Source: Chara braunii
Taxonomy: Eukaryota > Plantae > Charophyceae
Assembly: GCA_003427395.1 (NCBI GenBank)
Contig: BFEA01000023.1
Coordinates: 765,618-825,137 of the forward strand
DNA length: 59,520 nucleotides
Reading direction: 5' to 3'
Shown: in pieces, positions 1 through 59,520 of the stretch
Layout: the number at the start of each line of letters is the position of its first letter
How positions within the stretch are numbered: the stretch's first letter is position 1
The notes under the pieces: generated by a model
The model's database searches: none
Seen by the model: only the letters and a program-made list of their open reading frames with translations
Told to the model about the DNA's origin: nothing
Program-made: the position numbers and the translations under genes

Positions 1-210
1 ATATAATATTAAATATATATGTATTACGATTGGTATATTCTGTGTAACGATCTGTATGGCACTGCGTACACATATGGTTGTACGGATCCATACTCGTACG
101 CTACTCATATGGGGTTGTCGTACCTTGCCCACTGTTTTTTTAATGGCTATATCCAATATTTTTATCAATTAAATCTAGTCCCTTGATAATAAAAGTAAAG
201 GAAAATACAA

Positions 211-292
211 AAATGTGGAGGCGTGTGTATGCTTTGTGTGTGTCGTATGTGACAGTGGTGGTGTGTGTGTTTCTGTCGATCGCACTCAAACA
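211..292. repeat. Left arm of an ~80 bp inverted repeat (partner 3176..3256)
   Basis: aaatgtggaggcgtgtgtatgctttgtgtg...tcgatcgcac is the near reverse complement of gtgtgatcgaaaaaaacacac...cctacacattt. The same arms are about 70 bp apart in copy 2 (39116..39350). Confidence 0.8.
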
Positions 293-297
293 CTGTG

Positions 298-3166
298 CCC
301 AAGGCTGATATTATCGAAAGGGAGATTGAGGCCGGGGTCCTCACAGTCTACCCGGAGTGACCGAACCAGACATGCTGAAAACCGGGCTTAGCGTCCCTCA
401 TATGATGATGGTGATGATGCTAGTGATGATGATGCTATTGGATGATACACTCTACAGATTCTTCAGATTCTATGAAACCCATGGAGTAGTGATTCCTATG
501 ATGATGGTAATGATGATGGTGATGATAATGGTGATGATGATGGTGATGCTGTCAGAAATCCACAACAGTTGTCCAAACACTCGAGTATCTAAGGGGTTTC
601 CAATAGATCGTAGCAAAGCTCACCAAAACTGACTTGTTCTCTGACAAACTCATCCAGGCCTCACGCCCCCTTTCTGCTAGGTTACAGAGCAATGCGACTC
701 ACCCCAGCTCCGGCCAGCGTCGTCCTGTGTCAGCATCTTGCAGCTGTCCATTAGAATGCCCCCCGCATAGCATCCCCAGATCTCTCGACAAGGCCTCATG
801 CCCTCACCCTCGGCTAGTTACAGGCCATCACCCCAGCTCCGGCCAGCGTCGTTCTGGCTTTGAACAACCACAGGTCCTGAATATAACAGTCTAAATGCAG
901 TGCAGCTTCGTACCAACCACTAGAAGACCCTCAGAGACCTGAGAAATTCTACAAACTACCTGGCACAGCAGCAGAAAACAAGGAACACTCCAACCAGGAA
1001 GCTTCCACGAGTCACCGCCCAGAAAAAACTTTCCTAGCCACCTTGTCCCATGCTGCCACCACCGAGGAGAACCTCCTCGGCCCCAACCTGGAACAGACCC
1101 CCTCCTTCCCCCTTTCCGCAAAGGCAGCCAGTTCCCTCCTAGAGGATACCTGCGCCCCTCCCCTTGTCCCTATCTGCCCCCGCCGGGGTTGAAGGCGACC
1201 AACTCTCCCACCCCGGCCCCAGACAAGGACAAAACACAAATCTGCCCCACTCCCGACAGGGAGACCGCCTCCCACCTTGCAGCGCCCCTTTAAAGTAGGG
1301 CTCCCCAACACCACCCCCACCCTTCCCCCAAGAGACCAAACCGTGACGATAGAAACCATCCCGACTGGAACGCACCCATCAGATCAAATTCTTCAGACGT
1401 GAATGACAGAATTACGAGTTTCGAAAAATCACGATGGAGAAAAGGGTAGATGAGTGTTTTTTTTTGGATAACGATCGAATAACCTCCTAGAGATGATGAC
1501 GTTAAAGATGATGATAACGACCCGACTCACCTACTAACTTGAAACGCAACATCTAATGATAGCAGAATGATAATGATGGTAGTAATGGTGAAAATGAAAA
1601 TAGGCTGATAGCGCTGATTGTACTGAAGAACAGTACTGACAGCGCCCTATGATTACCACTAATGGTGAAATGAAGATAGGATGATAGCGCTGCTCGTACT
1701 GAAGAACAGTGCCGACAGCACCCTATGATTACCACTGATGATGATGACGACGCGCAGCGTCCTGTGGATGATAATGATGATGACGACAATATGATGATGA
1801 TGATGATGACGATGATGTTATGAAAATAATGTTGATGATGATAATGATGTGAAGGTAATGGTGGTGATGATAATGATGATGAATCATCACTATTCACGTT
1901 CACATGTGATGGTGCTCCAGTGATGATGATAGTAGGGATGAATAGCGCCCTATGATGAGGATGATGATTTTACTGATATCGCGCACCTGTGACGTCCAGC
2001 GCCCTGATGATGACGACGCCGAGCGCCGTGATGATGATGGTGATGGATGAAGGAGTTACTGATATCGCGCACCTGTGACTTCCAGCGCCCTGATGATGAT
2101 GACGCCCCTGCGCCCTGATGACGATGGCGAACCATTATCGTGATGATGACATCGATGGTGATGATGAACCGCCCCGTATTGATGATGGTGATGCAACTGC
2201 TGATGATGATAAAAACGAACAGCACTTTAAGGTTGATGATGTCAGCAAACCTTGATGATGATGATGAGGTATGATGGTAATAAGGCTGAACGACGCACTA
2301 TGAAGATGATGATATTGCTAAAATTGTGCACCTGTGGTGACGCACCAGTGATGATGATAATAGGAATGAAAGAGCGCCCCTAAAATAGTAAACCATTGAT
2401 GAGGGCCCTACTGATGACGATGCCAACAAGCGGCTGCAACAGTAATGATGGTGAGGACCACAACCCCCGACGGTGCTGTCACGTTAGCCAACTTACCTTA
2501 TTTCTAATACCAGTGACGAGATGTTGCTAACCAGCAGCACGCAGGCCCTATTACCGCCTTAATGATGATGAAGAGCAGCACCCTAATGGCGTTGACAAGC
2601 AGCCCTGATGATGATGACGAAAACCTTTACCATGTTCTGTTGAATCGTGCCCGAGTAATGATGAAGCGATGATGGCGGGCCTCCCTGATGCTGATGGACG
2701 AGGACACTGGTGATAACAGGTAGCTACTCCACTCGCACTTCAGGTCACGCAAGGCTCACTCCGCTGAACCCCACAGGCATCCCCAGAGACGACACCTCAC
2801 AGACTCTATGCCATGGGCAGAAACGCAGCAGTAATGGAGTATGAACGCGGAACTCCCAGAAAGACTCTGGGAGTCAGTCTATTCTACCTATCAACCTGTG
2901 ATACGGTATAGACAAGCACCTTCGCTCCCCGCACGTGCGCAAAACGCCTAGTAAGCAGCTACTGTAAGCTCGGCACTCACCCCAGCAACTCCTCCGTTGC
3001 CCCACCAGCTCCGCTGTCTCGCCATCGCCATACCCGCTTCGTCCGTTTGAGCGCGTCAGAGCACAACCGGTTCGAGCCACGCACAGTCCTGCTTGGCCGC
3101 CCCACTCCGCCGTCGTGGTTGGTGCCGGGGCGCAGCGCTCCCGGTAGCGCTGTGCCCCACATCTAA
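298..3166. mobile_element. ~2.9 kb insertion specific to duplication copy 1; TE-derived, (GAT)n-rich, class uncertain
   Basis: Absent from the paralogous position 39203..39235. It has (GAT)n low-complexity tracts, an internal direct repeat (caccccagctccggccagcgtcgt at ~700 and ~829) and a GC-rich hairpin at 3127..3158 at its right end. No clean TSD. Confidence 0.55.
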
Positions 3167-3280
3167 TCGGCATAATGTTGTGTGTGATCGAAAAAAACAC
3201 ACACAACGCCACCGTCACATACGACACAAACAAAGCATACACACACCTACACATTTCGACCGGTTAAATACAAAGGCCCT

Positions 3281-3578
3281 TTAGGGCCTAAATTTCCCAT
3301 GTTGTACTAAATTACTTACAGAGGTATGCATACACTTTAGGAATACCTCAGGATAAACACCCATCCAAACAACTCTAATTACAAAAGGAAAAAACATGAA
3401 AAATTCTCTTCTGTTTAAATCGGAGAACTTATGAATGAAATGCGGCTTAAAATTTCCAAACACAACACTATTACAGAGCCAAATGGAATAAGCTGGTCCT
3501 AAAATCATTCCAATGGCTGCTAATGTTGCCACGTTGGGCGCATACTAAAATAAAAAACTCACCAATAAAGCTACTACT
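3281..3578 (-). pseudogene. nad4: NUMT: 3' end of mitochondrial NADH dehydrogenase subunit 4, copy 1
   Basis: Translation ATLAAIGMILGPAYSIWL..VVFGNFKP..KFSDLNRREF..WMGVYPEVFL.CMHTSVSNLVQHGKF matches the plant Nad4 C-terminus. Only the last ~100 codons are present, with a deletion. Confidence 0.9.
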
Positions 3579-3597
3579 GATCAAATACAAAGGCCCT

Positions 3598-3890
3598 TTA
3601 AGGGCCAAATTTCCCATTTTGTACTAAATTACTTAGAGAGCTATGCGTACACTCTAGGAATACCTCAGGATAAACACCCATCCAAACAACTCCAATTATA
3701 AAAGGTAGAAACATTAAAAATTATCTTTTGTCTAAATCGGAGAATTTATGAATGAAATACAACTTGAAATTTTCAAACACAACACGATTATAGAGCCAAA
3801 TGGAATAAGCTGCTCCTAAAATCATTCGAATGGCTGCTAATGTTGTCACGTTGGGCGCAACTTGAAAAACGCCTACTAAAATCAAAAACT
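3598..3890 (-). pseudogene. nad4: NUMT: nad4 3' end, tandem copy 2
   Basis: Diverged tandem repeat of 3281..3578 (period ~318 bp, both preceded by aaatacaaaggccctt). Translates ILVGVFQVAPNV.TLAAIRMILGAAYSIWLYNRVVF... Confidence 0.88.
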
Positions 3891-5334
3891 TTTTTTTTTC
3901 CCAATTAACCCTATTTTGTTTTTATTTTTTTAGTCTCGTATTTTACTAAGAATTTGAGGTTGGTAATCGGAAAAATATTGCTTGTCTGCCAATGTTACAT
4001 ACGTTTCCAACTTCTTTTATTTTTGTCATCGCCCCTCCCTCGTACAGAATGTACGTGGTCACATACAGAGTTACGCAAGTGTAATATTTGTATGTTTGTA
4101 TGGAAAGGCCTCATACGTATACCGTGGTGACTTTGTCAACAATCGATGAATCATTCATAGTGAATTGTTGTTTATCTCACCTTGTAAGGTTGGTCGAGTG
4201 TTTTTGCAACACATCTCATATAGTATGTTTAGGGATATAGTATATTACAGAGACATGAAACAAAGTTGGAAGATCGCCTCCGATTCAACTGTAATAAGAC
4301 TCCTTAACCGATGCTTCATTTTTTCTTAGCTATTGGAATGGTTGCAAAAATTTTTCCGACTTTCGAAGGACGGTTGTATTAAACCATCGCTACTTTCAAG
4401 CCTTTCTGTCGAGGTGGAAAACAATTGAGTTCCGAAGGGCTAGCAAGTTGTTTTTGACCCGTTCTCTTCTCCACCAACCTTTATGAGGTAAAATGCCGTA
4501 TTGGAAGGTATCTCGACTACGACTACATCACGCAATATTGGGTTTGGTTTTCGGTGTAGGGATTCTAGGATTACATTTAAAATTCAGTATGATTCAAGCT
4601 ATTTCGGAAGGTTAGCATGTTGTTTCTGACCCGCTTTCTTCTCCATCAACTAGATTCAACCTTTATGAGATAACATGTCGTATTGGAAGGTATTTCGACT
4701 ACGACTACACGCAACATTGAGTTTGGTTTTCGTTGTAGGGATTTTATGATACCAGTTAAAATTCAGTCCGATCCCTCTATTTGCAAACGTTGGGTATTGG
4801 AATCATGCAAGGAGTTACTGTGTGTTGAACTCACGAATGGTAAGGTGGTTATTTTTATTTAAAAATTGATCAGATTGTCTCATAGAAACAAAAGTGTGTT
4901 TAAGATTTGCTGGTTACCATCGATTGTTTGCTAATAGTTCAAAATTGATCAGTATAAGATTTGTTGATTAACCACCAATTGTTTGCTAAAAGTAGTTTCG
5001 GAGATTGTGTATGTTATGAGGTCATAGTTAATTTCCTTAAGGTATTCATGAAAAAATGACATTTTGGAAAGCATGAACCCAAATTTTTTAGGCCTACAAA
5101 TTTCGGGACGAGAACTTGTGATGCTAGGGGACCTCATTCTCGACTCCCCTTTCTCTTCCTACCCCTACCTTCCTTCCAATAACCTATATACCCCAATTTT
5201 TCACTCCATGCGTCTTCCAATGCTCTGTCTATCTATTCTTTTTTGTGTCCTTGATCTCTGAATCAGTTTTTATTTGAATTCCCAACCTGCTTTCTTTAAA
5301 CTTTGCTTTACCTCTATACCCCTCTCCCTTTTGC

Positions 5335-5645
5335 CACGCGTTGTCCTTTCAGCCGGAGAGCTTCATTTTTTTTGTTTTCCCCTCTTTGCTCTTAGAATTC
5401 TCATGGTGACCTCCAACAGAAAAATTCCCACTAAAATTGAAAGATGAAAAAACATTTATAAAAAACAAAATAATTCATATTTAAAAATTATCATTGTCCT
5501 TGCAGCCCGATAGCTTCATTTTTTTTGTTTTTCCGTTTTGGCTTTTTGAATTCTCATGGTAACCTCCAACATAAAAATTCCCACAAAAATTAAAAGATAA
5601 AAAAACATTTATAAAAAATAAAATAATTCATATTTAAAAATTATC
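5335..5645. repeat. ~150 bp AT-rich tandem duplication (paralog ~41450..41750)
   Basis: 'ttgtcctt.cagcc.ga.agcttcattttttttgtttt...gaattctcatggt.acctccaac...aataattcatatttaaaaattatc' occurs twice. Confidence 0.75.
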
Positions 5646-5739
5646 TTTCCATAGTTATCCCAATTCTAAAATTTCTAGTTTTATTTGACAAGTTTTTGTC
5701 TAAAAATGAGTTATCTCAATTGTATCCTGTGTAGCACAC

Positions 5740-6230
5740 CAAACATGTTCGAAGTTTTTCCGAATATCCGAACATTTTCCGATGTTCGTCCGAATGTCTA
5801 CTGAACGTGTTCGGTCGAACATATTAAAAAAAAAAAAAAAAAGTTAGTTTTTATATTTGAACTCGAATTTGGTTACGAATTTGAGCATACCTCCTAGGTA
5901 AAAGTTGTTTGTATTACTATTTTACATAATATATATATATATATATTTATATTTTTAAATATTTTTATGTTCGCGTTTGGATGGTTTTGGCGCTCCTTAG
6001 CGTTCGGTCACGAACGTTCGAACACGATGCTACACAGGTTAACATTATGAGATGTCTAAATTATTTATTATTATTATTTTATGTTTTTATGTTCGCGTTT
6101 GGANNNNNNNNNNNNNNNNNNNNNNNNNNNNNNATGGTTTTGACGCTAGTTAGCATTTGGGCACGAACGTTCGAACACGATGCTACACAGGTTAACATTA
6201 TGAGATGTCTAAATTATTTATTATTATTTA
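5740..6230. repeat. Cluster of CGAAC/GTTCG motifs and ~125 bp tandem units, resembling DNA-transposon subterminal repeats (paralog 41850..42320)
   Basis: Many ccgaac/gttcgg copies in both orientations; unit 'atggttttggcgctc...cacgaacgttcgaacacgatgctacacaggttaacattatgagatgtc' is repeated across an N gap. Confidence 0.6.
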
Positions 6231-6633
6231 TTTTTGAAGTTCTTGTCTCAATTTTTTGTCACCTTTGACTACCTTCCTACCACTACTCCTAAGACTATAT
6301 ACAGGGGACCCCTGCAAGCATAGGGCCTAGCAAACGAGGTAATTCATGTTGCCCCTCCCCCCAACCGCGGTAGTCAGAGATGGGGTGGGCCGCCGGTAGG
6401 GGTCCGACTAACGCAAAGACCGAGCATTTTGCCAGTAGCTGCGCCTCCCTTTCTCATCGTCCCTTAACCCTCATCGAGTACTAGCAGCAGAGGCTATGAC
6501 CAACATTCTCCCACACACCACGCACAACCCACTCGCGTTCACACTCACACCCGTGTTGGTCATAGACCCCGCTAATACCGATCAGGGGTATTCAGAGGAC
6601 TATCACTGTCCGTTGGCATTAAGTGCGCCGCAG

Positions 6634-6703
6634 GCGGCCACGGGGCTTGAACCCACAACCTTGTGAATGCCACTTGCATGCCTAACCAACTCAGCTAGGC
6701 TGC
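6634..6703 (-). pseudogene. tRNA-derived sequence (tRNA pseudogene or SINE head); paralog 42734..42804
   Basis: Minus strand has A box TAGCTGAGTTGG and B box GGTTCAAG.CC. In copy 2 the acceptor stem GCGGCC/GGCCGC pairs. The anticodon arm is non-canonical. Confidence 0.6.
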
Positions 6704-8004
6704 TGGATACCACAATAAATATCTTCTAATTTAGAGAGGATTAACCAATTTATGACTGAAACGTCTTATAATCGAATGATAGTCCAATTAAAATATTTTA
6801 TGAACTCATCCAGACTTTCATTCCATCTCCAGCATGCAGTTCAAACAAGAAGGGGTACCACAGGAAAGAATCTCAGTAAGGCGAAAAAGTGGAATAACAT
6901 GTTTTAAGATTGGATGTCTCTCCAAAGTTAGGAAAAAGGTGATATTCTTCACACCTAAGTTCGTTCTTCTGCAGCAACGGGGCTCGTCGCATGCCAAACG
7001 CCAGCACTTAACTAGAATGCATGGCCGCACACATTACCTAACTCCACACGTTTATTCCCCATCAAAGCATGTCGAACTAGAGGAGTAGCGAGCATTGACT
7101 GAATCTGACTGCTTCAAGTTTGGAGATTCCCCCGCCTGAAACAGCACCCTAGTGGAGTTACCTCTTCGACAGAAAATCACAAAAGGTGGCTGTGTCTTGT
7201 CTAGGCCGAGCACTCCGTGCCTTCTATGGCCTTATGGCGGATCTCAAGTGAGCAACAAAACAAAATCCTCTGACGACCTTTAAAACTTCAGCGGGCGTAT
7301 GTGATTATCCATCGAAACGAGCCATTTGGACTTTCTGGAACTTAGCAGCCCGCTTTCCTCAACGGATGTGACCCATGATAAGGTTAGATTCCTTCACAAA
7401 GTGGATTGTGCACTACTGGACATAACTTGACAAAGTTTCACAATCAAAACACTATGTTGCTGGGTGCATGAACTTGATCAAGCGCCTGTGTCTGTAACAG
7501 TGTGATACCCAATAACCAAATATTAACCAAATATCGCTGCGTGGACCGTGGGCTGTGGCACCATCAATTGTTGCTTTTTTTTTGGGGGGGGGGAGGGACT
7601 CCGAGGGAGGGGAGGGGGTGGCATTGTTTATTGTGTTTGGTGCTCACCATGTAAGTTAGGGGCTTGGCGAGCGGTGTGCTGAGCCTCAATTTCACTTTCG
7701 GGCCGAAGTTGGGTAATGGTCCCATTGCAATATATATGCGCCGACTTGCGAGGTCCGCGCCCCCTGTTTGAGTATATTCACAAAAAGAAAGATGTTTCGT
7801 TCTTTGAACTTCTTTCCCAAAAAACTTGTTTTGTTGCTCATTGCACAAACTTGCCGCTGGTCAGGTGGAAATTGACGGAGAGCATATAAAGCTAGGAGTC
7901 TAGGACTTTTCCAACCGGTTACTAGACTTTCTGGATGTAATTGCAGTCGGATGCATCACAGATGAGCCGTGATTGCAGTCAGGTACATCTACTAGGACAG
8001 GTGG

Positions 8005-8533
8005 CACAAATGGTTAACGGGGACCTTTATTTTCAGCTCCTGACTAATGAGACCAAAACTGAAATTAGGGGGTCAAATTTTTGGTTTTTTCTTATAAATT
8101 GACCTGAAAAATGGGGGTCGGTTAACGGGGACCTTCATTTTCAGCTCCTGACTAATGAGACCAAAACTGAAATTAGGGTTTGGGGGTCAAATTTTTGGTT
8201 ATTTGTTTTTTTGTTTTTTTGCCTGTTTTGGTTTTGGTTCAAGGTTGCTGTCTGCCAAATTTGGTATTATTTGGGTTATTAAAATTTGTGCTGTTGGGAG
8301 GCCTGAAAATCCTGAAATTTGGATGACGTGTTTCATGCCAAAATTGCATGAAAATGCACTTTTGGGTTGCTGTTTTATGTGTGTGTTTTTTTTTTTTTTT
8401 TTTTTTTTTTTCAATATGTTAGTAAGAAGTGCACTCTATACATTGGTGTGGAGTTTGGTTGAAATGCCCTTATGGTTTTCTTATAAATTGACCTGAAAAA
8501 ATGGGGGGTCGGTTAACCTTCTCTCCTTCTCTC
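8005..8533. mobile_element. 529 bp segment present only in copy 1, flanked by the 8 bp direct repeat ACAGGTGG
   Basis: acaggtgg at 7997..8004 and 8534..8541; the paralogous site (~44137..44144) has a single copy. Internally there are two related units bounded by GGTTAAC. Confidence 0.6.
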
Positions 8534-8621
8534 ACAGGTGGGCATTGCAGCCAGGTGCATCTTGGAAAGCACCAGTGCAACTTGAGCTATTTTAGTAAAT
8601 GTCTTGAGTCTTGAGTCTTGA

Positions 8622-8721
8622 GTCCTATTTTAGGTAATCCTTTAAAATTGGAGCGACACAGAGAAGATTGATTAGCATGGCCCCTGCGCAAGGATTACAC
8701 GCATAAATCGAGAAATGGTCC
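8622..8721 (+). pseudogene. U6: U6 snRNA pseudogene, copy 1
   Basis: aaaattggagcgacACAGAGAagatt(gatt)agcatggcccctgcgcaaggattacacgcataaatcgagaaatggtcc matches plant U6. It has a 4 nt duplication, an altered 5' stem, an A-rich tail instead of a T-run, and no visible USE/TATA. Confidence 0.9.
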
Positions 8722-8837
8722 GAAGAAAGTAAAAAAAAGGTCACCTCTGCACTGCATTTCGAGCTATTTTCAGTAATATCAGCAGCACCAAATGACGGGT
8801 GGATATCGCGACCGTCATGGATCCACTTCTGTACAAC

Positions 8838-9275
8838 GTGCCATGGCTGTAGTGGTTAAGAAACTGGACTTTCAAATCCGTGCGTGCATAGAGGACGTCC
8901 GAGATTGATAACAGGTTGTACTATAGTCTATAGCACGGCAATCGGCCTGGAAATCAGACCAGGATGGTGGTGGCCCATGGGTAAAGCCCCATGGTTAAAA
9001 CCCCATTGGAAAAGCAGTCGTTGCTGGATGGGAGCAGAGTGAGCGAGAACTGCCTGTGTGGCAAATGGCTGAGTGTGGTGTTGACTGTGTGCCACTGTGA
9101 GTGTGAGGTTGGACACTACAGCCATGCAGGGATAGACTTAAAGTTCATTTGGTGAGTAGTGAGTCGCCATGGCCCTCCCTTTGTGAACAATGTGATGGCT
9201 GTACTAGTGGTTAAAACACTTGGCTCTTGAGGCTAAGGACCTAGTACGGTCGCTGAGTTCACATCTCGGCATGCA
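8838..9275 (+). repeat. Two related tRNA-like (SINE-head-like) units, 8838..8889 and ~9192..9275; paralogs 44446..44517 and ~44827..44910
   Basis: atggctgtagtggttaa (A-box-like). The copy at 44446 keeps the stem-loop tgggc-tcttgag-gctca and a perfect B box ggttcgaatcc. Confidence 0.55.
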
Positions 9276-9384
9276 TGGAGAGGGTCCAACGCCGATAAAA
9301 GAGCAGACTATCTTTCTGGTAGCTATCTTAGTATATCTTTCTTGCAGCCTCTCCCATGGACCCAGTCTATTGTGCATTTAACGA

Positions 9385-9665
9385 CCTTTGGATATCATGT
9401 TTGAGCTGACCAACCCACAGTAAATTCAGAGTTATCTTTCTAGTACCTATCTTCTTTCTTGTAGCCACTCCCACTCTACTCAGTCTATTCAATTGTGCAT
9501 TCGAGTTTTTTTTTTTGTGTTTTTGGTCAAGGGTGACGACCTTGGGATATCATTATTGAACTGACCAGCCTGCAGTAAATTCAGAGTTACTTTTCACTAT
9601 TTTCGATCTATCATGTTTGAAGTGACCAGCACACAGTAAATTCAGAGTTACTTTTCACTGTTTTC
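9385..9665. repeat. Three copies of an ~45-57 bp unit (paralog ~45010..45290)
   Basis: 'tatcatgtttga.ctgacca.c..acagtaaattcagagtta' occurs three times. Confidence 0.7.
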
Positions 9666-9686
9666 TGTCATCTCATCTGCCTCAAT

Positions 9687-9759
9687 TGGAATTCGAACTC
9701 AGGTCTGTGGTTCAACAATTCATGGTCACCGACTCACCGTGTGCCAACTGAGCTAGGCC
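9687..9759 (-). pseudogene. Degenerate tRNA-derived sequence (paralog ~45312..45370)
   Basis: Minus strand GGCCTAGCTCAGTTGG (A box) ... GAGTTCGAATTCCA (B box). Confidence 0.45.
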
Positions 9760-10103
9760 AGTTGGTTCTTAATTTTTTGTCACTTTTTTAGCTCAGCCTG
9801 TTTTTAGCAACGTACTAACATCACAGCAGACTTCTTCAAATTTGGACAATGACCCTCCCCTTCCCCGCTGATCCCCATGCTTTTTTGTCTTAATTTTTAT
9901 TATTATTATTTATTAAACTTTTGTTTGATTTTCATAATAACTGCGTTCACCATTGGACCATCCACGGGCAATGGATCAATACCCCCATTCGCCCGAATTT
10001 TCATATTCTGTACCCCCATGCTATATCCTGTACAGGCTGGACAGTGGACAGAGTAACGTTCCACTCCCTGTCTGGATTTGCCTTAGAGGCATACGCCTTC
10101 CTC

Positions 10104-10107
<4 letters not shown>

Positions 10108-10161
<54 letters not shown>

Positions 10162-10185
10162 TGCGTGTGTGTGTGTGTGTGTGTG
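10108..10185. repeat. (GT)n microsatellite
   Basis: Seen directly. Confidence 0.95.
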
Positions 10186-10499
10186 CACCAGATATCAGTT
10201 TGACTTCTCCAGAAGTCAGACGTTCTTTTTTTTTTGGGGGGGAAAGGGCGGGGGGGGAGTGGGGGAGGAGTTGGGAGAAGTCAAAGAGAGTTGAAATTAT
10301 ATCCAGATACGATTCCGAGAGAATATGGGGATCATGAAGAGTGGGCAAGTGGGGGAGGAGAGAAGAGGGAGGAGGGAGGAGGGAGGAGAGGAGAGGAGAG
10401 GAAAACCAGCTTTGTGACTGCGAGGGGGGAACATTTCCCTCGTGAGTCCTGACATGCAAAGGACTCTTAAGCACAAATAGTGAGTCAAAGAATGAACAG

Positions 10500-10767
10500 A
10501 TGCGAGCATATCTTTGGAGAACAGAGATGCTATACAAATATATAATCTTGAGGGATAACCACGTTGATTGGCCCTGGATCTGCCGGGCCGCCCGGGTCAC
10601 TTTATTTCCTCGGGGGGCCCGACCGTGCAAGGATCATGCGGGCATATCTTTGGAGAAGAGAGAGGCTATACAAATATATCATCTTGAGGGATAACCATGC
10701 TGATTAGCCCTGGATCTAGTCTACCCACCGGGCCGGCCAGGTCACCTTATTTCCTCGGTTGGCCCGG
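10500..10767. repeat. ~135 bp tandem duplication; the second unit is interrupted by the giant LTR element and resumes at 37746
   Basis: Unit 'tgcg.gcatatctttggagaa...cttgagggataacca...tatttcctcgg..ggcccg'. Unit 1 continues 'accgtgcaagga', which reappears right after 37745. Confidence 0.85.
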
Positions 10768-10999
10768 TGTCGCACTTTTTCCAGCCGGGCCACTTCGGGC
10801 GACCGGAAAGCCAACACGATTTTGTATGCTGATTGCAATAAATAAAACAAATTAAATAATGCAAGAAGCAAGACCGACTGACTCGAGCAAAGACAAGATC
10901 AAATGAATGAGGGAAGAATGAGAACTCGTAATAATCTCAAAAAGTACACATAAACAAGCATTGTCAACACCTCTTAAGAATCCTCACTCATCCCTCTAG

Positions 11000-11673
11000 T
11001 CAGTCTCTCTCAATCTCTCTTTTTACTGATCTTCTCTGGTGCCGTGACCCACGCCCACGTACAATCTGAGACTGAGGCTTCGCAACAAAATGCCACCTGA
11101 AGCCAACAAGCTCTGAGCATGACCATCCGAGGCACATGACACGGTAGTTAACCGTGGAGCAAAACTCCTCCCACAAAGTAGGCAGTCCATCCACTGAAAA
11201 AACTTCTCGTGTGAGGTTGGGATACTCGGTGGGCTCGGTCAGCGCCTCAACGTCGATCACTGCCAGAGAGATGTGCCTCTTTGCCAAACCAATCACATCC
11301 AGCCAACTCGTGCCATCTGTGAGGAGAGAAGGGACTGGAGGCCTAGGATAGTCAGTATAAAGCATTGACCCAAAACTGCGGATCAACGTAATGTCACTCT
11401 TTTCTAGCTCCCTCTCTCTTTGCTCAAGGTATTCGGTGGCTGAGATCAAGACAGTATCGAAAAGTTCATGAGTCTCCTTGCCCTTCTTCAGGTAAGGCCT
11501 CAGATCATGGATAGTGCCATCAGCAATACTGTCTGGACAACGAAGATTGACCGATCTCCCTGTCTGAAACCAATGACACTAACATACTGATAATGGAATG
11601 CCTCTTTGCATGAAATCCGGTTGAGGCTGGCCAGCACTGACTCACTGACCGGCGTAGGCTGAACTGTGCTCAT
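11000..11673 (-). pseudogene. LTR-borne accessory ORF A4 (family A, unknown function); one frameshift near 11520..11580
   Basis: Joined translation MSTVQP..VLASLNRISCKEAFHYQY..IHDLRPYLKK..PPVPSLLTDGTSWLDVI aligns by eye with leader ORF A1 (VLKELSKF..FPYRY..IYDIRPYVKE..PLVPDSYCDGTNWLPII). Confidence 0.7.
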
Positions 11674-11726
11674 GAGTACTCTTGCTAGTGCGAACCCACC
11701 AGATGGTCATGGAAAACTAGTTACCA

Positions 11727-11885
11727 AACTGATTGCTGAAAACTGATTGCTGAAAACTGATTGTTGATGATTGATTACTGAAAACTGATTGCTGATGATT
11801 GCTACTGAAAACTGATTGCTGATGATTGATTACTGAAAACTGTTTGCTGAAAATTGAATGCTGAAAATTAAATGCTGAAAACTGT
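11727..11885. repeat. Tandem 13-14 bp repeat (aactgattgctgaa) inside the LTR; longer array at 30721..30905
   Basis: Seen directly. Confidence 0.9.
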
Positions 11886-11974
11886 TGTTTTGAAGTCTAG
11901 CCCAGCTCTCTACAGTCTGCCTGCGCCAGACACACACTCATCTCTTTTATACTGAAATAGGTAATTTACTTGTC

Positions 11975-12229
11975 TCACTGAGAATCCCGGACAACCTTTA
12001 TTGCTTCCTCTACAGTGCCCACTGAGGAAATAAGAGCGCACAACTTACCGTTTTTGTCATGTAAATAATAAATATACTCAATTCGGGTGTGGTTCCTTAC
12101 CAGTGTCAAAGCATGCGCCATCATCATGATTGTCTGCTGATTGTATTTTTCCACTGCGCTCTTCCTCCAGTCCTCTGCCACGCCCTGACGCAGTGAACAT
12201 GCCACCCTTATAATGTCACTATCACCCAT
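11975..12229 (-). CDS. LTR-borne accessory ORF B3 (84 aa, family B, unknown function)
   Basis: ATG-started ORF, clearly paralogous to 12585..12836 (RV.C.L.Q...W...IMM..AL..V.N.T.IEY..Y.H...G.L...SSVG.VEEA...V). Confidence 0.7.
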   Translation of the reverse strand: MGDSDIIRVACSLRQGVAEDWRKSAVEKYNQQTIMMMAHALTLVRNHTRIEYIYYLHDKNGKLCALISSVGTVEEAIKVVRDSQ

Positions 12230-12584
12230 TTCTCCCCTGAGTTTTCGCTGTTTGGTTACCAGTTGACTGCTGCTGTTGAGATTGCCGCCCTGAAGTGCTG
12301 TTTCTAACTACTTAACTGGTTGTTGTTTACTGATTGCTGTTGAGAGGGCTGTAGCTGCTAGTTAGAGAGAAGGGATTGATTGCTGATTAGATAACAGACT
12401 GATGACTAAGTAGAAAACAGATCGACTGCTGCTCAAATGCCAATTAGCACAATGGTTGTTCGTGTTCCGTCGATATACTAGGTACTCCGTTGTGATCTGT
12501 TTACAGAAGCCTGCCTGTTCTCTCTAGTCTGAATCTGCCTGAGGTGAATTTGCCTCTCTCGGTGCTGTTGTCTAAACTCTTTTA

Positions 12585-12836
12585 CTAATTTTCAGTAACC
12601 TTTCTCCTCGCCTCTTCAACAGATCCTACCGACGAGAGGGTATTGTGTAATCTCCCGTCTGACCTATGAATGTAGAAGGTATACTCAATAAATGTCTGGT
12701 TCTTCACTCGCTCCAAAGCCTGTTCCATCATGATTCTTTTCTGATAACAAAGGCCATGTATAACTCTTTCCTCCCAACCTTCACTTCTGTCTTGATGCAG
12801 AGTACATGTCACCCTCAATATTCTTTCACCCTCCAT
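12585..12836 (-). CDS. LTR-borne accessory ORF B4 (83 aa from ATG, family B)
   Basis: MEGERILRVTCTLHQ...ALERVKNQTFIEYTFYIH...SSVGSVEEARRKV; intact in both LTRs; paralog of B3. Confidence 0.72.
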   Translation of the reverse strand: MEGERILRVTCTLHQDRSEGWEERVIHGLCYQKRIMMEQALERVKNQTFIEYTFYIHRSDGRLHNTLSSVGSVEEARRKVTEN

Positions 12837-15800
12837 CTCTCTGCAGAACACCTCTCCTTTCACCCCTGTGCATAGAAACCCTGATGTCCGCCAGAAGCTG
12901 TTTGTGAAATCCGGGTAACTAGACACAGATGGGACGGGTAACTGTACGTGCGTTATGTGTTCGTCTTGTAGGGTCTATGCAGAGTCTACAGAGTCCTCAC
13001 TGATTCAGCCGAGTCTGGGCTTATCTGCTGGTTAACGCCTGAGTTCGCCGAATCCATGCATAAATGAGTTGAGTCCGTACCGAGCCCTCTAATTCTGCAT
13101 TGGATTGCCTGGTCTTGCGTAGGATTACCTGAGCTTACGTTGGACGGCTTAAGTCTTTTTTTAGGTTTGCCCAACTCAGGTTTGTGTAGCCTGGATCTGG
13201 TTCGATTTGTTCATGTCTGATTCATGTTGTCAGAGTCCAGTTAAAATCGGGTAAAAATTATCAGAGCCAAATACAAATTGTCTGAGTCGAGTGAAAATTG
13301 TATGGGTCGAACAAAAGTTGTCTGAGTCGAATTAAAAGTTTGTTTAATAGCAGGTTGAACGCTGATCAAAAGTTGATCGCGTGTTGCTTGATCACTCATT
13401 AAATACTGGTTCGAGATTGACTGCATGGTGCCTGCTTACAGTCAATAACAACGAGTCCTTATCCGCTCGCCACCGTGCTGAGTACTGGCTGTGGCCAAAC
13501 TGCACTGAGCACTGCGTACTACTACACATGACCGACACCGTTTACTGTAAACAACGTTATGTGACTAAAGTCGTGGATCGCCTTTTAATTAATTTTTCAA
13601 GCAGAGTTCTCAAGGAGAGGCCTAAACACCTTGAAGCTTTCCTTAGACTCTAACCTGATCCTTTCCCAACAGCCTCATTGTACGAGTAAGTGCTGTGTAG
13701 TTTTCCGTCTGATCCATAGATGTAGAGGGGGTAGCCAATGAATCCCTGACAGGGGTTTTCAATTACCCTCCTCGAGCTCCCAGTAACCGTTTCCAGTTCG
13801 ACTTAGTTAACATCCTTATGAATTACCTGTCGGTTCACTGGATACAGATGGAGGTTCGCAAGAGCTCCATCTACTAACAGCCCCTTTGATTCAGTCCTGC
13901 AGTCCAGGGTTTGAGATCGGCTCAGACGATCCTACGAGGCTACGCCAACTCGCTAGCACCAGGCTTTCCCTCTCTAATGTGCCCTTGAGCAGGCCGTAAC
14001 TAAGGTCACACACCGAATGCTACTAACATGCTTCCTTTCTCCGTCCAAGATTGTTTGCATTATTCGCAGCGGATTCACTGCGGCTGGCCCGTTGGTAACG
14101 TGCCGCCAACGATTTAACATGGACTGTCGAGTTGGAAGAAGTAACATCACACAATTAAACAGAAAGGGGCTCATAAAACTGTTCGCTCCTGAAACAGACT
14201 ACTTCCCCTGCTAGAGTGCTCATCTTCAGATAGTACAGTTCAGGACATTTTTGGCGAGGGCCTGTTCCGTCCCCCACATATGACTGCACATGTAGGCTCC
14301 CTCACTTGGACGATGCACGAGGCAAGTTGACTCACGTTCAACACATGATCCGGTTTTAATTAGTGACAATTCTTGTACGATGGACTCAAACGACGCCATA
14401 CAGGCCATTACGCATAGGGCAAGAATGTAGATGCAATACCAGCGGAAGCCTCTTTCTCGCAAATAATGCAACGATGAATTTCCTTTCAGACCCTACTCAG
14501 CACTTTTGTCATTAATACGAGTGAGACCCAAGTCTGGGTTATCTGTAAACTTTGCCTAATGTCGAGCTAATCACAAGCCCATCCTCAATGACACGCCCAA
14601 AGGCTCCCAACCACAGACCTCGCTCAATTGTCCATTGAGTACCATTGCCCAGGAAAATACGACAATTTACATGGCTACTCGCCAGACTCATACTGCAGCT
14701 GCGAAACCTTCTGCTTTTACTTTTCTCCTAAAAGAAAAAAAGAAACAGCTATGACCCGGTTCTGTCCAATCATCACAACGCATCACAACCATTATGACTT
14801 TGTCCTGTTCATACTTATAATCTGAGGTCTGACCTACAGATGCACTTATGTCTAGGATCATTTATCCATAGTTCATTATGTACTAGAACCAGCCAAATTA
14901 GAGTGCAGACAGCTAATCCCCATCGAACAGGTATTTAGCCAGTAGGTAAGCTATCTTCCTCAATACTAGTTTTCTTTTGTTCATTAATCAGGGCTCAAAA
15001 CTAGGTCATTAGCAAATAAGGAAAAGTAACAGGGATGTCATGAGAAGTAGTTCAGAAGCCCCTTAGGTAGAGTCGAGACAAGGCAAATACCCGAGCCGTG
15101 TGTCTGACCAAGAAGGAAAACATTCTCGCCAAAAGAGAAAATTTGAAAAGATTCAAGATCGAAAATAATAAAAGAAAACCAGTCCCTTGCAAAACAGAAT
15201 TATTTAACTTTTCCAGAGCACTATCCGAAACCCTACTAACATCACTATCAAGATTAAACAGGAGAGCAACAAACCGATGTTTTATTAAGATTCTATCGGT
15301 CTTGGTAGTTAATTAATCATTCCCTTAAGTGGCGTGATCCTTCAACACCCAAGCATACTTAGCTGTCGCTCAGTTTAGTCCCTTTCAATCACATCGTCAT
15401 TACTCCCGTCAAAGGTGACTAACTCTTGCGTGCTAAGTTCAAGCTCGCGTCCTTTTGCCTATCGAAAGTCAAATCTCATCAGGCCAACACCGATCACTGA
15501 GCTCGCTAATCAACCGCCAATACTCATCACTTTTGTCCTTAAAAACAGAACTTAGTAGCCCACGATCCCTCGTAGCACGAACTCGGCTCACCTCCCCACT
15601 CCGCTTTGAAGAGGTAACAAGGGAGGAGACTCGGGTACGCCCCAGCACCCAAAAACATTTGACGTCAACAGGAAGGCTTGAACGACTGTCCGTTTTAAAA
15701 CCCCGACTCAGTCTCCCAGCACTCAGAATGTACCCATATTGGGTGGAGCTCACGAAAACTAGTTGCGTCGCTCACGCTGAATTGAGCCCATCCACACTCA

Positions 15801-16461
15801 CTTCTCTCAAATGCTTACACCGTAGTTGCCTGGCCCGCAAACAAGAAGCGCTTCCGAGACCAATCTTCTCAGGGGGTACGTATGAGATGATACGGGGCAG
15901 ATTATACTGGTAAGTACTCAAGAAGCCACGAAGATCGGTTATTCTGGCGAGTCACAGAAGCTAGCCGCGGCTTATCAATCCGGTAGTGTTTTGAGCAAGA
16001 GCTGACGTACGCAGTCCGAGCACCTCCCGCGCATTCATGCGCATCATTCGTCACGGTCACCTCTTCAACTCATCACTCGCAGCAATCCAATTGACATCAC
16101 CACCTCCCACCAGCTCACTCGTTCTGCTCTCTCCTCTTCTCCCTCCTTCTATGTTAATTGCCTTAGTACGCGTTAGCCTTCTGCTTCATGCCTAGCAGCT
16201 TCCATCCCAGAACGACCCTCGTTTGCAGAGTCTCTCAAGAAAACGATGCCTCTCACGATAACTAGACGAGTCACAGTGGCGCGATGGCGCTTGACGTCAA
16301 CAACATACTCTTAGGCTCGCGCATCCTTCCCTGCGTCTCACCAGCACACGTTGACCGCTCCCTCTCACAAGACACGACACCTGTCGAGCGTGAGCTCCTG
16401 CCACTCTCACTACTTGTCTCTCAGAATAGCACGTGTTGACCCTTTCCTGACGCTGCTCTCC

Positions 16462-16980
16462 TTACACGCGTCCTCTCCCCCTGTTTTTCTTCTCACCTGT
16501 CCCGCGGCCCCTCGGTGTCAGTTGTCGTGAGCTGGCCTCGGGTCCCTTTTCCACCGGCTTCGCGGCTCGGTGGTGCCTCTGGATCTCCCCTGGCCTGATC
16601 CAGGACCTGAGGTCCGTCTCCCGGTCTGCCTCACTCATTTCGCTTTCCCCACCCGAGTCTCTCTCGTTGTGCTGTTCCTCCCTTGTTTCGGTCCCAGTTG
16701 ATGACTCGGTCTCGTGATAGATGATCGACACCCTCAAGCCCACGGTCACCCCGTCTCGCCTGCACCTCCGCTCCGCCCTGTCACCAACTTCGGAAATGGC
16801 AGCCTGCAGCCTCTGGTCACCTCGCATCTCCTCTCTCCCCCCTTCTATGCAGATCTTTAGTCGGACTACCTCTCCCCCGTCATAATTCAGGACCGTAGTG
16901 ATCTGAGGACCTTCATCTGACATTGGAACCCAGCGCACAGTTTGCCGCCAACAGTCAGGCCTATATCCGTGTAGTGCCAT
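16462..16980 (-). CDS. LTR-borne ORF C (~172 aa, unknown function; acidic then basic C-terminus)
   Basis: Longest ORF in the LTR, first long ORF downstream of the putative TATA at 17163..17170. Its counterpart at 35512..~36032 is frameshifted. Confidence 0.45.
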   Translation of the reverse strand: MALHGYRPDCWRQTVRWVPMSDEGPQITTVLNYDGGEVVRLKICIEGGREEMRGDQRLQAAISEVGDRAERRCRRDGVTVGLRVSIIYHETESSTGTETREEQHNERDSGGESEMSEADRETDLRSWIRPGEIQRHHRAAKPVEKGPEASSRQLTPRGRGTGEKKNRGRGRV

Positions 16981-17162
16981 AGCCACTCTTTCTCAATGGT
17001 CAGCGCCAATGCTCAGTCCGCACTATCCCTGCTCGCAGCACCTAGCCAGGCTGAGTCCCGGGAGCCAGGAGTCAAGACTTCAGCGCGATGCCATTACTCA
17101 CACTCGAGGAGTGATAACGCTCCCCTCATGCACTTTTTGCTTCAAGACCCAGAGGCAACCTG

Positions 17163-17170
17163 TTTTATAG
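17163..17170 (-). promoter_or_regulatory. Putative LTR TATA box (CTATAAAA); counterpart ~36216..36223
   Basis: Motif conserved in both LTRs, ~1.2 kb from the start of the 3' LTR and upstream of ORF C. Confidence 0.45.
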
Positions 17171-17733
17171 AGCTCCGGGTGAGAGCGACCCCGGTGTACT
17201 AAAAGAGGGCTTTTCTGATAATGACTCGAATTTTAGGATTTAATAAAGTAACACAAAATTTAAATAAATCTTGAATAAGACCGGCGGGAAACTTCAACCG
17301 CCCGTGCACAGTCAAGGCACTCGAACCCCCGTCGTGCCGGTCCCTAGACTGTGCAACATGACCGAGGTCCGAAGAAAAGGAGGAAAAAAAAATAGAGATC
17401 CCATAATGGGATACCAACGACCGCAGTTTCCCTTTCAAAACTGACCTCCGGCCTGCCCCTATCGGGTGCCCGTATCCGATGGTAAGGAGTGGGCTTATGA
17501 CCCCATTCAGGGGTGATAAGCTTCCTACCAATGCGGCTGCGGGTCGCCCTCCACTTTTGAGGTTCTGCTGCACGGCGCTCTGTCGAGTGTGACAGCCGCG
17601 GAATAGTAGTGAAAAGTCGGCCCACCTAGACCACTAACTTAAACGGGTTCGAATTCGAACCGTTGGTGGGTCCTTCCCGCAACGCGACTAAGGCTCTACC
17701 ACGCTTAAGCAGACGGCAGAATAAAATTATGTA

Positions 17734-17782
<49 letters not shown>

Positions 17783-18354
17783 GTAATACATCAATCTGAA
17801 ACGACGCGATATAGTGATTGGGACCGACAAATTATTCCCTACTAAAGTACGTCAACCCAACTGCGGGCCAGACCTCTAGTCCCTTTTTCTTTTTACTTTC
17901 CTTTATTTTTCCTTTCTTCCCCCTTTCTGTTTTCTCTGCATAATCTTCTCACTCCCGACAACGACTGAATGTACCTGACCCATAACCTGTACAGGGGCAC
18001 TTGGCGCGCAGTTGAAAAGACTGAGTCAGTCTTCTCCTCCGTGTCCCAGGGCAGACCCGGCGACTACCACGGTTACCGGCCGGTTGTGCCCTGCTGTACA
18101 GTAGGGCGCCGAGCCTGCATGGACCAATGGAAGGTCCTGCTGGAAGGTCCCAGGGCAGACCCGGCGACCACCACGGTTCCCCCTTTTTGTCAAAGGCAAC
18201 GTCACAGGGACTGGTCCGCGCCGAGGCACAACCAGGATACCAGGAACAGCATGAGGTCCAGGACACGTCTATAGGCCGGAGCATCGGAGCGAGGACTGGT
18301 ACCAAGCAGGGACTTGGTACACAGAGGAGGGTCGGGATACCGCGCCATCCGACA

Positions 18355-18389
18355 TAATACCAAACCCCCACCCAGCGTCCCCGCTGGGT
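18355..18389 (-). other. Atypical polypurine-tract region with an adjacent 8 bp hairpin
   Basis: Minus strand reads GGGTGGGGGTTTGGTATTA just before the 3' LTR. Perfect stem acccagcg-tccc-cgctgggt at 18370..18389. Confidence 0.45.
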
Positions 18390-18410
18390 CAAAACGCACC
18401 GCACTTCTAG

Positions 18411-18417
18411 TATAAAA
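18411..18417 (+). promoter_or_regulatory. Putative TATA box for antisense transcription into the 3' internal region
   Basis: TATAAAA followed by a ~400 nt pyrimidine-rich leader and the ATG at 18822. Confidence 0.4.
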
Positions 18418-18821
18418 CCTGTACGAGCAAGCAGCATTTTCATTCGTTCCTATTAGCGACTCGCTATGAAACCTACACTGCGATTCTGCGCAATTAACTT
18501 TTCGTTTTACTTTTAGCACATAGTCTTCTTCAGCGCTCGTTCCTGTTCTTCTAGTCTAGCCTTCTCTCTTGGTGCCAATTCTTTTCTTTCTCTGCGTTAG
18601 CCTTTTCTCTCAGTACTCATCTTTCTGTATTATGCTGTAGTTCTCCATATCCCACACAACCATTTTCTACCCTCTCTTTAATAGTCTCTTACTTTCTGAT
18701 TTCCTAATCCACCTCACCGTTGTGAACCTCGCTTACAAAGTCCCTTTCTTGTCATATCCCTTAGTGTTATATCATTCCACCCCCTTTTATCCTCTTCCTT
18801 GACGGCCATTCATCTTGCATC

Positions 18822-19292
18822 ATGCCTGAGGCGCGTCGTGGACAGGGTAGAGGAAGGGGAGGAAGAGGAGGGAAGGCTAAAGAGGAGTCGTCGGCCAGGG
18901 CACGACGAGATTATAGTTCAGAGGAGGAGGAAGAGGAGGAACCGCGAGGCTATGGCCGTTTAAGGTCACACCGTCGTTACCCGTTAGGAGGGTGGTATGA
19001 GAGAACTCCATCTCCTTACAGGATGAAGTTCCTTCGCAAGAAATTCGACGCGCGCTATGGTACACCCAACACCTCTTCGCCTCCTTATATCCCCAGAGCT
19101 CCTTCCACCCCTGCCGTAAGCAAGGCTATAGTGCCCGCTCAGCCTCCCTCTGTTCCATGTACTGTCTCATCTCCTCATCACCCCAGTCACTGTGTTCTCT
19201 TCAACATTTTCTTCCTTCTCTTCCTTTTCCAGCTTGAACTCATGACTGTCTTTTATGTCCTATATAAACGCGACTTATTCTTAGCCTTTTAA
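18822..19292 (+). CDS. Antisense accessory ORF in the retrotransposon 3' region (156 aa; RGG-rich/acidic N-terminus, Pro/Ser-rich middle)
   Basis: MPEARRGQGRGRGGRGG...SSEEEEEEE...; its position and orientation match the antisense ORFs known from Tat/Retand/Grande gypsy elements. Confidence 0.5.
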   Translation: MPEARRGQGRGRGGRGGKAKEESSARARRDYSSEEEEEEEPRGYGRLRSHRRYPLGGWYERTPSPYRMKFLRKKFDARYGTPNTSSPPYIPRAPSTPAVSKAIVPAQPPSVPCTVSSPHHPSHCVLFNIFFLLFLFQLELMTVFYVLYKRDLFLAF

Positions 19293-19564
19293 ATCCGACT
19301 TCTGGCTCACAAAATTCTCATTCCCGTCCACTTCATAGCGTCCCACGCCTGAGAGTTTGGCTTCCTCGGGCCAGGGAAGTCGGTTCCTCGTGAACCAGGC
19401 CGCTTGTCGGCCACCCAATAAAATCTTAAGAAGGATTTTGTCTGCTTGTTTGACTTGTTCAACTATTGATCTTTCACATGGAGGTTACCTTAGCTCTTGA
19501 TCGGGCATCTATGCCAGGGATGTCCCCAGTAACGAGGGTACTCACTCTGTCTGCCATGCTGGAA

Positions 19565-19750
19565 ATAGGGCATACCAAACCCTCTTTTCTGTTCTCTGGT
19601 CTGAGTGAGGTGTCTTCTCAGCTTCTCGAACACCTGAAGGGGATACCAAACCCTTGTTTTCTTTCTATGATCTGAGTGAGGCGTCTCCTCAACTTCTCAG
19701 ATGAAAGGGAGGGGATACCAAACCCTTTTTCTTTTTCATGGTCTGGGAAC
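19565..19750. repeat. Three imperfect ~65-75 bp tandem units in the 3' internal region
   Basis: 'ataccaaaccct..ttt...tctgagtgagg.gtct.ctca.cttctc' is repeated. Confidence 0.7.
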
Positions 19751-21333
19751 TTCAGATAAATATTTGTATACCTGCAAAACCTGTAAATCCCACAGACAAC
19801 AACCATGCTCCAGCAAGCAGACCCTCTGACAACCAGCAGTCAAACATCAATAAATTAAAATAAAACCCATAAATAAAATAATTAATAATTAATACATAAC
19901 AACTCTTCATACCCAAGATTTATTGATTGCCTTGATTTCGCCCCACCACTGGCCAGGAATGCCAGACGTCCCGTCAGTCTGACATACCTCATTCGGCCCG
20001 CCTCAGGCCAGGACTAGTCAGACCATCTGTCTTGACAGCCCCTTTGACCTGCCTCCAGGTCATGACCAATCATAGCCACTACTCGAGCCCTTTGGCACTC
20101 TCGCCAAGACACCCAGACTATTGCGGGTCTGGTCACCCTATGACAGTAGACGTCCCGTCAGTCTGACTGTCCTGAATCAGGATTTGACCACTGCGGTCGG
20201 GGACCGGCTCACCTACCCGTTTTTGGCCAAGGGCGCTGGCTACCCTACTCAGATTTTTGAATGTGGGACCTGGTCTAACCACAGTTTCAGGCTCTGGCTA
20301 ACCTCACTGGATTACATCCTTTGACTGCGGTAGGATTCCAGCCGACCCCTTTCTACTTCATAGGCCAGACTCTCGGAGTCTTAGCCTCAGCTGACTACGG
20401 AATTCGACACTCGCGTCGGGGACCTACTGACCCCACCAGATTGCAACCTACTGCGGTAAGGCTCTGGCCGGCCCCGACTATCAGCGCATCCTTCGGTTAG
20501 AGAAGAAAACCCCAGGCACAGACAATCAGGGAGTCATATCATAGCCCACAAGCAAATTGTCCATGCCCCATAACAGAACAAACATTTCTCAAGAGACGTC
20601 CCGTAAGTCTCAAGAGACACTGAACAATAACATGCTAGCCAACACTAAGAGTTTGCAAGAGACCTCCCTTCAGCCTCAAGCAAAAACTTAGTGCTAGCCC
20701 CAGAGAAATTCCTTCCCTCAACTGGGATTTCGTTTCTAAGAGACGTCCCGTCAATCTCAAGGAAATGTTGAAGCACTGGTCTCAGAGAGGTCCCTTCCCT
20801 CATCTGATTGAAGGCAGACCCTTAGCCAAGAAGCTCGAAGTCCCTCTACTGACCACTCTCAGTCAAGTAAAACTGAACTTCTTTATGCATGCCTTCGTCT
20901 GAATCTCTTAAGATAAGACTGAACTTCTTTATGCCCATCACGCTTTCTCTTTGTGATAAAAATAATACTGCTTATATCATTTGACGTGCCTCATCCATTA
21001 GTTTATCAGATCTTGACACTGTGTCAATGCTCCCTGAACTGTACTCACAGTTACTCCCCACTCTCAGGACTTGACACTCATGGAACGATTGCAGCGCTGC
21101 ATCAAAGATATAGTCTCATTAACTTAGTTGCTTGCTGAAATAGATAATGAAATGACTTGATCAAAACTGGAATATTGTAACTGAGATGCTGAAACTGAAG
21201 TACTGAAACCAAAATACTGAAATTTGAAATGTTGAATTGACTATGCAAGAATGATCATTGTCTGCTGACAATTGAGCCTCATTGTCTCTCAGTGTCTTAT
21301 TGTACTCTTTCTCAGTCCTCTATGACTGTTCTC

Positions 21334-22725
21334 TTACTTAGGTGGTAGATTTCTCTTCCCTCTCTTTGGAGTCACTGTAGGGATCAAGTCAGGGTCTCTA
21401 AAGATGAACTTACAAAGTTTTGACCCTGATACCATGTCATGAACCCTGAATCCATCCATATCTGAAATCTCATAAACTTTGCCCTCTGCTTCCCCAGTGA
21501 TTCTATAGGGACCAAGCCATCTGGGCTCCAACCTCTTAGTCCATTGCGTCTCAAGGGAACTGTCAAACAAAAGGACAACATCTCCAATCTTCAATTTCTC
21601 TTTTCTTATATATCTTGTCTTGTTCCATCTTTCTTGATCCGATAGTCTGCTGGATGTCATTCTCTCTGTTGCATCCATCACTGTCTGATCTACTTCAGAT
21701 ATTTGCCTCATTCTGATCTGAAGGAGTTCTGAAATAGAATAATTTCTGTCTCTTTCTTGACTTGACCATGTCTTGACAATACTCTCAATAGGCAATGTAG
21801 CATATCGGTCGTACCACAGAGTAAAAGGTCCATAGCCAGTAGTCCTCTTGACTGTGATATTATCAACATATACAACAACTCTTAACACCTTTCGTCAGTT
21901 GCTGAGATTCCCTTCACACCACTTGGCGAATGAATCTTTCAGAGTTTTGTGACCTCTTTCAACAGGTGCATTCGCTTGAGGATGGTAAGTAGTCACATAC
22001 CGAATTCTGACACCTAATCTGAGTGTAGTTCTTCTGACAATTTCATTTCTGAACTCTGATCCTCTATCTGAGACAAATTCTCTGATAAAAGGATACCTGA
22101 GGTAGACTTCCTCTATCCAATCAGCCACTTGTTCGACTGTCTTTCTTTTCAAAGTTTTTGCCTCAACATATCCAGATAAATTATCTCTCATGTTTAATAT
22201 GTATCTCATCCCACCCTTGCCTGGAGGCATGGTGATGAGATCCAGATGAACTCTGCTACCTGACTCTACCAGGATTTTAGGGAATAGGGGTTCAATCATC
22301 CTTGTGGTAGACCTCTTTTGACATAAGACACATGATTTACAGTATTTAAAAATCATGTCTCTCATGCCAGGCCAAAAGTAGAGTTTGACAGTCTTGGAGT
22401 AGGTAGCCTCAGCAGCCCTGTGGCCACCGGCAACCCCCTCATGTAGAGCAGCGATAATCTCTAACTGCCACTCTTTACCACAAACCGCTCTTAGCGGAGG
22501 TAAACCTCCCTTACCATCCACAAAGAGATGTCCTCTCTTCAATCTGAATTTCTTCCTTGAATCCTTACAGTAATATTCTTTTAGCTGCTCCTTTTTCATC
22601 TTTCTGCCAATCTCTTGATAATTTTCATCATATTCTTTAAAGAAGAAAAATATATATTCTTCCTTCTTTTCACTTTCTTCTTGTTCCTTTGAACCTGAAC
22701 TTTCTCCAATCTCATGAGCAGCCAC
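21334..22725 (-). pseudogene. pol: Integrase domain of pol (HHCC zinc finger, DDE core, GPY/F motif); in-frame stop at 21895
   Basis: LHEGVAGGH...CKSCVLC; HLDL, VSDRGSEF, YHPQANAPVERGH; RWLGPYRI. No chromodomain follows. Confidence 0.92.
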
Positions 22726-22974
22726 TGCTGCAGCATTGAATTTAGCATACCAATCATTTGGTTCATCTTCCTCTTCTTTCCCAAGAACCGATTCGTAAAT
22801 GTACGCACTAGGGATCTATCCCCAGCTGTCCCTTTCTTCTGACCATGGATTTCACTTGTAGGAGCATGACACTTCATAGTCCTCATCATCTTTCTCATTA
22901 AGAAAATTATCAACATAGGAAGATTCTTCAATTGTCTCATTCACATCTTCTTCTTCTTCTTCTCGCCACTCAAT

Positions 22975-23400
22975 CCGGCTTAAGCCATCCGCCCTGTTCT
23001 TCTTAGTGGATATTTTTTCCAGCATAAAATCATATGTTCAGATGAAGACGATTCATCTGCTGACTGCTGGATCTAACTGCTGATGCTTTTTAATTGCACC
23101 AATCACAACAGATGCATCAGTCCTCATGATGAATCTCCTTCCTAAAACGTAGTGCCTGAAGCACCTGAGGCTATAGATGATTGACAGTAGTTTTTTCCTG
23201 AATTGGGTGTAGCTTCTTTCAGTAGAATTGAGGGTTCTGCTCTCAAATCTCAGAAGTCTTTCTCTCCCATTTTCATCTTTCTGAATAAGCACTCCACCGA
23301 GAGCAACTGGTCCTTCATCCGCCTCAATGATGAAAGGTCTTGTCTCCTAGTCATCATAATATGGTACTCCCGGCACTACACCACCATCTCTTAGTTTTTC
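22975..23400 (-). pseudogene. pol: RNase H domain of pol
   Basis: FIIEAD.GPVALGGVLIQ...FESRTLNSTERSY...FRHYVLGRRFIMRTD...NRADGLSR; contains stops. Confidence 0.9.
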
Positions 23401-24500
23401 TTGCAATGTTTCTGTTGCAGCCTGTCTTTTATCATTCCATGCTAAGTTAGCCCCTTGTCTTACCATTTCCCTCAGGGGCTCTGCAAGGGCAAGAAAATGA
23501 GGAATGAAAATCCTTCAAAATTCACAGACTCCCAAGAAGCTCCTGACGGCTGTCACTCTTTTGAGAGGCAGAGACCAGTTCAAGATCTTGTCTATCTTCT
23601 TGGGGTTTGGGCTCCTACCCTTGGAGAAACATCTGAAGCCCAAGGTTATCACTTGTGGTTGGAAGAGAAGGGACTTTGGTCCACTAGCCGTCAGATTGTA
23701 CTTCTGAAGTCTCTCTAGGACCATCTTTACTCCTTCAGCATGTTCCCAGACAAACTTCCCGACTCCCCTTGCGACCAAAGTCTCATCTTTTACCGAGGGC
23801 CCTTTTACAAGATTATCATCAATGTAGGGACTGGTTATTTCAGGAGAAATATCCTGCATGACTTTGATTATATCCCTTTGAACCACTGTCACTCCGTTAG
23901 TCCAGCCCTGAGGTACCACACACATCTGAACAAACCCCCTTGGCGTGTGCATGACAGTCATTGGCCGGCTAGTGGGGTCAATAGGGAACTAATCATCGCC
24001 AGAATACAGGTCAACTAGAGAATAAATACATCGATCAGCAAAGGATTCAACGAGTAGATCAGCATTAGGAAGACTATTGGAATCACGTACCGTCATTGAA
24101 TTGAGCTTCTGAAAATTCTGTATCCATCTTAGTCCGCCCCCTGGTTTCCAGAAACAAAACCAGTTGTTAGTATACGGTCCATCAGCAGGTTCAACAACAT
24201 TATATGCAATCTTCTTGTGAAGGTACTTTACTACTTCCGCTTCTTCCTTTAGGGCATACTTGGTTGGTCTATCATTCCATGGAACATGATCAACCGTCTA
24301 GATTTTGACCATCTTGATCATGTCCACGTCCAACCGCCCTCTCTCTTCATCATTAAAGGAGAAAACGCCAAAAAAATTCTGACACATCTTAAAGATATAT
24401 TATTTCTCTTTAGGCATGATAAATTGATCCGAGTCTATCTTCATTATGTCGAATCTCTCTTTGGTGACTCTATTTTCCAATTTTGTTGATTCTCTCAATG
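23400..24500 (-). pseudogene. pol: Reverse transcriptase domain of pol
   Basis: VVPQGWTNGV...SPYIDD...LGF...VRSFLG; interrupted by stops. Confidence 0.92.
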
Positions 24501-24614
24501 CTCTTATAATTTTCCTCTCTTTTTCCAAGGCTTCATCATAATCTTTTTCTATTAGGACTGCCACTGGGTTTTTCTTCACCTCCTTGGGCTTATATTTTCT
24601 TTTTGACCCAGTGA

Positions 24615-25376
24615 CTATTTTCCTAAAAAAGGGTGAGTCGATGCAAATCTCAATTGCATCTTTCCTCCCTTAGCAGTCTCTACAGCCTTTTTGAAGGCTT
24701 CAATTTGCCCGTCCTCATCCTCGAGCTTACCAAGGGCTTTTATCATTTTCGAAACCTGATTGATTCCCACCGAAATCTCTTCTTTTGCTTCTCGTTTTCC
24801 TTCCTTCTTTAGTCTCCTAACCCTTTCATCAGATTCTTCCCTCCTGATCGAATTAGCAGATAGTTGATGTTTGAAGTTATTTTTCGTACTGACTATAAAG
24901 GTCTGCTCTTGAGCAGTCTCGGGATCCTGTAGACTGATCCAAGATGACCCCTCATGACTGAAAAATTGGACTGCCTCCATCCTATGCAAGAATGGAGTTC
25001 CCAAGATACAGTCATGATCCAGATCCGGCACTACAAAACCCAGTAACTCCACAGTCATTGTCCCAACCCTGATAGGCAAATTATCAATAAATTCAGCCAC
25101 GAACAACTCTCCTGCAATATTACTCAGTACATTTTGTGTAGGTCTATCAATAGATAAATTACATGCTTCCATCGTTCTTCGTGAAAAAAGTATCATTTCT
25201 GCCCCAGAATCCACCAGGGCTAGAATCTTCACTTGATTAATGCGAATTGTAAGGTGCCCACAACCCATGGTTGCAAATCTCATTTTGCAATCTGGCAGTG
25301 ATCTATTCACTTGGTTGGGAAAGACTGACCCCAAATAATTAACTTCCAATTTCTTCTTCTCAATTAACCTCTTCAA
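24615..25376 (-). pseudogene. pol: Retropepsin aspartic protease domain of pol
   Basis: ALVDSGAE catalytic motif and DCILGTPFL. Confidence 0.9.
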
Positions 25377-25533
25377 CTCCTCTCAGTTTGGGCGCTAACG
25401 TCATTGCTTCCTTGAAAGACAGTGTCACTTCCGTTTCTTCCAGCATTTCAGCAATTACATCCGAAATCACAGTCTCGTCATCCTAATCACTCTTGAGAAT
25501 AAATTTTCTCTTTCTCCCCTGTTTATTCTTTTT

Positions 25534-27084
25534 CTATGAACGTTCCGGTTCAGAGTCATCAAGGATGTTAGTAAGTGATTCCTCAGCCTTCTTTCTTTTC
25601 TTTTCTTCTATCATTTGAGGTGTCATACGCGTTTGGTGGTTCCTTACTTCGCAAACCCTGACACTGGGTTTCATGATAAGTTCTGGGGGTAGATCACCAT
25701 GGAATGACATCATGTTAGCCAGAAGATGAACCATTTCATTGGAAGAGGACTCTACTAATCTAAAAGGATTCTGAAAAGTAGGGTTTCCTCCCAATAGAGA
25801 CTCACTTGTTGATGCCTCGCTAGGCTCACACTCTGTCAATGTTAAGGACTGCAGAGGCAACTCAATCGTAGTATAAGGGTCACTTGCTCTTTGTACTAGC
25901 TCATTAGGCAAGTCTCCAATGAGGAAATGAACATTCACATTGACCTTTCTCTTTTTCTTAATCTTCATCTTTTCATCATGTTTAAGAGAAAGAAGCCTCA
26001 TACCTCCTGGATGTCTGGGGTCCAACTTATTCCATGAACTATTACAGACATGGCTTATTGCATCTTTCTTTGTCACCCCACTCCTTACATCCTCCTCAAG
26101 AGACTTGCAATAATTGGTAGTATGTCCTCCTTCGCCACAATAGTAGCAAGTAAAACTCCTCTTAGGACGCGCATCATATTTTCTTCTCTCTCTGTTTCCT
26201 CCATCACCATTCTTCTCATTCCTTTTTGTTATGGACGAATCCCCCTTCTTATCATGATTTTCGTTGTCATCGTTATCATCGTCATCTTCCTCACTTTCAA
26301 CTTTTTTCTTTCCCCTGTCATCCAGAACAAGCGTTGCAGGCCTTGCAACCATAAAGTTAGCCATCACTTTTTGAAGAATATTCTCAGTGGTCAGATTGCT
26401 CCCTCTATTCATTCCATTCTCAGTTTCCCAGTCCTTGGCCAAAGTGTTGATCTGATCCAGTGACCATTTCTTATGGGACACAGTAGGTAGAGTTCTTATA
26501 ATTGCAACAATTTTTTCTCACCTGAGAGGATAATGCTGAGCTTGATTAAAAACTGTTTGCTTTTCAGTGTCAGTAAAATTTCTCAAAAATATATGGCATC
26601 TCTGAGCTTCATCCAAATATGGAATTTTTCTTGCTGTTCGGATGAAGGTCTGAAGAAATACATTGAAAGTGTCATATTTAGCTCTTCTGATGTTAAGTAA
26701 ATCCTTAGTTGTTGTTGGAACTGAATCTTTCTCAAATTCTTTTTTCAGTCTCTCCTTAACCTCTTCCCAGGTAGTCACCCCTTCCATCAATTCCTGAACT
26801 GCCAGTCTTAAGTCAGTATCACAATAAGATAGAAGGTGCTTAAGCCGTTGCTTGTCTGTCCAGCCATAACTGAGTCCAAATAATTCATACTCGTCCAAGA
26901 AATCATTAACCTGAGGTCCTCTGAAACAGGGAATTCTTTCATCTGACCTCTTTGCTCTTGCAATATCTGATCCTCCTTTTATAGTATCAACTCTCTCAAC
27001 CAACTCTCGTATAACTCCAACCAAGGCATCTTCATTGGTCCCTGCTGATGTACTCGGCCTTCCTCGTCCCGCCATCTTGACCAT
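25534..27084 (-). pseudogene. gag: Gag (capsid-like region plus CCHC zinc knuckle); in-frame stop at 26518
   Basis: IPCFRGPQVNDFLDEYE...WEEVKERLKKEF; zinc knuckle CYYCGEGGHTTNYC; lies directly upstream of the protease. Confidence 0.88.
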
Positions 27085-27144
27085 AGATCTTTCCCAAGTA
27101 TTCTCTTCTCTTTCTATGACTCTTATCCTTTTCCTCTCTGCCCT

Positions 27145-27411
27145 TCAATCTCTCACTCTTCTCGCAAGAGATACAGGTCCGTTTCTCTCTTCTCTTGTCT
27201 GCTCTACCCTCTGACAATTATGTACGTATAGGGTATAAGCAATAATAGATTGAGTAGTGATCAAGGGCAGTGCAATCCTTCTCAGCCTTCCAATATAATC
27301 TTCAATCAACTCTCTCTCATCATCCCTACTTAGTCTTCTGTCATACCCCTTTACTGTATCCCGAATCATGAAATATCGAGTCAGGTCCATAATCTCATAA
27401 TGAAATTGCAT
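27145..27411 (-). CDS. Leader accessory ORF B2 (88 aa, family B), in frame with gag
   Basis: ALPLITTQSIIAYTLYVH motif shared with B1/B3/B4. One TGA and 20 open codons separate it from the gag ATG. Confidence 0.7.
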   Translation of the reverse strand: MQFHYEIMDLTRYFMIRDTVKGYDRRLSRDDERELIEDYIGRLRRIALPLITTQSIIAYTLYVHNCQRVEQTREERNGPVSLARRVRD

Positions 27412-27414
27412 CGT

Positions 27415-27705
27415 TTACAACCCACTGTTGATCCTTCTTGAAAGAGAAACTCGTTCCCGAGAAGTGTAATATGATACTCTCTCAGTAGTTCCCACTTTCA
27501 CCACCTTTAACAAATAGCTTATCTCAGTCTGGTCAGTAACATTTCTCAAGGCAGAATCTCTCATGCGATCAATGAAAGGCTGCAAAAACTCAAGTTCATC
27601 TAGGGTAGAAAGATTTATGTCAGAGATCCGAAGAGTCTCATCTACCTTGACTATTCTACCTTCCAACACAACTCCCAGCGTCAGCTGTTCAATCAAGCTG
27701 GACAT
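27415..27705 (-). CDS. Leader accessory ORF B1 (96 aa, family B)
   Basis: LS..DE.E....I.R.R..AL...T.Q..I.Y.L.V...VSL.RR shared with B2; its TAA lies 3 nt before the B2 ATG. Confidence 0.7.
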   Translation of the reverse strand: MSSLIEQLTLGVVLEGRIVKVDETLRISDINLSTLDELEFLQPFIDRMRDSALRNVTDQTEISYLLKVVKVGTTERVSYYTSRERVSLSRRINSGL

Positions 27706-27803
27706 TGCTAATCATCATAAACAACTTCGTGTCTCAAAATTACAAAGGGATTATCATGTCCTATCACCTCATAAGGTTTGACCCTCGCAGTAGTTATTCC
27801 TGG

Positions 27804-28298
27804 CTACTGAGAGCATTCTTCTTGGACTCTCTTCACTTTCCATGCAAACTTTATCATGGCATACCAATTGTATCTTGGGAATGTGAGTCCCTCAACAAGT
27901 GGAGATGGTATCCCAACAAAAAGTCTGACATAGGTACTAAGGGAGAAATTTCTTCCCTCGCGCTTTAATCTTATCTTCTCATCATGCACTAGATTCGACG
28001 CTCGTTGCCAACACGCACCTTTTTGGTTTTCATCAAATCTCTGCTTTGGCACATAAATTCCAATATCATATTCATGAAGATCAATAAAATAGCATGTAAG
28101 AACATACGGACTGTCCTGTTCTTGTCCTGATCTCTTTATGGCTTCATACCTCACGATTTCATAAGGAATTACAACCCTACCCGCTATAGAATTAAGAGAA
28201 TTCAACAACTTGTCTGATTCAGCCTTACTCAGCCCTTCATGGTCTCTTATCAGTTTAAGCTTAGATTTCTCTCTCAAGGGTATATAGCGTCGACTCAT
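27804..28298 (-). CDS. Leader accessory ORF A3 (164 aa, family A; frame stays open past the TAG to 27708)
   Basis: LLNSLN...YEIVRYE...SGQEQ..YVLT.YF..L..YD..IYVPK.R...CW; paralog of A2. Its ATG overlaps the A2 stop (ATGA). Confidence 0.75.
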   Translation of the reverse strand: MSRRYIPLREKSKLKLIRDHEGLSKAESDKLLNSLNSIAGRVVIPYEIVRYEAIKRSGQEQDSPYVLTCYFIDLHEYDIGIYVPKQRFDENQKGACWQRASNLVHDEKIRLKREGRNFSLSTYVRLFVGIPSPLVEGLTFPRYNWYAMIKFAWKVKRVQEECSQ

Positions 28299-28789
28299 CT
28301 GACTCTTTGGCCTCTCCTCACTTTCTGGGCAAACTCAATCACCGCAAACCAATCATCTTTTGATAAATTTAAATTAGGCAAGGGAGGGGCTGAAAATCCC
28401 TCAAAGATAGTAAATCGAGTTGATCCAATGAAGTTCTTATTTTCCCTCTCAAATTTATCTTTCTATTTCAGTACCACTTCCTCATCAAATCTCCAGCATC
28501 TCTCATATACTGCATCAGCACTTCTTTCTTTTGGGACATAAATTCTTACGTCGTACACATCCAGGTATGTGAAATAGAATGTCAGTACATATAATCGTTC
28601 CTGCTCCCATCCGCTCTCGACCATCTCATACCTGACAACTTCATATGAAAATGTCTCTCTCTTGCTTAGAGTATTCAACGACCTTAGGAGACATTCAACC
28701 TTCTCTTGACGTGGACCTGAACCTCTGCTAAAATTCGACCTTCTTTGTCTAATTACTTCTGCTGAAATCTCTTCAGCTCTCATGACCAT
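28295..28789 (-). pseudogene. Leader accessory ORF A2 (~164 codons, family A) with an internal TAG at 28463
   Basis: Reading through the TAG gives ..KDKFERENKNFIGSTRFTIFEGFSAPPLPNLNLSKDDWFAVIEFAQKVRR, colinear with the A3 C-terminus. Confidence 0.75.
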
Positions 28790-29252
28790 CGTTCCTTTTC
28801 TCCCTTGTCAATACCATGTTGATTATTGGCAGCCAGTTAGTCCCATCACAATAGCTGTCAGGTACAAGAGGAATTAGAAGAGTCTTGTAAGTTACTGGCA
28901 TTATACCCCATTCCACTTTCCTCTTTTGCTTGATCAGATCTGTCTTTTCATCATAAATAAACTGGATCACGATCTCCCATAACCTGTTAAAATTCTCACC
29001 ATCATTGCTGCCTCCTTCCTTGACATATGGGCGGATATCATAGATATCTCACTCAAAGAAGTGAGTCATCACTACACAGATGGTTGAGCCACGAGAGTGA
29101 TAGCCCCAACAAGCCTCATATCTGTAAGGAAATATTCCTCTTGTAGTAAATTTAGACAATTCTTTCAGAACACCGTCGACCAGCATTTGTCTCGATCCGT
29201 CTCACCCTCTTCCTTTCAATTCCTTTCAGCGTGTTGGGCGATAATTGGGCAT
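28773..29252 (-). pseudogene. Leader accessory ORF A1 (160 codons, family A) with three in-frame TGA
   Basis: MPNYRPTR*KELKGRG*DGSRQMLVDGVLKELSKFTTRGIFPYRYE...FFE*DIYDIRPYVKE...DGTNWLPII; same length and motifs as A2/A3. Confidence 0.65.
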
Positions 29253-29501
29253 ACCTGGTGTCAAGATCGATTCTCTCCAGTCAATAATATCGATCTCCTT
29301 TTCCCGATCCAGTGTGGTACCTCACACAAGGAAGAAATAAATAACAGTTAGCAGTCGCGATTCTCAAGAGAATCGGGACTCAAATGAGAATAATAAAAAT
29401 TATCACGAAACTCACAAAAATGTCAACAGTTCTCACGTCCTAATCAAAGCTCAAAGATGATGATGACCCAGACTCGTTCCGGAAACGAAAATCTTTTCAT
29501 G

Positions 29502-29519
29502 TCCCCGACAACGGCGCCA
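29502..29519 (-). promoter_or_regulatory. Primer-binding site complementary to the 3' end of tRNA-Asp
   Basis: Minus strand TGGCGCCGTTGTCGGGGA, 4 nt downstream of the LTR end; 17/18 match to the plant tRNA-Asp(GTC) PBS TGGCGCCGTTGCCGGGGA used by Athila elements. Confidence 0.9.
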
Positions 29520-29993
29520 TTTTTGTCGGACTTTTTCCAACTAGGCTACTTCGGGCGACCGAAAAGCCAACAGGCTTTCACGCAGGATTTTCTATGCTGA
29601 TTGCAATAAATAAAACAAATTAAATAATGCAAATCCCTTCCTGTTGTGTGCGTCCGACTTCGAGCGAGACCCTTCAATTGTAGTCTTCGCCGGTCCCCGG
29701 TCTTAGGAATCTTTTATTTTGATTCGGAACAACTAGAATTATGCAAATAATAACCATAAAATTATGGGGTGCTATGCATGCATCAATTATGTCAATTTGA
29801 TTTTGAGAACTGTGACAGAATCATCCACGATAGCAATCATCAGACAAGAACAATGCAAGAAGCAAGACCTACTGACTCGAGCAAAGGCAAGATCAAATGA
29901 ATGAGGGAAGAATGAGAACTCATAATAATCTCAAAAAGTACACATAAACAAGCATGGTCAACACCTCTCAAGAGTCCTCACTCATCCCTCTAG

Positions 29994-30667
29994 TCAGTCC
30001 CTCTCAATCTCTCTTTTCACTGATCTTCTCTGGTGCCGTGACCCACGCCCACGTACAATCTGAGACTGACGCTTCGCAACAAAATGCAACCAGAAGCCAG
30101 CAAACTCTGAGCATGACCATCCGAGGCACATGACACGGTAGTTAACCATGGAGCAAAACTCCTCCCACAAAGTAGGCAGTCCATCCACTGAAAAGACTCC
30201 TCGTCAGAGGTAGGGATACTCGGTGGGCTCGGTCAGCGCCTCAACGTCGATCACTGCCAGAGAGATGTACCTCTTTGCCAAACCAATCACATCCAGCCAA
30301 CTCGTGCCATCTGTGAGGAGAGAAGGGACTGCAGGCCTAGGATAGTCAGTATAAAACATCGGCCAAAAACTGCGGATCAACGTAATGCCACTCTTTTCTA
30401 GCTCCCTCTCTCTCTGCTCAAGGTATTCGGTGGCTGAGATCCAGACAGGATCGAAAAGCTCATGAGCCTCCTTGCCCTTCTTCAGGTAAGGCCTCAGATC
30501 GTGGATAGTGCCATCAACAAAACTGACTGGACAACGAAGATTGACCGATCTCCCTGTCTGAAACCAATGACACTAACATACTGATAATGGAATGCCGCTT
30601 TGCATGAAATCCGGTTGAGGCTGGCCAGCACTGACTCACTGACCGGCGTAGGCTGAACTGTGCTCAT
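29994..30667 (-). pseudogene. ORF A4 copy in the 5' LTR (same frameshift as the 3' LTR copy)
   Basis: Colinear with 11000..11673. Confidence 0.65.
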
Positions 30668-30995
30668 GAGTACTCTTGCTAGTGCGAACCCACCAGATGG
30701 TCATGAAAAACTAGTTACCAAACTGATTGCTGAAAACTGATTGCTGAAAACTGATTGCTGAAAACTGATTGTTGATGATTGATTACTGAAAACTGATTGC
30801 TAATGATTGCTACTGAAAACTGATTGCTGATGATTGCTACTGAAAACTGATTGCTGATGATTGATTACTGAAAACTGTTTGCTGAAAATTGAATGCTGAA
30901 AACTGTTGTTTTGAAGTCTAGCCCAGCTCTCTACAGTCTGCCTGCGCCAGACGCACACTCATCTTTTTTATCCTGAAGTAGGTAATTAACTTGTC

Positions 30996-31250
30996 TCACT
31001 GAGAATCCCGGACAACCTTTCTTGCTTCCTCTACAGTGCCCACTGAGAAAATAGTAGCGCACAACTTACCGTTTTTGTCATATAAATAATAAATATACTC
31101 AATCTGGGTGTGGTCCCTTACCAGCGTCAAAGCATGCTCGATCATCATGATTGTCTGCTAATTGTATTCTTTTACTGCGCTCTCCCTCCAGTCCTTTGCC
31201 ACGCCCTGACGCAGTGAACATGCCACCCTTATAATGTCACTATCACTCAT
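30996..31250 (-). pseudogene. ORF B3 copy in the 5' LTR with a premature TAG
   Basis: Colinear with 11975..12229; CAG>TAG after ...KEYN. Confidence 0.65.
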
Positions 31251-31605
31251 TTATCCCCTGAGTTTTCGCTGTTTGGTTACCAGTTGACTGCTGCTGCTGA
31301 GATTGCCGCCCTGAAGTGCTGTTTCTAACTACTTAACTGGTTGTTGTTTACTGATTGCTGTTGAGAGGGCTGTAGCTGCTAGTTAGAGAGAAGGGATTGA
31401 TTGCTGATTAGATAACTGACTGATGACTAAGTAGAAAACAGATCGACTGCTGCTCAAATGCCAATTAGCACAATGGTTGTTCATGTTCCGTCAATATACT
31501 AGGTACTCCGTTGTGATCTGTTTACAGAAGTCTGCCTGTTCTCTCTAGTCTGAATCTGCCTGAGGTGAATTTGCCTCTCTCGGTGCTGATGTCTAAGCTC
31601 TCTTA

Positions 31606-31857
31606 CTAGTTTTCAGTAACCTTTCTCCTCGCCTCCTCAACAGATCCTACCGACGAGAGGGTACTGTGTAATCTCCCGTCTGACCTATGAATGTAGAAGG
31701 TATACTCAATAAATGTCTGGTTCTTCACTCGCTCCAAAGCCTGTTCCATCATGATTCTTTTCTGATAACAAAGGCCATGTATAACTCTTTCCTCCCAACC
31801 TTCACTTCTGTCTTGATGCAGAGTACATGTCACCCTCAATATTCTTTCACCCTCCAT
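31606..31857 (-). CDS. ORF B4 copy in the 5' LTR
   Basis: One amino acid different from 12585..12836. Confidence 0.7.
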   Translation of the reverse strand: MEGERILRVTCTLHQDRSEGWEERVIHGLCYQKRIMMEQALERVKNQTFIEYTFYIHRSDGRLHSTLSSVGSVEEARRKVTEN

Positions 31858-34800
31858 CTCTCTGCAGAACACCTCTCCTTTCACCCCTGTGCATAGAAAC
31901 CCTGATGTCCGCCAGAAGCTGTTTGTGAAATCCGGGTAACTAGACACAGATGGGACGGGTAACTGTACGTGCGTTATGTGTTCGTCTTGTAGGGTCTATG
32001 CAGAGTCTACAGAGTCCTCACTGATTCAGCCGAGTCTGGGCTTATCTGCTGGTTAACGCCTGAGTTCGCCGAATCCATGCATAAATGAGTTGAGTCCGTA
32101 CCGAGCCCTCTAATTCTGCATTGGATTGCCTGGTCTTGCGTAGGATTACCTGAGCTTACGTTGGACGGCTTAAGTCTTTTTTTAGGTTTGCCCAACTCAG
32201 GTTTGTGTAGCCTGGATCTGGTTCGATTTGTTCATGTCTGATTCATGTTGTCAGAGTCCAGTTAAAATCGGGTAAAAATTATCAGAGCCAAATACAAATT
32301 GTCTGAGTCGAGTGAAAATTGTATGGGTCGAACAAAAGTTGTCTGAGTCGAATTAAAAGTTTGTTTAATAGCAGGTTGAACGCTGATCAAAAGTTGATCG
32401 CGTGTTGCTTGATCACTCATTAAATACTGGTTCGAGATTGACTGCATGGTGCCTGCTTACAGTCAATAACAACGAGTCCTTATCCGCTCGCCACCGTGCT
32501 GAGTACTGGCTGTGGCCAAACTGCACTGAGCACTGCGTACTACTACACATGACCGACACCGTTTACTGTAAACAACGTTATGTGACTAAAGTCGTGGATC
32601 GCCTTTTAATTAATTTTTCAAGCAGAGTTCTCAAGGAGAGGCCTAAACACCTTGAAGCTTTCCTTAGACTCTAACCTGATCCTTTCCCAACAGCCTCATT
32701 GTACGAGTAAGTGCTGTGTAGTTTTCCGTCTGATCCATAGATGTAGAGGGGGTAGCCAATGAATCCCTGACAGGGGTTTTCAATTACCCTCCTCGAGCTC
32801 CCAGTAACCGTTTCCAGTTCGACTTAGTTAACATCCTTATGAATTACCTGTCGGTTCACTGGATACAGATGGAGGTTCGCAAGAGCTCCATCTACTAACA
32901 GCCCCTTTGATTCAGTCCTGCAGTCCAGGGTTTGAGATCGGCTCAGACGATCCTACGAGGCTACGCCAACTCGCTAGCACCAGGCTTTCCCTCTCTGATG
33001 TGCCCTTGAGCAGGCCGTAACTCAGGTCACACACCGAATGCTACAAACATGCTTCCTTTCTCCGTCCAAGATTGTTTGCATTATTCGCAGCGGATTCACT
33101 GCAGCTGGCCCGTTGGTAACGTGCCGCCAACGATTTAACATGGACTGTCGAGTTGGAAGAAGTAACATCACACAATTAAACAGAAAGGGGCTCATAAAAC
33201 TGTTCGCTCCTGAAACAGACTACTTCCCCTGTTAGAGGGCTCATCTTCAGATAGTACAGTTTGAGACATTGTTGGTAAGGGCCTGTTCCGTCCCCCACAT
33301 ATGACTGCACAGGTAGGCTTCCTCACTTGGACGATGCACGGGGCCAGTTGACTCATGTTCAACACATGATCCGGTTTTAATTAGTGATAACTCTTGTACG
33401 ATAAACTCAAACGACGCCATACAACCCATTACGCATAGGGGAAGAATGTAGATGCAATACCAGTGGAAGCCTCTTTCTCACAAATAATGCAACGATGAAT
33501 TTCGTTTCAGACCCTACTCAACACTTTTGTCATTAATACGAGTGAGACCCAAGTCTGAGTTATCTGTAAACTTTGCCTAATGTCGAGCTAATCACAAGCC
33601 CATCCTCAATGACACGCCCCAAGGCCGCCAACCACAGACCTCGCTCAATTGTCCATTGAGTACCATTGCCCAGGAAAATACGACAATTTACATGGCTACT
33701 CGCCAGACTCATACTGCAGATGCGAAACCTTCTGCTTTTACTTTTTTCCTAAAAGAAAGAAAGAAACAACTATGGCCCGGTTCTGTCCAATCATCACAAC
33801 GCATCACAGCCATTACGACTTTGTCCTGTTCATACTTACAATCTGAGGTCTGACCTACAGATGCACTTATGTCTGGGATCATTTATCCATAGTTCATTAT
33901 GTACTCGAACCAGCCAAATTAGAGTGCAGACAGCTAATCCCCGTCGAACAGGTATTTAGCCAGTAGGTAAGCTATCTTCCTCAATACTAGTTTTCTTTTG
34001 TTCATTAATCAGGGCTCAAAACTAGGTCATCAACAAATAAGGAAAAGTAACAGGGATGTCATGATACACGCCCACCCGAGTCCGAGTGGCTATGAGAAGT
34101 AGTTCAGAAGCCCCTCATGTAGAGCCCAGACAAGGCAAATACCCGAGCCGTGTGTCTGACCAAGAAGGAAAACATTCTTGCCTCAAAAAAAAAATTGGAA
34201 AGATTCAAGATCGAAAATAATAAAAGAAAACCAGTCCCTTGCAACACAGAATTATTTAACTTTTCCAGAGCACTATCCCCTTACCCTACTAACAACACTA
34301 TCACAATTAAACAGGAGAGCAACAAACCGATGTTTTATTAAGATTCTATCGGTCGTGGTAGTTAATTCACCATTCTCTTAAGCGGCGTGATCCTTCAACA
34401 CCCAAGCATACTTAGTTGTCGCTCAGTTCAGTCCCTTTCAATCACATCGTCATTACTCCCGTCAAAGGTGACTAACTCTTGCGTGCTAAGTTCAAGCTCG
34501 CGTCCTTTTGCCTATCGAAAGTCAAATCTCATCAGGCCAACACCGATCANTGAGCTCGCTAATCAACNNCCAATNCTCATCACTTTTGTCCTTAAAAACA
34601 GAACTTAGTAGCCCACGATCCCTCGTAGCACGAACTCGGCTCACCTCCCCACTCCGCTTTGAAGAGGTAACAAGGGAGGAGACTCGGGTACACCCCAGCA
34701 CCCAAAAACATTTGACGTCTACAGGAAGGCTTGAACGACTGCCCCGTTTAAAACCCTGACTCAGTCTCCCAGCACTCAGAATGTACCCATATTGGGTGGA

Positions 34801-37800
34801 GCTCACGAAAACTAGTTGCGTCGCTCACGCTGAACTGAGCCCATCCACACTCACTTCTCTCGTATGCTTGCACCGTAGTTGCCTGGCGCTCGAACAAGAA
34901 GCGCTTCGGAGACCAATCTTCTCAGGGGGTACGTATGAGATGATACGGGGCAGATTATACTGGTAAGTACTCAAGAAGCCACGGAGACCGGTTATTCTGG
35001 CGAGTCACAGAAGCTAGCCGCGGCTTATCAATCCGGTAGTGTTTTGAGCAAGAGCCGACGTACGCAGTCCGAGCACCTCCCATGCATTCATGCGCATCAT
35101 TCGTCACGGTCACCTCTCCAACTCATCACTCGCAGCAATCCAGTTGACATCACCACCTCCCACCAGCTCACTCATTCTGCTCTCTCCTCTTCTCCCTCCT
35201 TCTATGTTAATTGCCTTAGTACGCGTTAGCCTTCTGCTTCATGCCTAGCAGCTTCCATCCCAGAACCACCCTCGCCAACAGAGTCTCTCAGGAAAACGAT
35301 GCCTCGCACGATGACCGGACGAGTCACAGCGCGATGGCGCTTGACGTCAACAGCATACTCTCAGGCTCGCGCATCCTTCCCTGCGTCTCACTAGCACACG
35401 TTGACCGCTCCCTCTCACAGGACACGCCACCTGTCGCGCGTGAGCTCCTGCCACTCTCTCTACTTGTCTCTCAGAATAGCACGTGTTGACCCTCTCCGGA
35501 CGCTGCTCTCCTTACACGCGTCCTCTCCCCCTGTTTTTCTTCTCACCTGTCCCGTGGCCCCTCGGTGTGAGTTGTCGTGAGCTGGCCTCGGGTCCCTTTT
35601 CCACCGGCTCCGCGGCTCGGTGGTACCTCTGGATCTCGCCTGGCCTGATCCAGGACCTGAGGTCCGTCTCCCGGTCTGCCTCACTCATTTCACTTTCCGC
35701 ACATGAGTCTCTCTCGTTGTTCTGTTCCTCCCTTGTTTCGGTCCCAGTTGATGACTCGGTCTCGTGATAGATAACTGACACCCTCAAGCCCACGGTCACT
35801 CCGTCTCGCCTGCACGTTCGCTCCGCCCTGTCACGAGCTTCGGAAATGGCAGCCTGCAACCTCTGGTCACCTCGCATCTCCTCCTCTCCCCCCCCTTCTA
35901 TGCAGATCTTTAGTCAGACTACTTCTCCCCCGTCATAATTCAGGACCGTAGTGATCTGAGGGCCTTCATCCGATATTGGAACCCAGCGCACAGTGTGCCG
36001 CCAACAGTCAGGCCTATATCCTTGTAGCGCCATAGCCACTCTTTCTCAATGGTCAGCGCCAATGCTCAGTCCGCACTATCCCTGCTTGCAGCACCTAGCC
36101 AGGCTGAGTCCCGTGTGCCAGGAATTAAGACTTCAGCGCAATGCCATTACTCACACTCGAGGAGTGATAACGCTCCCCTCACGCACTTTTTGCTTCAGGA
36201 CCCAGAGGCAACCTGTTTTATAGAGCTCGGGGTGAGAGCGACCCCAGTGTACTAAAAGAGGGTTTTTCTGATAATGACTCAAATTTTATGAGTTAATAAA
36301 GTAACACAAAATTTAAATAAATCTTGAATAAGACCGACGGGAAACTTCAACCGCCCGTGCACAGTCAGGGCACTCGAACCCCTGTCGCGCCGGTCCCTAG
36401 ACTGTGCAACATGATCGAGGTCCGAATAAAAGGAGGAAAAAAAAATAGAGATCCCATAATGGGATACCAACGACCGTATTTTCCTATTGAAAACAGACCT
36501 CCGACCTACCCCTATCGGGTGCCCGTATCCGATGGCAAGGAGGGGGCTTATGACCCCATTCAGGTGTGATAAGCTTCCTACCAATGCGGCCGCGGGTCCC
36601 CCTCCACTTTTGAGGTTCTGCTGCACAGCGCTCTGTCGAGTGTGACAGCCGAAGAATAGTAGTGAAAAGTCGGCCCACCTAGACCACTAACTTAAACGGG
36701 CTCGATAATTTCTGCAACAAATCCCCTCATAGTTGGGAATCCTGTAAACTTAGAAAACATTTATTTATTTTTTTTTTTTTTTTATGCAACACCACCCATT
36801 TCACTTAAATGAACTGTTTGAACACGATCATAAGTAGTACCTACTAAAAAAATAAGCTAGCACCACTTCATCTTACACAAGTATCATCTCATACAAGTGC
36901 CTCAATCCCATTTCTGTACAAAAATAATGAACATAACAATTAGATATATCCAAGGCTATATGCTTAAAAAATATATATATTTTTTTAATTTGGTAAAGAA
37001 TTATGGTCATGTTTCGACTAATTTAATGGGGTTGATTATGACCACCATTTAGAAGACTCTTTCACCTTACACATGTATCATCTCATACAAGTGCCTCGTT
37101 CCCATTCTGTACAATAATAATGAACATAACAATTAGATGCATACAACCACACTTAAGCAGACGGCAAAATAAAATTTTGTCATTAATAATAATACTAATT
37201 ATAACAGTAATACATCAATCTGAAACGACGCGATATAGTGATTGGGACCGACAAATTATTCCCTGCTAAAGTACGTCGACCCAACTGCGGGTCAGGCCTC
37301 TAGTCCCTTTTTCTTTTTACTTTCCTTTATTTTTCTTTTCTTACCCCTTTTTGTTTTCTCTGCATAGTCTTCTCACTCCCGACAACGACTGAATGTACCT
37401 GACCCATAACCTGTACAGGGGCGCTTGGCGCGCAGTTGAAAAGACTGAGTCAGTCTTTTCACCTCCGCGTCCCAGGGCAGACCCAGCGGCTACCACGGTT
37501 ACTGGCCGGTTGTGCCCTGCTGTACAGCAGAGCGCCGAGCCTGCGTGGACCAATGGAAGGTCATGTGGCGCACCTTTTTGTCAAAGGCAACGTCACAGGA
37601 ACTGGTCCGCACCGAGGCACAACCAGGATACCAGGAACAACATGAGGTCCAGGACACGTCTATAGGCCGGAGCATCGGAGCGAGGACAGGTACCAAGCAG
37701 GGACTTGGTACACAGAGGAGGGCCGGGATACCGCGCCCTCCGACACCGCCCGTGCAAGGACCAAGAAAGGTCCGAGGGGAAAAAAAAAAAAAAAAAAAAA

Positions 37801-38224
37801 CCTATGTTATGAAGAAAAATGCACTTAACAACGTTTTCCTAAGGTTCATACCGAAATTCTTTACCAAACTTAAAATAAAAATAAAAAATATATTAGAATT
37901 TATCTATTTATCTATCTGTCTATATATGTTCTCATTATCTCGTTTTGGCCTTGCCAAGCAAGTGGATCCAATCACTTTTGCATTTTTAAGGTCCTAATCG
38001 CTTTATAATGCATCCTTGATCAATCGCTTTTGCATTTTTAAAGTCTTGGTCGCTGTATAATGCATCCGTTTCAACTTTCAAGTGTTAATCATTTGTTAGT
38101 TTCAAGCGTGATTGATCTGTTCCAAGTCGTAATAAATTGTTCATATATAGCAATGAGCTATTTAATATGTCTTTTGATCTTTGAGCTGACTCGTCGCCGA
38201 TGTAGAAGTGTATATACATATATC

Positions 38225-38882
38225 CAGGGTTGTCGGCGTTCGGGACGGGTCGAATACCCGAATCCGAATGCCCGAATGTTCGGCACCCACTCTGGACGCG
38301 TTTTGTCGTCCGGCCGAACGCACACCCCCCCTTAAAAAAAAAAAAAAAAAAAAAAAACCCTCGAAAAAAAATATATGTTACGCCGAAGAATAAACTAAAC
38401 AACATTTGCCTCAACGTAATATTCATATTATTTACCATTTGAAATGAAAATCAAATACTAAAAATAAATAATATAATGAAACTTAGAAAAAATCAAACGA
38501 GAATGAAATTATTGAATGGGTGAACACGTTTTTGACACCGTCATCTTTGTCGGTTTGTCATCTTTTTTTTGCTGTGACAAATGCCATGAAATTTGTATAT
38601 GTGTATCTTACACAATAGAGAATCCAAATAAGTTTGAAAAACAAATTAGTGAGTGGGCAAGCAAGTTTTGACACCACCATCTTTGCCACTTTTTTTTTTT
38701 TTTTTTGTGAAAAAAGTGGCTTAAAAATTCGGAGGGAGAAAATCAGGAAAAAAATAATAATAGTTATGTGCCAAAATATGTTTTTGCGGGGTCCAAACCC
38801 CTTCAGGTTCACGTCCTGTACGGGGCCCCGAACGTTCGAGGTTCAGCTTAAGGGCCTCCTTACGTCCGACCTGGCAACCCTG
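38225..38882. mobile_element. Putative hAT-like non-autonomous element/MITE (658 bp)
   Basis: Terminal inverted repeat CAGGGTTG...CAACCCTG, subterminal ccgaa/ttcgg motifs, and an imperfect 8 bp flank match (catatatc / tatatata). Confidence 0.5.
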
Positions 38883-39115
38883 TATATATATGTATCTGTA
38901 TATAAATATAATATTAAATATATATGTATCACGATTGGAATATTCAGTGTAACGATTTCTATTGCGCTGCGTACACATATGGTTGTACAGATCCATACTC
39001 ATACGCTACTCATATGGGGTTGTCGTACCTTGCCCACTGTTTTTTTAATGGCTATATCCAATATTTTTATCGATTAAATCTAGTCCCTTGATAATAAGAG
39101 TAAAGAAAAATACAA

Positions 39116-39350
39116 AAATGTGTAGGCGTGTGGATGCTTTGTGTGTGTGGTATGTGACAGTGGTGGTGTGTGTGTTTCTGTCGATCGCACACAAACACTG
39201 TGACACATAATTGGAAAAAAAAAAACCCTACAACGACATAATGTTGTTGTGTGTGTTTATGCGTCTTAATGTTTGTGTGTGATCGAAAAAAACACACACA
39301 CCACCACTGTCACATACGACACAAACAAAGCATACACGCACCAAACATTT
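39116..39350. repeat. Foldback/MITE-like inverted repeat (~80 bp arms, ~70 bp spacer)
   Basis: 39116..39197 is the near reverse complement of 39270..39350. Confidence 0.8.
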
Positions 39351-39374
39351 CGACCGGTCAAATACAAAGGTCCT

Positions 39375-39684
39375 TTAGGGCCTAAATTTCCCATGTTGTA
39401 CTAAATTACTTACAGAGGTATACACACTTTAGGAATACCTCAGGATATACACCCATTCAAACAACTTCAATTACAAAAGGAAAAAACATGAAAATTTTTC
39501 TTCTGTTAAAATCGGAGAACTTGTGAATGAAATGCGGCTTAAAATTTCCAAACACAACACGATTATAGAGCCAAATGGAATAAGCTGGTCCTAAAATCAT
39601 TCCAATGGCTGCTAATGTTGCCACGTTGGTTGCAGTTTGATAAACATCTACTAAAATAAAAAAACTCACCAATAAAGCTACTAC
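39375..39684 (-). pseudogene. nad4: NUMT: nad4 3' end, copy 3
   Basis: FILV..YQ...NVATLAAIGMILGPAYSIWLYNRVVFGNFKP; premature stop. Confidence 0.88.
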
Positions 39685-39704
39685 CGATCAAATACAAAGG
39701 CCCT

Positions 39705-39992
39705 TTAGGAGCCAAATTTCCCATTTTGTACTGAATTACTTAGAGAGCTATGCGTACACTCTAGGAGTACCTCAGGATAAACACCCATCCAAACAACCCC
39801 AATTACAAAAGGTAGAAACATTAAAAATTCTCTTTTGTCTAAATCGGAGAACTTATGAATGAAATACGGCTTGAAATTTTCAAACACAACACGATTATAG
39901 AGCCAAATGGAATAAGCTGCTCCTAAAATCATTCGAACGGTTGCTAATGTTGCCACGTTGGGCGCAACTTGAAAAACGCCTACTAAAATCAT
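39705..39992 (-). pseudogene. nad4: NUMT: nad4 3' end, copy 4
   Basis: ILVGVFQVAPNVATLA..MILGAAYSIWLYNRVVF...WMGVYPEV..ECTHSS.SN.VQNGKF. Confidence 0.88.
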
Positions 39993-42900
39993 TTCTTTTT
40001 TTTCCCCCAATTAACCCTATTTTATTTTTATTTATTTTTTCTCGTATTTTACTAATAATTTGGGGTTGGCAATCGGAAAAATATTGCTTGTCTGCCAATG
40101 TTACATACATTTCCAGATTCTTTTATTTTTGTCATCGCCCCTCCCTCGTACAGAATGTACGTGGTCACATACAGAGTTACGCAAGTGTTATATTTGTACG
40201 TTTGTATGTAAATGCCTCGTACATATACCGTGATGACTTTATCAACAATCGATGAATCATTCATAGTAAATTGTTGTTTATCTCACCTTGAAAGGCTGGT
40301 CGAGTGTTTTTGCAACATTATACAAAATCTAAACCTCATATAGTCTGTTTAGGGATAGAGTACATTACGGAGACATGGAATGGTTGGAAGATCGCCTTCC
40401 TCCGATTCAAGTGTAATAAGATTCCTTAACCGATGCTTCATTTTTTCTTAGCTATTGGAATGGTTGCAAAAATCTTTCCGACTTTCGAAGGATAGTTGTA
40501 TTAAACCATCGCTACTTTCAAGCCTTTCTGTCGAGCTGGAAAAAAATTGAGTTCCGAAGGGCTAGCAAGTTATTTTTGACCCGTTCTCTTCTCCACCAAC
40601 CTTTCTGAGGTAAAATGCCGCATTGAAAAGTATCTCGACTACGACTACATCACGCAACATTGGGTTTGGTTTTCGGTGTAGGGATTCTAGGATTACATTT
40701 AAAATTCAGTATGATCCAAGTTATTTCGGAAGGTTAGTATATTGTTTCTGACCCGCTTTCTTCTCCATCAACCTTTATGAGTTAACATGTCGTATTTGAA
40801 GGTATTTCGACTACGACTACACGCAACATTGAGTTTGGTTTTTTGTGTAGGGATTTTACGATACCAGTTAAAATTCAGTCCGATCCCTCTATTTGCAAAC
40901 GTTGGGTATTGGAATTATGCAAGGAGTTACTGTGTGTTGAACTCACGTATGGTAAGGTGGTTATTTTTATTTCAAAATGAATCAGATTTTCTCATAGAAA
41001 CAAAAGTGTGTTTAAGATTTGCTGGTTACTATCGATTGTTTGCTAACAGTTCAAAATTAATCAGTATAAGATTTGTTGATTAACCACCAATTGTTTGCTA
41101 AAAGTAGTTTCGGAGATTGTGTATGTTATGAGGTCATAGTTGATTTCCTTAAGGTACTCATAAAAAAATTACATTTTGGAAAGCATGAACCCAAATTTTT
41201 TAGGCATACAAATTTCGGGACGAGAACTTGTGATGCTAGGGGACCTCATTCTCGACTCCCCTTTCTCTTCCTACCCCTACCTTCCTTCCAATAACCTATA
41301 TACCCCATTTTTTCACTCCATGCGTCTTCCAATGCTCTGTCTATCTATTCCTTTTTGTGTCATTGATCTCTGAATCAGTTTTTATTTGAATTCCCAACCT
41401 GCTTTCTTTAAATTTTGCTTTACCTCTACACCCCTCTCCCTTTTGCCACGCATTGTCCTTGCAACCCGAAAGCTTCATTTTTTTTTTTCCCCCCTCTTTG
41501 CTTTTTAAATTCTCATGGTGACCTCGAACAGAAAAATTCCCACAAAAATTGAAAGATGAAAGAATATTTATAAAAAATAAAATAATTCATATTTAAAAAT
41601 TATCATTGTCCTTGCAGCCCGATTACTTCATTTTTTTTGTTTTCCCCTCTTGGCTTTTTGAATTCTCATGGTGACCTCAAACATAAAAATTCCCACAAAA
41701 ATTAAAACATGAAAAAATATTTATACAAAATGAAATAATTCATTTTAAAATTTATAATTCAAGAGTTATGCGAATTCTAAAATTTCCAGTTTTATTTGAC
41801 AAGTTTTGGTATAAAAATGAGTTATCTAAGTTGTATCCTGTGTAGCACACCAAACATGTTCGAAGCTTTTCCGAATGTCCGAACATGTTAGGGTGTTCGG
41901 CCGAACGCCTACCGAACGTGTTCGGTCGAACATATTAAAAAAATAAAATAAAAAATTAGTTTTTAATTTTGAACTCGAATTTGGTTATGAATTTGAGCAT
42001 ACCTACTCGGTAAAAGTTGTTTGTATTATTATTTTACATAATATATATATATTTTTGTTTTTTTTAAATATTTTTATGTTCGTGTTTGGATGGTTTTGGC
42101 GCTCCTTAGCGTTCGATCACGAACGTTCGAACACGAACGTTCGAACACGATGCTACACAGGTTAACATTATGAGATGTCGAAATTATTTATTATTATTAT
42201 TATTATTTTATGTTTTGATGTTCGCGTTTGGATGGTTTTGGCGCTTGTTAGCGTTCGGTCACGAACGTTCGAACACGATGCTACACAGGTTAACATTATG
42301 AGATGTCTAAATCATTTATTATTTTATTTTTTTTTATGTTCTTCTTTCAAATTTTTTTTCGCCTTTCACTACCTTCCTACCACTACTCCTAAGACTATAT
42401 AGAGGGGACCCCTGCAAGCATAGGGCCTCACAAACGAGGTAATTCATGTTGCCCCCTGCCCCAACAGCGGTAGTCAGAGATGGGGTGGGGCCGCTGGTGG
42501 GGGTCCGGCTAACGCAAAGACCGAGCATTTTGCCAGTAGCTGCGCCTTCCTTTCTCATCGTCCCCCAACCCTCATCGAGTACTAGCAGCAGAGGCTATGG
42601 CCAACACTCTCCCACACACCACACACAACCCACTCGCATTCACAATCACACCCGTGTTGGTGATAGACCCCGCTAATACCGATCAGGGGTATTCAGAGGA
42701 CTATCACAGTCCGTTGGCACTAAGTGCGCCGCAGGCGGCCACGGGACTTGAACCCAGAACCTTCTGAATGCCACTTGCATGCCTAACCAACTCAGCTAGG
42801 CCGCTGGATACCACAATAAATATCTTCTAATTTAGAGTGGATTAACCAATTTATGATTGAAACATCTTATAATCGAATGGTAGTCCAATTAAAATATTTT

Positions 42901-44229
42901 ATGAACTCATCCAGACTTTCATTCCATCTCCAGCATGCTGTTTGAACAAGAAGGGGTACCACAGGAAAGTTTCTCAGTAAGGCGAAAAAGTGGAATAACA
43001 TTTTTTAAGATTGGATGTCTCTCCAAAGTTAGGAAAAAGGTGATATTCTTCACACCTAAGTTCGTTCTTCTGCAGCAACGGGGCTCGTCGCATGCCAAAC
43101 GCCAGCACTTAACTAGAATGCATGGCCGCACACATTACCTAACTCTGCACGTTTATTCCCCATCAAAGCATGTCGAACTCGAGGAGTAGCGAGCATTGAC
43201 TGAATCTGACTGCTTCAAGTTTGGAGATTCCCCCGCCTGCAACAGCACCCTAGTGGAGTTACCTCTTCGGCAGAAAATCACAAAAGGTGGCTGTGCCTTG
43301 TCTAGGCCGAGCACTCCGTGCCTTCTATGGCCTTATGGCGGATCTCCAGTGAGCAATAAAACAAAATCCTCTGAAGACCTTCAAAACTTCAGCAGGCGTT
43401 TGTGATTATCCATCGAAACGAGCCGTTTGGACTTTCTGGAACTTAGCAGCCCGCTTTCCTCAACGGATATGACCGGTGATAAGGCTAGATTCCTTCACAA
43501 AGTGGATCGTGCACTACTGGACATAACTCGACAAAGTTTCACAATCAAAACACTATGTTGCTGGGTGCATGAACTTGATCAAGCGCGTGTGTCAGTAACA
43601 GTGTGACACCCAAATTGAATAACCAAATATCGCTGCGTGGGCCGTGGGCTGTGGCACCATCAATTGTTGCTTTTTTTTTGGGGGGGGGGAGGGAGGGGAG
43701 GGGGTGGCATTGTTTATTCAACTTTATTGTGTTTGGTGCTCACCATGTAAGTTAGGGGCTTGGCGAGCGGTGTGCTGAGCCTCAATTTCACTTTCGGGCC
43801 GAAGTTGGGTAATGGTCCCAGTGCAATATATATGCGCGGACTTGCGAGGTCCGCGCCCCCTGTTTGAATATATTCACAAAAAGAAAGATGTAACAGTTCC
43901 GTTCTTTGAACTTCTTTCCCAAAAAACTTTTATTTTTATTTTTATTTTTATTTTTACAATGAAACTTGTTTTGTTGCTTGCTGCACAAACTTGCCGCTGG
44001 TCAGGTGGAAATTGATGGAGAGCATATAAAGCTAGGAGTCTAGGACTTTTCCAACCGGTTACTAGACTTTCTGGATGTAATTGCAGTCGGATGCATCAAA
44101 GATGAGCCGTGATTGCAGGCAGGTACATCTACTAGGACAGGTGGTCATTGCAGCCAGGTGCATCTTGGAAAGCACCAGTGCAACTTGAGCTATTTTAGTA
44201 AATGTCTTGAGTCTTGAGTCTTGTGCGAA

Positions 44230-44329
44230 TCCTATTTTAGGTAATCCGTTAAAATTGGAGCGACACAGAGAAGATTGATTAGCATGGCCCCTGCGCAAGA
44301 ATGACACGCATAAATCAAGAAATGGTCCC
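44230..44329 (+). pseudogene. U6: U6 snRNA pseudogene, copy 2
   Basis: Same U6 match and 4 nt duplication as 8622..8721, followed by an A-rich tail. Confidence 0.9.
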
Positions 44330-45702
44330 AAAAAAATAGAAAAAAAGGTCACCTCTGCACTGCATTTCGAGCTATTTTCAGTAATATCAGCAGCACCAAA
44401 TGATGGGTGGATATCACGACAGGCATGGATCCACTTCTGTACACCGTGCCATGGCTGTAGTGGTTAAGAAACTGGGCTCTTGAGGCTCAGGCCGCCGGTT
44501 CGAATCCGTGCGTGCATGGAGGACGTCCGAGACTGATAACAGGCTGTACTATAGCACAGCAACCGGCCTGGAAATCAGACCAGTATGGTGGTGGCCCATG
44601 GGTAAAGCCCCATGGTTAAAGCCCCATTGGAAAAGCAGTCGTTGCTGGATGGGAGCAGAGTGAGCGAGAACTGCCTGTGTGGCAAATGGCTGAGTGTGGC
44701 GTTGACCGTGTGCCACTGTGAGTGTGAGGTTGGACACTACAGCCATGCAGGGATAGACTTAAAGTTCATATAGTGAGTAGTGAGTCGTGAGTAGTGAGTC
44801 GCCATGTCCCTCCCTTTGTGGACAATGTGATGGCTGTAGTAGTGGTTAAAACACTTGGCTCGTGAGGCTAAGGACCTAGTACGGTCGCTGAGTTCAAATC
44901 TCTGCATGCATGGGGAGGGTCCAACGCGGATAAAAGAGCAGACTATCTTTCTGGTAGCTATCTTAGTATCTTTCTTGCAGCCACGCACAGTCTACTGTGC
45001 ATTTAACGACCTTTGGATATCATGTTTGAGCTAACCAGCCCACAGTCAATTCAGAGTTATCTTTCTGGTAGCTATCTTCTTTCTTGTAGCCACTCCCACT
45101 CTACTCAGTCTATTGTGCATTTCGAGTTTTTTTTTTTTTGTGTGTTTTTGGTCAAGGGTGACGGCCTTGGGATATCATGTTTGAACTGACCAGCCCGCAG
45201 TAAATTCAGAGTTACTTTTCACTGTTTTCGGTCTATCATGTTTGAACCGACCATCCCACAGTAAATTCAGAGTTACTTTTCACTGTTTTCAGTCATCTCT
45301 TCTGCCTCCATTGGAATTCGAACTCAGGTCTGTGGTTCAACAGTTCATGGTGTGCCAACTGAGCTAGGCCAGTTGGCTCTTAACTTTTTGTCACTTTTTG
45401 AGCTCAGCCTGTTTTTAGCAACGTACTAACATCACAGCACACTTGTTCAAATTTGGACAATGACCCTCCCCTTCCCCGCTGATCCCCATGCTTTTTTGTC
45501 TTAAATTTTTATTATTATTTTTTAAACTTTTGTTTGATTTTCATAATAACTGTGTTCACCACTGGACCATCCACTGGCAGTGGATCAATACCCCCATTCG
45601 CCCGAATTTTCATATTCCGTACCCCCATGCTATATCCTGTACAACCTGGACAGAGTAACGTTCCACTCCCTGTCTGGATTTGCCTTAGAGGCATACACCT
45701 GC

Positions 45703-45746
<44 letters not shown>

Positions 45747-45773
45747 ACCAGATATCAGTTTGAGATATCTGGT

Positions 45774-45832
<59 letters not shown>
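45703..45832. repeat. Palindrome (CT)n-gtgcaccagatatc / gatatctggtgcac-(AG)n
   Basis: Inverted repeat centred near 45760; absent from copy 1. Confidence 0.9.
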
Positions 45833-45834
<2 letters not shown>

Positions 45835-47029
45835 AGTTTGACTTCTCCAGAAGTCAGACGTTCTTTTTTCTTGGGGGGGAAGGGCGGGGGGGGAGTGGGG
45901 GAGGAGTTGGGAGAAGTCAAAGAGAGTTGAAATTATATCCAGATACGATTCCGAGAGAATGTGGGGACCATGAAGAGTGGGCAAGTGGGGGAGGAGAGAA
46001 GAGGGAGGAGGGAGGAGGGAGGAGGGAGGAGGGAGGAGAGGAGAGGAGAGGAAAACCAGCTTTGTGACTGCGAGGGGGGAACATTTCCCTCGTGAGTCCT
46101 GACATGCAAATCACTCTTAAGCACAAATAGTGAGACTTACTGCAACTCGGCCGGAAGACATTCCGGCTCTCATCACAACTTTATCCCAATGCACTATAGA
46201 ACGTACGGTATGTATGCGCCTGCATTTGGGCCAACTTCAGTCTAGATACAACGATAATGACCCTACGTTAGTTCTATTCGGAGGAGACGATAGAGAGCAC
46301 TTGCTGTATAGTTCTCTTCTGATTTCTCAGGAACATGAAGATTCACTGAAACGAATGTCCGCGCTGAGGCGTGCTCCCTGCTCAAAGTCAAAAGTCAACG
46401 TCATAGTGATGACTCAAGATTCAAGAGTCAAGAGTCAATTAAAAATATATTTATTTATTCCAACTCAGCAGGACCCTAGCAGCACTCGGATCCTGTAAGA
46501 AAAAAGAAATGGGGGCATGGGGCCCTAACCTTGTGCCGCTGCCCCTAATCTAAATCCATCAGGGGAAAAAAAAAACAGTAGATGGGGCAGAAGCCGCAGA
46601 ACCTGCAGAACCAAAAAAAGGTAAAGCACTCTGCCTCAACTGCGTTGGCTATAATGTTACAAAGTTAGGATGACTAGGTGCAACCTTCTCCCCCATTGAC
46701 AGCCAACAGCTGTCATCATTTACCTCAGTCACTGTCGGCCCACGGCTTGCATTTACGGCGGTCATTACGGCTGTCACTATAGCTTCTGTGTTGGTGAACC
46801 GCAAGATGACGATGCTGGATCCGGTTTCCAGCAGGTGTGGCTCCCCACCAATAGTCTATTAATAGATTGGAAGCACCTGGCCTGGCTACTAGGGGGAGAT
46901 GCACACATCACTCCTCCTAAGGCTCCTAGTAGTGGGGCAGGGGTTTCCAAAAAAAAAAATTAAAAAAAAATAAAGATGATGCGGTTGACGAATCACTCCT
47001 ACAACGAAACCTCCTGTCTGTTCAAAACA

Positions 47030-47095
47030 TGTTTCTAGCACTTCAACTACGGTTTCTAGCACTTTAACTACGGTTTCTAGCACTTTAACTACGGT
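47030..47095. repeat. 21 bp tandem repeat x3
   Basis: gtttctagcactt.aactacg occurs three times. Confidence 0.85.
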
Positions 47096-47139
47096 AACTA
47101 CCCCTTCCCATGGAACGGAGGAAATGAAATCCGAAGTCC

Positions 47140-47219
47140 GGAGCTTGAACCCACGTGCAATCTTGTTGTAGTATGTTGATTTCACAAACCAATGTCTTCA
47201 GCCACTCTGCCAGCATACC
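47140..47219 (-). pseudogene. Degenerate tRNA-like sequence (long-variable-arm type)
   Basis: Minus strand TGGCAGAGTGG (A box) ... GTGGGTTCAAGCTCC (B-box-like). Confidence 0.35.
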
Positions 47220-47464
47220 TCCTCGCGGAGTCTCGGGAAAAAAAAAAAGACCGCAGGATTTGAACCCCCGACTACCTTCTTCGCCCGAATAAAACGCCCG
47301 GTCATTGCTGCTGCATCCGGTCTGAAAGTTGGCCCAAATCCAGCCATAATGACCGCGGGCGTTCTATTCGGGTCGGTAGCATACAAAGGATGCTGATCGC
47401 ACAGAAACCTGGCTGCATGCTGCTCGCTATGCTTGGACCTGGGTTTAGGAAACAGCAGTCTAAA

Positions 47465-48245
47465 CAGAGTCGACTTGAACAGAGTCAAACCTTAGTTAAC
47501 AGTTGACTGAGCTTCAGGTAACGGTTGACTCGACTTCAGGTGACAGTCGACAGAACTTCAGTTTCTACTGGTAAAAATGGACTTAACTCAAGTTGAGTCT
47601 GATCGGACTCGACTTGGGGTTACCGTAGCTGTTTGACTCAGCTGCAGGTAACAGTTGACGCAACTTCAGTTCGTAATACTCGTAAAGGTAACAATGGACT
47701 CAAGTTGAGTCTGATCTGAATCAACTTCAGGTAACAGTTGACTCAACTTCAGCCTTCCGGTAGGTAACCGTTGACTCAAGTTCAGTTCATACAGTAACAA
47801 TTGACTCAAGTTGAGTCTGATGGGACTCAACTTCAGTTAACAGTTGACTCAACTTCAGTTAACAGCTGAGTCGAGCTGACTCAACCTCAGTTAACAGTTG
47901 ACTCAACTTTAGGTAACAGTAGACTCAACTTTAGTTCCTACAGGTAACAAACAATTGACTGAAGTTGACTGAAGTTGACTGAAGTTGACTGAAGTTGACT
48001 GAAGTTGAGTCTGATGTGACTCGATGAGTCTGGTCAGAGGCAAGTTGAGTCTTTGAGTCTGATTTGACTGGATGAGTCTGATCAGACTCAACTTCAGTTA
48101 GCACAACTTAGCAGTTGACGTAACTTCAGGTAAGACTTGACTCAACTTAGCAGCTGACAGTGAACTCAACTTCAGTTCCTCCAAGAGGTCCACGTAAGTT
48201 GAGGTAACAATCGACTCAAGTTGAGTCCGATCAGACTCAACTTTG
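47465..48245. repeat. Array of GTTGACTCAAC/GTTGAGTC/AACTTCAG motifs in both orientations
   Basis: Dozens of copies, including a perfect tandem run of gaagttgact at 47961..48000. Confidence 0.9.
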
Positions 48246-48715
48246 GCCACTTGCTTCACTCAGCTGTCTGAAATCTTGCACTGCACCGTGCCGGGCATGA
48301 CAGATAGGAGGAGGAGGAGGAGGAGGAGGGGGAGGAGGGAAGAGGAGAATCGGGATAGCAGCCTAGCATGTACAAGATAGACAGCAACCTCTTTTGTTGC
48401 TGTGGCCAGGCCGGCCTGGGCTATGGCCTCTTTCATTTTGGCCAGTTTTTTTTAAAGCACCAGTACACCACATATCGGCCTACGGGTGTCAGCATGAAAC
48501 CCGCACCACTTCTGAGGCCGCCGGTTTTTTTTTTTGGCGGGCCTGGCCGCGCAACGCCTCCGAGTTTTGCTTGTGGCCACAAAAAAATTCTGCAAGGCTG
48601 AGGCCGTGTACTAGCGGTTTAAAGCTAAAACGTTGGTCCTCCTTCTGGAAGGGAGGGCAGCTTCCCAAGGTCAACATAGATTGGTTGTCAGTTAGGTGGG
48701 TATGTGCTGCAGCTC

Positions 48716-51700
48716 TCATTCCACGCTTGCTTGCTTTTCCATCTCTATTCCAGTCGTGTCAGCGATGGCGGCGATGGTTCTCCCAGCTGAAGTAACTTCT
48801 TTACCCGGTTCTACTGCACCAGACGCCAACTGAGTTTCAGGCAAGGCGGCAGCCTGACTTTCTTGTACATTACCAGTATCCGGAGTCAAGGTAGCATTCT
48901 GATCGTCTGGGGGTACATCCGCGTCAGCTGTGGGGGAGAGGATCATTGAAGGTGATCCTTCGGGCCTTTCTACACTACCAGCATCCTGAGTAGCGACTGT
49001 AGCATTCTGATCGTCTGGGGGAACATCCGCCTCGGCTGTGGGGGAGAGGATCGTTGGAGGTGATCCTTGGGGCCTTCCACTAACCGATGGGAACCCGTCC
49101 ATGAGTGGGAGCATTTCCCTCGACTTGGGACGGCGAAGAACGGTTTCGTTGATTCTATCGTCTTTGGCACCTCTCATCTCAGCAATCAATTGCTCCTTCT
49201 TTGCCAGCTCAGCTTTCAAGGTCTGGATTTCCAGTTTCTGGCCGTCCGACTCCTTAATGGCCAACTCAGCTTCGCTGATTGCCGCCTGCATGGCCGCAAG
49301 TTGGGTATCCATCGCCTCTTCGAGGTGAATCCGTGAGGAAGACGTCATGGAGGATGGAGAGAGGGGGGCTGCATTGTCTGCTTTGGATTGCAACTGTGAT
49401 GCCATGCCTATGATTGCCTCTGAAGGAGAGAGTGGCTCCCTATGCCTGGAGGGTGCAGAAACTCGGGACCGGCCCTTGGGAGATGTTACAGGGCCCCCAA
49501 ACTCCTGGAGGTCCTTTGCCCTCTGGGCTGACTGCTTCAGTTGCTTCATCTCTCTCCTCAGTTGATTGATCTCCTTGATGAGAGATACATTCTCCTGAAT
49601 TATCCGGGTGTTGAGCGTTCTATGCACATCCATATCCTTGTCCAGTTTGCGCTTCAATCCATCAACGGTTCGCTCCAAGTACTCTCTCTGTCTGTTGTAC
49701 TCCTGCAGGATGTCGTCGTCGATTACTTTGTGTTTGGGAGCGCGGCTGACGTACTTGTGGTACATGGTCTTGACGGCTTCTTTGAGTGCTCTAGGGTCTT
49801 GGATCAGCTGTGCGGTCTCGTAGAGATCGTGCTCGAAAGTCACGATCTGGCTCGCCGCGTCCGCATGCGCACGTTTGATCCTCGCGACCTCTCGCTGTTG
49901 TCCGTCTAGCTTGAGCTTCAGCTCAGTTATGGTCAGTTCCAGGTTGGCGTTAGCCTTGTGGTATCTCTCCAACTCCTTGTCCATGTCCTTGATCTGCTCC
50001 TTCATCTCCGCGATCTCTTGCTCCCTAGGTTCTATCTGCTTCTTCAGCTCTTTGATCTTGTAATCGAGGACAAACTTGAACTTCTCTAGCTCCTGGTTCT
50101 TCTTCTTGAGGTCGTGGATCCGCTTCTCCTTGTCGCCTATGGTCTCGTCTCTCTCCTTGATCTCCTTCTTGAGGCCACTGATGTCCTTTTCCAAGCTCGC
50201 GATGGTCTGATAGAGTTCCTTCTTCTGCTCAAACAGCTGCTTAATCTCCTCTTTCTGGTCTTCGATGTCCTTCTGCAAAGCGTTGAACTTCTTCTTCATG
50301 ATGCCGTTCTCACCCTTCAGGCGAAGGCCCACTTCTCTCTCTTGGGCAAGCTTGGCCTCGTATCTTTCCTTCAACTCTTCTATCTCCTGATCGGCGTCCT
50401 CCTCCAGCTGCCTGGTCGTCTCCTCATGCTCTCGTACCGCATCTTCCTTATCTTGCTCCACCTTCTCCAGGGCGGTATGCTCCTCCCCCAGCTTCGACTC
50501 GTACTCCTCTGTCAGCTCCTGGATTACCTGCTCATGGGTCTCCACCAGCAACGCATTCTGTTCGTCCCATTTCTGATTGAGCTGCTCCTTCTCCTGCATG
50601 AGGGCTTGATATCTCTCCACCTCCGCCATGATCTTCTGCTGGTATGAGCCTTCCATGCTGGCCATTTGCTGGGCATACTTCTCCCTCTCTTGCTTTATCT
50701 TCTCCTCATATTCCATCTCCTGCTCGGTCTTCGTCTGCAGCAAAGTCTCGTATCTTGACTTCGCCTGGTCTAGCTCGTGGGTGAACTTATCCGTTATGTC
50801 CTTTATCCTTTCATTGAGGTTCAGATCTTTGAGCCGCAGCTGATACTCATTCTGCATGGTCAATTCGTTGACCTGCTGTTCCAGCTCCGTAGTTCGCACC
50901 TTTTTCTCCTCTAGGTCCGACTTTGTCACAAGCACCTCCTCAGCATAGGTGATGGCCTCCTTCTCCCTCTTCGCAATGCTCGAAACGATTCCCTTCTCCT
51001 TGTCACGGACGTCGAACATGAACAGACACCCGTCCTCTCCCGCCACAAAGAGCAAATTGTCGTCGTAACTGAGCCGTATGCGGGACACCGCACTGCAACA
51101 AGACTGCACCTCTTGGAACTCCCCCGTCAAGGGGTATCGATAAGCCCTGACGGTTCCGACCTCGGTACCGGCAAACAGCAGCCGACCATAAGAGGGGAGG
51201 GCGATCTGGGTTAGAACCACCGTAGCATTGTACTGCTTCACCACCTGCGAGTCGTCAATCTCCTTCAGCTTCTTGTCACTTCCAACGGCGAAGACGGAGT
51301 TGGAGTCGTAAGACCCATGCACGCAGGAGTAGCCGCAACCCTTGATGACGTTCTCCGTCTCCCTCTTGCACTCTTTTAGTGTCCATTCATACACAGCTCC
51401 ATCCATGCCCGCAGTGACTAGACCAGTGTCGTCGACCGTCCAGAACACGCTCCGGACCTTCCCGTTATGGCCCCTAAGGTTGCCTACATTCTCACAAGTG
51501 TAGGTGTTAAAGATCTGGATAGTGTTGCTGTGCGCCGCTGCAAAGTACTGCCCTCCATGACTGAACACACACTCCTTGCAGGCCTTGATTCCAAACTCTT
51601 TGTACACCCTCAAGTCCTCCATCAGGATATTGATGAGCCTCAGTTTGTCTGAGAAGCCCACCACAAGATGGAAGCCACTAGGATGCATGGCCACGGAGTG

Positions 51701-53029
51701 GGCCTCTTCGTTGAAGAACCTCAGGAGCTCACAAGTCTTATCAAGATAGTTCCAGATGCGAACGCTCTTGTCGGTGCTGCAGGTCACCACCAATGGCTTT
51801 CGAATGCAAACGTCTAAGCCGGTGATAGCGTCAGAGTGAAAGGCCTGAGCAAGCAGCTCCATGGTGGTGCCGTCGGCTTTGGTGATGTCGCTGGTGGCCA
51901 GAGATAACACAAAAAGCTGGTTGTTTTCCAAGGTGCAGACAATAGTCTCCTCGCTGGGGGAGATGGCAAGGCTGCACACCTTGACGCTGTTGTTCTCGAT
52001 GCTGAAGGATCGAACCCTCTTGTAGGGCCCCTCTTTCTCCCTATCCGTGTCCACCTTCTCGTACATCTCTATCATCCCACTCTCTCTGCCACAAATGAAC
52101 CCTCTGGAGTACCTGACGATGGCCTCCACTATCCCAGCCTCTTCTCCCGCAACAGACCCTATGACGGCCCGGGTTTCTCCCCCTTCCACCAGCAACATCT
52201 CCCCCGTGTCCGTGGCCACAATACACCTCTCTTTCTCCCCCCTCTCTCCCCCATCCACCAGCCACGCATGGCAGGGATACGTCTGCGGGTCCCTCTTTAT
52301 CAGGCTATTAGGGACCTGCTTCAAGGAGAAGTCTGTGGCCTTGAACATCTTCACGAACCCACTGCCAACCACGCTAATCATCGAAGAGTCGCTAGGATTG
52401 AACTGCACTTGGAACACTGTCCCACCCAGCTGATTGGTAGTCCGGGCGGAGCAGGAGAGCTTGCTCTTCTCCCAGATCCAAAGGACCAGGTTCCAGTCGG
52501 GAGCCCCAGCCTGAGCCGCGATGGCGCGACCGTCGGGACTGAAACACAAACTAACGTACTCGTTAGATCCCACGTCGGGACCGGAGAGAACTTTCCTCCT
52601 CTTGAGGGTGTTGATGTCATAGATAGTGATGCTTGGAACTCTGGTCTCAGAGGCGACACCCATCCCGGACACCTTGCTCATATCAGACAGCATGGAAGCA
52701 CGCGATGCAGTACCTGGGCCCCCACCCAACTCACCGCCGCTGGAAACCGCACCCCCAGCAAAAGCGACCGCCGCGGAGGAAGGGGAACCGATGGGCGATG
52801 AGGCACGCTCTGCCACAGCCACTACCTTCCTGTTAGGACTCAGGGCTATGGCTGAAATCCCGTCCGTGTCCGCCGTGCCTGGAATGAACTTCTGCGTCCG
52901 CTGCTCGATGTGGTAGAGGACGGTGTTATGACCCGCTGGATACACGACACTCGTCTCGTCGATGAAGTGGATGTTGTCCCTCACAGACCCCTGCAACCCA
53001 AAAACGTACTTGGGCACTAACGACGCCAT
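48716..53029 (-). CDS. CFAP57: Cilia- and flagella-associated protein 57 (WDR65/FAP57), ~1437 aa, one uninterrupted ORF
   Basis: The N-terminus MASLVPKYVFGLQGSVRDNIHFIDE..YPAGHN..QKFIPG, the WD40 repeats (FHSDAITGLDVCIRKPLVVTCSTDKSVRIWNY) and the coiled coil (LKKKNQELEKFKFVLDYKIKELKKQIEPRE) are characteristic of CFAP57. The first in-frame ATG is at 53029. Confidence 0.93.
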   Translation of the reverse strand: MASLVPKYVFGLQGSVRDNIHFIDETSVVYPAGHNTVLYHIEQRTQKFIPGTADTDGISAIALSPNRKVVAVAERASSPIGSPSSAAVAFAGGAVSSGGELGGGPGTASRASMLSDMSKVSGMGVASETRVPSITIYDINTLKRRKVLSGPDVGSNEYVSLCFSPDGRAIAAQAGAPDWNLVLWIWEKSKLSCSARTTNQLGGTVFQVQFNPSDSSMISVVGSGFVKMFKATDFSLKQVPNSLIKRDPQTYPCHAWLVDGGERGEKERCIVATDTGEMLLVEGGETRAVIGSVAGEEAGIVEAIVRYSRGFICGRESGMIEMYEKVDTDREKEGPYKRVRSFSIENNSVKVCSLAISPSEETIVCTLENNQLFVLSLATSDITKADGTTMELLAQAFHSDAITGLDVCIRKPLVVTCSTDKSVRIWNYLDKTCELLRFFNEEAHSVAMHPSGFHLVVGFSDKLRLINILMEDLRVYKEFGIKACKECVFSHGGQYFAAAHSNTIQIFNTYTCENVGNLRGHNGKVRSVFWTVDDTGLVTAGMDGAVYEWTLKECKRETENVIKGCGYSCVHGSYDSNSVFAVGSDKKLKEIDDSQVVKQYNATVVLTQIALPSYGRLLFAGTEVGTVRAYRYPLTGEFQEVQSCCSAVSRIRLSYDDNLLFVAGEDGCLFMFDVRDKEKGIVSSIAKREKEAITYAEEVLVTKSDLEEKKVRTTELEQQVNELTMQNEYQLRLKDLNLNERIKDITDKFTHELDQAKSRYETLLQTKTEQEMEYEEKIKQEREKYAQQMASMEGSYQQKIMAEVERYQALMQEKEQLNQKWDEQNALLVETHEQVIQELTEEYESKLGEEHTALEKVEQDKEDAVREHEETTRQLEEDADQEIEELKERYEAKLAQEREVGLRLKGENGIMKKKFNALQKDIEDQKEEIKQLFEQKKELYQTIASLEKDISGLKKEIKERDETIGDKEKRIHDLKKKNQELEKFKFVLDYKIKELKKQIEPREQEIAEMKEQIKDMDKELERYHKANANLELTITELKLKLDGQQREVARIKRAHADAASQIVTFEHDLYETAQLIQDPRALKEAVKTMYHKYVSRAPKHKVIDDDILQEYNRQREYLERTVDGLKRKLDKDMDVHRTLNTRIIQENVSLIKEINQLRREMKQLKQSAQRAKDLQEFGGPVTSPKGRSRVSAPSRHREPLSPSEAIIGMASQLQSKADNAAPLSPSSMTSSSRIHLEEAMDTQLAAMQAAISEAELAIKESDGQKLEIQTLKAELAKKEQLIAEMRGAKDDRINETVLRRPKSREMLPLMDGFPSVSGRPQGSPPTILSPTAEADVPPDDQNATVATQDAGSVERPEGSPSMILSPTADADVPPDDQNATLTPDTGNVQESQAAALPETQLASGAVEPGKEVTSAGRTIAAIADTTGIEMEKQASVE

Positions 53030-53156
53030 GGGTATGCAATATCCGAAAACAAAGACGATAAGATGAAGTGGCGACAAGAAAATATAAGCCTATCGCAGGG
53101 CGGACGCAGGCTATAACATACAACTGGACATGCTGCGGCTTCGCTGACAGGATTAG

Positions 53157-53305
<149 letters not shown>

Positions 53306-53696
53306 GGGGGACTCAGCGGGAGCGTGTGTGCGTGTGAATGCGTGCCCCCCGCGCGCTATCGGTGAGTGCGGTGCTGTACGTGTGTGCGGGTGACTGCTTG
53401 GGCCACAAGTGCAGCCACGGACACACTGTCAGGCATTTGGCCGTCCACCCACACATGCATCACACTGCAACAACGCGCAAGGCTGTCTGTGTTGCGTTTG
53501 TGTGTGCGTGTTCCCTTCGAGTGCGGGCCGCGCCCTGGCGATCTACTGCTTGCATTGTCACATCGTCTCCACAATCTTGGTTCTGTGTGCTTCATCATCG
53601 CCTTGCTATCTTGTTTTCTTCACCGATCGAACACAGCGGTAGTCCACGCAGCCATGTGTGGGCTTGCGCGCTGGTGCGTCTGTTTGTCTGACCATT

Positions 53697-53697
<1 letters not shown>

Positions 53698-53752
<55 letters not shown>

Positions 53753-53828
53753 NNNNNNNNNNNNNNNNNNNNNNNNNNNNNNNNNNNNNNNNNNNNNNNN
53801 NNNNNNNNNNNNNNNNNNNNNNNNNNTC

Positions 53829-53870
<42 letters not shown>
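53698..53870. repeat. (CT)n and (GT)n microsatellites around an assembly gap
   Basis: Seen directly. Confidence 0.9.
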
Positions 53871-54027
53871 TGTGCGCGTGCGTGTGTGCGTGTCAACGAG
53901 TGCGCATCCCGCCCGTCGTTGCAGAGTGCTGTGCTCGCGTGTCCTGCCCGGAGGAGTTGGGCGCGCGCTGTGACGGCACGTGCATGTCATGTTCCTGAAA
54001 CGCTGGACTTGGAAAAAAGGAAACGAA

Positions 54028-54140
54028 AAAAAGAAACTTGAGTCAGGCGATGAGCTGGCGTACTGATGGAGTCACGTGAAAGCTAAAAGAAACTTGAGTC
54101 AGGCGATGAGCTGGCATACTGATGGGGTCACGTGAAAGCT
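54028..54140. repeat. ~57 bp tandem duplication
   Basis: aaaagaaacttgagtcaggcgatgagctggc.tactgatgg.gtcacgtgaaagct occurs twice. Confidence 0.85.
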
Positions 54141-54506
54141 CCCTTCAAAAGAAGCATAACCAGGACTTTCCACTTCTCGACTTGAGCGCGGCATCCTTGC
54201 ATGCGCAGGTGCCACATGCTAATCTTCTCTGGATGCGATGCCCGACTACCAGAGTCCTTCATCAGGCTTTCACCGACCGATCAAAACGTGATTGCCTGCG
54301 TCAACGCGTGTGTTTCTCTTGTGCTGTCATGTCCTCTATACACAATGAATACCCATTTCATGGAAAGTGGACATTTTTAGGAAACTGGGTAATTGTTTTA
54401 TGAAGCAATTTATATGCATAAATTCGTAATTTGTTTATTAAAAAGTCAACACTCCATAAGTTATAGAAACTTAAAATTCTCATTTTCGTGCCTGTTTCAT
54501 AAAATT

Positions 54507-54755
54507 GGGAAAATTTTCGAAATGCCCCTAGAACGTTTATTTATTTGCGATTTGCCCCTCGGACGGCCGAGAGACCCTGATTTGCCCCTCTGACAACAAT
54601 CGAACTTTCCAAGAAACCCCTGGCGTCGTTTGGGCCTGAAATATGTCGAAAAATGCCCCTATGGTACCGTTCCCAAATTTCGAATACGCCCCTACCGGAT
54701 AGCCATTGACTATAAAGTTTCCATATGCCCCTACAGGTACTGGGCATCTTTTCAG
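54507..54755 (+). repeat. TGCCCCT-motif-rich segment resembling a Mutator-like transposon end
   Basis: Begins gggaaaattttcgaaatgcccct and has about six (t)gcccct motifs. No matching second end found in the window. Confidence 0.3.
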
Positions 54756-54809
54756 CATGCCCGTTGCCGCCCGTTGCTGCTCGCTGCAGCCGGCTGCCTC
54801 CCCGCCCGA

Positions 54810-54849
<40 letters not shown>

Positions 54850-54879
54850 CTACGGCGCCCGCCCGTTGCCTCCCCGGCC

Positions 54880-54944
<65 letters not shown>

Positions 54945-55015
54945 GAGCCCATGCATTCAAACTCTGAATGTATCTTCCGTATCTGGCGCAGATAATGCAT
55001 CGCACACATGTAGGC

Positions 55016-55068
<53 letters not shown>

Positions 55069-55182
55069 TGTGTCTGGGCGCGTGCGTGTGAGACAGAGAG
55101 AGAGGGCGCCCCGCTGTTGTCTTGCGCTCCGGCCCACTGCCCTCTACTGCCCGCTGCGGCTCCATGTCACCTACTCCGGCTG

Positions 55183-55235
<53 letters not shown>

Positions 55236-55305
55236 NNNNNNNNNNNNNNNNNNNNNNNNNNNNNNNNNNNNNNNNNNNNNNNNNNNNNNNNNNNNNNNNN
55301 NNNNN

Positions 55306-55360
<55 letters not shown>
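54810..55360. repeat. Microsatellite cluster (GT)n, (GA)n, (CT)n, gap and poly-C
   Basis: Seen directly. Confidence 0.9.
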
Positions 55361-55362
<2 letters not shown>

Positions 55363-55979
55363 CAACTCTCCCCCCCGCTTCAGCCCACGCAAATCCGAAT
55401 ACCTGCGGCCTTGGTGCGGAAGGGCATCTCAGAAACATGCATCCCCCGCAGCAAGGAAAAGCAGACAGGCATCAGGGGAATTGGGACGGGGTTGCTATGC
55501 TCGTGCTATGCTCGTGCTATTCTCGTGCTACATTCGTGTTTATGCCCTCTTCTCGTTCTTCTGGCTAGATGCATGCAGTTTGGAGATGCAGTACCGTGTT
55601 CCCCCCAATTGAAGGCTCCATAGTTATCGCTGTATCTAGTCTGAAAGTTGCCCCCAATTCAGGTATAATGACTATACTTTCTATTAGGGGCAGGACGGTT
55701 GTATTAGCAAATGTGTGACGTGACCACGCCCTCCTCACTGAGAGAGAGCAGGCAGCAATTGCTGATAACGAGAATCGAACCCATATCCCCTGCTTGGACG
55801 GCAGACGAAGGATGCCGCCATAGCCATAGCCGGGGAAGCGCATGCACGTCAATCTCGGTTTGACAATAGCACCATACGAGTGGACGTGCACTTTCTATTT
55901 CTTTTCTGTTTTTGTGCGTGTTTTGTACGGAATCTTTTTGCATTGAAAATTCCCACGACACTGGCCTGAATGGCGTCTA

Positions 55980-56190
55980 CCCGTCTTCCCCCGAAGGACG
56001 CGATCCCAACGCAGCCGCATGATGTCTTCCCCCCCCCACCGAACACAACGCACCGTCACCATGCATTGCGTATTCCCCGTCTTCCCCCGAACACAACGCA
56101 CCGTCATCATGTCCTCCCCCCGAACACAACGCACCCTTATCGTCGCTTCCTCCGTCGCTTCCTCCGAACACAGCACACCCCTCATCATGC
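55980..56190. repeat. Four copies of the 'ccgaacacaacgcacc' motif; further direct and inverted copies at 57645..57720
   Basis: Seen directly; the reverse complement catgatgacggtgcgttgtgctcggggg is at ~57690. Confidence 0.7.
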
Positions 56191-57179
56191 CTGTCTTGGA
56201 CTGGAAAGATAGCGCGTACAGATTCAAGATGAGGGTGCGTTATGGTCGGGGGAAGGACGCTAGTCAAGGCAAAGACATGCCCCCCCCCCCAATGGTGGTG
56301 CTTAATAGGAGGGGCAACTTCAGTGGAGTCACAAAAACGAGTTGTAAATTAATTGCAGTATATGGGGCAAGATACAGTCAGCAATTGCAGCTCCGGCACC
56401 CTACGTGGTCAGAAAGCTGGGTTGTATACATTCCCCGAACTGCAATTGCAAACTGTATCTTGGCTCATACTGCAATTATAACTCGTTTTTGTGACTCCCG
56501 CGTAGTTTCCCCTTTCTTGGTTTGTTTTTTCAGTTTTCTCTGTGAAGAATGGTGGTGCTTCTCCTCCGTCAGACCGTCGAGGCTGAACCTCCTGACGAGT
56601 CGGTGCTACCCCGACGAAACCCTGGGTATGTCGAACCCTCTGTGTCCAGCTGGCATAATATGACTTCGTTTCTTCTTCTTCTTCTTCTTCTTCTTCTTCT
56701 TTCTTCTTTTTTAATATGATTTTATCTCTGAGTAAGCTACTATCGTCTTCCGCAGAAGATAGCGCAATCTTTCGCTGCGACTGTATTGGGCCAGAAAGGA
56801 AGCTCGGATGCATTCAGGATGAGGTGAAATGTGTTGTGTTGGGTGGAAGGGGATGAGGAAGTTTATTCTTATCCTTATCTTGTTTGTCTCTATATGCACT
56901 TGATAACGACGATAATGTTTAGGAGACCGAGTAGACGGTTTGTAATGTCAGCTTGATAAGGTGTAGGGGATCGAACCAAGAGCATATTTCTCGTCGAAGC
57001 TACAAGGGGCTAGGTTAGGCCAACAGACAAACACCATAGCCGAAGGCATCAAGCTTTGCGAAGGAGGTTGCAGCACTTACGAGCGCAAGGCTACAAGACT
57101 GTCAGCTCGTCGGCCGTTCTCTGTTGCTTGGACCTAATTAGTCAGAGGCCCCCAAACCTCGACTCTAAAAAGGCCAGCA

Positions 57180-57605
57180 AGGGAGGAGAAGGAGGAGGAG
57201 GGAGGGAGACGAAGAAGAAGGGAGAAAGAAGACGGGAAAGGAAAAGGAGGAGAATGGGGAGGAGAGGAAAAGAAGTAGAGGAAGAGGAGGAGGAGGAGGA
57301 GTGCGAGGACGAGCACCCTCATCATGTCCAGTCAGTCATGGCGCAATTGTTTACCGTAAGAGGACGACGACGAAGAAGAGGAGGGGGAAGGAGGAGGACG
57401 AGGACGAGGACGAGAGGAGGAGGAGGAGGAGGAGGAGGAGGAGGAGGAGGAGGGTAAGGAGGGGAAGGAGGGTAAGGAGGCTGTTCGCCAAGGCGTGATT
57501 GTTTAATGGAGGGAGCACAAGAAGACGCCAACAAAGACGAGGAGGAAGAAGGAGAGGAGGAGGAGGAGGAGGACGAGGAGGACGAGGAGGACGAGGAGGA
57601 GCAGC
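57180..57605. repeat. (GGA)n/purine-rich low-complexity tract
   Basis: Seen directly. Confidence 0.85.
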
Positions 57606-57907
57606 GAACGATCGAGTGAGACGGCGATCATCTTCCATTAACTGTCCCTCGAACACAACGCACCCCCTATCTTGCCGGCCGTATACAGTCATGATGACGG
57701 TGCGTTGTGCTCGGGGGAAACGATAGGCGGTAGAAGACCATCACATTGAAGTTCGATCTGCTGATATATCCCTTGTGCAGTCCGATGCAATGATTATGAG
57801 GGTGAGTTGTATTCGGGGGAAGACGGTTGTCGTCGGTAGGTTGCAGTCCGTAGCGATTGGCAAGGGCTCTTTTTTTTTTTTTTTTTTTTTTTGTTGAAGA
57901 GACTGGG

Positions 57908-59016
57908 TGTTACATCTTCGACGCCACACGGGTCCTACCGGACCCAACTTAGGGCTAGAGGGACACATCAGGGCCTAAAGGCCCAACCTTGGCGTACTAC
58001 AGGCCATAAAGGCCTCACCTTGGACCAGACCCGACGGGCAGGCCCAAACGACATTACCGTTTGGGCGTGGCGGCACTCTTGAGGCTGCCGCCCGCCGGTT
58101 GGGGCTGAACCGTCCATCTGGACGGTTCAGAGCACGGCCAGGCCTCGCAGCAGTGAGGCCGGCCTCTGCCCACCGGTATAAAGAACCGGTCTGGCCTCAC
58201 TTCGAGGCATCGACCTACTGGCAATCTACCGGTACGGTATGGTACAACGCGAGACAGCGCTGGCGCTAAGTTTAGCGCAGGAGCAGCGAGGAGCAGCAGC
58301 GCAGCATTAGCGCAGCAGCGGGCGAGTAGCAGCAGCGGCGACTGGGTGTGCCGGTGGCCATAGCCGCCTGAGGTATCGGGGTTGGAGGCCTCTCTCCTCC
58401 CTCCCCTCGCTAGTCCCCTCTCTCTCTCTCTCTCCTCCTCGGCTCCTTCTTCTGCTCCTTCTTCTTCTTCTTCTTCTTCTTCTTCTTCTTCTTCATCTTC
58501 AGATTCTTCTTCTTCTTCTTCTTCTTCTTCAAGATTGGAGACTTATACTAGTTGGACAGAGATCAGTATTGGACTTCGGTGGTATGAGACTGTGGTACTT
58601 ACCAGATTGGAGACTTGGAGATCGTTGGGGTTGATACTTGGCGACATCACAGTTCGGACACCGATTACATTTGGACTCTGTAGCCCCGACATTGGTGACC
58701 TATGGTCCTCGACATTTTGATCTCGTTGGATGCCATTTTGGACTACCATATCCGTGACCTATCAGATTCTATCTCGGTGACTTTCGGTGCTGTCTACCTC
58801 CCCCACCTCTTCGTCTCTCCTCCCCCATTCATCTGTGTATGTGTGTACGGGGGCTGAGCATCTTCTATGTATGGCTCAGACCCCACCACCGCACGATTGT
58901 ATGTGTGTGGAGTGATGCTATGTGAGTCAGTCCGTTCATCAGACTTCCGCTGCATATATGCTCATCCTACATTGGTTGATCTTTGGTTCTGCCCATACAC
59001 ATTGAAGTATGTAACA
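57908..59016 (+). mobile_element. Solo LTR (1,109 bp) with a 5 bp TSD
   Basis: TGTTACAT...ATGTAACA 8 bp terminal inverted repeat; identical CTGGG flanks at 57903..57907 and 59017..59021; TATAAAG at 58177 followed by a CT/CTT-rich tract. Confidence 0.88.
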
Positions 59017-59520
59017 CTGGGTCTGGCATCAATCAATATGTCAGGAAGATGCTGACGGCGCCACGTGGCGTTTTCCAGCTATATTCATGTTGATTGTTTC
59101 GTCTCAAGATTTTGTTGCTGCCGGCCTTTTTTTTTTTTTTGGCCTTTCACAATCGTTGATCTTCATAGCGATTGGGGTTTAGCATCATTATCACTCTCTG
59201 TGACTGTTCTTTCCTTCCTTTCTTTTTCTTCCCTCTTTTCCCTTTTTTCCCTTGCCTTTTTTTTTTTTCAATCCAAGCACACACCGCTTACATTCAAGGG
59301 AGTCGCAGTGCGGTTCACCATCGCCCAAGCAAACCGAGTTATTTACGTGTACACTCTCAGAGCATACTCACACTTAACGACTTTTCTGGATCACGGATAT
59401 GTGTGACCGCCGCGCACTATAGCCAGACCTGCATGCACCTGACTGCAATTACGTCCAGAGAGCAATGGAAAAAACCCTACCGTAGTGTACTATAACCGGA
59501 CCTGCATGCACGTGACTGTG

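Follow-up and report, generated by a model that had tools for sequence, protein, structure and literature searches.

A 27-kb Ty3/gypsy retrotransposon of Chara braunii with small open reading frames in its LTRs and leader

The element, its borders and its decay

The window analysed here, a stretch of 59,520 nucleotides from Chara braunii, contains a Ty3/gypsy element on the minus strand that totals 26,978 bp, of which LTRs of 7,587 and 8,222 bp make up 58.6% (Table 1). Because the element lies on the minus strand, the repeat at 29524-37745 is the 5′ LTR. Both LTRs read TGTCG...CGACA, all four TG..CA ends are exact and, with an interior of 11.2 kb, the bulk of the element is LTR. The primer-binding site (PBS) sits 4 nt inside the 5′ LTR and agrees at 17 of 18 bases with the tRNA-Asp PBS published for FIDEL. 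The target duplication of 4 bp (CCGG/CCGC) has one mismatch and fits NCGN, a preference judged from one insertion only, and at a distance of 130 bp an unoccupied paralogous site (10591-10635) has the same junction without the element. A first-pass annotation had proposed an LTR-PBS-leader-gag-pol-LTR layout of 26,978 bp, about 59% of it LTR; its coordinates and sizes are exact, and both a PBS and a target duplication were found. A tRNA gene search found none, and an Rfam search gave no match.

Table 1. Features of the element and its target site (window coordinates).
Feature	Position	Strand	Remarks
Target-site duplication, left	10764..10767		CCGG, NCGN type
3′ LTR	10768..18354	-	7,587 bp, TG..CA
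ORF A1, family A	11000..11673	-	in LTR; 5′ LTR copy 29994-30667
14/28-bp tandem array	11726..11884		5′ LTR copy 30720-30905; edge of deeply covered LTR end
TATAAA, candidate promoter 2	11946..11951	-	5′ LTR copy 30972; putative
ORF B2	11975..12229	-	84 aa; 5′ LTR copy 30996-31250 has one stop
ORF B1	12585..12836	-	83 aa, intact; 5′ LTR copy 31606-31857 also intact
LTR-to-LTR identical tract	12644..13975		1.33 kb; 5′ LTR copy 31665-32996
B3, remnant of third family-B gene	13656..13787	-	in LTR
ORF U	16462..16980	-	172 aa; 5′ LTR copy 35512-36033 broken
TATAAA, candidate promoter 1	17164..17169	-	190 bp before ORF U; putative
G-rich tract, weak PPT candidate	18365..18373	-	short, 10 nt before 3′ LTR
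Antisense ORF	18822..19292	+	156 aa, low complexity, hydrophobic C-terminus; candidate only
RT-RNase H-integrase frame	21334..24669	-	1,111 codons, 10 internal stops, no chromodomain
Aspartic protease frame	24615..25382	-	domain search
gag	25385..27084	-	Retrotrans_gag, CCHC knuckle, two internal stops
ORF C2	27145..27411	-	88 aa, in frame with gag
ORF C1	27415..27705	-	96 aa; shares the frame of C2 and gag
ORF A4	27804..28298	-	164 aa, intact
ORF A3	28295..28789	-	one internal stop; start just inside end of A2
ORF A2	28773..29186	-	one internal stop
Primer-binding site	29502..29519	-	tRNA-Asp type
5′ LTR	29524..37745	-	8,222 bp, TG..CA
AT-rich block with poly(T) run	36706..37143		5′ LTR only
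Target-site duplication, right	37746..37749		CCGC

The domains follow the gypsy order of gag, protease, RT, RNase H and integrase, and pol terminates soon after the integrase C-terminal domain, with no Pfam match beyond. As the first-pass annotation had stated, there was no match to a chromodomain, to an additional RNase H or to any env family, either in 18 pol, linker and 3′ pieces scanned separately and the LTR and host ORFs or in eight accessory ORFs. A hydrophobic stretch occurs in one ORF only, the antisense ORF between pol and the 3′ LTR. A PDB sequence search with the RT piece gave no match, all 10 of 10 matches in an RT search were from Chara braunii, and scans of metagenome and viral contigs found no relatives. 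Ten stops in pol and two frame breaks mark the element as decayed. It is a genuinely transposed Ty3/gypsy retrotransposon that is now dead.

A global alignment of the two LTRs is identical in 7,196 of 7,497 columns (96.0%), with 17 indels and a K2P distance of 0.041. At a rate borrowed from Arabidopsis, this copy would have inserted about 3-3.6 million years ago and decayed since. A segment of 226 bp near the 3′ end of the 5′ LTR is absent from the 3′ LTR. The AT-rich block is likely a later insertion, and the 5′ LTR would measure about 7.8 kb without it.

Could misassembly or segmental duplication, and not a pair of LTRs, account for part of the long repeats? Three observations point that way: a run of 1,332 bp between the LTRs is free of mismatches where 4.9% is expected (P about 1e-29), a second duplication of 7 kb at 94.6% identity flanks the element on both sides, and no contig spans the element. 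We nevertheless consider this highly unlikely, since exact TG..CA ends, the PBS and the target duplication stand at the repeat borders, the other 6.2 kb of the LTRs carries 4-5% divergence plus indels, no repeat junction has an N gap, and gene conversion accounts equally well for the identical tract. At position 32449, the letter of the window is found on about 15 of 26 depth units in X1, roughly two copies' worth, and on none in X4.

Small ORFs of the LTRs and leader

The most unusual feature of the element is the small-gene content of its LTRs and leader. About ten small ORFs, all sense to gag and grouped in four families (A, B, C and U) that match no described family, are distributed over the LTRs and the 2.4-kb leader. 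Five of them (A2, A3, A4, C1 and C2) stand head to tail ahead of gag; the A4 ATG overlaps the A3 stop codon (ATGA), and C1 and C2 are separated by a 3-nt gap. In A1, a frame break near 11530 is common to both LTRs. The first-pass annotation, from which both the ORF arrays and the pol decay are absent, treated the leader as a plain leader, when in fact it and both LTRs carry such arrays.

Comparisons of paralogs without gaps revealed a codon-position bias. At codon positions 1-3, B1 and B2 share 55, 50 and 30 matches out of 84 (p 1e-4; dN 0.53, dS 2.27), A3 and A4 share 54, 64 and 34 out of 98 (p 6e-5), and A3 and A1 share 37, 38 and 22 out of 79 (p 0.006). Families A and B are shown to have been under codon-level purifying selection. 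For C1/C2, the bias was not significant (p 0.23). An alternative for this family is that C1 and C2 are not separate genes and instead represent a duplicated N-terminal Gag extension cut by decay stops, as their common frame with gag in a copy rich in such stops would allow. This seems doubtful, given that C1 and C2 each have an ATG directly after the previous stop and that the sister-family gene models P0004 and P0005 begin gag at the homologous Met.

Three further gene models of Chara contain homologs of U, with identities of 67, 52 and 39%. At a different locus, P0278, a U homolog (67%) precedes an A1 homolog (86-90% alike), as it does in the element, and the U homologs in P0061 and P0046 lead into the gag of sister families. 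Family B had no homolog among the 277 proteins compared, and a family A search gave one match among 7,996 scored, long proteins only. Between families, B1 shows a weak similarity to leader ORF C2 (score 49, against 43 for the best shuffle), and the scores for U/B1, U/C1, U/C2, B1/C1 and B2/C2 all fall within the shuffled range.

Searches of Pfam, the ESM Atlas and fold libraries assigned no function or fold family to any of the small proteins. Pfam gave nothing above cut-off for eight accessory ORFs, and the ESM Atlas returned no usable match for A4 and only sub-0.9 leads for B1. A structure model of B1 (pLDDT 81) predicts a strand-helix-strand-strand-helix fold, for which the best fold-search match was part of Rai1 (Z 7.0, rmsd 3.0, 68 aligned), with other PD-(D/E)XK-like folds scoring below it. 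We rejected a Rai1/PD-(D/E)XK-like assignment, as Z 7.0 is within the range of common arrangements. No match with E under 0.001 was obtained for B1 in a viral structure library or for the A4 model (pLDDT 60) in viral and PDB structure libraries. From predicted secondary structure one might suppose a single fold for U, B, C and A, a notion that we set aside; the five pairwise scores named above lie within the shuffled range.

Possible origins of the long LTRs

Recognised ORFs occupy only 24% of the LTR; genes alone therefore do not account for its length. Summed read-contig depth in X1, which is not equal to copy number and was surveyed outside 34541-37223, is 14,900-21,400 at the LTR 3′ end, 6,700 at the first 550 bp, 1,900-17,200 in the interior and 50-170 across 31216-34540, and X4 is alike. 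The LTR middle is about 100-fold shallower than the LTR ends and interior, the change being abrupt at the 14-bp array, and the long LTR is therefore a rare or fast-diverging variant.

In the reading that we favour, with a probability of roughly 0.6 for the whole, the element is a dead transposed gypsy near fungal non-chromoviruses whose LTRs were lengthened by an accessory-gene cassette. A fast-changing cassette of small accessory genes would have joined the LTR, and reverse transcription would have copied it to both ends; the LTRs are likely so long because this cassette became part of them. Transcription of the genomic RNA would begin close to TATA box 2, which lies about 1.2 kb from the LTR 3′ end. 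The conserved LTR end with A1 would then represent R-U5, and the 6.4 kb upstream a variable U3 that carries U, B3, B1 and B2 and has its own promoter. A2-A3-A4-C1-C2-gag may lie on one polycistronic RNA translated by stop-start reinitiation. By analogy with the accessory genes of complex retroelements, our guess is that the small proteins serve the element, most likely by acting on its RNA or by countering host silencing.

The depth profile also fits a different history, in which LTRs of the family are short, with conserved ends of about 2 kb. The middle 4-5 kb would be low-copy foreign sequence, from another element or host DNA, that entered a single ancestral LTR and was then carried to both ends within a small subfamily. 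The 100-fold lower depth, its sharp edge and the lack of family B homologs among the proteins compared speak for such an insertion. We consider it unlikely, as U homologs lead into gag in P0061 and P0046 and into A1 in P0278, and their 39-67% identity fits divergence, not absence. The LTR middle moreover has no RT or other TE protein match, and B1 has its weak resemblance to C2.

A further alternative moves the transcription start to a point behind TATA box 1, at 1.2 kb within the LTR, which would leave a short U3 and an R-U5 of about 6.4 kb. The U, B and A genes would then all serve as upstream ORFs or, with alternative splicing, as exons of the genomic RNA, and reverse transcription would begin with a strong-stop DNA of more than 6 kb. 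This layout draws on the TATAAA at 17169 with its downstream GC-rich ORF of 172 codons, on the sense orientation of every accessory ORF and on gene models at other loci that splice U to downstream parts. The gene models that supply this splicing are ab initio, however, and the variable part of the LTR would be R-U5, whereas in established LTR biology it is U3. We thus give this layout a minor share of the probability. Neither a transcript start, a poly(A) site nor a spliced read was seen in X5 (29 reads) or X6 (2,197 reads), and X6 reads fall on both strands, mostly 90-95% alike. Reverse transcription of this element would involve a strong-stop product of 6-8 kb.

Lineage and comparison with known elements

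The RT-RH tree, whose rows include no Ylt1, Tca3, Phygy or Selgy sequences, places the element in a Chara clade of 7 rows (support 98/91) inside a 31-row clade (100/100) that includes Penicillium, Tilletia, Trametes, Rhodofomes and Phenoliferia elements. The AU test rejects a union with three Malus rows (p-AU 7e-7), which we take to be Athila-type from an RT motif. The element thus belongs to a Chara radiation, which clusters with non-chromoviral gypsies of fungi and not with flowering-plant elements. The first-pass annotation had described the PBS as Athila-like; its tRNA-Asp type stands, but as a sign of Athila kinship it is misleading. The absence of a chromodomain after integrase and the separate tree position argue against a chromovirus, and pol pieces and linkers contain no additional RNase H (aRH) that would indicate Ogre/Tat.

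Fungal non-chromoviral gypsies have been placed in Ylt1-like and SN_1006 lineages by two sources (PMC2864245, PMC3248453), the first of which supplies the Ylt1-like label used here. We infer that the lineage is the known Ylt1-like one, possibly including Phygy and Selgy. Of the earlier suggestion of an undescribed early-branching non-chromovirus, the non-chromovirus part is retained, and a position in the clade with fungal elements is preferred to a wholly undescribed branch. The RT phylogeny recommended with it was run as this RT-RH tree, among whose rows REXdb/GyDB references do not feature. A literature search found no placement of Phygy relative to Ylt1 and no description of this element family or of LTR-less gypsies.

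The Chara genome report is said to describe LTR-less gypsy elements. We tentatively suggest that the abundant Chara gypsy radiation may be a fungal-type lineage with record-length LTRs that serve as virus-like accessory-gene cassettes, swappable U3 modules and a reinitiation-coupled polycistron ahead of gag, which has been missed by 6-kb caps and may correspond to those LTR-less elements. Construction of REXdb capped LTRs at 6,000 bp and distance at 20,000 bp (PMC6317226). LTRs of 7.6 and 8.2 kb would thus escape standard searches capped at 6-kb repeats, in line with the earlier expectation about default LTR finders, and elements of this kind stay hidden under the caps with which the plant reference set was built (6 kb for LTRs, 20 kb for distance). 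In our placement, a large share of the gypsy load in Chara lies close to elements of fungi, which bears on the entry of non-chromoviruses into streptophytes and on the origin of Phygy and Selgy. The element also provides a plant-lineage retrotransposon in which the presence of virus-like accessory genes, some in the LTR and some tightly coupled ahead of gag, could be put to the test.

With the Ylt1-like/SN_1006 elements, the Chara element shares its RT-RH grouping with asco- and basidiomycete non-chromoviral elements and the lack of a chromodomain. It differs in its host, a streptophyte alga, in its gene-bearing LTRs of 7.6-8.2 kb and in the absence of a DUF4100 match in gag, a domain that several members of the tree clade carry. 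Phygy (Physcomitrium) and Selgy (Selaginella), compared by description only, are likewise non-chromoviruses without aRH that have a 4-bp duplication, with an NCGN preference in Phygy. However, Phygy measures 7.7-10.0 kb with a tRNA-Trp PBS (81%), Selgy measures 4.4-6.7 kb with a tRNA-Ala PBS, and neither is described with extra ORFs (PMC6317226).

Athila resembles the element in its tRNA-Asp PBS, its lack of aRH and chromodomain and an antisense ORF between pol and the 3′ LTR (PMC6317226, PMC2844528), but has a 5-bp duplication and LTRs of 1-2 kb by default (PMC6317226, PMC2844528, ATHILAfinder preprint). Ogre shares giant size through long LTRs and extra ORFs ahead of gag, but has LTRs of 1.9-6.5 kb, a tRNA-Arg PBS, a 5-bp duplication and aRH in 98% (PMC6431247, PMC6317226). 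With the last three features all absent here, the earlier view that this is not an Ogre is borne out. The LTRs of 7,587 and 8,222 bp exceed the Ogre range and extend the size range of LTRs past the Ogre maximum of 6.5 kb. Burro/GYPSM1 of planarians is likewise a giant gypsy with accessory ORFs, but owes its length of more than 30 kb to an interior of 25 kb and a polyprotein of 4,900 aa (PMC6431247), compared with an 11.2-kb interior here. The Chara element is thus not the longest LTR element overall.

Element structure, borders and surroundings

The window contains a real, decayed, long-LTR Ty3/gypsy element with arrays of small, probable genes in its LTRs and leader. Self-BLAST and global alignment delimit two direct repeats, both beginning with TGTCG and ending with CGACA, that make up 58.6% of the element. 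All element genes lie on the minus strand, so the right-hand repeat is the 5′ LTR. An 18-base PBS, 4 bases inside the 5′ LTR, agrees at 17 of its 18 positions with the tRNA-Asp PBS given for FIDEL (PMC2844528). The flanks carry a 4-bp target duplication (CCGG/CCGC), an empty insertion junction is present in a local paralog 130 bp away, and the PPT is weak. These features bear out the first-pass annotation of a giant 27-kb gypsy element with 7.6- and 8.2-kb LTRs (~59% of its length) and a tRNA-Asp PBS.

Coordinates of features in the window
Feature	Position	Strand	Description
Element	10768-37745	-	26,978 bp
5′ LTR	29524-37745	-	8,222 bp
3′ LTR	10768-18354	-	7,587 bp
LTR middle	31216-34540
Identical LTR tract	12644-13975; 31665-32996		1,332 bp
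14-bp tandem units, LTR	11726-11884; 30720-30905		ahead of A1
Similar 14-bp tandem units	21164-21222		directly past pol stop
Pol-3′ LTR spacer	19936-20900		degenerate repeats
Deep bin in spacer	20036-20594		one bin of unusually deep contig coverage
Bracketing duplication	1-10484; 38906-46134		7 kb, direct
Additional blocks, left copy	298-3172; 7997-8533		first is GAT-rich
Degenerate tandem array	47497-48243		22-bp and 10-bp units, just downstream of WD40 frame
WD40 frame	48716-53089	-	intronless, 1,457 codons

The two LTRs are identical at 7,196 of 7,497 aligned columns (96.0%) with 17 indels, and an AT-rich block found only in the 5′ LTR accounts for ~400 bp of its surplus length. K2P divergence is 0.041, or 0.050 once the identical tract is excluded. 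This tract, which spans the 5′ part of the small ORF B1 and the remnant B3, compares with a usual 4.9% mismatch and may stem from gene conversion or local collapse. A second direct duplication brackets the element (94.6% identity over 6,620 columns). It lacks LTR hallmarks at the one end inspected and looks like a tandem segmental duplication rather than an LTR pair. The termini, PBS and target duplication at the LTR borders stand despite both features.

Pfam matches to Retrotrans_gag, aspartic protease, RT, RNase H and integrase occur in gypsy order. In the pol, linker, 3′ and LTR pieces scanned, Pfam gave no hit to a chromodomain, to an env family or to an additional RNase H, as the first reading had it. 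Ten internal stops interrupt the 1,111 codons of the RT-RH-INT frame, and gag, protease and RT occupy three different frames. Gag continues into protease in a single frame in sister gene models, so at least the gag/protease break reflects decay. The proposed complete LTR-PBS-leader-gag-pol-LTR structure holds in that all parts are present, although the core is decayed and the leader is an ORF array. LTR transitions are most frequent at CG (0.094 per site; CHG 0.061, CHH 0.038). Insertion is dated to about 3–3.6 million years ago on the Arabidopsis rate quoted in a Penium preprint, a rate that may differ in the host.

Outside the element, the WD40 frame combines WD40 repeats with a long coiled coil and is presumably a flagellar CFAP57/WDR65-type host gene; an intronless gene of this length is perhaps notable for Chara.

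Small ORFs and the long LTR

The 2.4-kb stretch from the PBS to gag is a head-to-tail array of small ORFs from families A and C (A2, A3, A4, C1, C2). A3 begins just before A2 ends, the start codon of A4 shares bases with the A3 stop (ATGA), and 3 nt separate the C1 stop from the C2 start. A fourth family A gene, A1, lies in the final kilobase of the LTR, with a frame break that is common to both LTRs and falls at an indel site of other family copies. Deeper in the LTR are B2 (84 aa), B1 (83 aa), the remnant B3 and U (172 aa), the last preceded by a TATA box. Together, recognised ORFs take up just 24% of the LTR's length.

These ORFs are likely real genes because matches between paralogs are biased by codon position (positions 1, 2 and 3): 55, 50 and 30 of 84 for B1/B2 (ungapped, p 1e-4), 54, 64 and 34 of 98 for A3/A4 (p 6e-5), and 37, 38 and 22 of 79 for A3/A1 (p 0.006). 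The bias is not significant for C1/C2 (p 0.23), whose protein score is above 300 of 300 shuffles. The predicted fold of B1 reaches pLDDT 81 with three input sequences, and that of A4 is weaker (pLDDT 60). Protein-family, Atlas and fold searches gave no family, cluster or fold match. Three other Chara gene models contain U homologs (67, 52 and 39%); one of these models runs on into an A1 homolog and another into a sister-family gag. P0002 and P0061, proteins of a sister family with 71% RT-RH identity, begin with an ORF piece before gag that has no match in the window, so the accessory ORFs vary among families.

Contigs of two DNA runs, X1 and X4, from one study that is perhaps the assembly's source, were aligned to 17800-34540 at 88% likeness. 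Summed X1 depth was 6,700 over the first 550 bp of the LTR, 1,900–17,200 over the element interior, 14,900–21,400 over the last 1.1 kb of the LTR, 764 over the 14-bp array and 50–170 over the LTR middle; individual contigs listed have depths of 6–16, and the X4 profile has the same shape. By summed depth, which is not copy number, the family is abundant, whereas the middle of this element's LTR is rare at the 88% level. Such rarity either marks a small subfamily or reflects a fast-diverging segment. We favor fast divergence: at one other locus U is 67% alike, versus 86–90% for A1. Reads from two RNA runs (29 and 2,197), found on both strands and mostly 90–95% alike, gave no useful transcript start, end or splice signal.

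Placement in the RT-RH tree

The RT piece has 10 matches, all of them gene models of Chara braunii and at most 75% identical, which makes Chara the most likely host. Of 278 sequences, 277 of them fetched and one from the window, 183 spanned at least 75% of the RT-RH profile, and thinning reduced these to 124; 47 rows chosen by hand, with no Ylt1, Phygy or Selgy sequence among them, entered an IQ-TREE analysis (LG+G4). The element pairs with the related protein P0001 (100/100) in a seven-row clade (98/91); its six remaining members are all Chara braunii, and its sisters are two metagenomic proteins (100/99). The enclosing 31-row clade (100/100) includes elements of Penicillium, Tilletia, Trametes, Rhodofomes and Phenoliferia. 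Outside it fall the chromoviruses, the animal gypsies and three rows from Malus, which we take to be Athila from an RT motif. Grouping Chara with these Malus rows was rejected (p-AU 7e-7), which argues against the Athila affinity that the PBS might suggest. Of the proposed early-branching, possibly undescribed non-chromovirus lineage, the separation from chromoviruses is borne out, but the position points to a known lineage rather than an entirely new branch: the element belongs to a clade of fungal type with a Chara radiation. Fungal non-chromoviral gypsies fall into the Ylt1-like and SN_1006 lineages of Novikova et al. (PMC2864245; PMC3248453), by which the element would be Ylt1-like. P0172, a protein of the same clade, has a precomputed PHD-finger match (PF00628).

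Comparison with giant and related elements

The 2018 Chara genome paper reportedly describes gypsy elements without LTRs, which we treat as a lead only. Compared by description only, the Physcomitrium and Selaginella lineages Phygy and Selgy share a 4-bp target duplication with our element (NCGN in Phygy; REXdb supplement table, PMC6317226), whereas their PBS, size and absence of extra ORFs are unlike it. The longest REXdb elements measure 24.1 kb, and mining was limited to LTRs of 6,000 bp and distances of 20,000 bp (PMC6317226), so that reference set could not include this element, as expected where LTR finders stop short of 7.6–8.2 kb. Among the lengths compared from Ogre, Burro and REXdb sources, Burro elements are larger overall (>30 kb; PMC6431247), whereas Ogre LTRs span 1.9–6.5 kb (PMC6431247) and the LTRs described here exceed every LTR length given.

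Follow-up and report, generated by a model that had tools for sequence, protein, structure and literature searches.

In plant and algal retrotransposons the long terminal repeats (LTRs) are regarded as non-coding, and searches for extra open reading frames (ORFs) examine the internal region (available portions of PMC6317226 and PMC7264820). The locus described here, within a 59,520-nucleotide stretch of Chara braunii DNA (the window, meaning the whole stretch analysed), raises the question of whether an LTR can hold selected protein genes, how such genes relate to those of the element's interior, and what they might do. The element is 26,978 bp long, belongs to the Ty3/gypsy class and has the minus strand as its sense strand; the ends of its LTRs, of 7.6 and 8.2 kb, are set by terminal inverted repeats, a primer-binding site (PBS) and a 4-bp target duplication.

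10764..10767 (+): left target-site duplication, CCGG
10768..18354 (-): 3' LTR, 7,587 bp, a repeat of 29524-37745, with sense termini TGTCGGA...TGCGACA
18355..18377 (-): G-rich but interrupted tract next to the 3' LTR, a possible, imperfect polypurine tract
21334..27084 (-): gag, protease, RT, RNase H and integrase in that order (Pfam), split across several frames
29502..29519 (-): PBS, 4 nt past the 5' LTR
29524..37745 (-): 5' LTR, 8,222 bp
29713..29718 (-): AATAAA, within a 220-bp piece missing from the 3' LTR; the LTR ends 190 nt further on
37746..37749 (+): right target-site duplication, CCGC, matching the left at 3/4 bases, of NCGN type

The PBS is presumably of tRNA-Asp type, and the flanks, when joined without the element, form one unit of the adjacent tandem repeat. 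The true LTR exceeds the 6.86-kb top BLAST block. Two pieces of the 5' LTR have no counterpart in the 3' LTR, of ~220 bp at 29633-29853 and ~440 bp at 36705-37146, and the former is present in other copies, as shown by loose ends at 10864. The two LTRs differ by 4.8% except in a 1,332-bp block that ends at 13975, where they are identical, possibly through gene conversion or a collapsed assembly. The integrase is 64-68% identical to its nearest Chara braunii relatives; no chromodomain family, the mark of chromoviruses at this place, was found at E 0.1 in its C-terminus (21337-21894).

Each LTR contains four small protein genes (A4, B3, B4 and U) and one gene remnant (B5), and a five-gene array (A1, A2, A3, B1 and B2) occupies the leader ahead of gag.

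11000..11673 (-): A4, family A, 3' LTR; 674 nt, ~224 codons, with a frameshift near 11530
11736..11881 (-): tandem repeats directly upstream of A4, containing 8 TTTTCAG words
11975..12229 (-): B4, family B, 3' LTR; intact, 84 aa
12585..12836 (-): B3, family B, 3' LTR; intact, 83 aa
13620..13802 (-): B5, decayed third B paralog, 3' LTR; profile E 8.5e-4
16462..16980 (-): U, ORF of 172 aa in the 5' part of the 3' LTR
27145..27411 (-): B2, family B; intact, ATG 3 nt past the B1 stop
27415..27705 (-): B1, family B; intact
27804..28298 (-): A3, family A; intact, ATG overlapping the A2 stop (ATGA)
28295..28789 (-): A2, family A; one in-frame stop, start within the A1 3' end
28773..29186 (-): A1, family A; one in-frame stop
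30204..30667 (-): A4 copy, 5' LTR; same frameshift and an early end at 30207
30996..31250 (-): B4 copy, 5' LTR; internal stop
31606..31857 (-): B3 copy, 5' LTR; intact, 99% identical
35512..36033 (-): U copy, 5' LTR; one internal stop

The original prediction had placed in each LTR two paralogs of ~84 aa, B3 and B4, and a ~225-codon ORF, A4, all on the element's sense (minus) strand. The strand is as predicted and all three genes lie inside both LTRs; B4 is interrupted by a stop in the 5' LTR, and A4 is not open here as a result of the frameshift common to both LTRs. The shared motifs that had been quoted are present in the A and B sequences, to which the present analysis adds that A2 and A3 also belong to family A and that U and the B relic lie in the LTR as well. 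At the DNA level the relic matches the B3 region at 97/141 positions, its score of 81 exceeding the highest of 300 shuffles (56); a sixth B-like stretch at 14200-14500 failed to beat shuffles and was rejected. U matches the N-terminus of CBR_g30998 with 67% identity across 174 aa and is marked in other copies by a depth peak and a 3-nt indel. Eight of the nine TTTTCAG words of the LTR fall within the repeats preceding A4, where they may be splice-acceptor-like, and a TGCAG ends 5 nt ahead of the B3 ATG.

The similarity between A4 and A1, which involves the C-terminal frame of A4, was matched in score by 0/2000 shuffles (Gumbel P 1e-7), and A1, the neighbour of A4, is also its best match in the window. 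A profile built from A1-A3 recovers the two parts of A4 from each LTR, with E-values of 1e-11 to 8e-3 among 1535 six-frame window peptides; as judged by sequence, A4 is of one family with the leader genes A1-A3. Family B pairs are close within a site (B3-B4, P 1e-16; B1-B2, P 2.5e-7) and distant between leader and LTR (B2-B3, P 8e-4; B2-B4, 0.016; B1-B3, 0.024), the B1-B4 pair falling below significance at P 0.094. Profile-profile comparison of leader B with LTR B gave E 5e-4 at a probability of 31%, and a B1/B2 profile put the B3/B4 peptides at the top of the non-self window peptides (E 0.014-0.69). B3/B4 are probably homologous to B1/B2, through a link that appears real but weak. The predicted paralogy between LTR and leader genes is firm for A4 and A1 and weaker for B, and its expected confinement to protein is borne out, blastn of the LTR genes and the leader having given nothing better than E 0.66. 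Comparisons of the A, B and U profiles were not significant (U with the B profile, E 0.43), and one superfamily is therefore not claimed.

The further proposal that the LTR grew by absorbing leader genes does not follow. Synonymous sites are saturated in every paralog pair (third-position identity 0.35-0.38); the family-A tree, for which P0066 and P0069 (repeat proteins) were removed from 11 profile hits before alignment, leaves the family unrooted, with an unstarred grouping of A4 and A1 (83/88); and a search within the LTR for remains of a PBS or LTR end turned up nothing clear, the one candidate being an 11-mer with 2 mismatches at 14398. Copying from LTR into leader is as possible as copying from leader into LTR.

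Past selection on the proteins, also predicted, is evident from comparison with L001, a single, short related contig in which LTR ends are not visible. The dN/dS of A4 against L001 is 0.28 for the 3' LTR and 0.37 for the 5' LTR, compared to 0.83 and 0.74 in shifted frames and 0.87 between the two LTRs. Differences in A4 number 8 at second versus 24 at third positions of 129 codons (P 0.004), a signal that is moderate given that 6/45 fourfold sites differ versus 8/129 second positions. Counted codon by codon, B4 differs from L001 at 14 second versus 44 third positions of 74 (P 7e-7), with 62% protein identity and third positions near saturation, and B3 at 24 versus 49 of 75. Within the family, among the 38 coding sites in the 40 of 97 listed, 12/16 variable A4 sites are synonymous versus 5.2 expected (P 5e-4) and 5/22 near-fixed differences versus 6.4 expected; the subset of listed sites common to both LTRs reaches just P 0.049. 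We are highly confident that the genes lie in a true LTR, that family A is present in both LTR and leader, and that A4 and B4 evolved under purifying selection there.

In other copies, an extra base at the A4 frameshift site is carried by most reads of run X6 (12/17) and, in summed contig depth, by 807/4072 (X1) and 924/4607 (X3); L001 reads through the same site in one frame, keeps the B-to-A gene order and also has a spacer resembling the TTTTCAG repeats. The DNA depth of A4, 7,600-16,300, is at the level of the internal region, and in X6 its 3' bin stands at 23.9 versus a mean of 12.7 across 17 internal bins. At 88% identity, B3/B4 depth is ~30-50x below that of A4, so that for the spread of B3/B4 in the family L001 is the sole witness. 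From one subfamily to another the B position of the LTR changes by duplication, decay and replacement, while A4 is common to the whole family. Short ENA contigs encode intact family-A proteins that stand alone, 121-161 aa long, and U and A4 are fused in one Chara gene model; another model joins a distant A domain to a weak, below-cut-off Mutator-transposase match (E 0.0016). Chara gene models with these domains are probably chimeric. The proposed RNA-seq check showed no real expression: 25 of 8.9 million reads matched in run X5 and 40 of 16.2 million in X7, and the 2,121 reads of X6 fall on both strands and track DNA depth (r 0.95), as would carried-over DNA and not transcripts.

It is very improbable that the ORFs of the LTR are duplicates decaying without selection, or products of faulty assembly: A4 is broken in both LTRs here, the identical 1,332-bp block sits amid divergent sequence and the RNA runs show no expression, but the selection tests largely refute this reading, other copies keep an intact frame, B4 and A4 both lie outside the identical block, and the LTR ends are exact and accompanied by PBS and target duplication. 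The AATAAA lies close enough to the LTR end to suggest, as a possible poly(A) signal, a short U5 and thus genes in U3 or R, in which case the 5' LTR copy need not be transcribed. The predicted doubling of dosage finds no support in this or in the RNA runs. On sequence grounds the genes probably lie in U3/R and would be inherited via the 3' LTR. An alternative, the model of the original prediction, would place the genes in a very long R/U5, where after a downstream shift of the LTR end and PBS they would form a single run with the leader in the genomic RNA, B3-B4-A4-PBS-A1-A2-A3-B1-B2-gag, with reading from a 3' or solo LTR raising dosage. The common strand and direct adjacency across the PBS fit it, as do the best match of A4 being its neighbour A1, the tight stop-start spacing of the leader genes and TATAAAA motifs in the 3' LTR at 17169, 5' of every LTR gene, and at 11951, before A4. 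We nevertheless regard it as unlikely: it would need several kilobases of strong-stop DNA, the LTR holds no clear relic PBS or att site, the AATAAA is close to the LTR end, the A4 and A1 grouping is unstarred, and with 64 ATGs in the 2.4-kb leader scanning through the array is unlikely.

Clues to function come from predicted folds. Neither A nor B could be assigned to a family by sequence searches of Pfam, PHROGs and PDB, word-seeded protein searches yielded relatives among 0/22 candidates for A3 and 0/66 for the B alignment, and the fold searches with predicted models that had been suggested produced nothing reaching E 0.001 or Z 8 for either family. Among the best matches of the B4 model (pLDDT 81), PD-(D/E)XK-type nucleases lead in three libraries: Rai1 (227-296) is the top structural match (Z 6.7, rmsd 2.5, 65 aligned), Rai1, DXO and lambda exonuclease head a second library, and 15 of the 50 viral structure matches listed are PD-(D/E)XK, Cas4, UL24, RecB, YqaJ or exonuclease. 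The predicted beta-alpha-beta-beta-alpha unit of B4 superposes on part of Rai1/DXO, lambda exonuclease, Cas4 and UL24; at 84 aa, B corresponds to only part of the PD-(D/E)XK core, with scores under the level that shows kinship. The catalytic acids and lysine of this fold are not conserved in B, whose invariant columns are A40, L41, I50, Y52 and V73, and the strands and helix carrying the other catalytic acids are missing from it. Atlas gave no usable match for B4 and a 0.75 lead for P0063 only. The family A model is poor (pLDDT 55), with a predicted topology of three strands followed by a long helix, and its leads (EEP nucleases, gelsolin, XisI and a PC4 motif) conflict. Comparison with EEP, on models of low confidence, gave TM 0.52-0.59, short of the tool's threshold, with TDP2 at the top (E 0.027) and no match to Pfam EEP; XisI (E 0.03, a single-member match) and phrog_8786 (E 0.0027, 1 member of 10) were not accepted. 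The PC4, EEP and gelsolin folds gained no support, although so poor a model leaves each a weak candidate.

Kinship of family A with PC4/Sub1 (PF02229), an ssDNA-binding homodimer, is improbable. Its V-x-V-x-x-F-x6-D-[IVL]-R-x-Y pattern is in register with PC4 strands, and hhalign against 77 PC4 proteins scored 18.6 (E 0.007), compared to a maximum of 18.1 in 150 column shuffles, figures that are uncorrected for looking elsewhere, the motif having been chosen by eye. Unlike the predicted A topology, with its helix after three strands, the PC4 unit consists of four strands and a helix (PMC7549692). The hhalign probability is 5.5%, single-sequence scores are <=3.9 bits, there is no Pfam PC4 or PDB match, and the first block was reached by 53/3000 shuffles and the second, P-T-K-K-G-I-x-L plus terminal helix, by 1051/3000, leaving the latter unsupported. 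It is also unlikely, though less so, that the LTR proteins are anti-silencing or host-counter factors acting via host proteins in an arms race, with solo LTRs supplying them in trans; the parallel invoked is VANC of VANDAL elements. Rapid paralog turnover and mosaic swapping would suit such a role (third positions of L001 B are 41% identical, versus 81% for the adjacent A4), as would the B relic beside two live B copies and the distant A domain in the gene model with the Mutator-transposase match. Against it, Pfam, PHROGs and PDB searches gave no similarity to known silencing suppressors, the Chara gene models are probably chimeric and the selection detected is purifying.

Accessory genes in LTRs have precedents outside plants. 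MMTV sag, HIV/SIV nef and foamy-virus bel lie in or overlap U3 and are duplicated with the LTR; these are animal retroviral systems with a single LTR gene and no leader paralog array, and no sequence relation of the LTR genes to them was found. A literature search that covered few subscription papers returned nothing on the structure of gypsy elements in Chara or on protein genes within LTRs of plants or algae, and no multi-gene LTR mirroring a leader array. Ogre, a giant non-chromovirus Ty3/gypsy element, resembles this one in its ~25 kb, very long LTRs, extra ORFs, non-coding tandem repeats and non-Met tRNA primer, but in the portions available its LTRs, of 1.9-6.5 kb, are held non-coding, with 1-2 extra internal ORFs, compared to 7.6-8.2 kb with four genes and a relic here (PMC6431247; PMC6317226). 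All five leader ORFs here are below the 250-codon cut-off given in the consulted part of PMC6317226. The same text describes target duplications as mostly 5 bp in OTA (Ogre/Tat/Athila) elements and as preferring NCGN in the Phygy clade of Physcomitrella, non-chromovirus gypsy elements whose preference CCGG/CCGC here (4 bp, one copy) would fit, but which are short, with a polyprotein that fills the interior (PMC6317226). Retrosat2, RIRE3 and RIRE8 of grasses also have long LTRs and, ahead of gag-pol, an additional ORF that evolves fast yet is under selection; the accessible sections describe a single ORF0 upstream of ORF1 and no paralog array or LTR copy (PMC3485330). Burro/GYPSM1 of planarians are likewise giant gypsy elements with accessory ORFs and thousands of copies, although, as far as the excerpt goes, their extra coding is internal with recognisable domains, whereas here small orphan proteins lie partly inside the LTR (PMC6431247).

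The explanation that we favour, by a modest measure as a whole, is that A4, B3, B4 and likely U are selected genes, ancient paralogs or companions of the five-gene leader array, that would be sited in U3/R, inherited through the 3' LTR and expressed from spliced or LTR-internal transcripts, not by simple doubling. Their products may be small non-enzymatic nucleic-acid binders, helpers that would act on RNA, cDNA or chromatin of the element itself. This accessory role is tentative, being drawn from models in which B could be a catalytically incomplete, C-terminal PD-(D/E)XK-like half and A a small alpha/beta domain whose F-x6-D-[VIL]-R-x-Y strand is conserved. A bolder picture, which we put forward as speculation and consider unlikely, would make the LTR of giant charalean gypsy elements a mobile multi-gene cassette: a swappable accessory array whose modules derive from degraded nuclease folds and which is paralogous to the translationally coupled array in the leader, with any 3' or solo LTR supplying products in trans to steer replication or silencing of a family of hundreds to thousands of copies.

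An LTR with several selected genes means that solo LTRs could be gene-carrying units and that gene content can drive how long an LTR is. The chimeric joining of LTR genes also explains some 'hypothetical' gene models of Chara. The two small, tractable orphan families, of 84 aa and ~130-220 aa, bear on the function of retrotransposon extra ORFs in the algal sisters of land plants.

In a self-comparison of the window, positions 10855-17652 and 29849-36705 match at 95.2% identity as a repeat of 6,861 bp, flanked on either side by two smaller matching blocks. Inspection of the ends shows all of these to be parts of a single, indel-interrupted repeat: the LTRs of a 26,978-bp Ty3/gypsy retrotransposon whose sense strand is the minus strand. 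On that strand, both LTRs start with TGTCGGA and finish with GACA, and an 18-nt primer-binding site, which we take to be of the tRNA-Asp type, lies four A's past the 5' LTR. The LTR boundaries are fixed by a 4-bp target duplication with one mismatch (CCGG/CCGC) and by the element flanks, which upon rejoining give one unit of the neighbouring tandem repeat.

LTRs of the element, and LTR features absent from the original prediction (window coordinates)
10768-18354, minus strand: 3' LTR, 7,587 bp
29524-37745, minus strand: 5' LTR, 8,222 bp
~13620-13802, in the LTR: relic of a decayed B paralog
16980-16462, in the LTR: U, a 172-aa ORF

Between the LTRs lie gag, protease, RT, RNase H and integrase, arranged as in gypsy elements and split over several frames; 54 of the 55 integrase relatives among the matches listed are named Chara braunii proteins (best 64-68%), which makes a Chara the likely host. 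Outside a 1,332-bp block (12644-13975 and its 5' LTR counterpart), the LTRs diverge by 4.8% (K2P, 5,533 sites); within this block, which takes in most of the LTR gene B3, they are identical, which may reflect recent gene conversion or a collapsed assembly. The ~3 kb from integrase to the 3' LTR (18355-21333) include short direct repeats at 19567-19745, repeated words made of a purine tract plus TTTGGTAT that resemble a word at the edge of the LTR, as well as a minus-strand ORF of 156 aa and a plus-strand ORF of 175 codons, neither matching the two small orphan protein families, A and B, of this element. The latter lies between two ~90% identical copies of a 7-kb region with internal repeats (3173-10484 and 39267-46134; also 1-297 and 38906-39202). 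At 48716-53029 (minus strand), an unbroken 1,437-aa ORF with EML/WD40 β-propellers and a coiled coil is probably a host gene, and dispersed 65-nt repeats with an 82-nt inverted pair (47475-48268) adjoin its downstream end.

Within the LTR, B3 (83 aa), B4 (84 aa) and A4 are located as the original prediction had them, but A4 is not the open frame of ~225 codons then proposed: between its ATG at 11673 and stop at 11000, the frame shifts near 11530 in both LTRs. In the 5' LTR, the A4 copy is truncated early and the B4 copy contains a stop. The A4 frameshift is a property of the present copy's lineage, since the frame is kept elsewhere: an extra base occurs at the site in 12 of 17 reads of one RNA run (X6), and in 19 and 20 contigs of two DNA contig sets (X1 and X3; ~1/5 of summed contig depth), while a related contig, L001, continues across it in a single frame, as do two Chara gene models. 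U shares 67% identity with the N-terminus of the Chara gene model CBR_g30998, in which U is fused to A4.

A second set of family A and B genes occupies the leader, in the order A1, A2, A3, B1, B2 and then gag, with one in-frame stop in A1 and one in A2. Across these ORFs (27084-29186), stops and starts overlap or are nearly adjacent, resembling translational coupling: A2 starts within the 3' end of A1, the A3 ATG overlaps the A2 stop (ATGA), and 3 nt separate B1 from B2. The density of ATGs in the leader (64 per 2.4 kb) speaks against plain scanning.

The proposed paralogy of A4 with the leader A genes is borne out by shuffle tests, in which the scores of A1-A4, A1-A2, A1-A3, A2-A3 and A2-A4 are each matched by 0 of 2,000 shuffles, and by a profile of A1-A3 that recovers both A4 halves from both LTRs; by itself, the A3-A4 pair is not significant over 2,000 shuffles. 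Pairs of B genes from the same place (B3-B4, B1-B2) are strong. For B3/B4 against B1/B2, the four pairings across leader and LTR are weaker (P 8e-4, 0.016, 0.024 and 0.094), and the profile-profile comparison has an E of 5e-4 with a probability of 31%; we regard their homology as likely rather than certain. As foreseen, the similarity is one of proteins: at the DNA level, the LTR genes show no similarity to the leader genes, and identity at third codon positions is 0.35-0.38 in each of the five paralog pairs examined, indicating that the duplications are old. In a tree, A4, A1, A2/A3 and proteins like P0063, from the family-A profile search, form separate groups, with A4 and A1 joined at 83/88 only. 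For copying from LTR to leader, 5' LTR sequence would be duplicated locally into the region directly following the primer-binding site; because a duplicate there would be inherited directly, this direction appears at least as simple as leader to LTR.

Selection on the LTR genes as proteins, also part of the original prediction, is real. Against L001, which shares 86% DNA identity and the same gene order (B then A), the A4 copies of the two LTRs have dN/dS values of 0.28 and 0.37 rather than near 1; shifting the frame gives 0.83 and 0.74, and comparing one LTR with the other gives 0.87. Codon by codon, second positions differ at 8 of 129 and third at 24 of 129 in A4, at 14 and 44 of 74 in B4 (46 of 74 residues identical), and at 24 and 49 of 75 in B3; A4 fourfold sites (6 of 45 differing) give a milder signal. 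Among variants in family reads (38 coding rows among 40 shown, 97 listed overall), 12 of 16 A4 sites with a share <0.9 are synonymous (5.2 expected, P 5e-4). Near-fixed A4 differences from the same rows (5 of 22 synonymous, 6.4 expected) are close to expectation, which fits decay of the present copy itself; splitting A4 sites by occurrence in both LTRs gives a weaker result (11 of 21 synonymous, P 0.049). The refuting check proposed with the original prediction thus leaves it standing.

Summed DNA contig depth, which is not copy number, reaches 7,600-16,300 for A4, ~4,000-16,000 for the internal region, 3,777 for U, 280-350 for B3/B4 and 80-150 for the LTR middle, a pattern indicating that A4 is common family-wide, U fairly common and the present B3/B4 version confined to a small subfamily. 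L001 offers a reason: compared with the element, its B gene has diverged from B4 to near saturation whereas its A4 is close, so that B alleles were either swapped or are far older. L001 also carries, 1.5 kb upstream of its B gene, a Ulp1/C48 SUMO-protease ORF (420-1151, plus strand; E 9e-25); nothing in the window matches this ORF, which probably represents a neighbouring transposon. A family-A profile search of 1.84 billion representatives returned 11 matches. Seven of them have E <1e-10 and comprise three Chara gene models plus four intact proteins of 121-161 aa from short ENA contigs; two others are distant Chara proteins, and the remaining two, being unrelated repeat proteins, were left out. 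The Chara gene models P0067 and P0068 contain a distant family-A domain, and one of them also weakly matches a Mutator transposase; DNA transposons may have this domain as well, or these models may be chimeric.

The element family looks silent in three poly(A) runs that carry the same species label, with whole-element totals of 25, 2,121 and 40 reads; the 2,121-read set covers both strands and tracks DNA depth (r 0.95), the pattern expected of DNA carry-over. An AATAAA lies 190 nt before the LTR end, inside a piece present in other copies; eight of the nine TTTTCAG words of the LTR sit in repeats directly upstream of A4, a spacer kept in L001, and TGCAG directly precedes the B3 ATG. From these motifs, we infer that the LTR genes would lie in U3 or R and be served by spliced or internal transcripts. 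The 3' LTR would then be the inherited template, and the suggested doubling of gene dosage would not follow.

Searches of Pfam, PHROGs and PDB sequences assigned neither A nor B to a family, and function, like transcript structure, is inferred. The confident B4 model (pLDDT 81; strand-helix-strand-strand-helix) recurrently has portions of PD-(D/E)XK-type nucleases as its best matches in three comparisons: Rai1 (Z 6.7, rmsd 2.5, 65 aligned), Foldseek matches to Rai1/DXO and lambda exonuclease (best E 0.01), and viral structures, where 15 of the 50 listed matches are named as such nucleases. These scores may merely reflect a common arrangement, and no catalytic acids are conserved in family B. 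For A3, the model is of low quality (pLDDT 55), and matches are spread over EEP nucleases, gelsolin and others. A PC4-like strand motif in family A was compared with 77 PC4 proteins, with PC4 features taken from PMC7549692 and PMC8545432; the first block aligns in register, weakly (53 of 3,000 shuffles reach its score, probability 5.5%), and the second is unsupported (1,051 of 3,000), so that family A was not assigned to PC4. We tentatively regard A and B as non-enzymatic nucleic-acid-binding helpers of the element, a reading somewhat less probable than the alternatives taken together; the main rival is an anti-silencing role via host proteins.

Comparable genes are MMTV sag, HIV/SIV nef and foamy-virus bel, which lie in or overlap the U3 of animal retroviruses, and, for the anti-silencing rival, VANC of VANDAL elements. 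For Ogre of plants, PMC6431247 gives LTRs of 1.9-6.5 kb with 1-2 extra internal ORFs, and for Burro of planarians, internal accessory ORFs; a plant survey sets a minimum of 250 codons for extra ORFs, with LTRs of up to ~5 kb and an NCGN target for Phygy (PMC6317226). In a review of the subject, additional ORFs are assigned to the internal region (PMC7264820), and Retrosat2 is described as having a single ORF0 (PMC3485330). Within an incomplete coverage of the literature, no publication on protein genes inside plant or algal LTRs was found. The LTR of this giant algal gypsy element is coding, multi-gene and selected, and a paralogous array in the leader mirrors it.
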